Source of the DNA: Octopus sinensis
Lineage: Eukaryota
Length of the DNA stretch: 64,000 bases
Direction: 5' to 3'
NCBI RefSeq assembly: GCF_006345805.1
Contig: NC_043024.1
Location: forward strand, 16,306,001-16,370,000
Part shown: one piece after another, positions 1 through 64,000 of the stretch
Layout of the letters: every line of letters begins with the position of its first letter
How positions within the stretch are numbered: position 1 is the stretch's first letter
Translations under genes and position numbers: made by a program
Notes under the pieces: model-generated
Databases searched by the model: none
What the model was told of the DNA's origin: nothing
What the model saw: the letters and a program-made list of their open reading frames with translations, nothing else

Positions 1-394
1 GCATTGCCTCTGGAGATAAACAGGCAGAAAGCCTCAGCGAGTGGTGGTGTTAAGCCAGTGCTGCAGTGAGGTGGTGCTGAAGAAGAGACAAGTCGGAATC
101 GGTTTTCTGTCTTTATCGTTTCTGTGCTGCTACAATAGGAAGTAGATAAGTTAAGTTAATTTTTTGGCTCAAAAAGCAAAAAGCAAGGCCATGTAGGGGG
201 GCATGGAGTTATGTACAGGGTGATGTTCATGCAAAGAGTTCAGGCCATTTGTGGTCAAGGGAGACTTTGAACCGAGCGGTGATAGATAAACCTCATTAAA
301 CTGGCTCAAAAATTTCCCTCACTCTTATAAACACTCTTCATATATTTGTCCCCTTTTCACAATTCCCTGAACTTCTCCAATCATAAATAGCTTT

Positions 395-750
395 TTCATT
401 ATTGCCTGTCACAACTTTCACTGGAACATCATATATCTCAAATTGTGATTTAAATTTGTTTATGATTGGCCGTTTCCTATAATCAATGAGTCCACTGTTC
501 TAATTCACAAAAATGAGAGACTGGACATTCTTGTATTAAAACAAATCTGCTGCAGTTGTTGACTGTTATAACTCTGGCACTTATTTGAGTGGCGCTTCAG
601 TTTTGTCAGTTTCTTTGGCGCTAGAAACAATTTTCTCATTTGTTAACCAGTTCAGTGATGTCTTCAGACATCCCAGGCCATTACAAAAGTTTGCTTTCTA
701 TCTTTGGACATAATGTTTATGTTTATCACCTCATTGCCTTTGGAACACTA
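395..750 (-). pseudogene. Degenerate Ty3/Gypsy integrase fragment (zinc-binding region and start of catalytic core)
   Basis: Manual minus-strand translation with stops and shifts: VPKAMR..WPGMSEDITELVNK*ENC, VPEL*QSTTAADLF*YKNVQSLIFVN*NSGLIDY, IINKFKSQFEIYDVPVKVVTGN. These match typical Gypsy WPGM..C..C, AADLF and VTDNG motifs. Confidence 0.8.
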
Positions 751-756
751 GAACAA

Positions 757-900
757 TGGTGAGAAGCTTGTTTCCCAACCACATGGTTCTGGGTTCAGTC
801 CTGCTGTGTGGCAATTTGAGCAAGTGTCTTCTACTATAGCCTCAAACCAACCAAAGCCTTGTGAGTGGATTAGGTAGGCGTTAAATGAAAGAAGCCCATC
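757..900 (+). mobile_element. tRNA-headed SINE family A, 5' half
   Basis: Matches the repeat at 3315, 5076 and 52339 (GGTTCAGTCC B-box-like motif, CAAGTGTCTTCTACTATAGCC body, GAAAGAAGCCC before TA repeat). Confidence 0.85.
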
Positions 901-901
901 G

Positions 902-939
<38 letters not shown>

Positions 940-941
940 TA

Positions 942-1193
942 GGGAGAGTTTACGAAAAAACAATAGATGAAGACAGGTGGTGTACAAAACAAACAGATGT
1001 ATTAGTATAATGCTCAGGAATAGAAAAAGTCTTATACGTTTCGAGCCTACGCTCTTTGACAGAAAATGACACAGAAAAAACAAGGAGAGAAAAAAATGTG
1101 TGTAGTAACTAACGATCTATCATGCCGACTAGTGCCGGACAGAAGGGTCAAACACAAGGAGGAAAGTAGGGGAGATAACAAGGGGAGATAACA
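942..1193 (-). mobile_element. PLE-type terminal stub with decayed hammerhead-like motif (about 1035-1066)
   Basis: Minus strand CTGTCAA-AGAGC-GTAG-GCTC-GAAA-CG-TA. Stem II is intact but the core deviates from CUGANGA. Flanked by (TA)n. Confidence 0.5.
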
Positions 1194-1230
1194 TATATAT
1201 ATATATGTATATACATATATATATATATAT

Positions 1231-1683
1231 AAACAACTTATAAAAAAGGGCAAACGAAAAAATTTCTAATGCCAAATATGCCGAAATTAGACACCTTGTC
1301 CATAACCATATAATTTTTCACAATACGCACGCTACTCAAAAAAGGTCGACAGAAATTTCTAAAAAAATTCCATTATTACCATATCGGACCGATTTCAGGG
1401 TTAGTTCATAAGAACCCTCCCTTCATCAGTGATAATTGTGGCAAAGAAATAAATGAGATACTTACTCATACCCATGGAATTTTATATGATTGTTTATGAT
1501 TGGCCGTTTCATAAAAATTATATGGTTATGGACAATGTGTCTAATTTTGGCATATTTGGCATTAGAAATTTTTTCATTTGCCCTTATTTATAAGTTGTTT
1601 ATAATTTTAACCTTTAAAGGTATTTTTTTAATATGCTGGCCATTGATAAAATTTATTTTTAGAAAAAATTTTATCCTACATTA
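1231..1683. mobile_element. Non-autonomous PLE-like stub with inverted arms (1231-1317 vs about 1514-1600) enclosing a hammerhead
   Basis: Arms are reverse complements of each other. Related copies at about 8640-8775 and 44093-44283. Flanked by (TA)n. Confidence 0.7.
1370..1441 (-). ncRNA. Type I hammerhead ribozyme, canonical core, AUA cleavage triplet
   Basis: CCA-CA-ATTATCA | CTGATGA | AGGG..GTTC-TTAT-GAAC..CCCT | GAAA | TCGG-T-CCGA-T-A | TGGTAAT-AA-TGG. 7-bp stem I plus internal loop and 3-bp extension. Predicted cut between 1382 and 1381. Confidence 0.85.
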
Positions 1684-1714
1684 AATATATATATATATGT
1701 GTGTAGATATATAA

Positions 1715-1850
1715 CTTGGCGGTTCGGTAAAAGAGACCACTAGAATAAGTACTAGGCTTGCATAGAATAAGTCCTGGAGCCGAATTGTTTGACTAAAGGT
1801 GGTGCTCCAGCATGGCCGCAGTCACATGACTGAAACAAGTAAAAAAAGTA
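1715..1850 (+). mobile_element. SINE family A, 3' half
   Basis: GGTGCTCCAGCATGGCCGCAGTC..TGACTGAAACAAGTAAAA tail shared with many copies in the window. Confidence 0.8.
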
Positions 1851-2464
1851 ACTATTTATTTTTAGAATGACATTGTCGGGCTGGCGTGAGAGGCTAGATC
1901 TGGACAATTTGACCATAAAACAAGTTGAACATTTGGGGCTGGATATGGCTAGTTTAAAGCTAGAGGGTTAAGTTGACTTCTTTTCTAGAATTTGTACTAA
2001 TTCGGTCAGTTGACTGTTTCAGTTTCCATATAGTAGTTTTAGTGTCATTCCTCTGAAATATTGGTAACAAATCAATTTTATAAATCTGATTGTTTGCCTC
2101 ATGGGGTAAAGACATGTCATACTTCACAGGATTAATTGTAACAATAATTTTCAATTCTTCTTCTTCATATATTTTTCCAAAGTAATTATAACCCTGCTGT
2201 TTATACTTCTGCAATCTTGGAAGAACTATGTAAAGAATTTGTTCTTAACTCTTTTTCAATTTGACTCTAATCTATTCAGCAGGAATCAAAAATATGGACA
2301 TGTCTGTTACAGAAATGCCTGATTCAGATTTTGCCTTCCTCCATAGCCTTTGTTACATCAAAGTAATGCAGTTGTGGTGAGATTGAAAAAGCAGGGCCGG
2401 TTTAATGAAATACTTTAGTGTTCAAGCCTGCTATTGCCATGTATGTGATCTTTATCTGCAAGTT

Positions 2465-2622
2465 TCTTATTTCTTTATTGCCCACAGGGGGCTAAACATA
2501 GAGGGGACAAACAAGGACAGACAATGAGATTAAGTCGATTACATTGACACCAGTGCGTAACCATTACTTATTTAATCAACCCCGAAAGGATGAAAGGCAA
2601 AGTGGACCTCAGCGGAATTTGA
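2465..2622 (-). mobile_element. SINE family C fragment
   Basis: TTCTTTATTGCCCACA..GGACAAACAAGGACAG..CCCGAAAGGATGAAAGGCAAAGT; also at 17735-17970, 36775-36905 and 55855-55990. Confidence 0.75.
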
Positions 2623-2875
2623 ACCCTTTTTCTCTATTCTGCTTCATCTCGGTGGAATCTGGTGTCAGTGACCAGATCATAGAGTTTCTCTCAGAGCTTC
2701 ACTCAAGCCTAACCAATGAGCTACTGCAGATTTGGCTAGATGGGTTACCATACCAGATCGACAATGATTCCTGCTGGGATCAATAGGGAGAAGGTGGGGT
2801 TGTAGAGTATGAATATCAGAAATTTTATCAAGACCTGATTTTACTCTTTCTTTGGTTATCAGGGGTCCAACATAT

Positions 2876-3860
2876 TTAACCCATAAGCATTCATATTACT
2901 TTGCCAAATGTAATGCTTGTTTATTCACATTGTTTTGAATTAATAAGACATTGTCTGATAGGTGTGAGAGGCAAAATCTGGTTGGTTTGGACATAAACAG
3001 GGTGAGTATTTGGGCTGGATACGGCTGGTTTAACCCTCTAGCATTCAGATTACTCTCTCAAACATAATTCTTATTTATTCACATTGTCTTAAATTAATCA
3101 TGGATTATCCTGGAGCTTCAAGATTTCAATGATGAGATTGTTTATCTTTACAATAACATTGTAAAGTAGGTGCGAGAAGCCAAATGTAGCTGGTTTGAAC
3201 ATAAGGCATTTTGGGGCTAATATGGCTGGTTTAACCCTTTAGCATTCAGATTATCCCATCAACTGTGATGCTTATTTATTCACTTTATTTTGTATTAATC
3301 CTGCATTATCTCCTAGGAGTGGCTGTGTGGTAAGTACCTTACCAACCACATGGTTCTGGGTTCAGTCCCACTGTGTGGCACCTTGGCCAAGTGTCTTCTA
3401 CTATAGCCTCGGGCTGACCAAAGCCTTGTGAGTGAATTTGCTAGATGGAAACTGAAAGAAGCCCGTCGTATATATGTATATATATATATGTGTGAGTGTG
3501 TGTGTGTGTTTATACGTTTGTGTTTCTGTGTTTGTCCCACCAACATCGCTTGAAAACCGATGCTGGTGTGTTACATTCCCGTAACTTAGCGGGTTGGCAA
3601 AAGAGACTGATAGAATAAGTACTAGGCTTACAACAAATAAGTTCTGGGGTCAATTTGCTCAACTAAAGGCGGTACTCCAGCATGGCCACAGTCAAATGAC
3701 TGAAACAAGTAAAACATTTGCTTTGAGACTTTGATGATTTTATTTATTTTAAAAAAGACATTATATGATAGGTGTGAGAGGCTGGGTCTGGCCAGTCTCA
3801 ACATAAAACAGACAAAGTATTTAGGCTGGAAATGGCTGGTTTAACTGCTAAAGGGTTCAA
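2876..3860. mobile_element. Three tandem copies of a MITE-like element with TTAA-CCCTTTAGCA / TGCTAAAGGG-TT ends (piggyBac-like termini)
   Basis: Unit starts at about 2876, 3030 and 3231. The third unit is interrupted by a SINE at 3315-3714. A further 3' end lies at about 1850-1970. Confidence 0.6.
3315..3714 (+). mobile_element. SINE family A, full length, with internal (TA)/(TG) microsatellite
   Basis: A-box-like TGGCTGTGTGG, B-box-like GGTTCAGTCCC, body resembling the CORE domain (CACCTTGGCCAAGTG), conserved 3' half. Confidence 0.85.
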
Positions 3861-4139
3861 CTGGTCAACATGCAACTAAATTTTTTAAAATTCAAACCTC
3901 TGTAGATGATAAGTAATGCTCATTCTTTGACTGAGAGAATACCAATATGATATTCATAACCCAAATGCCTCTGTAACGGAAGAAAACATCACTATTGGAC
4001 ATGAAAGGCTGACCCTGTGCAAAACATTCAAATAACTGGGCAGGACCATCTCAGATATTGCATGACTGGACCAGGAAATCACATACAGAATGGGCAGAGC
4101 TTCAGGAGAGACTTAGAGCTTACACTGGGTACATCTTAT

Positions 4140-4635
4140 AGAGTTTCTACCTATGCCTTTTCTACAGATCAAGCAGGGCCATCTACCTGAAGGGATTTGT
4201 GGTTTGCATGCCTTCCTACTTATTAGGACTTTGGTTTTAGCTAGGTTGACTCTAAGGCCCTTCGATTCTAATCCTTGTTTCCACACTTGAAACTTCTCCT
4301 CTAGTTCTGATAGTGACTCAGCAATTAGAGCAAGGTTATCAGCATAGAGGAGGTGCCAGGGGTATCCTGTCTTGAATTGCTCCGTTATTGCCTAGAGGAC
4401 TATGATAAATAGGAGGGGGCTGAGGACTGAACCTTGGTGAACCCCTACCTCTACCCTGAATTCTTCACTCTACTTGTTGCCAAACTTCACCTTAGTGACA
4501 ACGTCCCTGTACATGGCTTGCACAGCTCTCACTAACCATTCATCTATCCCTAGCTTCCTCATTGACCACTAGATAAGGGATCGGGGGACCCTGTCAAAGG
4601 CTTTCTCCATGTCAACAAAAGCCAGGTACAGGGGT
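4140..4635 (-). mobile_element. RTE LINE reverse transcriptase fragment nested in another RTE
   Basis: LYLAFVDMEKAFDRVPRSLI..GVHQGSVLSPLLFIIVL..LLYADNLAL. Same family as 27945-29330. Confidence 0.9.
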
Positions 4636-4844
4636 TTAATATATATAGGGGTTTAATATATACAGGTGTTTAATATATATATAGCAGGCTTCAGGAGAGC
4701 CTTAGAAAAAACTGGCATGTTTCTATGCATGTCAAATGTAAGGTATACCAGGCTATAGTGCTTTCCTCTCAGCTGCATGGAGCTGAAAGCTAGACAGTCT
4801 ATAAAGCTCAAGAAGATGAGTTACCTGCATATATGTATATACTT

Positions 4845-5632
4845 TTTTACTCTTCTACTTGTTTCAGTCATTTGACTGTGGTCATGCTGGAGCACCACCT
4901 TTAGTCGAGCAAATCGACCCCAGGACTTATTCCTTGTAAGCCTAGTACTTATTCTACCGGTCTCTTTTGCTGAACTGCTAAATTACAGGGACGTAAACAC
5001 ACCAGCATCGGTTGTCAAGTGATGTTGGGGGGGGGGACAAACACAGACACACAAACATATACACATACATACATAGGCGCAGGAGTGGCTGTGTGGTAAG
5101 TAGCTTGCCTACCAACCACATGGTTCTGGGTTCAGTCCCACTGCGTGGCATCTTGTGAGTGGATTTGGTAGACGGAAACTGAAAGAAGCCTGTCGTATAT
5201 ATGTATATATATGTATGTATGTGCATGTATATGTTTGTGTGTCTGTGTTTGTCCCTCTAGCATTGCTTGACAACCGATGCTGGTGTGTTTACGTCCCCGT
5301 CACTTAGCGGTTCGGCAAAAGAGACCGATAGAATAAGTACTAGGCTTACAAAGAATAAGTCCCGGGGTCGATTTGCTCGACTAAAGGCGGTGCTCCAGCA
5401 TGGCCGCAGTCAAATGACTGAAACAAGTAAAAGAGTAAAAAGAGTAAAGAGAATATATATACATATATACGATGGGCTTTTTTCAGTTTCCGTTTACCAA
5501 ATCCACTCACAAGGCTTTGGTTGGCCCGAGGCTATAGAAAAAGACACTTGCCAATGGTGCCACACAGTGGGGCTGAACCTGGAACCATGTGGTTGATAAG
5601 CAAGCTACTTACCACACAGTCACTCCTACACC
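4845..5632. mobile_element. Minus-strand SINE A with a plus-strand SINE A (5076-5450) inserted in its internal microsatellite
   Basis: Minus tail at 4845-5050, plus copy at 5076-5450, minus head at 5460-5632. Confidence 0.8.
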
Positions 5633-6360
5633 TTACATGTATACCTGCATACTTGTATATGAAGGGACAGCTACGATGAATTATGAATATTATTCTCTTT
5701 GACAAGAGCAGAAGTGAAGAGATCCTCTGGCATGCCAGACTGCCTCCTACAATGAAAATCCTCACAGATAGAAATTTACAGTGGTTAGATCATGTACATA
5801 GGATGACCAACAACAGACAACTCCTTTATTCCCATCTATGCAAGGGGAAAAGAAACCATGGAAAACTTTGACTGAAATTCAAAGATACTGCAAAATGGAA
5901 CATGAAGTGGAAAGGAACTGATCAGAATAAATGGCAAAAGCAAGCAAATAAAAACTGACCAGTATGGAGAAAGCTTATCAAGTCAAGTCAAAGCCATGAA
6001 CAGTCATAGCCGTGATGACTGATTGCTGATAGAGTTATATATTATTAAGGACCACAAATTTTACTGTACATCTCCTGACCGGTTTTCTGACACTTTCTCT
6101 ATTCTGCTTCATCTCGGTGGAATCTAGTGTCAGTGACCAGATCATAGATCTATGACAACATTTGATGATGTTTAATAATATATATTATGATAACAAAACT
6201 GGTGTAATGTGTGTTTTAAATGTCTGTTATCATGATGGCTGATGTAATTGTTTTGGTTTCAATGTACAATCTCAGATCAATTAATTCACCTACCAAACAA
6301 GTAGAAAGAAGTCCAGTACACACACACACACACATATAAATATATATATGTATGTATGTA

Positions 6361-7283
6361 TAGGGTGTGGTGAATAAACTGTCGTCTAAATTACGCAAAA
6401 ATGAAAATAACACTGGCATCTCATTTTAACAGATATCCATTTGTTCTTTTATTTGTTTCAGTGCTTTGACTGTGGCGATGCTGGAGCACCACTTTACCAA
6501 AATTGCATAAAAATATCTTGAAATACTAAAGAATAAATTTATTCAATAAAATCGCCATTGGTTTCAACCATGGCCTCCAGACGACTTTGGAATATCTTGC
6601 AACTCTTCTGGATGGTCTCCTTGTTCAAGTTGGTGAATGCTGCCATAATCCTTACCTTCAGTGCATCTTTGGTGTTTCAAGGAGTTTTGTTGGTCTCTTG
6701 CTCAACTGTGCCCCACACATAATAATCAAGGGGGTTGCAGTGTCGGAGTTAGGTGGCCAAACGTAAGGGATGATATGATCACAGGAATTGTCTGACAGCT
6801 ATCACTGGGTTCTCCTGCTTGTGTGGCATGGTGCAGAGTCCTGTTGCCAGACAGAGAGTCTTCCAGCAGCCACCTGTTAACCCAGGGCAGCACTACCTCC
6901 TCCAGGCACTTGATGTAGGCCTATGTGTTGAGTCTGAGGCTGTGTGGGAAGATAAATGGAGGTATAACATTGCCATCACTAGTGATCACTCCGAACACCA
7001 TGATGTTGACTGGATGTTTGATTTTTATCACTCTTGGTACATGTCCTCAGATTGATATCCAAACACTCTGAAATGTTCATATTGGAGCTTCCAGCGCAAA
7101 TGCCAAGCTGTACAGCATATCGTTTCCAAATTTCTGGCTGAGTGAATTGCATCCTGGTGCTGTTTCTTTTCACAGATGGTGCCCAAATGACCCTACTATA
7201 CTGTGTAGTCAACAAAATCAAAAACAATGTACGTGTGCAAAATTAAAAATATACAATAGTGACAATTTACACCTCACACCCTG
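6361..7283 (-). mobile_element. Internally deleted Tc1/mariner element, DD37D (maT-like) transposase relic
   Basis: KHPVNIMVFGVITSDG..WQQDSAPCHT..WPPNS..PLDYYVWG..SRLEAMVETNGDFIE. Imperfect AGGGTGTG..TAAA.TGTC terminal inverted repeats. Confidence 0.8.
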
Positions 7284-7607
7284 GATATATATATATGATG
7301 GGCTTTCAGTTTCCATCTACCAAAACTATTTACAGGGCTTTGGCCATCCTGAAGCTATAGCAAAAGACACCTGCCCAAGTTTCCATACAATGGAACTGAA
7401 CCTGGAACTATGCGATTGGGAAGCAAGCTCCATACCATTCAACCACTCCTGCAGCTGTGATTGTAACTGATTAATAACTGGATCTAGCTGATGTTTGTCA
7501 ATTAATTATCTTTCTAGAGGTAAGACAAATTTTTCATGCTTGTTGCACACACACATCTTTGCCAATATATACGCAGTGAAGCTTTACAATAGTGTCATAT
7601 TTGTATC

Positions 7608-8036
7608 TCTCTTTACTCTTTTACTCTTTTACTTGTTTCAGTCATTTGACTGCGGCCATGCTGGAGCACCATCTTTAGTCGAGCAAATCGACCCTGGAAC
7701 TTATTCTTTGTAAGCTCAGTACTTATTCTATCGGTCTCTTTTGCCGAACCGCTAAGTGACGGGGACGTAAACACACCAGCATCGGTTGTCAAGCAATGCT
7801 AGGGGGACAAACACAGACACACAAACATATACACACACATACATATATATATACATATATATACATATATACGACAGGCTTCTTTCAGTTTCTGTCTACC
7901 AAATCCACTCACAAGGCATTGGTCGGCCCGGGGCTATAGCAGAAGACACTTGCCCAAGATGCCACGCAGTGGGACTGAACCCAGAACCATGTGGTTGGTT
8001 AGCAAGCTACTTACCACAAAGCCACTCCTGCGCCTA
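7608..8036 (-). mobile_element. SINE family A, full length, inserted in one copy of a local tandem unit
   Basis: Flanks 7515-7607 and 8037-8100 are contiguous (TTGTATC-GATTGC) in the uninterrupted copy at 8375-8530. Confidence 0.85.
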
Positions 8037-8263
8037 TCGATTGCTATTTTCCAGTAAATATTGGTGCCTTGTTGTACCACTCACCTGTTTTTATATGTAT
8101 ACGTCTACCATTGTGGGGCTTTATTTTACTAGAAAATAATACATTTGTATTGCAATATTATTTTTCATTGAAAACTTTTTAACTGTTCTCGTTCTGTTAA
8201 CGGCTTGGAGTTAGGTGAGTATACTGGCATTGATGTGGCAACATTTGAAATCTTGTCTAGGTA

Positions 8264-8336
8264 AATGCAGCTGATGAAGACAGATCAAATTTACGTTGAC
8301 AAACGTATTTGAAAAGTCAGAAACTAGTCCTGCATT
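8264..8336 (+). ncRNA. Type I hammerhead ribozyme, canonical core, GUC triplet, long stem II
   Basis: AATGCAG | CTGATGA | A-GAC..TCAAA..TACGTT-GACA-AACGTA-TTTGA..GTC-A | GAAA | CTAG-T-C | CTGCATT. Perfect 7-bp stem I and ACTAGT palindromic stem III. Predicted cut after 8329. Confidence 0.88.
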
Positions 8337-8520
8337 ATCCGATTCTGGGTTGTCCATTTATCGAATGTTCTTCCTAGAGGTAAGACAAATTTTTCATGTT
8401 TGTTGCACACACACGTTTCTGGCAGTATATACGCAGTGAAGCTATACAATAGCGTCGTATTTGTATCGATTGCTATTTTCCAGTAAATATTGGTGCCTTG
8501 TTGTACCACTTATCTATTTT

Positions 8521-8560
<40 letters not shown>

Positions 8561-8601
8561 TATATATATACATATATATACATATATATACATATATATA
8601 C

Positions 8602-8634
<33 letters not shown>

Positions 8635-8868
8635 CTACTAATATAGGATGAAGCTTTTTTACAGAAAATATTTCATCAGAAAATGTCGCAGCATATTAAA
8701 ATACCTTTAAGGTTAAAATTATAAACAACTTATAAACAAGGGCAAAAGAAAATTATTTCTATGCCAATATGCTGATAACATATCTCCCTTACACCGGAAG
8801 AAATCACTTATTACCTCCCCTTATCTGGAACTCTTTCTTCACACTTCTCAACGTAAACATAACGATGT

Positions 8869-8908
8869 AAGAAATTTGAAAAGCTGAACGCGAAACCGGT
8901 CATTTCTT
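8869..8908 (+). ncRNA. Minimal type I hammerhead with U3-A8 core (UUGAAAA), GUC triplet
   Basis: AAGAAAT | TTGAAAA | GC-TGAAC-GC | GAAA | CCGG-T-C | ATTTCTT. Perfect 7-bp stem I and ACCGGT palindrome. Predicted cut after 8901. Confidence 0.78.
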
Positions 8909-9070
8909 CAAAAACTATGTCATTGTATGAAAAAAATTTATAACATTCTTCAGACATAATGACTCAAATATATATATTTTTAACCTTTTAAAACAAGCCT
9001 TCTGTAGTTTTTTCACTTTTTACTATTTTCTATATATACAACCACATGCTTTCACACACCAACTTTCTCA

Positions 9071-9108
<38 letters not shown>

Positions 9109-9856
9109 TGTATATGTATATATGTATGTATGTATATATGTACGTATGTATATATGACAGGCTTCTGTTTGTTTCCATATACCAAATCCACTCAATGGGA
9201 CTTCAGCCAGAACCAAGTGGCTGGGAAGCAAACTTCCTAGAATCCTGATGGTGCCAGGTAAAAGAGTACCAGGTACACTCTGCAGAGTGGTTAGCATTAG
9301 GAAGGGAATCCAGCTATAGAAACCATCCCAAAACAGACAACTGGAGCCAGACACATCTGTGGCTGACCAGCTCCTGTCAAACTGTCCAACCAATGCCAGC
9401 ATGGAAAACGGATATAGAATGGGGCATTAGCATGTGTGTGTGTGCAAACGCATAGGCCAGTGTGTGTGCATGTGTACAAGTAACCTTGTGTATGTGTTGT
9501 GTGGATTAATGTGCATTTTGTATATTTATGTATGTGTGTATGTATATAAGTGTATATGTGTGGTATATGTGTGGGTATGTGTGTGGATGTGTGTATATGT
9601 ATGAGGCTAATGTGTGTGCGCATGCATGCATGTGCAAACACTTGTGTTTAGCAGTTGATGTGTGCTGGCTCAGGTGGTGTGTGCACATGTGTATGTGTGT
9701 GTCTGTGACCATATAGTGTGCATGTGTATAGTGTATTTTTGTGGGTGAAAGTTGTGTGTGTTTATGTGTGTGTTGCATGAGTGTGTATAATTGTATGTGT
9801 TCAGGCATTTTGTGCTTTTTGGAGTGGATGCTATACATATGGGGAATACATAGAGA

Positions 9857-10440
9857 CGTGAGATGGGATGGAGTGGCAAGAGATAGGGGTTAGGAGGTGG
9901 GATTGGAGTGTGAGATGGGATGGGATGGAGTGGTGAGAGATAGGGGTTTGGAGGTGGGATAGGGTGTGTGATGGGAGGGGATGGGGTGACAAGAGATAGG
10001 GGTTAGGAGGTGGGATTGGAGTGTGAGATGGGATGGGATGGAGTGGTGAGAGATAGGGGTTAGGAAGTGGGATTGGAGTGTGAGATGGAATGGGATGGGG
10101 TGGTGAGAGATAGGGGTTAGGTGGGATAGGGTGTGTGATGGGAGGGGATGGGGTGGCAAGAGATAGGGGTTAGGAGGTGGGATTGGGGTGTGAGATGTGA
10201 TGGGGTGGCCACAGATAGGGGTTAGGAGGTAGGATTAGAGTGTGAGATGGGATGGGAAAGGGTGGTGAGAAAAAGGGGTTAGGAGGTGGGATAGGGGTAT
10301 GAGATGGGATGGGGTGGCCAGAGATATGGGTTAGGAGGTGGAATTGGGATGTGAGATGGGATAGGTTGGGGTGGTGAGAGATAGGGGTTAGGAGTTGGGA
10401 TGGGGGTGAGGGAAGGTTGGATAGGGATGAAGGGGGTGGA
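9857..10440 (+). repeat. G-rich minisatellite, unit about 55-60 bp, about 10 copies
   Basis: Repeats of GAGATGGGATGGGATGGAGTGGTGAGAGATAGGGGTTAGGAGGTGGGATTGGAGTGT. Confidence 0.9.
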
Positions 10441-10829
10441 ATGGGGTGCTAGTGTGTGGGTGTGTGCATTATGGTGTGTGGTGCATGTACTGGGTTGAAC
10501 AGTGTATAGGGGTGCTTGTATAGTGGTGTGTGTGGTGACACTATTGAAGAGTTGTGTGGGTATGTGGATAATAGTGTGTGGTGCGGGTACTGAGAGGTGT
10601 TGAGTGCTAGTGTGTGTAGCTTGGGAAGGTGTTTGCATGTGTGTGTGTAAAGGTGCTTTATAGTGGTGTGTGAAGTACTGAGGTAGGCAGTGTGCAGATG
10701 TGTAGGTGGAGGGGAGGGGCAGTTGAACGAGGGAGGTGTGTGGGAATCTGTGTGAGGTTGGTGTCAAATGAAAAGAAGTAGAAAGTTAAGCCCATAAGGG
10801 GTGAAGGGATGAAGAGAGAAGATTAATTC

Positions 10830-11420
10830 CTGTTCATGGTGAAGGTGAGAGTTGGGGTGGCCTCTGTGCAGAAACAGTCTGAACACAGACAGATGTTAAA
10901 GGGAAATGACCATGAAAGTGGAAGTGGTGCAAGACCAGGGTGTCATTGCTGAGTCTGATGTCTTGGAGCTACTCAGCGAACAAGTCAGCCAAGCTGCATC
11001 CTGTTTAACCAATGTACAGTGAAGGACAGAGATAGCAGGAGATGCAGTAGATAACATTACTGGAGTCGCAGGTAAAGGAGTTGGTGATGTGACAGGGGTG
11101 GTGGTGGGTGCCAGATAGTGGTGTTAGAGAGGTAGAGGCAGGGGCGACAGCATGGGTGAGAGCAATGGAAAGAGCCAGGCTGGGAGGCAGGGGTAGGGAA
11201 CCAAGGAGGTCATGCAGGTTATGGGCTCATTTGAAGGATGGAAGGGGTGGGTTAAGGAAGATGTGTGAGGTGGAGGGGTCGGACTAGAGTCACCAGAAGG
11301 CTTGGAGAATGGTGCATTAAAAGGGTAAGGTGGAGGGATGGTAGGTGAAGGGAAAGGAGGCAGGTAAGGGTGTGTGTGGTGCGGTGCAAGGAAAGAAAGC
11401 AGTGGCAGAGTCAATGGATC
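10830..11420 (-). pseudogene. Penelope-like element ORF relic: linker, Cys motif and GIY-YIG endonuclease
   Basis: Manual translation: FTYHPSTLP..SDPSTSHIFLNPPLPSFK*AHNLHDLL..PGSFHCSHPCCRPC..FTCDSSNVIYCISCYLCPSLYIG*TGCSLADLFAE*LQDIR..HHF. VIYCI and YIG are the GIY and YIG motifs. Confidence 0.88.
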
Positions 11421-11424
11421 ATGC

Positions 11425-11698
11425 CCAGGCAAGGGCAGTGTGGATAATGGTGAGGGGTTTCGCTTCTCAGACTGGGCGTTGTGTGTGTTTACTGAGCGAG
11501 AACACCTAAAAGCTCTATGAGGCTCCAGTAGGGGGTGGTGGCGACCCCTGTTGTACTCTTTCGCCACAACTTTCTCTCACTCTCTCTTCCTATTTCTTGA
11601 GTAACACTGCAATGGACTGGTGGGAACACATACACCACAGAAAGCTGGAAACCGGGCCCATGAGCCTGGCTAGGCTTCAAAAGGGCAACGTTTATCGT
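11425..11698 (+). mobile_element. tRNA-headed SINE family B
   Basis: ACACCTAAAGCTC..GAGGCTCC..CTGTACTCTTTCACCACAACTTTCTCTC body. Copies at about 35805-36090(-), 38130-38425(-), 40640-40905(+) and 42435-42750(+). Head TGGCCCAGTGG / GTTTCGATTCC is seen in those copies. Confidence 0.8.
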
Positions 11699-11849
11699 TA
11701 TATATATATATATATATAAAATACAGATGAGCATGTATTTGCTTTTCATGTGAAAATGACTTCACTAATTACTTCCGTACTTGTGATGTATAAATAATTT
11801 GCCCTTGGACATATAACAGGGTCTTCATTTGATTTTTTAATTAAAAATT

Positions 11850-12663
11850 TTAAAATATTGTTTTATATTTATGATTCACTTTTTAAAAATGTTTTTCAAT
11901 GTCAACGTCCGATATTGATGTAAAAATGGCAAAGTCTCTCACTCTCTATTTTAATGTTCATTATTTGTAAATGACTACGATAAATTACTGAAAGAAATAT
12001 TTATGAAGTTCACAAATTTAAATATTCGGTACAAGGTACTTTTTAACGTGCTTTTTATTTCTACGATTTTTTCATTCCGTGTTTATCTCATTCATTGTTT
12101 GCAATGTTCTCTCTCTCCCCCCACCACACACATAATCCAAGTTTCATTTCCGTCTTAACTCGCACACTTTGTTAATTTCTGTAAAAAAATTTTAATTTAT
12201 TTTCTTTTTGCACACCAGGTTCAGCTCTATGTATTTGTAGTCAGACAAACATGCACACGTGTGTTTTTGTATGTACATTTGGATACATTTATGTATGTGA
12301 GTGTGTGTGTGTGAATGAAGGGGTGTGCTGTCATGCATATGTACTATGCATACATCATTTTTCTATGTATGTGTGCATGCGTGTGTGAGAGAGAGAGAGA
12401 GTGATGTCTAAGTGGCACTCCCTTGCTCTCTCTTTCTCTCTCTCTCTCACACACACACATACAAGAAAGATGTATACCTATTTATTTATGTATGTACGTA
12501 TACATGACAACAAACCTGTTCACTTGCTCTTTCCCTTTCTCTCTCACAAACACACACGTCCATTTCATCTGATGTTTGGTGTGTGTGTGTGAATATTTTG
12601 CTTTTTTCTTCCAATATACAAGGAAAAATTTCATTCTCGGACAACACCGGGTGCCTCTGCTAG
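11850..12663 (+). mobile_element. Probable non-autonomous Helitron; 3' end clear, 5' end uncertain
   Basis: Subterminal GC hairpin CTCGG-ACAACA-CCGGG followed by CTAG|T at 12660-12664. Same design as 16268-16296. Confidence 0.5.
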
Positions 12664-13263
12664 TATATGTATATATAGAAATTAAAATAAGAGAAAAACG
12701 AAACCAAGGCAGGTTTTAAATGATTCTGATAATCTTGTCCTACCTTGGTTTTGTTTTCCCCTTATTTTAATTTATACCTGCTGACTCAGAAGTCTGCTAT
12801 GGATTACCATTTATAACACTTGTGCAGTGCACCTATTGGTTAAGATCATCAGTGACCTAAACCCTTCCTTTTCACTATATCTATACATAAATACATAATC
12901 AAAATAAGCATTTGTAGTTATGCCTCAAATTCCCCGCGAAAAGCATGCTAAGACTCATTGGAAACGTATGCTGCATAAAATAAAATATTTACTGCCGCAT
13001 AATTAAATTTATAAATTTATAAATGAGGGTGAAAAATTGATATTAATTTAATAATACCATTAATTTAACACCGAGTGGCTTAGCACAAAAAACTAGGGAG
13101 AAAATACAAACTTATACATAAATTATTAGAGAGTTACCACTATGTGGATAGCTCTAGTGCTAAAAATAGCTCCGATAGTATAGCCACAGAAACAATGTTT
13201 CCAACTAGAAATAACATTACATTTAACGGAAGGAAAGTGAAATATAACGAATAAATAGAATGA

Positions 13264-13336
13264 CCCTGAACAATTGTTTCATTACTAATGTCAATGCAAT
13301 TTTACTTACATAGACATCTATAAATCATCAGCAGAG
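13264..13336 (-). ncRNA. Type I hammerhead, canonical core, GUU triplet, long stem II
   Basis: CTCTG | CTGATGA | T-TTAT-A-GATGTC-T-ATGTAA-GTAAAA-TTGCAT-T-GACATT-A-GTAA-T | GAAA | CAATTG-T-T | CAGGG. Confidence 0.78.
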
Positions 13337-13464
13337 GTTTGTCTTAAATACAATTTATTAGACCAATTCGCGGGGAATTTGAGGCATAACTACAAATGCA
13401 ATTGGTTAAATGGCACGTGTATTTGACGCTCGTGTTGGTCTAATAAATTGTATTTAAGACAAAC

Positions 13465-13537
13465 CTCAGCTGATGATTTATAGATGTCTATGTAAGTAAA
13501 ATTGCATTGACATTAGTAATGAAACAATTGTTCAGGG
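13465..13537 (+). ncRNA. Mirror copy of the 13264-13336 hammerhead with one stem I mismatch
   Basis: CTCAG | CTGATGA..GAAA | CAATTG-T-T | CAGGG. A at 13468 breaks one stem I pair. Confidence 0.65.
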
Positions 13538-13893
13538 TCATTCTATTTATTCGTTATATTTCACTTTCCTTCCGTTAAATGTAATGTTATTTCTAGTTGG
13601 AAACATCGTTTCTGTGGCTATACTATCGGAGCTATTTTTAGCACTAGAGCTATCCATATAGTGGTAACTCTCTAATAATTTATGTATAAATTTGTATTTT
13701 CTCCCTAGTTTTTTGTGCTAAGCCACTCGGTGTTAAATTAATGGTATTATTAAATTAATATCAATTGTTCACCCTGATTTATAAATTTATATATATATGT
13801 ATGTGATATATATATATATATATATATATATTTCAACAATCTTCGAGAGGGTATGTTCTTATTTTCAGTGTTTCCAAATCCAAACCAAGGAAT

Positions 13894-13950
13894 TTCCGAG
13901 CCGATGATAGAAATGTTGTTTTGACTAATCTTGAAACGTACGTTCTCGAA
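13894..13950 (+). ncRNA. Hammerhead-like motif with C4 core (CCGAUGA), in a copy (13831-14135) of the 61.8-kb repeat family
   Basis: TTCCGAG | CCGATGA | T-AGA..TCT-T | GAAA | CGTACG-T-T | CTCGAA. ACGTACGT palindrome. Confidence 0.6.
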
Positions 13951-14129
13951 TAACCTTAGCATTTGATTTTTCGATGTCATTACCCCCAAACTTTTGTGAG
14001 TTAAATTATGCAAACACTATATATGAGAGAGATTTTCTTTAAGTATTAGAAATAGCCTTAAAAAGTTTTTTAGCTGCTATTCTAATGAGTTCAGTATGCG
14101 GCAAAGTAATTTATTTTACTAAGCCCTTT

Positions 14130-14177
<48 letters not shown>

Positions 14178-14198
14178 ATATATATATATATATATATG

Positions 14199-14237
<39 letters not shown>

Positions 14238-14241
14238 ATAT

Positions 14242-14291
<50 letters not shown>

Positions 14292-14385
14292 ATATATATT
14301 ATATATATATATATATGTATGTGATATATATATATATATATATCTATATATCTATATATATATATATATATCTATATATATCTCT
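14130..14385. repeat. (TA)n/(TATG) compound microsatellite. Similar long tracts at about 30740-31050, 31700-31950, 33330-33612, 44283-44430, 55435-55820 and 57550-57850.
   Basis: Read directly. These tracts explain the IYIY/YIYI ORFs. Confidence 0.95.
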
Positions 14386-14885
14386 TATTATAAAAGGCAG
14401 ATTTTATCTGCCTCCCTTTGGGAGTTATACAAATCTACAATATAGGATTTCTTCAATTACAATTTACCTAGCATTTTTGAGAGTACAATGCATCGCGTCA
14501 TACCAGGTCCAGTTTTTAAAATTTAAACTCCAATTAAGCAAAATTTACAGAAAACTCACATTCTGGTGTGTGTGTCAAATGCTTTTCTTAGTCTGGTTTA
14601 CACCACACGCAAACGCACGCACACAGTGGGCAACGAATAGAATGAAAGTAATTCACTTACCGTAGTGAGTGATTCTTTCACTCTGCCTCCCACTTCCTCT
14701 TTCCACACATAGACACGCAAATATATAAATAAAATTGTAAGCTAACGTGCATGTGTGTGTGTGTGTGTGTGTGTGCGCGTGTGTGTGTGTGTGTGAGGAT
14801 GCGTGTGTGTGTGTGTGTGCGTGTGCGTGAGTGTGTGAGAGGAAAGTTTTTTACGACGAATATAACACCTATATCCAAGTAGCAG

Positions 14886-15155
14886 AAAGATAAGACAGTA
14901 AGGTGTGATTTGAGGGAGATTTGGCTGCTATTTCTACCATGTCTAGCTGCCATGTAGGGGTCTCCCTCATAGGCTCATACATACATATATACATAGATAA
15001 GACAGTAAGGTGTGATTTGGGGGAAATTTGGCTGCTATTTCTACCAGGTCTAGCTACAATGTAGAGGTCCCCCTCATTGGCTCATATATATATACATACA
15101 TAAGACAGTAAGGTGTGATTTGAGGGAGATTTGGCTGCTGTTTCTACCAGGTCTG
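14886..15155 (+). repeat. Three tandem copies of a unit of about 110 bp (GATAAGACAGTAAGGTGTGATTTGAGGGAGATTTGGCTGCTATTTCTA...)
   Basis: Unit starts near 14888, 14996 and 15099. Confidence 0.85.
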
Positions 15156-15518
15156 TTAGGCCTTCTCATGTAAACTCAAGCTTTCTCATGCCTTGAACAT
15201 AAGACCAAAGCAGAGAATGTATTCTTTTATTCTTCTGCTTTTTCCAGCCATTGGTCTGTGGCCATGCTGGGGCAATGCCTTGAAGAATTGTACTTTAATG
15301 AATCAACTCCAGTTTTATTTTTGTAAGCATTGTACTTATTCTATCTGTTTCCTTTGTCAAACCACTAGGTGACAGGGATGTAAACAAACCAACATTCGTT
15401 GTCAAGCAGTGGTGGAGGACAATCACAAGCACAGACACGCACACACACACACATACATGCAGACACATATACACACATACATACATACATATATATATAT
15501 GTGTGTATATATATATAT

Positions 15519-15775
15519 TGCAGCGTGGAAGGTGTTTGTAAGCCATTTAAAAAGCACACAAAAACCGTTACATTCACTTCAACATTTAAATTTAATTTGC
15601 CAAAATATTTTCGTCGCTTTCAGACCGCGACCTGTTCACTGACAAAAATATCGTGCTAACAGGTCGCGGTCTCAAAGCGACGAAAATATTTTGACAAATT
15701 AAATTTAAATGTTGAAGTGAATCTAACGGTTTTTGTGTGTTTCTTAAATGGCTTATAAACACCTTCAACGCTGCA
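15519..15775. repeat. 118-bp inverted repeat with 21-bp spacer
   Basis: Arms at 15519-15636 and 15658-15775. Confidence 0.92.
15596..15646 (-). ncRNA. Minimal type I hammerhead-like motif with G3-C8 core (GUGAACA)
   Basis: TTTGTCA | GTGAACA | G | GTCGC-GGTCTGAAA-GCGAC | GAAA | ATAT-T-T | TGGCAAA. 7-bp stem I (the other arm reads TGACAAA), 5-bp stem II, AATATT palindrome, UUU triplet. Confidence 0.62.
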
Positions 15776-15941
15776 ACTGTTTTCGTTCCAGCACACGATC
15801 TCAGATCAAGTCACTTGCTATGCAAGTACATCTCTGTAACTATATATATATTGATATATATATATATATATATGTATATGGTAAAAACAGTAAGATAACA
15901 AAAGAAAGAAAGAGACCTCAATATTATGTAAATAGAGGAAA

Positions 15942-16295
15942 TCTTTATATATAAAAGTGAGGTTGTGTGTCTGTCTCCTACGATTTAGATTCCTAACTAC
16001 TCCCACATTTTGCGGTGCAGTTTAACCAAAACCGGGTATCTTATAGTCGTGATTCATATCGAGACCGTCTGGGTATTACCATCAATTTTTCCCATTTTTA
16101 ATCCATTTTTGACATATATAAGGGAAGTAACTCTCTAAAATTTATTATTAAATCTCAGAACGTTAAAAGCTACAGTAACACCCCTCCCCCTTTGTGGTTA
16201 GCCATATTGAGATGGCTATTATACTTTACATCTCTAAAAATGCTTATATAATTATTTCCCTTACAAACCCGAGCAACGCCGGGCGATACTGCTAG
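15942..16295 (+). mobile_element. Short non-autonomous Helitron
   Basis: 5' A|TCTTTATATATAAAAGTG..TGTGTCTGTC; 3' hairpin CCCG-AGCAACGC-CGGG then CTAG|T. Inserted between A and T. Confidence 0.72.
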
Positions 16296-16939
16296 TATAT
16301 ATATATATATATATCTATATATGTATGTTTATATATATGTGTGTGTGTATATATATATGTGTGTATATGTATATATTTGTGTGTCTGTGTTTGTCCCCCC
16401 AACATCGTTTGACAACCAATGCTGGTGTGTTTACATCCCCGTAACTTAGCAGTTCAGTATAAGAGACCGATAAAATAAGTACTAGTCTTACAAAGAATAA
16501 GTCTAGGACCAATAAGCTTGATTAAAGGCGGTGCTCCAGCATGCCCACAGTCAAATGACTGAAACAAGTAAAAGAGTATGTATGTATATATGTATGTATG
16601 TGTGTAATCTTCTACACTGTCTTTTCACCCTTCCTCCCACCCTATCACCTGAAAAGTAAATTATCCTCTCGCTTTTCCTTCTTTCTTTCTCTTTCCCTCT
16701 CTCACAGTAACTTTGCTTTTTTCTTTACCTTTCTTTTCTTTCTTTATTATAATATTATTATATTGTTATTTGTTTACTTAATCTCAATTATAATTTTTTG
16801 TCCTTAATTTCAGTTTTAGGCTTACGTCTGTTAGGTTGTTCAGAAAATACTGTCTGATCTTTCAAAAGCAATTTTTCAAATCCAATTTATGATTTTACTT
16901 TTGTGGTGTTTAAGATGAAATTTTAATAATTGATGAGTA

Positions 16940-17335
16940 CTCTTTAATAAATTTCTACTGAGCGTGACCAATGCTAGAGCCACCAGATTGGCACCTTGCT
17001 GGTGGCATGTAAAAAGTACCATCTGAGCACGGCCAATGCCAGTGCTGCCTGGCAGGCACCCATGCCAGTGGCATATGAAAAGTACCATTCAAGTGTGGTT
17101 GATGCCAGTGCTGCCTGACTGGCACCTGTTCTGGTGGCACGTAAAAAGCACCACTCAAGCATGGCCGATGCCACGTAAAAAGCACCCACTACACTTTCGG
17201 AGTGATTGGTGTTAGGAAGGGCATCCAGCTGTAGAAACTTTGCCAAATCAGATTGGAGTCTGGTGCAGCCTCCCGGCCAGCCAGTTCCCAAGCAAACCAT
17301 CCAACCCATGCCAGTATGGAAAGCAGGCATTAAAC

Positions 17336-17365
<30 letters not shown>
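16940..17365 (+). mobile_element. RTE-associated 3' UTR repeat (family D) with internal repeats and (GAT)n tail
   Basis: GGTGGCACGTAAAAAGCACC repeats, AGGAAGGGCATCCAGCTGTAGAAAC, and CATGGAAAGC..TTAAACGATGATGAT end. Also at about 9240-9420, 26270-26420, 34565-34990, 39070-39710 and 59270-61720. Confidence 0.75.
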
Positions 17366-17367
<2 letters not shown>

Positions 17368-17439
17368 CTTTCAGAACAAAATTTTGAAATGAAGAAATCC
17401 TTAATTTCAAACATGAAAAAAAAAAGAAAAAGAGGAATG

Positions 17440-17735
17440 GCATTTACTTTTTTTACATGAATTCAAGCTTGGCCATAAAGCTTCCCAAACAGCCACCAAT
17501 ATCAACAGAGCATGGGGTGAAGGGTCCACTAGTGATCGGATGGAATGACAGTGGTTTCAGAGAAGAAGATCAAGAAGTACATCCATCCACGCTTGATGTT
17601 CAGCATTTGAAAACAATGCAGCTTCCTGGAACCTAACCAGAGAATTACATTGGAAGTTTGCAACAAGGAACTGGAAGAAATGCCTGCTCACTTGAGCAAA
17701 ATGAGACCTGCACTTGTTAATTGATGTGGTCCAAT
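17440..17735 (+). pseudogene. mariner transposase relic (N-terminal HTH region plus a fused downstream piece)
   Basis: FLHEFKLGHKASQTATNINRAWGEGSTSDR..QWFQ. Confidence 0.7.
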
Positions 17736-18112
17736 TCTTATTTCTTTATTGCCCACAAGGGGCTAAACACAGAGGGACAAACAAGGACAGACAAAGGAAT
17801 TAAGTCGATTACATCGACCCCAGTGCGTAAATGGTACTTAATTTATCGACCCTGAAAGGATGAAAGGCAAAGTCGAACTCAGCAGAATTTGAACTCAGAA
17901 CGTAACGGCAGACGAAATACTGCTAGGCATTTCACCCGGTGTACTAATGTTTCTGCCAGCTTGCCGCCTTCTTTCAGTTTGGTTGGCCTGAGGCTATAGT
18001 AGAAGGCACTTGCCCAAGGTGCCACGCAGTGGAACTGAACCCAGAACCATGTGGTTTGCAAGCAACTTACTTACCACACAGCCACTCCTGCACCTATACG
18101 CTTATATATATA

Positions 18113-18733
18113 ATTAATTAATAAGGGTGAGAGAATTAGATACTAATTTAATGGCATATCTATTCAACACCAAGTGGTCCAGTGCTCCGAGAAACCTGGA
18201 TTATTATAATATTTTGTAATATATTATAATATTTTATACAAAAATAAATATAAGAGAGTGGTCACTATATGGCTCACTCTAGCACTAGTTAATCCAAAAG
18301 GTTTCAACCACAAAAATATATGTTTCCCATGAAAGTCAGTACGATTGTTAGCTCACACGAACAGGGCAAATAAAAAATAACAAAAATACAGATTATTTTG
18401 GGACAATTGTTTCGCTATTATGAATTAAATGTAATTTTACTTACAAAAAAATCCACTTGTAGCTCGTCAGCCAAAACTATCTGGATGAAATCCACTCAAT
18501 CACACGCCAGATTTTACCATAACGATAAATACACGTGTGGTTCAATGATTACATCCGACGTTATAATTCAAATGCCCCTACTAACAGCGCGCCAAACTTT
18601 CACGGAGACAAATACACATTAGAAATAAATGTAGCATAATTATAATTAATTAATAAGGGTGAGAGAATTAGATACTAATTTAATAGCATATCTATTCAAC
18701 ACCAAGTGGTCCAGTGCTCCGAGAAACCTGGAT

Positions 18734-18740
<7 letters not shown>
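18113..18740 (-). mobile_element. Hammerhead-bearing head-to-tail unit, period 532 bp (retrozyme-like or non-autonomous PLE)
   Basis: About 95 bp at 18113-18210 recurs at 18645-18740. The HHR lies between the repeats. Confidence 0.72.
18389..18483 (-). ncRNA. Type I hammerhead, canonical core, GUC triplet, long stem II
   Basis: CAGAT-AG-TTTTGG | CTGACGA | GCTA..GTGGAT..TGTAA-GTAAAA-TTACA..ATTCAT..TAGC | GAAA | CAATTG-T-C | CCAAAA-TA-ATCTG. Predicted cut between 18402 and 18401. Confidence 0.92.
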
Positions 18741-18771
<31 letters not shown>

Positions 18772-18926
18772 TAATTCATCATCATCATCATCATCATCGT
18801 TTAGCGTCCGTTTTCCATGCTAGCATGGGTTATATATATATATATATATATATTTGGTAAAAATGGTAAGATAACAAAAGAAAGAAAGAGACCTCAATAT
18901 TATGTAAATAGAGGAGATTTATCAGT

Positions 18927-19050
18927 AAAATAATATGTGACAATTATTCAATAGCCAGATAACCGAAGAGATGGTGTTGTGGATTTCCACCTCGGCATCT
19001 GAAACTCAGAGTTTTATCTTGGCTACTGAATAATTGTCACATATTATTTT
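18927..19050 (+). ncRNA. Hammerhead-like motif with C4 core (CCGAAGA) closed by an inverted repeat of about 36 bp as stem I
   Basis: ..AGATAA | CCGAAGA | GATG..CATC-T | GAAA | CTC-A-GAG-T-T | TTATCT.. Arms at 18927-18962 and 19014-19050. Confidence 0.55.
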
Positions 19051-19085
<35 letters not shown>

Positions 19086-20394
19086 TTATCCTGTTACAGT
19101 TAACCACCCACCTTGCACATCATTAGTGGTTGCACAATCAGCTTTAAATGTTTACTCATTCAACTGTTGTCTATAAATGCTTATATCTACCCACAATTTA
19201 TAAAATTTTCTTTCTTAGTCTGTATTATCACAGCTGTCCAGTGAACGGTTATGCGAAACTCAATTAACAGTTTGTGAAGTTTTACAGCTTTAATAAAATA
19301 GTGTGTGTGTGTGATGTGCATATATATATATATATAAATATATATACACACACATATATATACATATATAGATATATACGTATAAATATATATCTATATA
19401 TCTAACTATCTACCTATCTATCTATCCGTCTCTCTCTATATGTGTGTGTGTGTGTGTACATACACATACATGTCTGTGTATGTATGTACCCATCTTCTGT
19501 CTATCTATGTATATATATATATTATACACGGTCACATACATATATATGTATAAAATTATTTTGCACACAAGTTAGCTATTGTCAGTATGTAACCCCCTTT
19601 CATCAGAGAAATTAGTATCTTGGGAGAGGACAGCATGCTTAAAGATCAGAGTGTTGAAGTTTATTGACATAAATGTTTTATTTCTCACACCCTGTCTACA
19701 TACAATTGATCTGTACTGGTTACTCTGAACAAGAACTTTCATTTGATGTAATTATTAAACAAAGAATTAACAAAAGATAACGAGCTATACAATAAATACT
19801 ATGTGTAACTAGCAAAAAAATTCCCCAAACACTAAAACACATTCATGTTGCGTCCACATTAAGTTCCATGCAAGACCAATTAATGCTGTTAATTCCTTAT
19901 AGTATTTTACTGATTTCAGTTACTAACAGTGGCCATGCTGCAGCACAATTCTCAATGGGACTTTTCTGAATTATATTGAATGCAGTACTGAAACCATTCT
20001 GGTATTTATTTTATCGATCTATGCTTAGATAATGGCTAAGTTACTTTTTTAAATAATGGGATGTCGCTCATACTCACAATTAGACATACCCTCATTTATA
20101 TGTGTGTGTATGTGTATGCATACAGACACACACACACTCACACATACACACGTGTACACATACCCACACATGTGCACACACACACATTCACTCACACATA
20201 CACACACATGCATACACACTCACACATACACAAACGCACACATACACACATAAATGCACACACTGACATGCACACACGCACAAACAAACTCACACATACA
20301 CACACACTCACACATACAAACACATAAACACACATATACACAGACATAAATGCAAGCCCTGGATATATATCGTATGCAATGGAAGTCTGTAAAT

Positions 20395-20695
20395 GTTTCA
20401 GCAAGACTCCACACCATCGCATAAAGTTTAAGCAACTCAATAATGGATGACTGACAAATTTCATGATTACATCATAACCCCCAACATTTGGCCTCCAGAC
20501 TCACCAAATCCTGATCCATTGGACCACAATGGGTGGAGTGTTTTTGAGAGGTCAATCAGCATCTCATAACCCCAAGGTTTCTTTGAAAGCCACCACCTGT
20601 CCAATATGAACCTGGAGCATTTAATTTGGGCACGTAGATGATCCAGATGTCGCATGGAAGTAGTTATGGATGCTGATGGGGGCTCCATTGAATAA
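20395..20695 (+). pseudogene. Second DD37D/maT-like transposase C-terminal relic
   Basis: QQDSTPSH..ITPNIWPPDSPNPDPLD..RMEVVMDADGGSIE*. Confidence 0.75.
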
Positions 20696-20729
20696 AATTA
20701 TAAAGAAGATAATCTAATTTACATCCTCT

Positions 20730-21095
20730 TATTTGTTTCAGTCATTTGACTGCAGCCATGCTGGAGCAACACCTTTTAGTCAAACAAATCAACCCCAAGA
20801 CTTATTCTTTGTAAGCCTAGTACTTATTTCTATCGGTCTCTTTTACCGAACCACTAAATTATGGGGTTATAAACACACCAACATCGGTTGTCAAGTGATG
20901 GTGATGGTGGGGAAAAACACTGACAAACAAACATAGACATATAAATATATATATATATGACAGGTTTCTTTCAGTTTCCATCTACCAAATCCACTCACAA
21001 GGCTTTGGTCAGTTCGAGGCTATAGTAGAAAACACTTGCCCAAGGGTGCCATGCAGTGGGACTGAACCCAGAACCATGTGGTTGGTAAGCAAACC
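20730..21095 (-). mobile_element. SINE family A
   Basis: Tail and head both match family A. Another full copy lies at 21770-22156(-). Confidence 0.8.
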
Positions 21096-21222
21096 ACCAT
21101 GATCAACAGGCGTGAAAAAAGGTTTTCTTTGTCCTGTCAAAAAGTGATTGATCATCTCCCTTTGACCTATGACCTCAGCCATGTCAGACGAAGTTCAAAT
21201 GGACAGGAGCTGACCTACTTAG

Positions 21223-21399
21223 GTACAAACTCTGTTGCAGTATGTCTGTCCTTCTAGCTGCCACAATTACTATAAATACGGTGGTCGTCAGACAGACCCA
21301 GGAGAAAAAGGCCGAGCAGGCAAACGAGCAATGTCTGTAACATGTCAGGTTTTCAACGACTGCAGAGACCCGAGAGAAATGTTCGGAGTTCCACGGTAG
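21223..21399 (+). CDS. Candidate coding exon of an unknown protein (unconfirmed)
   Basis: CTGAC branch-like site and TTAG| acceptor at 21222. Open frame VQTLLQYVCPSSCHNYYKYGGRQTDPGEKGRAGKRAMSVTCQVFNDCRDPREMFGVPR*. Non-repetitive and CpG-retaining. The opposite strand is also open (21184-21588). Confidence 0.25.
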   Translation, partial: VQTLLQYVCPSSCHNYYKYGGRQTDPGEKGRAGKRAMSVTCQVFNDCRDPREMFGVPR

Positions 21400-22669
21400 A
21401 CTACTGATCTCAGATGAACTATGCACACAAAGATTGAGTTTTGACACATCACTTCCACAGATGTACCCTGTTTCTATTTCTAGCAACTCGTAGCAGTTGT
21501 CAACATTTTGCATGTAGTAAAGAATTATGTGTACCAACGACAAATTAAGTCCAGTGAATAAATTATTTTTAACTATGAAACGATTCACTCATTTGTTTAC
21601 TTCAAAGACACACACATTCCTTTTGCATCTGTTCACCATGATACACAGTTAACCACTACACACACACACACACACACAGACACACACAGACACACACACA
21701 TGCATATGTACGTCCCCTTTTGGAAAGAGGTACCATAATTTTCTCTTCTTCTATTTGTAATTGTATTTACTCTTTTACTTTTTACTTGTTTCAGTCATTT
21801 GACTGTGGCCAAGCTGGAGCACCACCTTTAGTCGAGCAAATCGACCCCAGGACTTATTTTTTGTAAGCCTAGTACTTATTCTATCGGTCTCTTTTGCCAA
21901 ACCACTAAGTTACGGGAACATAAACACATCAGCACCGGTTGTCAAGCGATGTTGGGGTGACAAACACAGACACACACATACATATACATATACATATATA
22001 CGACAGGCTTCTTTCAGTTTCCATCTACCAAATCCACTCACAAGGCTTTGGTCAGTTCGAGGCTATAGTAGAAGACACTTGCCCAAGGTGCCATGCAGTG
22101 GGACTGAACCCAGAACCATGTGGTTGGTAAGCAAGCTACTTACCACACAGCCACTCTGCAAGATAATTAGTCAGTCTGCTAGCAATAGCATGAGAGGTCA
22201 TTTCATTAATGTTCTCACCAAAGTTTCCTTTACTCTGTTGTTTCTCAAAATGACATCTAATTTTGTTTTGATTTGAAAAAATTTAGCATTTCGTTAATTC
22301 ATTCTGTTTTCTAAGAGAACACTTAGAAAACTCTTCTTATCTTCCCAGTTTAAAGATGAAATCGTGAAGTTCATCCCTAAAACTCTCAACTGCCTGGGGC
22401 AATACATCTGATGGCTGGCTTTTTGTTTAACTCCTTTAAAACGCTTCTTGCTGTTCACCTTCTTAAGAACCACATAAGTGACCTCTATGTGGGCAGTCAA
22501 TCTGCTAGAAATAGCAGTGACGTCCCCTCCAAACCAAACCTCCACTGTGTTAAATAAGGTACAACCTATTAGGTGATGTAGTCTTAGGTACCATTAAAAA
22601 GATGGGATGGTTATGGTTGGAGTGTCTCATAGATTTACTCGACTGAGTTTGATCTGGGCCTAGCAACAA

Positions 22670-23350
22670 CAGCAACATCACCATCATCTTCTTCTTCATC
22701 ATCATCAACATCATCATCACCTTCGTCATCATCATAATCATCAACATCATCATCTTCGTCATCATCATAATCTTCATCATCATTGTTATCATCACCATCT
22801 CGATCATCTGCATCATCGTCGTCATCATCATGATCATCATAATTATCATCATCATTATCACCATTATAATCATAATCATTGTTGTCATCATCATGATCAT
22901 CATCATTATCATAATCATCATCATCATCGTCGTCATCATCCTCGTCATTATCAGCATCACTATCATCATCATCAGCATCATTGCAATAGTGGTATTGTCA
23001 ACAATAGTAGCAATAAAAAACACCACCATCACCACCACCACCACCATCACTACCACTGCCACCACCACCACCACCATCGCCGCCGCAGCCACCACCACCA
23101 CCACTGCCACCACCATCACCACCACCACTGCCACCACCACCACCACCACCACCACTGCCACCACCACCACCACCACCACCACTGCCACCACCACTGCCAC
23201 CACCGCTGCTGCTCCTACCATTCTTGCCATTACTACAGCTGCCACTGCTGTTGCTCCAGCTGGCACTGCCATTGCAAAATGATGACAATAATAACGAAAA
23301 CTGCCATCATCATCATCATCTTCATCATAATCAACAGCAACAATTCGTCT
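22670..23350. repeat. Compound (CAT)n/(CAC)n trinucleotide array
   Basis: Read directly. Explains the poly-M/V/I/T/G ORFs. Similar arrays at 26430-26716 and 30070-30490. Confidence 0.95.
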
Positions 23351-23799
23351 TCCACTCTTTCCAAATGCTGCCCCTCTCCTCTCATGACCCTCCTCATTCA
23401 ACTCTTTTACCATCATTTTGCCTGTTGCTTGATTGTAGAACTGTGGACCTGCTCCATCCAAAAAGGGCTGTTCAGATGCCCCCACACAGGCTGCATTTAT
23501 TTCCCCATTTCTCTCCTTCCTTCCCCGTCTGCTGCCATTATCTTCCCTGCCTTTCCTCAGTGATGTAGCTACAATGTGTGCCACCTGGGGGTAGCAGCTC
23601 CTCAGCACACCTCTACCCCCTGCGACCCTCCCCCACCTCAAGACTTACAAAGGAAACCCTAAAGGGCTAACCATATTAACCCCATCTTCATCAACACCCA
23701 CATCGCTTCTCCTCTGCGCAACACCTCTCCTCCTCCTCTTCCTCCTTCTCCCTCATCCCCTCATATGTTGAAACATACATTAATGCAGGCACACTAACA

Positions 23800-24601
23800 A
23801 CTACACACACACACACCCCCTAGCACATACACACACACCCTAGCACATACACACACATATATACTGATACACACATACACTGACACAGTGGCACACACAC
23901 ACATGCACACACACACACTAACACACACACATACTGACACAAACATACATACTGATATACACATACACTGTCACACACACAGACACACACACACAGATAT
24001 ACACACATACATGCACATGCACACACACACATACACACACATTAGCATATACAAATACTTTCATACATGTATAGTGATACACACATAGTGACACACACAC
24101 GTGCACTAGTACATACAAATACTGACATACATATACAGTGATACACACACACATGCACACACAGACAGACACACACACACACATGTACATGTATGCACAT
24201 ACACACATACACACAGCAACAACGTTACAACACACCAGTGAGTGTATACATACACACTGCTATGTTGGTGTTACTTAACACGTGATATGTTAATTAAAAT
24301 ACACCTCGTTTAATGAACACTTCGTTTAACAAACACTTTAGTATTGAATCTAATCAACTTTCAATCAAGATGTAGATTGTATATGCTGTGTGTGTATATG
24401 CTGTTATATGTGTGTGTGTGTGTGTGTGTGTGTAAACGTGTGTGTATGTGCATGTGTGTGTATGTGCATGTGTGTGTGTGTAAACGTGTGTGTATGTGCA
24501 TGTGTGTGTGTATAATGGATGTGTGTGAATATTTATATCGCAATTATTATTAGTGTGTATGTCTTTATATGTGTATGTTGTTTTATACACACACATACAT
24601 A

Positions 24602-24634
<33 letters not shown>

Positions 24635-25090
24635 CAAACACACATGCGCACACACATATGTACGTATATACATGTAACTGTTTTTTGTATATATTACACG
24701 TTTATACGTCTCTGGATCTGTGTATTGTATGTGTTTATATCTAAGTGTATATAGTTATATCACTGTGTATGTGTATACCTATGTATGTGTGTGTGTATGG
24801 TTATAATGGATTATTTCATTATGTGTGTATGCCTGCATAAAAGATGTGTCTGTTTATAAGTATGTGAATATGTATGTTGCTTTGTGTATGTATGCTTCTG
24901 TCTCTGTGAATGTGTATGCTTGTGTATTTGTGTGTGCTTGCGTTTAATATATAAGTGTATCTATCTATATGTAATTGTGTGTGCGTGTGTGCGTGCATGT
25001 GTGTGTGGTTGTGTGTATATGTGTTCATAATAAAATGTATATGTGTGCATATGTCTACCTGTATGTACATATGCATATGTGTATGTGTGG
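23800..25090. repeat. Degenerate (CA)n/(TG)n/(TA)n microsatellite field
   Basis: Read directly. Confidence 0.9.
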
Positions 25091-25721
25091 AGAAAGAGGA
25101 GAGAAAGAGGAGACAGAGAGAGAAGGAGGTGAGAGAGAGAAAAGGAGAGAGCTGGCTGAATCCGTATAAACATAGAACAGTGATCTATTTCTTAAGGAGA
25201 GCAACATTTCTAATCGCCAAATTCTCTTCTATCATCCTTGCTTCCAATGTACCATTGAAGAAACCTCATTACTTGACCTGCTAGAAATAGCACCCAAATC
25301 TCCTTCAAAACGCTAAACCCTACCATACATTGGATAATGTGATCCTAGTTACACTATGGCTGAATTAAAGATGAAGGAGTCATGGCTGGATTTCCTTTGG
25401 ATAAAAGTCTGCTCATTGAGGGCTGACCAGGAGATAAATAATAGCATGGTGGTTATAGCTGGAATACTTTTCTTTATACAGATCTGCTCAAAGTGACGAA
25501 TTAACAGAGTCTGTAGAGCATCAGATAGAATGTTTCACAGTATTTGTTGTGATTCTTTATGTTCCGAGTTAAGATCCAGTCAAAGACAACTGTTCCTTTC
25601 AGGGTGGTGGACTATGAGAATTGTTTGAATGAAAAATAAGGTGGCTGGTGGAATGTTCCCAGCTCTGGACATTCATTATTCAATTGATGCCTCATGGCCA
25701 CCTGAAAGAATAAAAGAAATG

Positions 25722-26120
25722 AAAGGGAGACCAAGGAAGAGATGGGTCGAAGCTCTGAAGGACAATGTAGAGGGAGACCCAGGAAGACATGGGTCAAAGT
25801 GCTGAAGGCCAACTAAGAGGGGGACCCAGGAAGACATGGGTCAAAGTGCTGAAGGACAGACAAGAGGGAGACCCTGGAAGACATAGGTCAAAGTGCTGAA
25901 GGACAGTCAAGAGAGAGACCCAGGAAGACATGGGTCAAAGTGCTGAAGGACAGTCAAGAGGGAGACCCTGGAAGACATAGGTCAACCAAGAGGACAACCA
26001 AGAGGGAGACCTAAGAAGAGATGGGATGAGGTACTAAAGACGATGAAGAGGGGACCCAGGAAGAGATGAGACGAAGTACTGAAAGATGACCTTAGGACAC
26101 TGAACCTTACAAAGGAGATG
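25722..26120 (+). repeat. Minisatellite of about 47 bp, 8 copies, derived from the RTE C-terminal GRPRKTW coding segment
   Basis: Unit GAGGGAGACCCAGGAAGACATGGGTCAAAGTGCTGAAGGACAGTCAA. The last unit runs into ..VLKDDLRTLNLTKEM. Confidence 0.85.
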
Positions 26121-26465
26121 ATAAAGGAGAAGATATCTGGTGCTTTGCTGTACTCAAGAAGACCTGTTCTACACAACAGAAGTGTTAATGCCATGCACCC
26201 TGGTAAAGAGGATTGGCCTGCTCCACTCCATGTAGCAGCATCCTTGCTGTTACCACATAAAAGGCACTCAGAACACTCTGTAAAGTGGCTGGCGTCAAGA
26301 AGGGCATCCAGCTGTAGAAACCAAGCCAAAAGAGACTGGAACCTGGTGCAGCACTCCTGCTAAACCTGCTCTGGTCAGATTGGCCAAATGATGCCAGCAT
26401 GATAAAACAGGCGATAAAGGAGGTGGGGATGATGATGGTGGTGGTGGTGGTGGTGGTGGTGGTGG

Positions 26466-26503
<38 letters not shown>

Positions 26504-27293
26504 ATGATTATGATGGTGGTGGTGGTGATGATGATGATGATGGAGACGATGATGATGATGGAGATGATTATGATGGTGATGGTGGTGGTGGTGATGATGA
26601 TGACGCTGATGATGGAGATGAGTATGATGGTGGTGGTGGTGATGATGATGATGATGGAGACGATGATGATGGTGATGGCGATGAAGGTGATGGTGATGAT
26701 GATGATGATGATGATATGACTTTCCTCAGAAGTTGTGTTTACTAAAAGATGACGGTAACAATAATTGAAAGAACCAATCAAAACAGATTTTCCTTGGTAT
26801 AATTGAGCAATGAGTTGCAATGAGATGCGATGCCGTTAAAATTAAAGCTGATTTAGTGATATTAATTAATGAGCGAATCCATTCAGGAGATTGGTCTTAA
26901 TGGTAGTATTTTCTCTTAGTTTGAAATATTATATTCCACTGTTCATGCTTCTTCCCTATTTCCATCCATCTTTTCTAATGGCTATTCCTGAAAGGGTCAT
27001 GCGGATAGAGTCCTCAGATAGCTTCCCTAAAGGATTTTATCAGAAGCAATCATCATTACTCCTTTCTGCTGGATTCCCAAGAATGACCAACTAAGGCTAT
27101 GAAAATCATCCAACCGCCTCACCCTTGATAAACCTCCAGGTTGCAATTCTTTCCTGTAGCATTCTAACTGTAGAGAAAGCCATTATGACTCCAGCAGCTA
27201 CCATCAAACATGACCAAAGCAGTTCTAAAGTACCACCTCCTCTACCATCCTTATATTCAGGCATAGGAGTGGCTGTGTGGTAAGTAGCTTGCT

Positions 27294-29534
27294 GATCCAG
27301 CAGTTTGATACCCCTGTAGTTATTTCTCTCTAGAGCATCACCTTTACCCTTGTTGCAGTTGACTATGGTGCTGCTACGCCAGTCATTGGGTATCACTCCA
27401 TCATAAAATACCTGGTTTACAAAGCTGGTGACTAGGCCATAGCCCACACCACCTGATGTTTTAAGCATCTCAGCAGTGATTCCTGATGGGCCAGGGGCTG
27501 TTCCTGGCTTCATACCCCTAATTGCTTTATCTATTGGGATAGCTGGTCCCTCTACTGGTCAACATTTGGCCGGTTCCCCTCCTTCCATTCCCACTCACTT
27601 CAATTCTTTGGTCCTCATGACACTGGATATTGGCAAACTTCTTCTTTTCTGCTTTGCCCTTGGCTATGTATACCTGCCGCCCAGTCTCCCTTTTGACTAC
27701 CTGGTACAGTTCCCTGCTACCCCCACACTTCCAGGCTTTCCAGGCCTGTTTCTTTGCTCTAATGGCTTTGTCTACCACACTATTCCACCACCATGTAACT
27801 CTAGGCCCATCTTTCCACCATCTGCAGACTTGGTCTGTGGCACTCAGAAAGCTGTCCTGTAGGAATTTCCAGCTACCTTCTATGTCCGATATCTAGCTCC
27901 TCCTCCCTCTCATCAAATTTCTTGATGAGGATGTCCCTAAATCTCTCATGGAGAGGGTCATAGCTCATCTCCTTTGGGAGAAAGTCTGCTTAGATGAGAT
28001 GCAGTTTGGTTTTGTGCTGGGTAGAAGCACCACTGATGCCATATTCCTGGTTTGACAACTACAGGAGAAATACCTAGCTAAAGATAAACACCTCTACTTA
28101 GCTTTTGTGTACTTGGAGAAAGCCTTTGACAGGGTCCCCCGATCCCTTATCTGGTGGGCGATGTGGAAACTAGGGATTAATGAATGCTTAATAAGGCCCT
28201 ATACAGAGAGGCCGTTAGTAAGGTTAGGATTGGCAATGAGTATAGTGAAGAATTCCGGGTAGAAGTAGGGGGCCACCAAGGTTCAGCCTTCAGTCCCCTT
28301 TTATTCATCATAGTCCTCCAGGGAATAACAGAGGAATTCAAAATGGGTTGCCCCTGGGAGCTCCTCAATGCTGATGACCTGGCCCTCATAGCAGAATCAC
28401 TACCAGAAGCAGAAAAGAAATTTCGGGTGTTGAAGCAAAGTTTAGAATGTAGCAAAGACCAAAAGTAGGAAGGTGAACTCATCACAAACCCCTTCGGGTA
28501 GGTGGCCCTGCTTGATCTGTAGAAAAGGTGTAGGTAGAAACTCCATAAGATGTACCCAGTGTAAGCTATGGACACATACTTGGTACAGTAACATCAAAGT
28601 AAGATTAACCGAGAAAATAGCTTTCATGTGCGGCAGAAGCACAGGGGCAATAGACACCATTGATACTCAGAAAACAGATTCGATCACACTCCATGGGGAG
28701 AAACTAGAAGTAGTTGACAGCTTCTGCTATCTAGGTGACCAAGTTAGTAGTGGGGGTGGATGCTCAGAGAGTGTTACCACTAGAATAAGAATAACCTGGG
28801 CAAAGTTTAGAAAGCTCCTACCCCTACTGGTGACAAAGGGCCTCTTGCTCAGAGTGAAAGGTAGATTGTACAATGCATATGTGCAAACTGCCATGCTTCA
28901 CAGCAGTGAAACATGGGTCGTGACTGCGGAGAACATGCGTGTACTTGAAAGAAATGAAGCTAGCATGATCTGCTGGATGTGTAATGTTAGTGTAAACACC
29001 ATGAGAGAAATGTTGGACATAAGAAGCATTGGATGTGGTGTGCAAGAGAGATGTTTGCGCTGGTATGGTCATGTACTATGGATGGATGAGGAGAGATGTG
29101 TGAAGAAGTGCCACTCCCAAACAGTTGAAGGAATCTGGGATAGAGGCAGACCCAAGAAGACATGGGATAAAGTGGTCAAGCATGACCTTCGAATGTTGGG
29201 CCTCACAGGCAATGACAAAAGACCAAAACCTCTGAAGGTATGCTGTGACTGTGAAGACCCAGCAAATAAAGTGAGTTCACAGCTATATCCTACACCAGTT
29301 TTGCATAACCAGCCCCAGCCCATTCAAAAGCACCTTGGATTGTAGGGCGACCTACTGTGCTTGAGGAGACCTTTTGAGTCAATTACATCAACATCAAAAT
29401 AAAAATCAAATGGAAATTGTAATTGTGATATCTGTGCCGGTGGCATGTAAAAAGAACCAACTGATTGTGGCCATTGCCAGGCTCCTCTGGCCCCTGTGCT
29501 GGTGGCACGTAAAAAGCACCTACTACACTCACGG
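27294..29534 (+). mobile_element. RTE LINE with inverted 5' half, inserted into a SINE A
   Basis: The minus part (about 27915 to 27297) ends NYRGIKLLDQ. The plus part starts MERVIAHL..DEMQFGF..KAFDRVP..HQGSAFSPLLF..LNADDL..FCYLGD..GRPKKTW and continues into the 3' UTR. SINE head at 27262-27293, SINE remainder at 29535-29910. Confidence 0.88.
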
Positions 29535-30093
29535 TGCAAGTGTCTTCTACTGTAGCCTCGGGCCGACCAAAGCCTCATAAGTGGATTTGGCAGATGGAAA
29601 CTGAAAAGAAGCCCGTCGTATATATATGTGTGTGTGTGTGTGTGTGTCTGTGTGTGTGTGTGAGTGTGTGTGTGTGTGTGTGTATGTTTGTGTGTGTGTA
29701 TGTTTGTGTGTCTGTTTGTCCCCCCAGAATCGCTTGACAACCAATGCTGGTGGGTTTAGTCCTCGTAGTTTAGTGGTTCGGCAAAAGAGACCGATAAAAT
29801 ATGTACTAGGCTTACAAAGAATAAGCTCTGGGGTCGAATTGCTCGACTATAAAGGTGGTGCTCCAGCATGGCCACAGTCAAATGACTGAAACAAGTAAAA
29901 AAATAAAGAATACATATGCATATAAATTAAAATTCTGCGTCTGTTATTGATTTATATTTTTATCAATATATTCTGAATTTGATAAGAAAAATATAAATTA
30001 TGTTTGAAAAGCTAATTTAGATCTTTAGATTTGCAAAGAAGGTGGAGAAATCTAACGGCACAGTGGATAACAATAACGATAATAATAATAATA

Positions 30094-30132
<39 letters not shown>

Positions 30133-30530
30133 TAATAATAATAATAAAATAATAATAATAGCAACAATAACAATAGCAATAATAATAATCATCATCATCA
30201 TCACAAAGATACGGAAGAAAAGATTTCTGTAGATGGATTAGGTAGGTAATTAGGACGATGAAAATTAATGACTCTGAAGATGGTTATGATGATTATGATG
30301 AGGATGACGACAATGCTGCTGCTGAAGATGATGTTAATGATGACCAGCATGGTGATGGTATCGATGTTGGTGATTATAACAGGGAGCGATGATGAGGATG
30401 ATGATGATGATGAGGATGATGATGATGATGAGGATGATGATGTTCATCACAGTGATGACAATAACGATGCTGATGATATTGATGATGTCAATTTATAGAA
30501 CAAAAAGAAAGGATTGAAAGAACGAAAGCG

Positions 30531-30562
<32 letters not shown>

Positions 30563-30599
30563 GATATATGTATTCATATATGTGCATATATATACATAC

Positions 30600-30632
<33 letters not shown>

Positions 30633-30876
30633 TAGATACATGCATTCACACACAAGCATTTATATAGTTATGTATATCACTATATACTCATGTATGTATA
30701 TGTGAGTATGTATATGTATATATATTTATACGTATTTACGTGTGTGTGTGTATAAAATATATATATATATAAATATAATATAATATATATATATTATATA
30801 TATATATATATATACATATATATGCAAATATCCAATGTATGTATGAATATATAGTGTGTGTATGTATATCTTTATA

Positions 30877-30945
<69 letters not shown>

Positions 30946-31810
30946 CATATATATATATGTAGTATATATATACATATATATATATGTATGTATATAATAT
31001 ATATATATATTATGTATGTATATTATATATATATATATAATATACTATATATTATATACTTACAGACACACACATATAGAGAGGAAGACAGAGAAGAAGA
31101 AAGAGAAAGGAAGAGAGAGAAAAGAAGAGAGAGAGAGGAAGAAGACAAATATGGATGGGGAGAAAATCCCCAGGAATAATCACAAAAATTATTTCTTTCT
31201 TATTTGTTATTTTTTCTACTTTTTTTCTTTTTCCAATAACAAATTGAAAAATGGAATTGAATAAACTAAAAATAAAAAAAAAACAAAAAATAAATGAAAT
31301 TATATAGACCTTAATAAAAAAAAAATACAGAAAAAGAAAAAGAAAAAGAAAGAAGGAAAGGAGAAAAGGAAGAAGAGAAAAGAAAAAGAATAGGAAGAAG
31401 AAGAACTGTTGGAAACTGCGAAGTTGCAGGAACAGTTACTATAGAAACGTGTGACGTGATGCATGAATTGCAACAAGGTGTATTTGTACTTGGTACAAGT
31501 TACAGTTGCGTTATTATTGTTGTTGTTGTTGTTGTTATCATAACTGTTTTTGTTGTTTTTCTTGTTCTGGTGTTGCACAGGAATGCAATAACGCGTGCTT
31601 AATGACAAGGATGGCTCTACTTCATTAAATACTTTGCATTCATACATTTATACATACATGCACATTGATAATTTCTACATACTGATATCTGTATACACAC
31701 ACACATATATATAGGTATATAGATAGATATACCTATATATATAGGTCTATCTATCTATCTATCTATCTATCTATATATATATATAATATATATATATATA
31801 GGTATATCTA

Positions 31811-31890
<80 letters not shown>

Positions 31891-32101
31891 TAGATAGATA
31901 CATACATAGATAAATAGATAGATAAGAATATATATATATAATATATATACATGTATCTATGTAACTATATCAGTATAACATGTGTATATATGTCTATATA
32001 TATATACTGTATGTCTATCTCTGTCTGTCAGTCAGTCTGTCTCTCTCTATCTATCTATCTATCTATCTACAGATCTATCAATCTGTCCTCTTTCTCCCTC
32101 C

Positions 32102-32151
<50 letters not shown>

Positions 32152-32165
32152 ATACATATGTGTGA

Positions 32166-32215
<50 letters not shown>

Positions 32216-32668
32216 CTACTTAGACATGTATAAGCATAAAAAATTTGAATATGCATATTCATCTATCTGTATATATTTATATTTAAGTGTGTATCTGCAC
32301 ACGCACTCACACAAACACACACACACACATGCACACACATATATACATACACACATACAGATACAAGTCGGTATAAATATGTTTTTATGTAAATATGTAT
32401 AGTGTGTGTGTGTATCCTCCGGGATAAATATTTCCAAAATAACTTGTGTTTTTCTTTTCTATTTAGAATAAGGAAAGTCTAAACTTGGTCTGGTAAATTC
32501 TAATGATGATATTTTCGGATCATCTTTCATAAGAAGCATTATATTTTGGTTTCATCAAACTATGTAACATGCAACATGTAGATAAGATACCTAACAATGT
32601 GTGTGCATATATGTACATGTATATATCTGTGTGTGTGTGTGTGTGTATATATATACATGTATATATAC

Positions 32669-32704
<36 letters not shown>

Positions 32705-32711
<7 letters not shown>

Positions 32712-32915
32712 TAATCCAAACAAGAAAACACAAAAAAACACAACAATGCGAGGACGTGGAACAAATATAGTATTATTGGACGCTCAGGAAAGAAGGAATG
32801 AAGGAGGGTTTAACGTTTCGAGTGGAGCGCTTCGTCAGAAACATAGGAGAAGGAAAGATCCAGAGAAGGGAAGACAGAGGAAAAAAAAAATCGCCAACGG
32901 TACACACGAGGTCCC
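32705..32915 (-). mobile_element. PLE-type stub with minimal hammerhead (32808-32842), stem II damaged. Sister copy at 60024-60225(+).
   Basis: GTTT | CTGACGA | A-GCGC-TCC-ACTC | GAAA | CG-T-T | AAAC. The sister has intact GAGC-TCC-GCTC but a damaged core. Confidence 0.65.
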
Positions 32916-32938
32916 ATATGTATATATATATATGTATG

Positions 32939-32992
<54 letters not shown>

Positions 32993-33328
32993 TAGATATT
33001 ATATGTTCTATTTGAACTGACAGGGGAGACAACCTTCCCACAGCAAGCAAATTGCATTAGATTAGTATGCTAATTTCATGCAGAAATTAATCCTCATCAG
33101 TAATTTTCACTCATTTGTTGGTGGTGAAGCTGAACTCCTGCCTGTCAGTATTATAGAAAATACCTAAGGAATCAGTGGCTGATTCCACAAAATGGTAATG
33201 TGAAAATTATGAAATAATTAAGGTGTCTAGATGCAATTTTAAACCAAAAATGAAATAATTCGCTGTCACTAAAAGTGACCAACAGTGCAGTGAGCACCAG
33301 CATTGCTAGAAATATTACACACGTTTAC

Positions 33329-33397
<69 letters not shown>

Positions 33398-33451
33398 CTA
33401 TATCTATATATATATATATATATCTAATCTCTATATATCTATATATATATA

Positions 33452-33488
<37 letters not shown>

Positions 33489-33545
33489 ATATATATATAT
33501 ATATATCTATATATCTATATCTATATCTATATATCTATATATATA

Positions 33546-33615
<70 letters not shown>

Positions 33616-33696
33616 GCGATGGTTGTCTATCTGTGGAGGCGATGGTTGTCTATCTGGTATGATGTTTTTGTTTATTCATGACATATCTTGGATTCT

Positions 33697-33758
33697 CTTC
33701 ACTGAAGAGCAAGGGATGCGGATACTGCGTTAATTGCGAAATCACAGCTGATATGGAG
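33697..33758 (+). ncRNA. Type I hammerhead, canonical core, AUA triplet, 4-bp stem III with tetraloop
   Basis: CTTCA | CTGAAGA | GCAA-GG-GATGCGG-ATA-CTGCGTT-AA-TTGC | GAAA | TCA-CAGC-TGA-T-A | TGGAG. Predicted cut after 33753. Confidence 0.88.
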
Positions 33759-34449
33759 CTAAATTCTGTTTTTAAATGACTCGCTTCGAGAATTGCATTC
33801 GGTACAATTTGTTTATATTTGGTAGTTATGACTTTAAGAGTCCCTCCTAGCATGCGGCATTTATGTGTAATAATGCCCTCTATACAATATAAATAAATAT
33901 TTTCAAAGAAAAAAATTTACAGTTTTTTCTCTTATGAGGTTTTTCACGCTAACTACTTGATAATTTCTTGTTAAGATTTCTTATTAAGATTTTATCCTAT
34001 TTTAAAAATATGTTTTTAATTTATATATGATTTTTGATTTTGATTTTTCCAGTTTCAGCTCATGAGCTGTGGCCATGCTGGGGCACCGCCATACATATAT
34101 ACATGAACACAGACATATAAATATATACATATCCGTACATATAGATATACACATAAATACACACACACACACATACATATGTATACATACAGAATACAAT
34201 GTAAAGTGGTTGGCTTTAAGAAGGACATCTAGGTATAGAAACCATGCCAAAGTGGACAGTAGAACTTCACAATGGTTAGTGGTAAAAGGATTGAATAGCA
34301 ACAGTATAATGGCATGAGGGAAGAAGAGAAAGTCATAGGAGGGACATACAAATATATATATATATAACCAGCCCCAGCCCATTCACCAAATATAAACAAA
34401 TCGTACCGAATGCAATTCTCGAAGCGAGTCATTTAAAAACAGAATTTAG

Positions 34450-34511
34450 CTCCATATCAGCTGTGATTTCGCAATTAACACAGTATCCGCATCCCTTGCT
34501 CTTCAGTGAAG
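34450..34511 (-). ncRNA. Mirror copy of the 33697-33758 hammerhead
   Basis: Same core and stems on the minus strand, with one C/T change in distal stem II. Confidence 0.86.
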
Positions 34512-36139
34512 AGAATCCAAGATATATCATGAATAAACAAAAACATCATACCAGATAGACAACCATCGTAGGACGACCTGCTGTGCTTACTTTGGATCGT
34601 AGGGAGACCTGCTGTGCTTGAGGAGACCTCTTGAGTCAAGTACATCAACAACAAAATAAAAATCAAATGGAAGTTGTAGTTATGATACCCATGCTGGTGT
34701 CACGTAAAAAGCACCATCCAAAAGTGGCCAATACCAGCACCGCCTTGACTGGCTTCCATGAAAAAAGCACCAACCGATCGTGACTGTTGTTAGCCTCGCC
34801 TGGCCCCTGTGCCAGTGGCATGTAAAAAGCACCCACTACATTCATGGAGTGGTTGGCATTAGGAAGAGCATCCAGCTGTAGAAACACTGCCCGATCAGAC
34901 TGGAGCCTGGTGCAGCTTCCTGGCTTCCCAGACCCCAGTTAAACTATCCAACCCATGCTAGCATGGAAAACGGATGTTAAATGATGATGATGATAATGAT
35001 GATATATATATATATACACACACAAACATAAGTCATCATCATCATAATTCAAGGTCAATTTTCCATGCTAGCATGGTTTGGATGGTTCGACCGGGGTCTG
35101 GGAAACCAGGAGGCTGCACCAAGCTCTACTTCCTGCTTTCTTTGGCATGGTTTCTACATCAATCACTTAAGAGACACCATCCACTTTGCAGAGGGTATTG
35201 GGTGCATTTTAGTGACAGCAACTTGCAAGACATGACCCCCTCAGCTGAGCAGGGAACAGTATTGAGGGAGATGGTTTTGTGCCCCAGGTAATGAGAGGTT
35301 AGTGTATGAATAAAGGAACAGTAGTTAGTGTCTTACTGTAGAGGAAATCCATGGCAACCCCAGTTGATAAAGGGAAAAAAGAGGGACCTAAAAGTGTATA
35401 TAGGGGACTGGATAAGGTGAGCAGGCAGGTGAAAGTGTGAGAGGAGAATGAATGATTGAAGGGTGGGAGATTAATCAGGGATAGATTGCATACAGGTAAG
35501 TTCAGGAGTATGTGAAAGAGGAGTGGGAGGCAGAGGGGAGGGGAATGCAATGAGAGGTGAGGATGGGTGGAGGGAAGTTGTGGCCGTCTTAATTTCAAGA
35601 TTTTGCCATAAAGGCATTACACAGAGGGAGAAGCTTGTGGGTTGGACATAAACATTAATGAGATGAAAAGGATGGTATTAATGGGAGAAGATAAAAGATG
35701 CCTGCCAATCTTTTGCTTCTCTAAAACACTGTTCTTTTTCCTTTTTATCTTTTTTTAAAAACATTTCATGACTTATTACATAATAATAACAGATAAAAGA
35801 TAAACGTTGCCCTTTTCAAGCCCAGCCAGGTTCATGGGCCTAGTTTCCCCGGTTTCTGGACGAGAGGCTAGTCCATCACAGTGTTACTCAAGAAACAGGA
35901 AGAGAGCGTGAGAGAAAGTTGTGGTGAAAGAGTACAACAGGGGTCGCCACCATCCCCTGCCGGAGCCTCGTGGAGCTTTTAAGTATTTTCGCTTAATAAA
36001 CACACACAACGCCCGGTATGGGAATCGAAACCGCGATCCTTCGACTGCAAGTCTGCTGCTCTAACCACTGGGCCATTTCACCTCTACATAATAATAACAA
36101 CATACAAAACATAAATCATAAATTGTGGCGCTAAGCCTC

Positions 36140-36466
36140 TCATTGATCATTCCCGATCAAATCTCTTGCTGCCTGCAGGCAATCCCGCAGCAGTAAGTCG
36201 GGGACCCAGAAAAGATAGTAATCAATTATATTATCAAAATAACTCTCATCCATGTCCTTCACAGCCACCTGTGGAGGCCAGAATGGACTATCCATGCAGG
36301 TCGGGACCACCAGTTTCCGACCTTCAAAACTATCCACAAAGTTGTCTACGGCCCCTCCCTTGAGATAGAAGACCACATATTCTTCATTATTTTCACTGGG
36401 AGGGGCCACAGCCTCCTCCGCCGGTGGCACAATTCCCACCGACGAAGTGTTCTTCTTGAGGTCTTC
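36140..36466 (-). CDS. Unidentified 108-codon open frame (exon or retroelement ORF1 fragment)
   Basis: EDLKKNTSSVGIVPPAEEAVAPPSENNEEYVVFYLKGGAVDNFVDSFEGRKLVVPTCMDSPFWPPQ..YFDNIIDYYLFWVPDLLLRDCLQAARDLIGNDQ*. GC-richer than its flanks, protein-like composition. Confidence 0.3.
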   Translation of the reverse strand, partial: EDLKKNTSSVGIVPPAEEAVAPPSENNEEYVVFYLKGGAVDNFVDSFEGRKLVVPTCMDSPFWPPQVAVKDMDESYFDNIIDYYLFWVPDLLLRDCLQAARDLIGNDQ

Positions 36467-37460
36467 TTAAGCACAGCAAATTGCAAATCACCTCGGTCAT
36501 TTGTTATTCCCTCTGTGAGTCTCAACACCTCAAGATAATTTTTCATCACTTTCTCCCACATATTCCTGTGTCTCCCTCCTCCACATTTAGAGATCGGCAC
36601 TTCTTTACACAGCAGTCTTCATCCATACTCATCACATGACCACACCAGTGCAGTTTCGTCTCTTGCAAACTGCGTCTGACACTTCTTATGCACAATTTTT
36701 CTCTCAATACACTTGCACCTTGTTGTACATATACACTGCTACTGCATATCCAGCAAAGCATGCTTGCTTAAATTCTTATTTCTTTACTGCCCACAAGGGG
36801 CTAAACAGAGGGGACAAACAAGGACAGACGAACGAAGTAAGTCGATTATATTGACCCCAGTGCATAACTGGTACTTATTTAATCGACCCCAAAAGGATGA
36901 AAGGCATGGGTTGGACGATTTGACAGAAAACTAGCAAACCAGATGGCAGAGTTTCTACAGCTGGATGCCCTTCCTAGCGCCAACCACTCCGAGAGTGTAG
37001 TGGGTGCTTTTACATGCCACCAGCACGAGGGCCAGTTAGTTGGTACTGGCGACAGCCATGCTCAAATGGTGTTTTTTACGTGCCACCCGCATAGGAGCCA
37101 GTCCAGCAGCACTGGCAACAACGATGTCTATAAATTTTTGTTGGTGGTTGTGTAAACCAAACCATGGTGGCATTAGACATTTCCACAAAGAGAGAAGAGA
37201 GAGAGAGCTTTGTACTTTAACTATGAGTCTATTTATATGAGTCTATTGAAAAGAATCTATGTTTATCATATATACATATATATACATACATATATACATA
37301 TATACATATATACATACATACACACATGGTGTCCAGAGTTAATTATTTATGAATTAACTATTTACAGTTAATTCACAGATAGTTAATTCTGGTTATCCTG
37401 TATAATATATATATAATATAATAATAATAATAATAATAATAATATATATATATTATATAT

Positions 37461-37512
<52 letters not shown>

Positions 37513-37898
37513 GTACAGGATGTCATCAGCTGTGCAAACAACATGAAATACTTAAACAAACAAGTTGAATGCATGAACAACAAGAGGAAAAAATGGAAAA
37601 CAAGACAAGTAAACACGGAGAAATGATTCTTCATCAGTTGTCGGCTGTCTGTCTACTCCTTATTTCGACCATTCAACGACAATATGAGTCTTCAAAGAAT
37701 GTTTCTCCCAAAAATTCTAAAATAAAATTTAGGATTTATGGAAGGTCAAAGTTAGGAACAAATACAGGATAGTGGAGACATATAAGGAAACTGAACATGG
37801 AGGGTCGTTAGACCAGAACAAGAGGAAAATAATGAATGCTAGGAGAAATATTTTCCTTGAAAAGATAGAAGAGACAGGAAAAAACGTCCATATATATA

Positions 37899-37940
<42 letters not shown>

Positions 37941-38814
37941 GACTCCCTTCGGTCATGAATGACCATGGTATTGCACATGTCTGTGCAAGGTTGTTTATGG
38001 AAGACCAGCAGTCACCCACACATACCAGCCTCCCCTCTCCATGCCACTGATGTTATCCAAGGGAAAGGCAAAGACCGATACAGCTTGGCACCAGAGACGT
38101 TGCAGCTCATTTATTAACGTGCAAGTGGCTGAGCACTCCACAGTCACATGTACGCTTAACGTAGTTCTCGGGGAGATTCAGCGTGACACAGAGTGTGACA
38201 AGGCTGGCCCCTTTGAAATACAGGTACAACAGAAACAGGAAGAAAGAGTGAGAGAAAGTTATGGTAAAAGAGTACAGCAGGGTTCACCACCACCCCCTGC
38301 CAGAGCCTCGTGGAGCTTTAGGTGTTTTCACTTAATAAACACTCACAAAGCCCAGTCTGGGAATCGAAACCATGATCCTATGACCACGAGTCTGCTGCCC
38401 TAACCACTGGGCCATTGCGCCTCCACATATATGTGTATGTGTGTGTGGAGAGAAAGAGAGAAAGGAAAATGGGATTTAAAAATCTTGGCAGAAATGAAGT
38501 AAGCATCCAGTATTAAAGAATAAGTTTAAATTTCCAGTAAGTAGATTCTAGTAAATGTCTGTAGAGTACAAATCCCAGGTAAATCCTCATGCATGACAGG
38601 TAAATCCAACAATCCTTATGCAGAGCTTTAAGAAAATCAGAGTCTTAACAACAATCAATAAAATGGATGAAGAAAATCATATTTTTATTTGAAAACACAC
38701 TTTAAAAATCCAACAACTTGTTTCACTTGCATTTATATATACATACATACATTTTCATACGCACACACACACACACATATACATCTATATATGCACCCTG
38801 AGAGAAAAGTTGGA

Positions 38815-39710
38815 TTTAAGAAGCATCAAATGTGGTGTGCAAGAGAGATGACTATGCTGGTATGGTCATGTGGTGAGAATGGATGAGGATAGCTGTGGGA
38901 AAAAGTGTCACACCCTAGAAGTTGAAGGAACCTGTGGAAGAAGTAGACCCAGGAAAACCTGGGATGAGGTGGTGAAGCATCACCTCCAAACATTGGGCCT
39001 TACCAAAGCAATGACTAGTGACTGGGACCTTTGGAGAAATGCTGTACCTGAGAAAACCCTACAAGCCAAGTGAGACCATAGCCCATGGCCTATGCCAGTG
39101 GGTGTAGCCAGCCCATTTATGAATACCCCTCGTTCATTGGACAATAAACCTTGCTTGTGAAGATAATGAGGCAAGTGAAATCAAAATCAAAATTGCTGAT
39201 GTGGCCGATGACAGTACCGCCTGATTGGCACTTGTGCCAGTGGAATATTAAAAACACATCCGAACGTGGGGTGTAACTGACCCGCTTATGAGTACCCCTC
39301 ATTCATTGGACAATGAACTTTGTTTGCAAAGATCTATTGAGGCAAGTGTAAACAAATCAAAATCACTGACGTGGCCAATGACAGTACCACCTGATTGGCA
39401 CTCATGCTAGTGGAACGTTAAAAGCACATCCGAGCGTGATTGTTGCCAGGCCCATGGATTGGCTCCTGTGCTAGTGACACGTGAAAAGCACCATCCAAGC
39501 GTGATCGTTGCAAGCATTACTTTACTGGCACATGTAAAACAACATTCGAGTGTGGTTGTTGCCAGTACCGCCTGATTGGCTCTTGTGCCGGTGGCATATA
39601 AAAGCACCCACTACACTCTCAGAGTGGTTGGCATTAGGAAGGGCATCAAGCTGTAGAAACTTTGCCAGATCAGATTGAGCCTGGTGCAGCCTCTGGCTCA
39701 CCAGTATAAT
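38815..39710 (+). mobile_element. 5'-truncated RTE: C-terminal ORF end plus 3' UTR
   Basis: VRMDEDSCGKKCHTLEVEGTCGRSRPRKTWDEVVKH, followed by family D repeats. Confidence 0.8.
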
Positions 39711-39760
39711 TTAATTTTTTCATTGTTGAATTGATAAAAGGTGGGTTTTTTTTCTAATTT

Positions 39761-39791
<31 letters not shown>

Positions 39792-39815
39792 ATGTATATA
39801 AATACACACACACAC

Positions 39816-39849
<34 letters not shown>

Positions 39850-39919
39850 TGTCATTGTGAGCATTAACTCGTGTTCAAGTATTATATCTATAGCAAATGA
39901 ATGGGCCTCTTCATCTTAA

Positions 39920-41140
39920 TGCGTGCAGAAGGTGCCAGTGCCTGAGGTGGTTGTCCAGGCCAAGGGTGATATAGACGAGCTGGGACCATTTATCGCAGGG
40001 GAGGCTTGGCAGAGGATGAGGAAGTGCAAGTTTCTCTTTGCATCTTCAATGTCTGATCTCTGCTGCTCGACGTCTGTTATTTTCCATCGGGTCAGTTCTC
40101 TTCATAATGGCATGCTGCCACTTTGAACAGTCCTACAGGTACCTCACAGGTATTTGGGTCAACAGGGCAGCAGAGGGGAGTGGCCTTGAGCTGGTCTCAG
40201 AAACGGAATTTGGGTGCTTCGCACAGTCTGGTGCCTGAGGCCAACTTGACATAAAGAAGTTAACAGGGGAGGCATGTTTGAGGCATACATATGATGTGAC
40301 CCAACCAATAAAGGTGGTGTCACACCTGGGCAGTCTGGCCCAGACTTCGTTGGTAATATTGCCTTTCCATCAAATCCACATGATTGCACAACGTTTGTGT
40401 TGTTGGAAGCATTTGATTTTCAAGTAACATTGTAGAGGTTTGTGGAAAAGATGACGGCTCAGAATACCATGATTTTCGTTTGGCTGGTAAGATCATGATT
40501 TAGGAAGATTGATTTTGAGAGTTTTCTGAAAGCAGGGGTCAAACTAAAATGGGTATACAAGCTTTTGAAGAGGTTCACAACTTCTTGAAGATTGAAAACT
40601 GTGCAGGAGTGGCATTGTCATCAGTGTACTGCAGATCATGTGGAGGCACAATGGCCCAGTGGTTAGAGCTGCGAACTCGCGGTCGTAGGATCACAGTTTC
40701 GATTCCCAGACTGAGCATTGTGAGTGTTTATTGAGCGAAAACACCTAAAGCTCCACGAGGCTCCAGCAGGGGGTGGTGGTAAACCCTGCAGTACTCTTTC
40801 ACCACAACTTTCTCTCCCTCTTTCTTCCTGTATCTCTTGTACCTGTATTTCAAAGGGCCAGCCTTATCACACTCTGTGGCATGCTGAATCTCCCCAAAGA
40901 TCTGGGATCTCATGGATCATGACACCAAAGTAGAGGGAAACAGACCAGGAGTAAGGATGCATCTTTGCTTCAGACCAGTCATAATTGGGAAAGAACTATA
41001 GAGAGCATTCTTGGCAATGACATTGTGTTGTGCACAGCCTGAACAAGGTTTGTAAATTGGTTGGGAGGACTGAAATGTTTCAAGGTGGCCCCTATTGTAG
41101 GTCCCAGCACAATGTCAAAGCCTTGGAAAAGGTTTTTGAC
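39920..41140 (-). mobile_element. RTE (BovB-like) relic, deleted and interrupted by SINE B at 40640-40905
   Basis: FTNLVQAVHNTMS (RT region); HLYWLGHIICMPQTCLP..PKFRF*DQLKA and a C-terminal LGLDNHLRH-type motif. Confidence 0.72.
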
Positions 41141-41287
41141 AATGAACCAAGACCTGATATATATATAAAACTGTCCAACGTTTGGGAACATGAAACTCTG
41201 AGTAACAGATTTTGTGATATGTATATATATATATAATATATATAGCATTATTAAATCTCAGAATGAGATGTAAACAGTAATCGCTCG

Positions 41288-41498
41288 ATAATGTAAAGTA
41301 TAGAAGCCATCTCAATATGGCTAACCACATAGGGGAGGGGGTGTTACTGTAGCTCTATGGCCCCAGGAGATCGTCAAGTGATAGCCAAGTGTCTAAAGCC
41401 AGCTGGAGACGACGATCTCCTGGGGCTATAGAGCTACAGTAACACCCCCTTCCCTATATGGTTAGCCATATTAAGATGGCTTCTATATTTTACATTAT
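41288..41498. repeat. 88-bp inverted repeat with 35-bp spacer
   Basis: Arms at 41288-41375 and 41411-41498. Confidence 0.9.
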
Positions 41499-43024
41499 AT
41501 ATATATATATATATATATATTGTCAGGAACAGGGATGGCTGTGTGGTAAGAAGCTTGCTACCAACCACATGGCTCACTCCCATTATATGGCACCATTATA
41601 TAGCCTCAAGATGACCAAAGCCTTGTGAGTGGATTTGGTAGAAGGAAACTGAAAGAAGCCCATCGTGTGTGTGTGTTTGTCCCCCATCACTGCTTGACAA
41701 CTGGTGTTGGTGTGTTTATGTCCCTGTAACTCAGTGGTTCAGCAAAAGAGACTGAAAAACAAACGTGAACTTGGGTCAATTGATTCGACTAAAATTCTTC
41801 TAGGTGGTGCCCCAGCATGGCCACCGTCTAATGTCTGAAACAAATAAAAGTTAAAAGACATATATAAATGTGTTTAGAATTTAGTTAGAAATATGAAGTC
41901 TTTGTCTTGTACTGAATGCACAATGCTAACAACATTGCAAGTGACAGCATAAAAATCTTTAAAAAAAAAATGAATGGTTAGCAAAAATTTCTTATAAATT
42001 ATTTCACACAAATGGTTGCTGTAAATAATATTAAATAACTCAAGAGCCAGAATTAAGTTTCGATATTCAGTTCTGAAAAACACTTTCGGCTGCTCAATAG
42101 TTCCGTCACGCTTCATAAATAAGAATTTATTTTAGAAACATTTTCGTTGTTTTAAGGTTATTTCTAACAACCAAATATTTTAAATTGCTAATTATACAAG
42201 AAATATGACAATCGAATCACCAAATACAAAGTTTTTATTCTAAAATAAATCATGAATGGAGTAAATATTGAAGATTACAGGAAAATGGATGAGATGAGTT
42301 GTCTGGTTGTGTTGTTGCTTTTCAGGGAGTGCTGAACGACACAGGAATTTAATACCACCACCACCAACACCACCACCACTTTCCCTTATTATACTAAGAG
42401 TCACTTTGAGTGGGCATGTCTATGATACATGTGGTGAGGGTGCGTGGCTTAGTGGTTAGGGCATTCGGCTTATGATTGTAAGGTTGTGAATTCGATTCCC
42501 AGCAAGGCATTGAATCCTTGAGCAAGTCTCTTTATTTCACGTTGCTCCAGTCCACTCAGCTGGCAAAAGTGAGTTGTACCTGTATTTCAAAGGGTCAGCC
42601 TTGTCAGACTCTGTGTCATGCTGAATCTCCCTGAGAACTACGTTAAGGGTACATGTGTCTGTGGAGTGCTCAGCCACTTGCATGTTAATTTAACGAGTAA
42701 GCTGTTTCATTGATTGTATCAGCTGGGATCCTCATCATTGTAACCGATGGAGTGCTTTTATGATGTGTGTGAGTGTGCTTTAGTTTTTATTTTGGCATCA
42801 TTGTACTCAGTCAAAAGAATAGCAAATACTGATAAAGCATGAGTATATATGTGTGTGTGTGTGTGTGTATAGGTGTATGCCTTTTTCTTTCGTTTGTCCA
42901 CTCACTCATATACATATCCTCATCATTTAACATCTGTTTCCCACGCTAGCATGTCTTGGATGGTTTGGCAGGAGCTGGCCTGCTGGGGAGCTGCACCAGG
43001 CTCCATTATATATATATATAATAA

Positions 43025-43765
43025 CAAAGGGTAAAATTAATTAATTAAGAAGTAATCGTTAATTTCACCAAGTAGAATTCGGCATGAAAAAGACCATTTC
43101 ATGGTAAGCTTAAGTAATACTTTATAATTAGGGTTCAGCAAAGATTTGCTTCACCACATACCGAAGTTTAGAAATAGCAGTCAAAAAATCTTAGCTATTC
43201 CTTCTACTTTAAAAGGGGCTCCCAGAAAAACCAAAGTACTTGAAAACAATCCACGCAGGCAAAAGGGAAAAATAACGAAAATCAATCGGTATTAGGTTAC
43301 CCACGTACACTCGTTTCGGAATTAGATTGGTGTAAAGAATAAATAGTTATACCTTACCCAACCATTTTCGGCTCATCAGCATAGGATTCCAGAAATATTA
43401 ATTATTAAATATTAAATTCGAAGGCACTAGAGAATATCTCTCCACCTAACGGTATCAGAGAGATCACATTCAGTGCTAGTGCCGCCAAATTCAAAATATA
43501 AATGCGAGTTCATCACCTTCCCCTGCCCATTAGCATGTGTCGCCAAGTAAGATACTACAGAGAGAAACTGTAGTTTGTTATCAGGGAGAAAGATTCCATT
43601 ATCAATAATAACAAAGAGTAAATCGTTAATTTCACCAAGTAGAATTCGGCATGAAAAAGACCATTTCATGGTAAGCTTAAGTAATACTTTATAATTAGGG
43701 TTCAGCATAGGTTTGCTTCAGTATGTGGTGAAGCAAACCTATGCTGAACCCTAATTATAAAGTAT
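43025..43765 (-). mobile_element. Head-to-tail unit, period 567 bp, with a terminal inversion; decayed hammerhead at about 43300-43385
   Basis: 43054-43165 recurs at 43621-43720, then inverts at 43721-43765. Minus strand CTGATGA-G..C-GAAA-CG..CG-T-G has a non-cleavable G17. Confidence 0.65.
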
Positions 43766-43847
43766 ATATATATAATCAAAATAAGCAACAAGGATATCCA
43801 GAGGTAATGCAGTTCGATCGTTTCATGCGACTAAATTCTGTTTTTTG

Positions 43848-43934
43848 TGCAGCTGAAGATTGCTCTACATTTTAAATTGATGTAATGATTGCATTGTTCA
43901 ATTAAATGGAGTTGCATGAAACGATCATACTGCA
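43848..43934 (+). ncRNA. Type I hammerhead, canonical core, long stem II, one stem III mismatch; lies inside inverted repeat 43774-43831 / 43911-43968
   Basis: TGCAG | CTGAAGA | T-TGC..long hairpin..GCA-T | GAAA | CGATCA-T-A | CTGCA. The left arm reads CGATCG, implying an ancestral ACGATCGT palindrome and GUA triplet. Confidence 0.72.
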
Positions 43935-44092
43935 TTACCTCTGGATATCCTTGCAGCTTATTTTGATTTTAATCACCTTAGTTTGAAATTGTATGGATAA
44001 TACCATACTAAATTCTGGTGCCTCAACTTAAGTACCATATTCATCTGAATCTAAATTTTTACTAAACTTATATATATATATATATATATATA

Positions 44093-44280
44093 AACAATTT
44101 ATAAGTAAGGGCAAATGAAAAAATTTCTAATGCCAAAATATGCAGAAAATCGACACTACGTCAATAACCATGTAATTTATCACAAGCACGTGTTTCAAAG
44201 AAAAGGTGACAGAAATTTCGAAAAAATTCCATTATTACCATATCGGACCCAATTTCAGAGTTAGTTCATAAGAACCTTCT

Positions 44281-44283
<3 letters not shown>
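44093..44283 (+). mobile_element. Second copy of the 1231-1423 repeat, truncated by (TA)n just short of the CUGAUGA core
   Basis: AAACAA..GGGCAAATGAAAAAATTTCTAATGCC..ATTACCATATCGGACC..GTTCATAAGAACC. Confidence 0.8.
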
Positions 44284-44378
<95 letters not shown>

Positions 44379-44389
44379 TATACATATAT

Positions 44390-44433
<44 letters not shown>

Positions 44434-44486
44434 ATGAAAAAACAAGTCAAAAATAGAAAATGCTAAGATGATTTTATAGTGAATCT

Positions 44487-44529
44487 TTCAGTACCGGTTT
44501 CGGTCATTTTGAGACCTTTTCAACTGTAA
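44487..44529 (-). ncRNA. Minimal type I hammerhead with U3-A8 core (UUGAAAA), GUA triplet
   Basis: TT-A-CAG | TTGAAAA | GGTC-TCAAAAT-GACC | GAAA | CCGG-T-A | CTG-A-AA. Confidence 0.7.
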
Positions 44530-44798
44530 CGATTAAATAATTAAATTTTGAAAAATTTAGAAAAATTAGAAGAAAGGTTTTTTTAAAGGAATACTTCCAT
44601 AGTAGTGTTCAGATATATGTGGCATTCTGCCTTTCTCTGACTCCCTTGTTTGCACTTGTGTATTCGAGGTCGTTGTGAGTTCTTGAGGGGGTGGGAGTGG
44701 GAAAATCTGGGCTGGTCAGTGGCGACCGGCAGTCGCTGCGTAGGCGTTATACTTAAAGACATTAGTGGGGGTAGAAGGTGGAGAAGTTAGGACATCCT

Positions 44799-44840
<42 letters not shown>

Positions 44841-44843
<3 letters not shown>

Positions 44844-45114
44844 AATTTATGGAAAGGTATCTCATAAAACTCAACAAATTTGTTAAAAATAGAGAAGAGA
44901 AGATGTTAAAATGTAAGAGATTTTTAATTCATGCATATGTTCGTTTCAAACAGTGATATTAAAACATAAATTTAACAATGAATTTGCATGTCTTAATATC
45001 ACTGTTTGAAACGATTATATGCATGAATTAAAAATCTCTTACATTTTAACATCTTCTCTTCTCTATTTTTAACAAATTTGTTGAGTTTTATGGAATACCT
45101 TTCCATAAATTCAC
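44841..45114. repeat. Inverted repeat of about 127 bp with a 20-bp spacer
   Basis: Arms at 44841-44967 and 44988-45114. Confidence 0.9.
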
Positions 45115-45318
45115 ATAACACACCATATACAAGTATTATTTTCATATTTGCAAACAAGTAAAATATGAAGAATCTATATTAGAAATCGTTTTTTGGAATC
45201 CTCCAAATTAAAGGACGAAATGTAATTCAACCTTTTCATACACACACACATATGTATAAATATATGTATGTGTGTGTGTGTGTGTGTGTGTGTTTGTGTT
45301 TGTGTATGTGTGTGTATT

Positions 45319-45380
<62 letters not shown>

Positions 45381-45899
45381 CGACAGCTTGCTGAGACATG
45401 GAAATTAAGCTCCATAGAAAACTTTGAAAAACTGCAATTGGTTCTGGTTTTTATGCAGTTATAAGGGATTTTCAGTCATGAAAATAAAAAATCAATATTG
45501 AACAATATGTAGTTTAGTTAACACCACTTTACAACTATGTTTGACAGCACTCTCCTCTGAGAAATAACAATCTTAGAGATTCCAGCTTGTATGGGCCAAT
45601 GTAACGTTATAGATTGTTTTACATTAAATACAGGAATTTCTGGAACGTGAGGTTTTGGTTCTATTTTTTGATTTGAAGTTCGAGGTTTGTTTATGTTTTT
45701 CTCAATTACATACATTACAAATCACATATGTAAACTAGGTAAGTAATAGTTTTGAGGGTGGGGGATTTCATTTATTTTGTTTGAATCTGACCAGTCAAGG
45801 TAAAAGAAACAAAGTTTATAATAATTTCTCTTGTTTTCCTGTTGATAATTTTTGTTTTATCCCCACATATCTGTTTGACTGAGCTTTGTTGCCAGGGGA

Positions 45900-47467
45900 A
45901 ACAGAAGCCAAAGATGAAGAGAAAGGTATGAACAAGTAAGCAGCCTGAGGATGGCCATAGGCTGAGCACAAAAACAGAAGCAAAAAGAAGTAGAAACTGC
46001 AAAGACAATGGCTCTGGAATAAAAAGAAAAAAAGGGTGGGGGGCAAACAGTTTGAAAGTTCTATACAAAAGGTACCTGCTGGTATGGAGACAACTGAGAC
46101 AAACTGTAGATTTGCTTATCCCAAGCCCCATACAACTGGTACTCATTTCATTTAATTCAAGACCAGAGTGAACTATCCCCAAACAGGCAAACAACTCTAC
46201 CAGAATCAAGAAAGACACAAGCCCAGGTCACAAAACCCAAGCCTCCACCCTGGAATTATGTAGATGGTGCATGCACAGCTCCTAAGTGGAAAAAATATGT
46301 AGATGCAGTGAAGACATTAACTGCTGAACAGCAGTCTTTTGCGGAAATGACACAGAGGGTTGTAAGGCAGTTGACTTGGCTCCATCAGACACTGAGTTTG
46401 AGAAACATGTACCAGCCCTGAAGACCAACAAAAGATCCAGGGTGGCCACCTCTGACATCTCTACATATGTTAGACCAGTGGCCAGTACTGACACTCTACA
46501 CGTTGCACCAGTATTCTTGCTGAACATCAGGGGTCTTGTAATGTCCCACCAACACTAGATCCAACCCCTGAGAGACTTAGTGACGTGTAATCAAGAAATA
46601 TGCAAGGCACTAACAGAAACACATCTGAACGCTGACACAGGAGATCTAAGAGCTTGCTCTATTGTTATCAAAGTAAAAAAGTCCTTTTGTGAACATGACC
46701 TGGGCATTATTGTCGACAGTGATTTGCATTGGACAAAACACATTGCTAAAATTGCCAAGAAGGCTGAGGGTGTCTTGGCATCACTCACCAAGTCCTTTGT
46801 GAGCCGCTCTCCAGCTATCTATCTGAGGCTTTATATAGCTATGGTGTGGTCTCACTTGGAATTTGCATCACCAGTCTGGAACCCCTATCTTGCCCAGGAT
46901 ATTAATCGTCTGAAACTGTTCAGCGACGTGCAGCCAAGAGAATACCTGCCATCATGCATTTGCCATATTCTGAACGCCTTACTTCCCTGGGCATGGATAC
47001 ATTGAAACTCCAATGTCTGGCAACTGACTTGGCAGACACCCATAAAATTATTAACCGTCTTACAAACAATAACTTTGAGCACCTTTTCAAACTCCACCTG
47101 TCTAACACTTGTGGACATGTTTACAAAGTCAGAAAACAGCACAGCTCCCATGACTTTCGGAAACATTTTTTCACACTAAGAGTTGCTGAAGTATGGAACA
47201 AACTGCCGGCATCAGTTGTTAATTGATGGAGCACTGTATCCTTCAAAACTTCCATGCTTCCTGAGATTCGCCAACACAACACCTGATTTTCTTCCCTCCA
47301 TACACATGCAAGCATGTATCTGACTCATACACTGTTCACTTTCCAGACATTTGTACATTTCTGCATATGATTTATACGCACTTTTGACAAGTTGTGGTGC
47401 AGTTGAGCACTATACAATAATTTCATTATTATTATTATTATCATTATTATTATTATCATTATTATTA

Positions 47468-47520
<53 letters not shown>
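45900..47520 (+). mobile_element. CR1-like LINE relic with a large internal deletion and (ATT)n tail
   Basis: Endonuclease start LLNIRGL..ALTETHL joined to EHDLGIIVDSDL..HLEFASPVWNPY..VQRRA..HFFTLRVAEVWNKLP. Tail at 47425-47520. Confidence 0.85.
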
Positions 47521-47989
47521 AAAGTTGCATACTTAAACATTGGTCTTACTCTGTCAGGGTTATGATTATGGCAACCTGTTTAAAGGGCTTGTCTGTGCAT
47601 CTGGATTGCACCCCTCATTTGTTTATGACTTAGAATTGGTTGGCTAATTATATGTGTGAGGTGAGGGGAGAATATTGTGTTCGTGTTTAGAAAAGTGCAG
47701 TGATGATGAAGTAATTCTCTTAACACAGGTCACGTAAGGACCAAGAATCCTGTGTTTATCAGTTTCCTCAGGAATTGTCTTGAACCTCTGCACTGATTCT
47801 GGTGTGCTTTCATTTTTATAATCCACCTAATGTGGGAACCTCATAGGACATTCTTTGATATGAGATGAGTTTTCAGTCAGCTGATTGGTTGGTATTCAGT
47901 GCACATGGTCTGATCTAAGTGTGATCTGATCCTACTTACTAAAGCAGTACATTTTCAATCCTAGGTTATGCTACAAACTTATGTTAATG

Positions 47990-49060
47990 GTTTGGGATTA
48001 ACAGGATGTTTAGAGAATGTTTTGAAATAATTGGTTTGGAATGTAGTTATCGTCTCCATTATGAGTTGTGCTGGCTCTCTAAATGACAGGTTCTGAGTAA
48101 ATTTGGGAAACTGGAAAATATTCCAAGTGATTTTCTAGAAGAGAATGTTGTGAAAAACAATTGGCGGATATATTTAGTATTTTTTGTTGATGTAACTATC
48201 CATTCTAATGATCTAAATTTGGAGCTGCAGAGAAAGAACAAATTGTTATTTAGCTTGGTAAATGTTATCAATGAATTCAAGATGAAATTAAAACTGTTCA
48301 TCTCTTAGTTAAAAAATGATGATTCGAACAAAATTTCTGCATGTGAAAGAACACAGAGAATGTGCTGAAGATAATGTCAATTTGACAAAATATGTTTAAA
48401 AAAAATAAAAAGAAACGAGAAAGAAAAATCAGATTATTGCAAGTCATTTGAAAGTCATTTTCATGATTTTCTTAAAGAAAACTACTCTCAAGCATGTATT
48501 AACCTATTTTCAATTAGTAGAGTGAAAATCTCTGAAATGCTTAGTAATATACAAATGGAACTTATTTACAAAGTCATTAGTTTTCGTTTTTGGATTTAGT
48601 TTGCAAGATTCTTTATATGAGTTCGTGTGTTGAAGCATATTCTGTTGTCTCTGGGGAGAGTCATTTTCTTTTTGTGCCTTATTATTTAACACACTCACTG
48701 GTAAAATTTCCACTTATTTCTTATTTTTATTTTCCTAAAATTTTCATTGCGCCTTGCAACCTTTTCAATAGTCTTGACTCTCTATTGAAAATGCTGCAAG
48801 ACGCAACGAAAATTTTAGGAAAATAAAAATAAGAAATAAGTGGAAATTTTACCAGTGAGTGTGTTACATTATAAGGCACAAAAAGAAAATAACTCTCTTC
48901 AGACACAACAAAGTCATTATTGAAAATGAAATTTGAAGAGTTACCCCCAGTTGCAAATGTTGTTAGAATTATTAAAATCTGGTTATCATTACTTTGCAAG
49001 CAATCTTGATAATGAAGATAATTTATTCATAGCTATGTCTGACAATTGTAGACCTGTGTG
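47990..49060 (+). pseudogene. hAT (Buster/SPIN-like) transposase relic containing a foldback at 48643-48910
   Basis: LHYELCWLSK*QVLSKF..YLVFFVDVTIHSNDLNLELQRKNKLL..NEFKMKLKLFIS*L. Confidence 0.75.
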
Positions 49061-50264
49061 CAGTTAAATGAATAAATATTTTCATCTTTGAAACTGATAA
49101 AATATCTCATTATAGTAATCAATGTGTTTTTTTTTATATTAAATTATGTAAAAAGGTGCTAAATACAGGTGCAGGAGTGGCTGTGTGGTAAGTAGCTTGC
49201 TTACCAACCACATGGTTCCGGGTTCAGTGGCACCTTGGGCAAGTGTCTTCTACTATAGCCTCGGGCTGATTAAAGCCTTGTGAGTGGGTTTGGTAGACGG
49301 AAACTGAAAGAAACCCAAGCTACTTACCACACAGCCACTCCTACGCTTATGTTTACTTCCAAATTTCTCAGTTCTAGTTTTTATTGTCATAAACGTAATT
49401 TCCTGATCTGTCTTTCAGTCAGTCATGAGAACCAATATCCTTCATAATTAGTTGGGTTAGAAGACTTTCTCTTATTTTCATAAATTCGCTGTTGGCTTCT
49501 GTGACATCTTATATTTAATATTATTGATTATTGATCTTAGAGTCAATCACTATGTTGGTCACGAAGGTGTCGGAGCTTAGTTTTTACTTTTGCTATTGTT
49601 GTTACGTGTCAGTCTATCTGTTTGTGTGAATGTGTGTGTGAATAAGTGTATGTATATATGGCTCTGTGAATATATATGCCTAAATCTATATAGTTAAGCT
49701 TGTGGTTGTATTTGTGTGGCTGCATGTGTGTGTATGTGTGTGTGAGATATTGTATGTAAATCTGTGTGAGATTGTCTATATATACGTGCATAAATTTGTA
49801 TGTATGAGTATGTCTATCTATGTGTGTGTTTGAGGTTGTATGTATGGGTAGTATATGTATGTGTGTGATATTCTTTTGATTGTCTGTCTGTTTGGGTGTC
49901 TTTACTGTCTTCTTCATAATGTAAGGCAATCGATATTTTTCTGTGGGTGAAAATAGTGATGGCTTAGATGATGACATGGATGATGATAATTTAGGTGCTT
50001 GTTTGGTTGAGAAGGTGAAACATTATTATTAAAACTGTGTACCGTAGTACAGAGTGTCATAAATCAACTGGGAGACGTATGCCCAGAGTAACTTCTTAAC
50101 GATCAAAGCGAGAACAAAAATGTTGGTATGTGTTTATTTGTCCCAGTGCCAATATAAACACATGCACCAATGCCACATAATGCTAATCTTTAACACACAT
50201 ACATATATGTGTGTGTGAATGCACACACATACACACACACACACATATGTATACATGTATAGCA

Positions 50265-50328
50265 GACAGGTGTCCAGTACTGATGAAGGGAGATGCCCTG
50301 AAACCAGACTGGTATACTGTGTCTTGTC
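50265..50328 (+). ncRNA. Type I hammerhead, canonical core, GUA triplet
   Basis: GACAGG-TGTC-CAGTA | CTGATGA | AGGG-AGATG-CCCT | GAAA | CCAG-A-CTGG-T-A | TACTG-TGT-CTTGTC. Predicted cut after 50314. Confidence 0.92.
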
Positions 50329-50545
50329 ACCACTAGGTGGTAGGGGTTCGCTCCCCTGCTCACAATATATCAGACATAGGTTGTGTAGTTAAACAGCTAG
50401 AGGAGATGTCCTCCTGGGGTTAAAAAAATGGTAGAAATATTGTTGTGTATGGAACAGCCATGTTGAAGTGGCAACAAACATTCCTTTCCTGTATTGTTAC
50501 TACTTCATGTCTTACAGAGATTTTAGTACAAGCTGCTTTGCTTAC

Positions 50546-51668
50546 ATTGGGTCATCCCATAAATAATGTGGTTTTTTTAATTGCATGTCCTAAAAGTCGG
50601 GGCGGGGGATAAACTACCTGCATCAACTTGCTATAAAAGTAGGTAATAATTTTACCTTGTCCTTATTCCTAGTGCAAGTTTTGAAGAGAACAGTTCGATT
50701 TTAACAGTTATTTTTCCAAACCTACAATGGAAGTGACAAATATTTGGCATATTTAGCATCATGAGTTCAATAAAGGCAACAGCACAACTGAAAGTATGAA
50801 GAATATTAATGTAGTATATGGGGATTGGCTGATACACATACAGTTGGAAACTACAGCCTAGAAGGTGAGCCTCATCAACAACACCTACCTGCCATTGGAA
50901 AGGTCAGCAAATTGGGTAAATGAGTTTCTCACAAACTTTCTGAGTCTAATTGCGTGCAGAGAGTGAACGTGTGCTTCTTTGCTGTCATGTCTCACGAATG
51001 AACCTTTTTTTGAAACAAAAAGGGTCTGGTGATGAGAAATGGGTTCTCTATAAAAATGTCAAGTGCGGAAGACAGTGGGTAGGGGAAGGAGAAACACCAG
51101 CACCCCAGGCTAAAGAAGGTGTAGTTTGTTAACTGTTTGGTGGGATATGAAAGATTTAGTCCACTTTGAACTTTTAAACCCAAACCAAACAATAACAAGG
51201 GAGATCTACTATGAGCAACTTCAGCAGCTTAAGTCAGCGCTAGAAGAAAAACAAACATCTTTGGTTACAAGATGAAAGGCGTTTTTCCATCATGATAATG
51301 CTCAGCCATATACAGCAAGGATGACATTTGAAAGGCTGGAACAGTTTGAATGGGAAACGATGCCCCACCCACCATATTCACCAGACATTGCCCCATCTGA
51401 TTATCATTTACTCCACAGTCTTCAAAATCATTTGGACAGAAAAAATATGAATTCTGTAGATGAGATCAGAAAAGTAGTGGAGGTGTATTTTTTGTTAGGA
51501 CAAATGAATGTTTGGAAGTCGGGCCTTGCAAATCTAGTAAATAGACGGGAAGAGCATTGTATAAAATGAAGGAGAGTATATTTTAGATTAAAGAAAGAAC
51601 TTTGTTGATCTGAATTTTGAAAAATAACAGAAGTATAAAAAAACTGCATTATTTATGGGATGACCAAA
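50546..51668 (+). mobile_element. mariner (DD34D) element with TIRs and a decayed transposase
   Basis: TIRs of about 32 bp (TTGGGTCATCCCATAAATAATG..). MEVTNI..EFNKGN, GDEKWVLY, HDNAQPY and HPPYSPDIAPSDYHL motifs. Confidence 0.92.
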
Positions 51669-52190
51669 TATATACATATAAGCACTTATAATCATTACGG
51701 TAGAATATACAATGCTGTACTAATGATTATATTAGTTACATGCAAATCAACCGACCGAATATTTTTGCTGCCATCATTCAATTTTCTCAATGCAGTTTGT
51801 TCGGCTAAGTGATTCTTACTGGTGTGTGTACATGTGTGTGTGTTTGTGAGTATGTGTTAGCAATTCTTTACAGGTATATTTAGTATATTAGAAAACACAG
51901 ACGCACACATACACATATGCACTCATTGGCATATGGATATATATCTGTTGATTCAACAGAAGCGATATATTGGAGATAGACAGAGAGAGAGAGGTGGAGA
52001 AAAAGAGAGAGAAGCATATTCAAGTACACAAACTGCATTACAAGTCACAATCTACAGAATTCTTCAAAATATTATGTAAGTATAAACACACATAAAAGCA
52101 AAAAAATTTAAAAAATTGTGTGTGCATGCTTCTGTCCATCATTCTATCTATTTATCTGTCTGTCCGTCCGTCCAGCCAGCCAGCCATCCA

Positions 52191-52269
<79 letters not shown>

Positions 52270-52338
52270 TTGTCTATCTGTCTACCTACCTACCTACCTA
52301 CCTACCTACCTACTAGTCTGTCTGTCTCTCTCTATATA

Positions 52339-52501
52339 TAGGCGTAGGAGTGGCTGTGTGGTAAGTAGCTTGCTTACCAACCACATGGTTCTGGGTTCAG
52401 TCCCACAGCATAGAATCTTGAGCAAGTGTCTTCTACTTTACACTCAGGCTGACCAAAGCCTTGTGAGTGGATTTGGTGGATGGAAACTGAAAGCAACCCA
52501 T

Positions 52502-52539
<38 letters not shown>

Positions 52540-52760
52540 TGTGTGTGTTTGTGTGTGTGTATACATCTATGTTTGTGTGTCTGTATTTGTCCCCCCAACA
52601 TCGCTTGACAACTGAAACTGGCGTGTTTATATCCCTGTAACTTAGCAGTTTGGCAAAAGAGACTGATAGAATAAATACTAGGCTTGCAAAGAATAAGTCC
52701 TGGGGTCGGTGCTCCAGCATGGCCAAAGTCAAATGACTGAAACGAGTAAAAGAATAAAAT
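52339..52760 (+). mobile_element. SINE family A, full length
   Basis: Head, internal (TG)n and tail are all present. Confidence 0.85.
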
Positions 52761-52830
52761 AATACATATATATATAAAATATTTATATGTATATGTGTGT
52801 GTGTGTGTGTGTGTGTGCATATATATATAA

Positions 52831-52889
<59 letters not shown>

Positions 52890-53019
52890 AGTGTGTGTGT
52901 GAGTGTGTGTATGATGGCTGCCCCCTCATTATCGAGTATGGCCATTGCACGAAGCTTAACTGTTACTGGTGCTGTGATCGAATGTGACTTTTTAGCCCAG
53001 CTAAAGATCTGCAATGTCT

Positions 53020-54912
53020 TGTACAGAATTGGTAACTAAAACCTTTACCGGTAATAGCCGGCTGTAGTTGTAACTGGGCTTCATGTACCTTTGCATGTCG
53101 TTTAGCCCTCCTGCCAAATTACACTCTCTTCCACATGCCTGACAGATATGATTAGTATGGTGTGTAACACCACCACCAGTGGCCAGGTTGTCACTCATCT
53201 GTCTCGTTTTATGACTATGAAGATGACTCATGAGTCCAGCATTACTGAGGCAGGGTCATGCACAGACACTGCATGTCAGCATCATAGGAAAACCCTTCCC
53301 ATCTGGAAGTGTAACAGCAATGCCCTTCCTGACATCCCTCCTTACTTTCTCATGTGCAACTCGAGATTTCTCAAAAGTGGCTGTCCCCTCATGCACAATC
53401 CTTCTCCACCTGTTACGATCGATAGCTATGCCTTCCCATGTGTCAGTAGAGATGCAAACATCTCTTAAGGAAGCCTTCAGCAGGTCCTTATACCTCTTTT
53501 TTGGCTTATGTGGGGGTTGTTCTCCTTTAGCTAACTCTCCATAAAAGAGTTGTTTTGGCATCTTTGAATCCTTCATCCTGACCAGATGACCACACCATCT
53601 GAGCCTTTGCTTTAACACAAGATCTTCTATACTTTCACACAGAGAGCCTTCCAATATTTCAAGATCACTGATGTGGTCCTCCCACTTAATGCCATAGATC
53701 CGTCTGAGACACATCTGATGCATCTAAAGAATGGCATATTCTGGATTACATCCTTGTTAGGGTGCATGACAGACAGAATGTGCAGTGTGTTCGTGTTCTT
53801 CATGGAGCTGAGTGTTGGACTGACCACCGCCTAGTATGTGCAAAAGTGAAATTAGTCACAAAACATAAAATCTGAGCTGCAGGGATTACCCTGCCTAAAA
53901 GACTGAATGTTGATCGTCTTAGTTGTAATAGTGTGAAGAGTACTTTATGAGAGGAAATGAATGCTGCAGATATTGGGGAGGATTGGCCGACCCTTAAAAA
54001 GTCAGTTTATGATATAGGTAAGAAAGTTCTGGGATTGATACAAAGAAAGCATCAAGATTGGTTCAAAGAAAATGATGAACATATAGATGATTTATTGGCT
54101 GATAAAAGACATACTTTGTCACGCTATTTGTCAGCAAAGCCACAGGAAAGGGAAGTGTTTCATAGGGAACTCAAGGACGTAAAATCCCATGTGAGGCAAA
54201 GGCTCTCTCAGATGAGGGATATGTGGTGGAGTAAGAAGGCTGATGAGATACAGGCGGCATAAGATTCCAATAACACAAAGCTGTTGTATGGTCTTTTGTG
54301 AGAAGTTTATGGACTGACATCTTCCCTGATGACACCAATTCGAAGCAGGGATGGTAAAGAACTTCTTCGTGATTCACAAGGAATTCTGCAAAGGTGGCAA
54401 GAACACTTTGATGAACTTTTGAATCAGCAGTCTGTAGTTAGTGAGGATGTTCTCAATCTCATTCCTGGATTGCCTGTGAAGGCAGCACTCGCAGAACCAC
54501 CAAAGTTGGAAGAAGTTGCAATGGCTGTCTCAAGGTTGAATAATGGGAAATCTCTGGGTAATGGATGGCATACATGCAGAGTTGTTACAGCATGGTGGTG
54601 AGAAACTTCTGCAGAAACTTCACTCTTTGTTTGGTAAGATATGGACTAGTGAATCTGTACCTGAGAACTGGAGAGATGCAGTGATGGTGGTCCTGTATAA
54701 GGGAAAGGGCAACAGGAATGATTGTGGTAATTATAGGGGAGTATCATTGCTGTCTGCTGTAGGAAAGGTTTTATGCAGGGTACTCCTGGATCGTCTGCTG
54801 AAATACATTGCAGATTGTGTTCTTCCAGAAAGTCAATCTGGCTTTCGTGTGGGACGTGGCACTGCTGATATGATCTTTTCAGCTGGACAGCTTCAGGAGA
54901 AGTGTGTGGAAT
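53020..54912 (-). mobile_element. RTE (BovB-like) LINE with inverted 5' half
   Basis: Minus 53750 to 53020: CLRRIYGIKW..LRWCGHLVRM..KRYKD..CSVCA..LMSHLHSH. Plus 53760-54912: WTDHRLV..WWSKKADEIQ..NYRGVSLLSAVGK..ESQSGFRVGRGTADMIF..QEKCVE. Confidence 0.88.
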
Positions 54913-55586
54913 AAAACATATATATATGCTTTCCGACAAAGAGGAATGTGAAACTCTGAGTAACAGTTTTTGTGATGTCTTTGCAGTTTTATTAGTAAAG
55001 CATATTACTCTGCCTCCGTTATTTGAGTACCATTCTTTTGATCTTGTTTCACATTTATGTGTTTACTCTGGTATATTAATTAGGCTTTCACTTCATGCAC
55101 ATCAGCTCAATTTGATTCGTTCTCAGTCAAAAGACACCTGATGTTATATTCTTATTATTTGTATTCGTAATTGTGTACCATGTTCACCATTTTTTTGTCT
55201 TTGTTGCAATACACATTCACTAGCTTTCTTGCAAAAGATCTAATGCTCTTAGCTTAGACATTTTGGGGGCAACTAGATCGAACTGTAACTGCCCAAAACA
55301 GTAAGGACATCTGGTAACTTGACTGAAGAAAGAAGGCCATGAATGACTCGTCCTTTTTTTTCCCTGTCCACCTTTGTATTGTCTATCTGTCTGATGTTTT
55401 ATTGTCCTCTATAGCATTTTTGTTCCATTTTATATATACATATATTATATATATATACATATATATATATAGATATATATATATATATATAGATATATAT
55501 ATATATATATATATACATATATATATAATATATATATATATATCATATATATATATATATACATATATAATATATATACATATATA

Positions 55587-55620
<34 letters not shown>

Positions 55621-55703
55621 TATATTATATATATATACATATATATATATATACATATATATATATAATATATATATCTATATATATATATATATTATAC
55701 ATA

Positions 55704-55735
<32 letters not shown>

Positions 55736-55768
55736 ACATATATATATATACATATATATATATATACA

Positions 55769-55824
<56 letters not shown>

Positions 55825-56019
55825 CAGAGAAAGCACATATGTATGTATAGGGAAGATAGCTGGCAGAATCGGTTGCACACCGGGTGAAATGCTAAGTAGT
55901 ATTTCATCTGCTGCTATGTTCTGAATTCAAATTCTGCCGAGGTCAACTTTGCTTTTCATCCTTTCAGGGTCAATTAAATAAGTACCAGTATACATATATA
56001 TGGATGCTCCAGCCCGGTG

Positions 56020-56460
56020 CACGTTTGCGCCTTGTCAACTAGCTTCTCGATGACAAACGCCAACCTCTTGGCTAACACCTTGGCCAAAATTTTTAAGTCT
56101 GCATTGAGCAGAGTGATGGGCCTAAAGTTACCTATAATGTCTCCCTTGTTTGGATCTTTCTTCAGCAGCGTTACAGCTCCTCGACTCACAAAACCGGGAA
56201 TGCTCCCGTTTTGCTGCCACTTGCAGTACACCGCTGCCAAGGCATCTCCAAACAAGTCTGGCATACAATTCTAAAACTCGTAGAGCAGCCCATCCAGACC
56301 CGGCGATTTGTCTCTCGAGCATCCTGCCATCGCATCCCTCACTTCCGCCGCCGTGATGACACCTTCACGGCACTCTGTGTCTCTTGCCGAGAGTCATGGC
56401 AGGCTGTGCAGGTAGGCACTGAAATCCACCCTGCGTTCACGCTCACCACTCGTCCCGTAC
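56020..56460 (-). pseudogene. L1/Tx1-clade reverse transcriptase N-terminal fragment
   Basis: KSPGLDGLLYEF..GAVTLLKK..NFRPITLLNADLKILAKVLAKRL. Confidence 0.85.
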
Positions 56461-57721
56461 TGTTGGGAAAAATGCTGCTGAAATACCTCAGATCCATGAC
56501 ACTATGGAAAATGGATGTTAAATTTATAAGATGATGACGATGACGGATGATGATATGTGTGCCACAGAACCGCCTTAACCTTGACACCAGTATCTAAGCA
56601 TTATGCAAACTGAATACGATTATACATGAAGAAAAACTACCAATACCAATGTAAGTAATCACCACAAACTATGACCCCATCAACACTTTCCATTTTACTA
56701 AGATGAAGGACAACTCAGGATAATGAAACTGAGACATAAAGTGTTCACAAAGAAGCATAACAAATATGTATTCCCATCATCAGCTGCCAAATGGATATCA
56801 TTATGTTTTCAACACCTTAGCAGTACCATTCAAGCCAGCAGAGTCAACAGTGTTAAAAACATAAATGCTGCCTAAGAATCAATAGTAATCAGCAGGGCCA
56901 AAGCATTAGTGTAGTACGTCCATTACACCAACACTTGTCTAGTAACTACAAATAACGACATCAAATAAAACATTTACTATTAACTTGTAGTTACAAAATA
57001 GTACCTATAAAAACTTCCCCCACAAAATGACATTGTGGTCCTAAAGACAAAAGTACAAGCAAACTGAACATGTTAAGAAAATAAGCTATTCAACCTCCAA
57101 TACTCAACATAATAGCAGCAACCAATGAAATAGAAAACCAAAGACATAAAACATGTAGACTATACAACGAACATGACTAAATATGTTGCTTCTCAGTCTA
57201 TATCATATTACAAGCATGAAGCCACACCAAGAACAAGCCTAATAAAACTAGCAGAACAGGCTATCTTATAACTAATGTCCTCAAACAATGTACAAGGCTA
57301 AAAGCATAGATCAAAATCTATAAAATTTATGTTAAATATTATGAAGTAAATTAACCCAATAAATTGCTAATTAAAAGTAAAATAAAAATTAAAATAAAAA
57401 TGGAATTAGAATTAAATTGAATTTAAGTTTAGGGTTGAAATATATATAAAGGAAAAGAATAAAAAAATAAAGATATATAAAACAATAAAGATAGTGTAAA
57501 AAACCTAACTTAAACAAATAATAAAATAATATAAAATATCACTTATGAGTGCATATATATATACATATATGTATATATATATATACATATATGTATGTGT
57601 GTATATATATATACATATACATATATACATATATATACACATATATATATATATATATACATATATAAATATACATATATATATACATATATATATACAT
57701 ATATACATACACACACACACA

Positions 57722-57789
<68 letters not shown>

Positions 57790-57790
<1 letters not shown>

Positions 57791-57819
57791 AAGGAGAGAC
57801 CAAAGTGTATGTATGCTGC

Positions 57820-57851
<32 letters not shown>

Positions 57852-58915
57852 CAAAATGGGACAAGAACACAAAACATCCAGATAGATGATATAAAGAATT
57901 CAAGGACGGATCATTCAAAGTTTTCTCTCCTCAGTCAAGTTCCAGATTATTTTTGCAATTTCGGCTGGTTATATTCAAGATTGCTCCAATTTGTCCAGCC
58001 CCGAGGAAAAACTAAGCTAAGAGCATTAGACTCCTTGGGAGAAAGCAGCAAATGTATATGAGAACAAGGACAAAAAAAAAATGGAGATGGTTACACAAAT
58101 ACAAATAACAGGACATAACAACAGGTGTCTTTCGACTAAGGATGAATTAAATTAAGCTGGCATGTGTAGAAGTAAAGCCTTACGGCAGGGAAGATTTAAC
58201 AGGCACAGGGAGGAATACAGATGTTGCATGGACAGCGACCAAACCAAAAAAGAAAGGTCAGGCTTGGCTGAACACCAGTCATGTGGGGAGAGAAGAGAGA
58301 GAGGTAGAGGCAGAGGGACAGAAGAAATAAGGAGGGACTAGAAAAAATGACAGGGACACAGTGAAGTGAGAAGAGAGGAGGGAAAGTGAGCATGAAGAGA
58401 AGGCAATGAAATGTGAGAGGGGGAATGAAAGAACGAAGAGTGGAATGAACGAAGTGAGTGTGAAAGGGCTGATAGAAAGATGGAAAGAATAAAAGAATAG
58501 TCATACAAGATTTAGATAAATATCTATTTACATATAAGAGACCAAAGTGTACGTATGCCGCTATATATATATATATATATAAAAATAGAAAATAGGACAA
58601 GAACGCAAAACATCCAGACAGTTAGGTGATGCAAGAAAGGGACAACAAAAAATCCAGATAGACGATACAAAGAAAACAAGGACAAGTCATTCAGAGTTTT
58701 CTTCCTTCAGTCGAGTTCCAGATTAATTCATCCTTAATTGAAAGACACCTATTATTATGTCCTGTTATTTGTATTTGTGTAACCTTCTCTGCTTTTTTTC
58801 CGTCCTTGTTTTCGTATACATTCGCTACTTTCTTCCAAGGAATCTCATCCTCGCATTGTTGTTTTTTTTTCTGGTCTTTTTTTCCTCCGATTTTTCGTTA
58901 ATTACATATATATAT
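57790..58915. repeat. Dispersed repeat family with a direct duplication (57790-57950 vs 58535-58725) and an inverted piece (58065-58150 vs 58730-58830); probably PLE-related
   Basis: GAGACCAAAGTGTA..GGACAAGAAC..AAAACATCCAGA shared. A further piece lies at 55240-55350. Confidence 0.5.
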
Positions 58916-59066
58916 ATATATAGTTCAAAGAGAGTTAGAGGTTGTGAATCCAACCAACTTTACACATGCATATATATATATTATCTAAATAAATTGACAT
59001 AATATAATGTCTAACAGCTGATGAATTCTACCTCTGGATTCCCTCCATTTACGTCTTGCCATATAC

Positions 59067-59128
<62 letters not shown>

Positions 59129-59269
59129 GTATATATTTTTTTTTGTGACCGACCAGACATCAGATGTTGCTACACATCGCTGGTCACAATGCGTTCGCAT
59201 TGTTTTAGCCTTCGAACGACGCCACCCCGCTGGCTAAGCAAGCAGGCCAATATATATATATATATATAT

Positions 59270-60220
59270 AACCCATGGCCCCTACCTGGGACGTAGTCAG
59301 TCCACCTGTGCATACCTTCCTTCTTGTGACACTTGTGAAGACCTGTTGAGGCAAGTGAAAATCAAATCAAATCAAAACAAATCAAAATAGATGAACATCA
59401 ATGGAATTTGTATCTTTGTGGTACCAGTGCCGGTGGCACGTGGCACATAAGAAAACCATCCGAACGTGGCCGTAGCCAGTACCGCATCGACTGGCCTCTG
59501 TGCTGTGGGCACGTAACAAGCACCATCCGATCGTGGCCGTTTGCCAGCCTCATCTGGCACCTGTGTCGGTGGCACATAAAAACACCAAAACACCATCCGA
59601 GCGTGGCCGTCTGCCAGCCTCGTCTGGCACCTGTGTCGGTGGCACATAAAAACACCATCCGAGCGTGGCCGTCTGCCAGCTCGTCTGGCACCTGTGTCGG
59701 TGGCACAAAAAAAACACCATCCGAGCGTGGCCGTCTGCCAGCCTCGTCTGGCACCTGTGTCGGTGGCACATAAAAACACCATCCGAGCGTGGCCGTTGTC
59801 AGCCTCGTCTGGCACCTGTGTTGGTGGCACATAGAATCACCCACTACACTCTCGGAGTGGTTGGCGTTAGGAAGGGCATCCAGCTGTAGAGACACTGCCA
59901 GATCTGACTGGACTGGTGCAGCTTTCGGGCTCCCCAGACCCCAGTTGAACCGTCCAACCCATGCTAGCATGGAAAGCGGACGTTAAATGATGATGATGAT
60001 GATGATGATATATATATATATATGTGACCTAGTGTGTACTGTTGGCGATTTTTTTTTACTCTGTCTTCCCTTCTCTGGATCTTTCCTTCTATGTCTACGA
60101 CGAAGAGCTCCGCTCGAAACGTTAAACCCTCCTTCTTTCCTTCTTTTCTGAGCGTCCAATAATACTATATTTTTTCCATGTCCTCGCGTTGTTGTGTTTT
60201 TTGTGCTTTCTTGTTTGGAT

Positions 60221-60275
<55 letters not shown>

Positions 60276-60717
60276 GTATATATGTATATAACCATCCGAA
60301 CGTGGCTGTAGCCAGTACCGCATCGACTGGCCTCCGTGCTGTGGGCACGTAACAAACACCATCCGATCGTGGCCGTTTGCCAGCCTCATCTGGCACCTGT
60401 GTCGGTGGCACATAAAAACACCATCCGAGCGTGGCCGTCTGCCAGCCTCGTTTGGCACCTGTGTCGGTGGCACATAAAAAACACCACCCGAGCGTGGCCG
60501 TTTGCCAGCCTCGTCTGGCACCTGTGTCGGTGGCACATAAAATCACCCACTACACTCTCGGAGTGGTGGCGTTAGGAAGGGCATCCAGCTGTAGAAACAC
60601 TGCCAGATCTGACTGGACTGGTGCAGCTTTCGGGCTCCCCAGACCCCAGTTGAACCGTCCAACCATGCTAGCATGGAAAGCGGACGCTAAATGATGATGA
60701 TGATGATGATGATGATG

Positions 60718-60806
<89 letters not shown>

Positions 60807-61720
60807 TATAATATATATATGTATATATATACACATATATCATCATCATCATCATCATCATCATTTAGCGTCCGTTCTCCATGCTAGCATGGGTTGGACG
60901 GTTCAACTAGGGTCTGTGAAGCTGGAAGGCTTCATCAGGCCCAGTCAGATCTGGCAGTGTTTCTACGGCTGGATGCCCTTCCTAACGCCAACCACTCCGT
61001 GAGTGTAGTGGGTGCTTTTTACATGCCACCTGCACAGGTGCCAGACAGAGCTGGCAAACGGCCACGAAACAGATGGTGCTTTTATGTGTCACCGGCACGG
61101 GGGCTAGGCGAGGCTGGCAACGGGCACGAACGGATGGTGCTTTTACATGCCACCTGCACAGGTGCCAGACAGAGCTGGCAAACGGCTACGAACGGATGGT
61201 GCTTTTACGTGTCACCGGTACGGGGCCAGGCGAGGCTGGCAACGGACACGAACGGATGGTGCTTTTACGTGCCACCAACACAGGGTCCAGACAGAGCTGG
61301 CAAACGGCCACGAAACGGATGGTGCTTTTATGTGTCACCGGCACGGGGGCTAGGCGAGGCTGGCAATGGGCACGAACGGATGGTGCTTTTACATGGCACC
61401 GACACGGGGGCCAGACAGGGCTGGCAAATGGCCACGAACGGATGGTGCTTTTACGTGTCACCGGCACGGGGGCCAGGCGAGGCTGGCAACGGACACGAAC
61501 GGATGGTGCTTTTACATGTCACCGACATGGGGGCCAGACAGGGCTGGCAAACGGACACGAACGGATGGTGCTTGTACATGTCACCGACATGGGGGCCAGA
61601 CAGGGCCGGCAAACGGCCACGAACGGATGGTGCTTTTACGTGTCACCGGCACGGGGGCCAGACAGAGCTGGCAAACGGCCATGAACGGATGGTGCTTTTA
61701 CGTGTCACCGGCACGGGGGC
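59270..61720. repeat. Three RTE 3' UTR copies (two +, one -) with arrays of about 60 bp; the last two are tail-to-tail across (GAT)n-(TA)n-(CAT)n
   Basis: Unit GGCACGGGGGCCAGGCGAGGCTGGCAACGGCCACGAACGGATGGTGCTTTTACGTGTCACC, about 11-12 copies at 61030-61720. Explains the repetitive ORFs at 59372-61824. Confidence 0.88.
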
Positions 61721-61729
61721 CTATATATA

Positions 61730-61788
<59 letters not shown>

Positions 61789-61791
<3 letters not shown>

Positions 61792-62784
61792 CAACAATTG
61801 AGGGTAAAATTAATTAGTTATTAATCAATTTCACCAAGTATTCAGTATGTAAAAGGACCATTTAAGGCGAATTCAAAATATTACATTATATAAAAGGGCT
61901 TAGTAAAATAAATTACTTTGCCACATACTGAACTCATTAGAAATAGCAGCCCAAAAAGTTTTTTTAGCTATTTCTAATACTTAAAGAAAATTTCTCTCAG
62001 ATAGTGTTTACTCAGAATAACCCACGAAGGTATGGGGGTAAAAAACATTAAAAAATCACAAGTGCAAAGATTATTTGAGAACGTTACGTTTCTAGATCAG
62101 CCAAATAAAATTCGACATTTCTTTCGTCAGCCCAAAATTTCTTAATTTGGATTTGGAAACACTGAAAGTAGGAACATACCCTTTTGGCGACTTAACACCT
62201 CAGATGACCCGTTCAAACTGACAGTGCCAACAAATTCAAAATATGCAAGCGAAGAATTCCTGCTCTCCCCTTCCACCACGTGGGCTAAACTAGCAAACAC
62301 CATATTTTAGCGGTGAAAACCAAGGCAATAAACAGAGAGAAATGAATTATAATTTCAACAATTGAGGGTAAAATTAATTAGTTATTAATCAATTTCACCA
62401 AGTATTCAGTATGTAAAAGGACCATTTAAGGCGAATTCAAAATATTACATTATATAAAAGGGCTTAGTAAAATAAATTACTTTGCCACATACTGAACTCA
62501 TTAGAAATAGCAGCCAAAAAAGTTTTTTTAGCTATTTCTAATACTTAAAGAAAATTTCTCTCAGATAGTGTTTACTCAGAATAACCCACGTAACGTTCTC
62601 AAATAATCTTTGCACTTGTGATTTTTTAATGTTTTTTACCCCCATACCTTCGTGGGTTATTCTGAGTAAACACTATCTGAGAGAAATTTTCTTTAAGTAT
62701 TAGAAATAGCTAAAAAAACTTTTTGGGCTGCTATTTCTAATGAGTTCAGTATGTGGCAAAGTAATTTATTTTACTAAGCCCTTT

Positions 62785-62792
<8 letters not shown>
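61789..62792 (-). mobile_element. Hammerhead-bearing head-to-tail unit, period 564 bp, plus terminal inversion
   Basis: 61789-62026 recurs at 62353-62590. 62588-62792 is the reverse complement of 61885-62089. Confidence 0.85.
62074..62136 (-). ncRNA. Type I hammerhead, canonical core, GUU triplet
   Basis: TTTGGG | CTGACGA | A-AGA..GTCGAA-TTTTA-TTTGGC..TCT-A | GAAA | CGT-A-ACG-T-T | CTCAAA. Predicted cut between 62080 and 62079. Confidence 0.82.
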
Positions 62793-62824
<32 letters not shown>

Positions 62825-63093
62825 CACATATATATATATATACATATACAAGATAAGAAAATGGAGAAATACATCAAAATCAAATATCAATTACCAGATA
62901 ATACTCAATCACATACTTTATTAAACCACCACATAAGAGACTGTAGGGTTAAATATAAAAAGCAGAACAAATCAGTGTACATAAAGGAATGTACATAAAA
63001 AAGTGTACATAAAAGAGTAATGTTGTATAATAATTAGAATATATATAAAAAAGAATATAAATACAAGTAAGTATAAATATAAGTATAAATTAG

Positions 63094-63220
63094 ATCTTAC
63101 AGCTGTTTCGGCCATGTCGATAAGTATGTTTCATTTTACCAATATTGGCCCTTTATGGTTGGTCAATATATAGATATAAATGAGACATTAACAAAAATAT
63201 CACAAGGCCTCTTCGGAAAT
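63094..63220 (-). ncRNA. Hammerhead-like motif with C4 core (CCGAAGA) and a stem II insert of about 90 nt
   Basis: ATTT | CCGAAGA | GGCC..GGCC | GAAA | CAGCTG-T-A | AGAT. ACAGCTGT palindrome. Confidence 0.6.
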
Positions 63221-63782
63221 TATGTAATATAACACAGTCTACACATATACCCACATGGGTGTGGGTGCGTACCCACAATACAACATATATATATATACGT
63301 ATGAGTGCATATAATCACACTCCTATACATATAAAAAAATATACATTTACATAATGATATAAATAAATAATATAAATTAGTAAACATATATATGTTCCAC
63401 ACCCAATGTCTCAGTTTTTCGACTTAATATTGTGATAATAAACATACACAAATTAATACCTAGATGCAAATATACATAGTCAATAGTACATTATATTACT
63501 TCATAATAGTTTCCAAAGTGTCATTAAAGTTAGTATCATTATCGTTGTCAATACAATTAATGTTATCATTGTTATCATTCATAATATTATTAATAACTCT
63601 TACATTATGATCCAGAGCAGAAATATGTATGTCCGTGTTCCAGTTAATAATTTTCCTTATGGCATAAATATACTATTGGATTGAATTTAAATTATCATTA
63701 TCTTCCTCACGGTTAGTCAATTGAGAACCGCCCAACCTCCACCACACCGTACAGGCAAAACATACACATCCACATCTAACCC

Positions 63783-63825
<43 letters not shown>

Positions 63826-63917
63826 GGTCCCGGGTTGAGTCGGGGTTAACCACAGTAAATAAGGTACTCAATACATAGCAGAGTAAATTAATTTATTTTA
63901 TAGAAGGAGCTTCTACA

Positions 63918-64000
63918 GGACTAGAACTGTTTCATTCAAAAGAAATCATCAGGAGCCCAGACTTCCTGATGATTTCTTTTGAATGAAACAGTTCTAGTCC
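63918..64000. repeat. 37-bp inverted repeat; each arm carries a hammerhead core without a visible stem I
   Basis: CTGATGA-T-TTC-TTTT-GAA-T-GAAA-C..G-T-C in both arms. The right arm runs off the window edge. Confidence 0.6.

What the first reader, a model, noticed from the sequence alone, without database searches (positions are those of the whole stretch)
1370..63220. Dense and diverse set of type I hammerhead ribozymes in otherwise anonymous AT-rich repeats
Seen in sequence: about 15 motifs at 13 loci have the full order stem I - core - stem II - GAAA - stem III - NUH - stem I'. They start at 1370, 8264, 8869, 13264/13465, 13894, 15596, 18389, 18927, 33697/34450, 43848, 44487, 50265, 62074 and 63094. 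Most of their flanks are unrelated, so many distinct families are involved, at roughly one locus per 5 kb. Established knowledge: PLE pseudo-LTRs and retrozymes carry type I HHRs, often with a palindromic stem III that allows cleavage as a dimer. Inference: this genome hosts a large radiation of self-cleaving non-autonomous retroelements. I cannot tell whether it has been catalogued for this taxon. A protein-based or RepeatMasker-style annotation would miss it.
Basis: partly seen in the sequence, partly recalled or inferred. Interest (0 to 1): 0.9.

Follow-up and report, generated by a model that had tools for sequence, protein, structure and literature searches.

The report
Penelope-type hammerhead ribozyme motifs in octopus repeats
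This stretch of octopus-like repeat DNA really does carry about ten hammerhead ribozyme motifs, but they are the already described kind found in short Penelope-type retroelement copies across animal genomes, so the finding is sound but largely ordinary.

Summary
A formal type I hammerhead descriptor finds 5 strict motifs: 1375-, 18395-, 33697+, 34450-, 50275+. It finds 10 relaxed motifs, adding 8264+, 13264-, 13896+, 44487- and 62074-. Dinucleotide shuffles give 0.01 strict hits. Decoy descriptors on the real sequence give 0.04 strict and 0.6 relaxed hits. Two more sites (13465, 43848) are decayed copies recognised by homology. 8869 and 18927 are doubtful. 15596 (a foldback) and 63094 are not hammerheads. 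Rfam places none above its gathering score; the best is Hammerhead_1 at 30.1 of 34 bits on 18396-18476.

The window is Octopus-type DNA. The motifs sit in short ORF-less units of about 130-480 nt. These units abut (TA)n tracts, form 5'-truncation series with fixed 3' ends, and form head-to-head inverted pairs. Related copies show compensatory stem changes. One family recurs at a non-syntenic O. vulgaris locus.

All the traits match published Penelope-like-element hammerheads: a short palindromic helix III, a U3-A8 core, U.U at the base of helix II, and paired motifs on opposite strands. The high density is local: I found 1 motif in 62 kb of other octopus DNA. Cleavage is untested, and several cores are probably dead. 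Verdict: a new member of a known kind, of modest interest.

The parts
1375..1436 (-). Hammerhead A: AUUAUCA/CUGAUGA/helix II 4 bp/GAAA/helix III AUCGGUCCGAU/A/UGGUAAU. Strict motif.
   Evidence: no Rfam hit
8264..8336 (+). Hammerhead B: 7-bp helix I, CUGAUGA, A.A at 10.1/11.1, long helix II, palindromic helix III ACUAGU, GUC site.
   Evidence: Rfam Hammerhead_HH9 18.8 bits (gathering 52), E 0.011
8869..8908 (+). Doubtful motif F2: UUGAAAA (U3/A8) core, helix II of only 2 bp, helix III ACCGGU, 7-bp helix I.
   Evidence: seen in sequence; fails the relaxed descriptor; not homologous to F1
13264..13336 (-). Hammerhead C1: CUGAUGA, U.U at 10.1/11.1, helix III ACAAUUGU, GUU site.
13465..13537 (+). 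C2, the inverted copy of C1, with an A.A mismatch in helix I (decayed).
   Evidence: (I1)
13896..13950 (+). Hammerhead-like D1: core CCGAUGA (U4C, probably inactive), U.U at 10.1/11.1, helix III ACGUACGU.
18395..18477 (-). Hammerhead C3: CUGACGA, G10.1-C11.1, helix III ACAAUUGU, GUC site, helix I of 7 bp or more. Strict motif.
   Evidence: Rfam Hammerhead_1 30.1 bits (gathering 34), E 4e-6, full model
18953..19024 (+). Doubtful relic H: CCGAAGA core and an extra U before G12, inside a foldback between (TA)n tracts.
   Evidence: fails the descriptors
33697..33758 (+). Hammerhead E1: CUGAAGA, helix II GCAA/UUGC, helix III AUCACAGCUGAU. Strict motif.
   Evidence: no Rfam hit
34450..34511 (-). Hammerhead E2, a copy of E1 in convergent orientation. 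Strict motif.
   Evidence: (I17, 98%)
43848..43934 (+). Family I hammerhead, decayed here: helix III ACGAUCAU, U.U at 10.1/11.1. The O. vulgaris homologue L002:9087-9162 passes the descriptor.
44487..44528 (-). Hammerhead F1 with a U3-A8 core (UUGAAAA), helix II GGUC/GACC, helix III ACCGGU.
   Evidence: A single hit of this core type; on its own it is not above chance
50275..50319 (+). Hammerhead G, the most canonical motif: CUGAUGA, 4-bp helix II, 4-bp helix III hairpin, GUA site. Helix I can extend to 50265-50323.
   Evidence: no Rfam hit; no other copy found
62074..62136 (-). Hammerhead D2: CUGACGA, A.A at 10.1/11.1, helix III ACGUAACGU.
12998..13803 (.). Head-to-head inverted pair of family C units: 369-nt arms, 97% complementary, 68-nt spacer. 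The 3' ends point outwards to TA-rich tracts.
   Evidence: (I1)
13832..14135 (+). D1 unit of about 304 nt, with (TA)n on both sides and the hammerhead about 60 nt from its 5' end.
18100..18768 (-). C3 unit (18580 to 18100), preceded by a direct copy of its own 3' part (18641-18768 matches 18109-18232 at 94.5%). This is a partial tandem, like a pseudo-LTR.
1231..1603 (.). Element A (minus strand) plus an inverted partial copy of its 3' part (1513-1603 against 1228-1318, 95.6%).
44060..44300 (-). A2: a 5'-truncated copy of element A. It starts right after the CUGAUGA box and has the same 3' end next to (TA)n.
33612..34575 (.). Family E: two units (about 33612-33823 on the plus strand, about 34575-34368 on the minus strand). 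Arms are 184 nt and 98% identical, with an unrelated insert between them.
   Evidence: (I17)
43775..44068 (.). Family I composite: an inverted 5'-truncated copy, a spacer, the hammerhead unit and a tail, with (TA)n on both sides.
61790..62800 (.). Family D2 composite with direct (99%) and inverted (99-100%) partial copies. The inverted copy at 62588 starts inside helix III.
   Evidence: (I3)

Best explanation
The window is Octopus-type repeat-rich DNA. Scattered through it are short, ORF-less retroelement units of about 130-480 nt, each encoding a type I hammerhead ribozyme of the kind described for Penelope-like elements (PLEs).

Shown:
- The motifs exist far above chance.
- They fall into about 7-8 families, some of them related to each other.
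- Related copies keep the catalytic boxes while the stems change in a compensatory way.
- The units show 5'-truncation series with a fixed 3' end, head-to-head inverted copies and partial tandems.
- They usually abut (TA)n tracts.
- One family is also present at a non-syntenic O. vulgaris locus.

Inferred from published PLE and hammerhead biology:
- The units are pseudo-LTR-derived or non-autonomous derivatives, mobilised in trans by the RT/GIY-YIG proteins of autonomous Penelope elements. Those elements are active in octopus.
- When a unit is transcribed, the hammerhead cuts 3' of position 17. Motifs with a real helix III hairpin (A, E, G) would cut as monomers. Motifs with a 6-9-nt self-complementary helix III (B, C, D, F, I) would cut as dimers.
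- This trims read-through or multimeric RNA into unit templates.

Some copies are probably dead relics: the U4C core of D1, and the decayed stems of 13465 and 43848. I cannot tell whether these are dedicated non-autonomous families or solo, 5'-truncated pseudo-LTR pieces of full Penelope elements. I put dedicated families at about 45%.
For: - Motif enrichment: 5 strict hits against 0.01 in shuffles and 0.044 in decoys; 10 relaxed hits against 0.56-0.64 in decoys.
- Features that were not imposed: A15.1-U16.1 and H17 in 10 of 10 hits.
- Rfam: Hammerhead_1 at 30.1 bits, E 4e-6, on C3; HH9 at 18.8 bits on B.
- Compensatory changes in pairs defined by BLAST, not by the descriptor. C1 against C3 (about 62% identical overall) has 3 double changes in helix I and 1 in helix II. 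D1 against D2 has 1. The window and L002 copies of family I have 1, and the L002 helix III is self-complementary only if G.U wobble is allowed.
- Retrotransposition signatures: the A/A2/A3 truncation series; inverted head-to-head pairs that are 97-100% identical; a partial tandem at C3; a (TA)n-bounded D1 unit and family I composites; non-collinear flanks between the window and L002.
- No ORF or RT/GIY-YIG next to any motif.
- Host: the nearest named relatives of a LINE fragment are O. vulgaris and O. bimaculoides proteins, and repeats are shared at 80-95% identity.
- Literature: PLE hammerheads have a short palindromic helix III, a long helix II and a U3-A8 covariant. They occur as dual motifs 100-700 bp apart on opposite strands and mostly as solo copies (PMC4209133). 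PLEs form inverted 5'-truncated copies and target microsatellites (PMC8557442). Thirty Penelope families are recently active in O. vulgaris (PMC13282606). Animal retrozymes are related to PLE pseudo-LTRs (bioRxiv 10.64898/2026.07.22.740005).
Against: - No PLE coding sequence is in the window, and I could not compare the units with annotated octopus Penelope pseudo-LTRs, so the PLE link rests on resemblance.
- No motif reaches an Rfam gathering score, and five regions gave no hammerhead hit at all.
- Proximity to (TA)n is not significant on its own: median 169 nt against 413 nt at random, P about 0.1.
- The published PLE consensus has one extra nucleotide 5' of a G10.1-C11.1 pair. Five motifs here instead have a symmetric A.A or U.U at that position.
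- The 5' ends of truncated copies lie inside the ribozyme, not at the predicted cleavage site, so nothing here shows that cleavage shaped the copies.
- Family E is convergent rather than head-to-head.
- Monomer MFE folds do not give the three-way junction, and dimer energies are only comparable to two monomers.
Confidence: 0.75

Rival explanations
1. The units are SINE-like elements mobilised by LINEs that happen to carry a hammerhead, like the Sm-alpha and Sj-alpha elements of schistosomes. They would not be PLE derivatives.
For: The units are short and non-coding, and they are 5'-truncated with a fixed 3' end, as target-primed reverse transcription of any kind would produce. LINE RT remnants are abundant in the window. 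Octopus genomes hold 893 families of unclassified SINEs (PMC13282606).
Against: ARAGORN finds no tRNA-like head. Head-to-head inverted duplicates in which both copies keep their own 3' end, and partial tandems, are PLE hallmarks rather than SINE ones. The palindromic helix III and the U3-A8 core are described for PLE hammerheads. No 3' tail is shared with the LINE fragments in the window.
Confidence: 0.1
2. They are non-LTR retrozymes in the strict sense: head-to-tail tandem repeats whose RNA is cut at two hammerheads and circularised.
For: Unit sizes (130-480 nt), low GC content and type I hammerheads fit the description in PMC7229834. U.U at the base of helix II is reported for an axolotl retrozyme hammerhead.
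Against: The window has no head-to-tail array with a hammerhead in each unit. Paired motifs are on opposite strands. The only same-strand neighbours belong to different families or are decayed (8264/8869, 13465/13896).
Confidence: 0.08
3. The motifs are chance matches or purely dead relics with no ribozyme activity in any copy.
For: Rfam gathering scores are not reached. Several cores deviate (U4C, U3/A8). About 0.6 relaxed hits per window are expected by chance. PLE min-hammerheads cleave poorly in vitro.
Against: Chance is excluded for the set as a whole by the shuffle and decoy controls, by the un-imposed A15.1-U16.1 and H17 features, and by compensatory changes. Inverted arms that are 97-100% identical indicate recent insertions.
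Confidence: 0.07

Closest known systems
Minimal and small hammerhead ribozymes of Penelope-like elements (Cervera & de la Pena 2014, PMC4209133; Lunse, Weinberg & Breaker 2016, cited in PMC6765202)
   Same: Type I topology. Short self-complementary helix III, which implies action as a dimer. Long helix II and short helix I. A U3-A8 core covariant. Paired motifs 100-700 bp apart on opposite strands. Mostly solo copies. Many divergent families within one genome.
   Different: No RT/GIY-YIG ORF or demonstrable pseudo-LTR is present here. Five motifs have a symmetric A.A or U.U at 10.1/11.1 instead of one bulged base 5' of a G-C pair. Three motifs (A, E, G) have a proper 4-bp helix III hairpin, which is more canonical than the minimal type.
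Metazoan non-LTR retrozymes (Cervera & de la Pena 2020, PMC7229834; Li et al. 2026 bioRxiv 10.64898/2026.07.22.740005)
   Same: Short, AT-rich, non-coding units with type I hammerheads. A proposed dependence on PLEs. A U.U mismatch at the base of helix II occurs in one axolotl family.
   Different: Retrozymes are defined by head-to-tail tandem arrays that yield circular RNAs. The copies here are dispersed, inverted or solo.
Rfam Hammerhead_1 (RF00163) and Hammerhead_HH9 (RF02275)
   Same: C3 aligns over the whole RF00163 model (30.1 bits). B aligns to HH9, including the UGCAG/CUGCA helix I.
   Different: Both scores are below the gathering scores (34 and 52). The other motifs give no hit.
Sm-alpha / Sj-alpha hammerhead-bearing SINE-like elements of schistosomes
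   Same: A short dispersed non-coding retroelement carrying a type I hammerhead.
   Different: No Pol III or tRNA-like head was detected. The inverted and partial-tandem architecture points to PLEs.

Membership tests
Hammerhead ribozyme, type I | Conserved core boxes C3-U4-G5-A6-N7-G8-A9 and G12-A13-A14 | tested here: met
   Exact in 8 of the 10 descriptor hits. D1 has U4C and F1 has the U3-A8 covariant.
Hammerhead ribozyme, type I | Three helices around the core, with helix I open (5' and 3' ends in helix I) | tested here: met
   The descriptor hits are far above decoys. Helices I and II are recovered in most MFE folds. Helix III is not recovered in monomer folds.
Hammerhead ribozyme, type I | A15.1-U16.1 pair and a non-G at cleavage position 17 | tested here: met
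   10 of 10 window hits and the L002 hit, without being required by the descriptor.
Hammerhead ribozyme, type I | Score at or above the Rfam gathering threshold (RF00163, RF02275, RF02277 and related models) | tested here: not met
   0 hits at the gathering score. Best scores: 30.1 of 34 bits for C3 and 18.8 of 52 bits for B. None for A, G, E1, C1, C2 or D1.
Hammerhead ribozyme, type I | Site-specific self-cleavage | not testable with these tools
   Needs in vitro transcription or mapping of RNA ends.
PLE-associated small/minimal hammerhead | Very short, palindromic helix III (dimer-competent) | tested here: met
   ACUAGU, ACAAUUGU, ACGUACGU, ACCGGU and ACGGUUGU (with G.U wobble) in B, C, D1, F and I. 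D2's ACGUAACGU is self-complementary apart from one central A. A, E and G instead have 4-bp hairpins, which are themselves near-palindromic.
PLE-associated small/minimal hammerhead | An extra nucleotide between A9 and 10.1, followed by a conserved G10.1-C11.1 pair | tested here: inconclusive
   G-C in C3, E and F1. A-U in A and G. A symmetric A.A or U.U in B, C1, D1, D2 and I.
PLE-associated small/minimal hammerhead | Location in the pseudo-LTR of an element encoding RT plus a GIY-YIG endonuclease | tested here: not met
   No GIY-YIG signature in any frame. Only sub-threshold LINE-type RVT_1 fragments, all far from the motifs. Homology to octopus Penelope termini could not be tested.
PLE-associated small/minimal hammerhead | PLE insertion architecture: inverted 5'-truncated copies, partial tandems, microsatellite targets | tested here: met
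   C1/C2, A/A', I and D2 show inverted copies. C3 shows a partial tandem. D1 and I are bounded by (TA)n. Proximity to (TA)n alone gives P of about 0.1.
Non-LTR retrozyme | Head-to-tail tandem repeats of 150-450 bp, each with a hammerhead | tested here: not met
   No such array is present.
Non-LTR retrozyme | Expression as small circular RNAs | not testable with these tools
   Needs RNA data.
Sm-alpha-type hammerhead SINE | A Pol III (tRNA-like) promoter head | tested here: not met
   ARAGORN finds no tRNA-like sequence in the window. This is a weak test.

The most novel reading that the evidence does not exclude
Octopus genomes may hold a lineage-specific radiation of very short (about 130-480 nt) hammerhead-bearing, Penelope-dependent SINE-like elements. 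These would accumulate in (TA)n-rich hot spots and would account for part of the roughly 900 'unclassified SINE' families of O. vulgaris. Their ribozymes would routinely carry a symmetric A.A or U.U pair at the base of helix II and remain active.
Probability: 0.25. Interest if true: 0.5.

Novelty: new member of a known kind. Interest (0 to 1): 0.3.

Why it matters
The result adds cephalopods (octopus) to the animals in which Penelope-type hammerhead motifs can be shown at the level of individual families. It also shows that standard Rfam and protein-based annotation misses nearly all of them. If the families prove abundant, they could explain part of the large pool of unclassified short repeats in octopus genomes. 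They would also give natural test cases for dimer-dependent hammerheads with unusual bases at the foot of helix II. It does not change the current picture of ribozyme-bearing retroelements.

Tried and rejected
- A whole-window Rfam scan at gathering and at E<=10 returned only microsatellite-driven miRNA look-alikes. Slices were needed to see the two sub-threshold hammerhead hits.
- I did not build a covariance model from the strict hits. MAFFT could not keep the long helix II variants in register, and a model built from three sequences would add little.
- A Pfam scan of the ten longest ORFs, and then of ten TE-like ORFs, found no PLE protein.
- Looking up a window ORF by exact product found no encoding contig.
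- A protein search with the O. vulgaris RT returned a pan-metazoan LINE clade rather than more octopus loci.
- Pattern scans for families I and C found nothing in metagenome contigs (two scans) or viral contigs (one scan).
- The two U3-A8 candidates are not homologous.
- (TA)n proximity as a stand-alone statistic was not significant.
- Thermodynamic comparison of monomer and dimer folds was inconclusive.
- Lunse et al. 2016 (PMC5785218) is not held in the library.

Full report

The window is AT-rich (about 38% GC), full of microsatellites and without tRNA genes. Rfam at gathering thresholds finds nothing. At E<=10 the whole-window table is filled with microsatellite-driven miRNA look-alikes.

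I therefore wrote an explicit type I hammerhead descriptor. The strict form requires helix I of at least 4 bp, CUGANGA, helix II of at least 3 bp closing directly on the core, GAAA, and a helix III that is a hairpin of at least 3 bp or a palindrome. It gives five hits: 1375-1436(-), 18395-18477(-), 33697-33758(+), 34450-34511(-) and 50275-50319(+). Three hundred global and three hundred 500-bp-local dinucleotide shuffles each give a mean of 0.01 hits.

Shuffling destroys natural hairpins. So I also kept the real sequence and permuted the conserved letters. The 539 decoy descriptors give a mean of 0.044 hits, maximum 2.

The relaxed form allows one core deviation or the U3/A8 pair, a non-canonical 10.1/11.1, and one helix I mismatch. 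It gives ten hits, adding 8264+, 13264-, 13896+, 44487- and 62074-. Decoys give 0.56-0.64, so at most about one of the ten should be a chance match. All ten have A15.1-U16.1 and a non-G at position 17, although the final descriptor asked only for some base pair there. A-U is expected in 25% of chance pairs.

**2.

| Verdict | Sites |
|---|---|
| Strong | 1370, 18389, 33697, 34450, 50265 |
| Variant but supported | 8264, 13264, 13894, 44487, 62074 |
| Decayed copies recognised by homology | 13465, 43848 |
| Doubtful | 8869, 18927 |
| Not hammerheads | 15596, 63094 |

- 13465 is the inverted twin of 13264 with an A.A in helix I.
- 43848 has helix III ACGAUCAU.
- 8869 has a helix II of only 2 bp.
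- 18927 has a CCGAAGA core and an extra U before G12.
- 15596 is a foldback with 41-nt arms.
- 63094 has no core box.

**3. Rfam membership**

On short slices, Hammerhead_1 (RF00163) aligns end to end with 18396-18476(-) at 30.1 bits against a gathering score of 34, E 4e-6. Hammerhead_HH9 aligns with 8257-8349(+) at 18.8 bits against 52. This also shows that the tool can detect hammerheads. Slices around 50275, 1375, 33697 and 13250-13965 give no hammerhead family. By Rfam's curated criterion, none is a member.

**4. What carries the motifs?**

A LINE fragment in the window is closest to proteins named from Octopus vulgaris and O. bimaculoides. A 20.9-kb O. vulgaris locus shares the window's SINE and LINE repeats at 80-95% identity. 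The host is therefore an octopod.

No motif lies next to a recognisable ORF. The window holds only sub-threshold LINE-type RVT_1 fragments and transposase remnants elsewhere, and no GIY-YIG signature.

- **Family C.** C1/C2 is a head-to-head inverted pair at 12998-13803 with 369-nt arms that are 97% complementary. C3 lies at 18580-18100 on the minus strand. C3 and C1/C2 are one family at about 62% identity over about 350 nt.
- **Family D.** D1 (13832-14135) and D2 (62182-61878, minus strand) are about 80% identical.
- **Element A.** It has a copy at 44300-44060 that begins exactly after the CUGAUGA box, and a stub at 8800-8690. All three end at the same 3' sequence next to (TA)n. This is a 5'-truncation series in hammerhead-sense orientation, as target-primed reverse transcription produces.
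- **Other architecture.** C3 is preceded by a direct copy of its own 3' part. D2 has 99-100% identical direct and inverted partial copies, and one of them starts inside helix III. D1 is a 304-nt unit with (TA)n on both sides.
- **Family I.** It is a composite bounded by (TA)n on both sides: an inverted truncated copy, a spacer, the hammerhead unit and a tail. The same composite occurs in O. vulgaris locus L002, whose flanks are not collinear with the window. The composite has therefore moved.
- **Family E.** It consists of two convergent units that are 98% identical.

**5. Covariation**

These pairs were defined by BLAST, not by the descriptor.
- C1 against C3 keeps CUGAYGA and GAAACAAUUGU unchanged. 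Helix I shows three double (compensatory) changes and one single change. Helix II shows one double change.
- D1 against D2 shows one double and one single change in helix I.
- The two family I copies differ by a U-A to A-U swap in helix II.
- The O. vulgaris family I helix III, ACGGUUGU, is self-complementary only with G.U wobble. That is a strand-specific, RNA-level signature.

The numbers are small but all point the same way.

**6. Density**

Three O. vulgaris regions from other chromosomes, totalling 61.6 kb, give one hit, the family I homologue. Decoys there give 0.87. The window gives ten. The conditional binomial P is 0.012, or 0.04 if inverted duplicates are collapsed. The high density is therefore a property of this window, or possibly of its species. 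My data do not support extrapolating one locus per 5 kb to the genome.

Proximity to (TA)n is suggestive (median 169 nt against 413 nt at random) but not significant on its own, with P about 0.1. (TA)n tracts are also dense in L002.

**7. Comparison with what is known**

Cervera and de la Pena (PMC4209133) described minimal hammerheads in the pseudo-LTRs of Penelope-like elements. They report thousands of mostly solo copies per metazoan genome. The traits they list are:
- a short helix I and a long helix II;
- a tiny palindromic helix III that implies action as a dimer;
- a U3-A8 core covariant;
- pairs of motifs 100-700 bp apart on opposite strands;
- great sequence diversity within one genome;
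- low activity in vitro.

Every one of these sequence traits is seen here.

Craig et al. (PMC8557442) describe the PLE insertion architecture: inverted 5'-truncated copies, partial tandems and microsatellite targets. A U.U at the base of helix II is reported for an axolotl retrozyme hammerhead (PMC7229834). Animal retrozymes were recently argued to derive from PLE pseudo-LTRs. Penelope families are numerous and recently active in O. vulgaris, and 893 families there are 'unclassified SINEs' (PMC13282606). Neither that paper nor PMC8967140 mentions ribozymes. The giant squid genome paper lists 235 Rfam Hammerhead_1 hits (PMC6962438). I found no paper cataloguing hammerheads in octopus.

**8. Most likely mechanism**

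Shown here: the motif anatomy, the families, the compensatory changes and the retrotransposition-type copy structure.

Inferred:
- The units are PLE pseudo-LTR derivatives or non-autonomous partners, copied by Penelope RT/endonuclease in trans.
- Their transcripts are trimmed by the hammerhead 3' of position 17. A, E and G would act as monomers. B, C, D, F and I would act through an intermolecular helix III.

Nothing in the window shows that cleavage happens. Truncated copies start inside the ribozyme rather than at the cut site, and fold energies are inconclusive. D1 (U4C), 13465 and 43848 are probably inactive.

The rivals are less well supported, for the reasons given in their entries: LINE-mobilised SINEs, tandem retrozymes, and chance matches or wholly dead relics.

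**9. Verdict**

It is unproven on self-cleavage and on a genome-wide radiation. The class is already described. This is a new member of a known kind, of modest interest.

Noticed in passing
window 15596-15698: A near-perfect foldback (arms 15596-15636 and 15658-15698). It looks like a small palindromic or MITE-like element.
   Followed up: partly
window 60628-60928 and 34908-35121: Long foldbacks of a SINE-like unit around (GAT)n(TA)n. They give sub-threshold Rfam MIR7533 and MIR810 matches (82-88 bits against gathering scores of 170-230).
   Followed up: no
window 61011-61721; 59440-59841; 60344-60542: Arrays with a 62/124-nt period. Those at 59-60.5 kb are on the opposite strand. They create long spurious ORFs.
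   Followed up: no
window 9858-10408; 22600-23300; 26400-26750: A G-rich 57-nt tandem array with GC skew +0.56, and two arrays with a 9-nt period in inverted orientation with strong opposite GC skew.
   Followed up: no
window 4116-4391(-), 27109-29342, 53259-56270, 51276-51566: Decayed LINE RT/PHD fragments (RVT_1 below the cut-off) and a mariner-like transposase remnant. None is next to a hammerhead motif.
   Followed up: partly
window 33761, 34434(-), 43833; L002 about 9068: The block AAATTCTGTNTTTT occurs only at families E and I (3 matches against 0.36 expected). It lies just after the cleavage site in E and just before helix I in I. This hints that the two families are related or permuted.
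   Followed up: partly
window 13290-13310 and 18425-18445 (family C helix II apex): The apical hairpin UGUAAGUAAAAUURCAUU of helix II is conserved between copies that are only about 62% identical overall. It may be a tertiary-contact or protein-binding element.
   Followed up: no
window 8264-8336 and 43848-43934: Motifs B and I share the helix I sequence UGCAG/CUGCA with the Rfam HH9 consensus (the amniote intronic hammerhead).
   Followed up: no
window 757-936, 3315-3668, 5152-5627, 7664-8037, 20764-21092, 21817-22159, 52338-52708 and others: A SINE of about 370 nt is present in more than 12 copies in the window, and also in all three O. vulgaris loci at 80-95% identity.
   Followed up: partly
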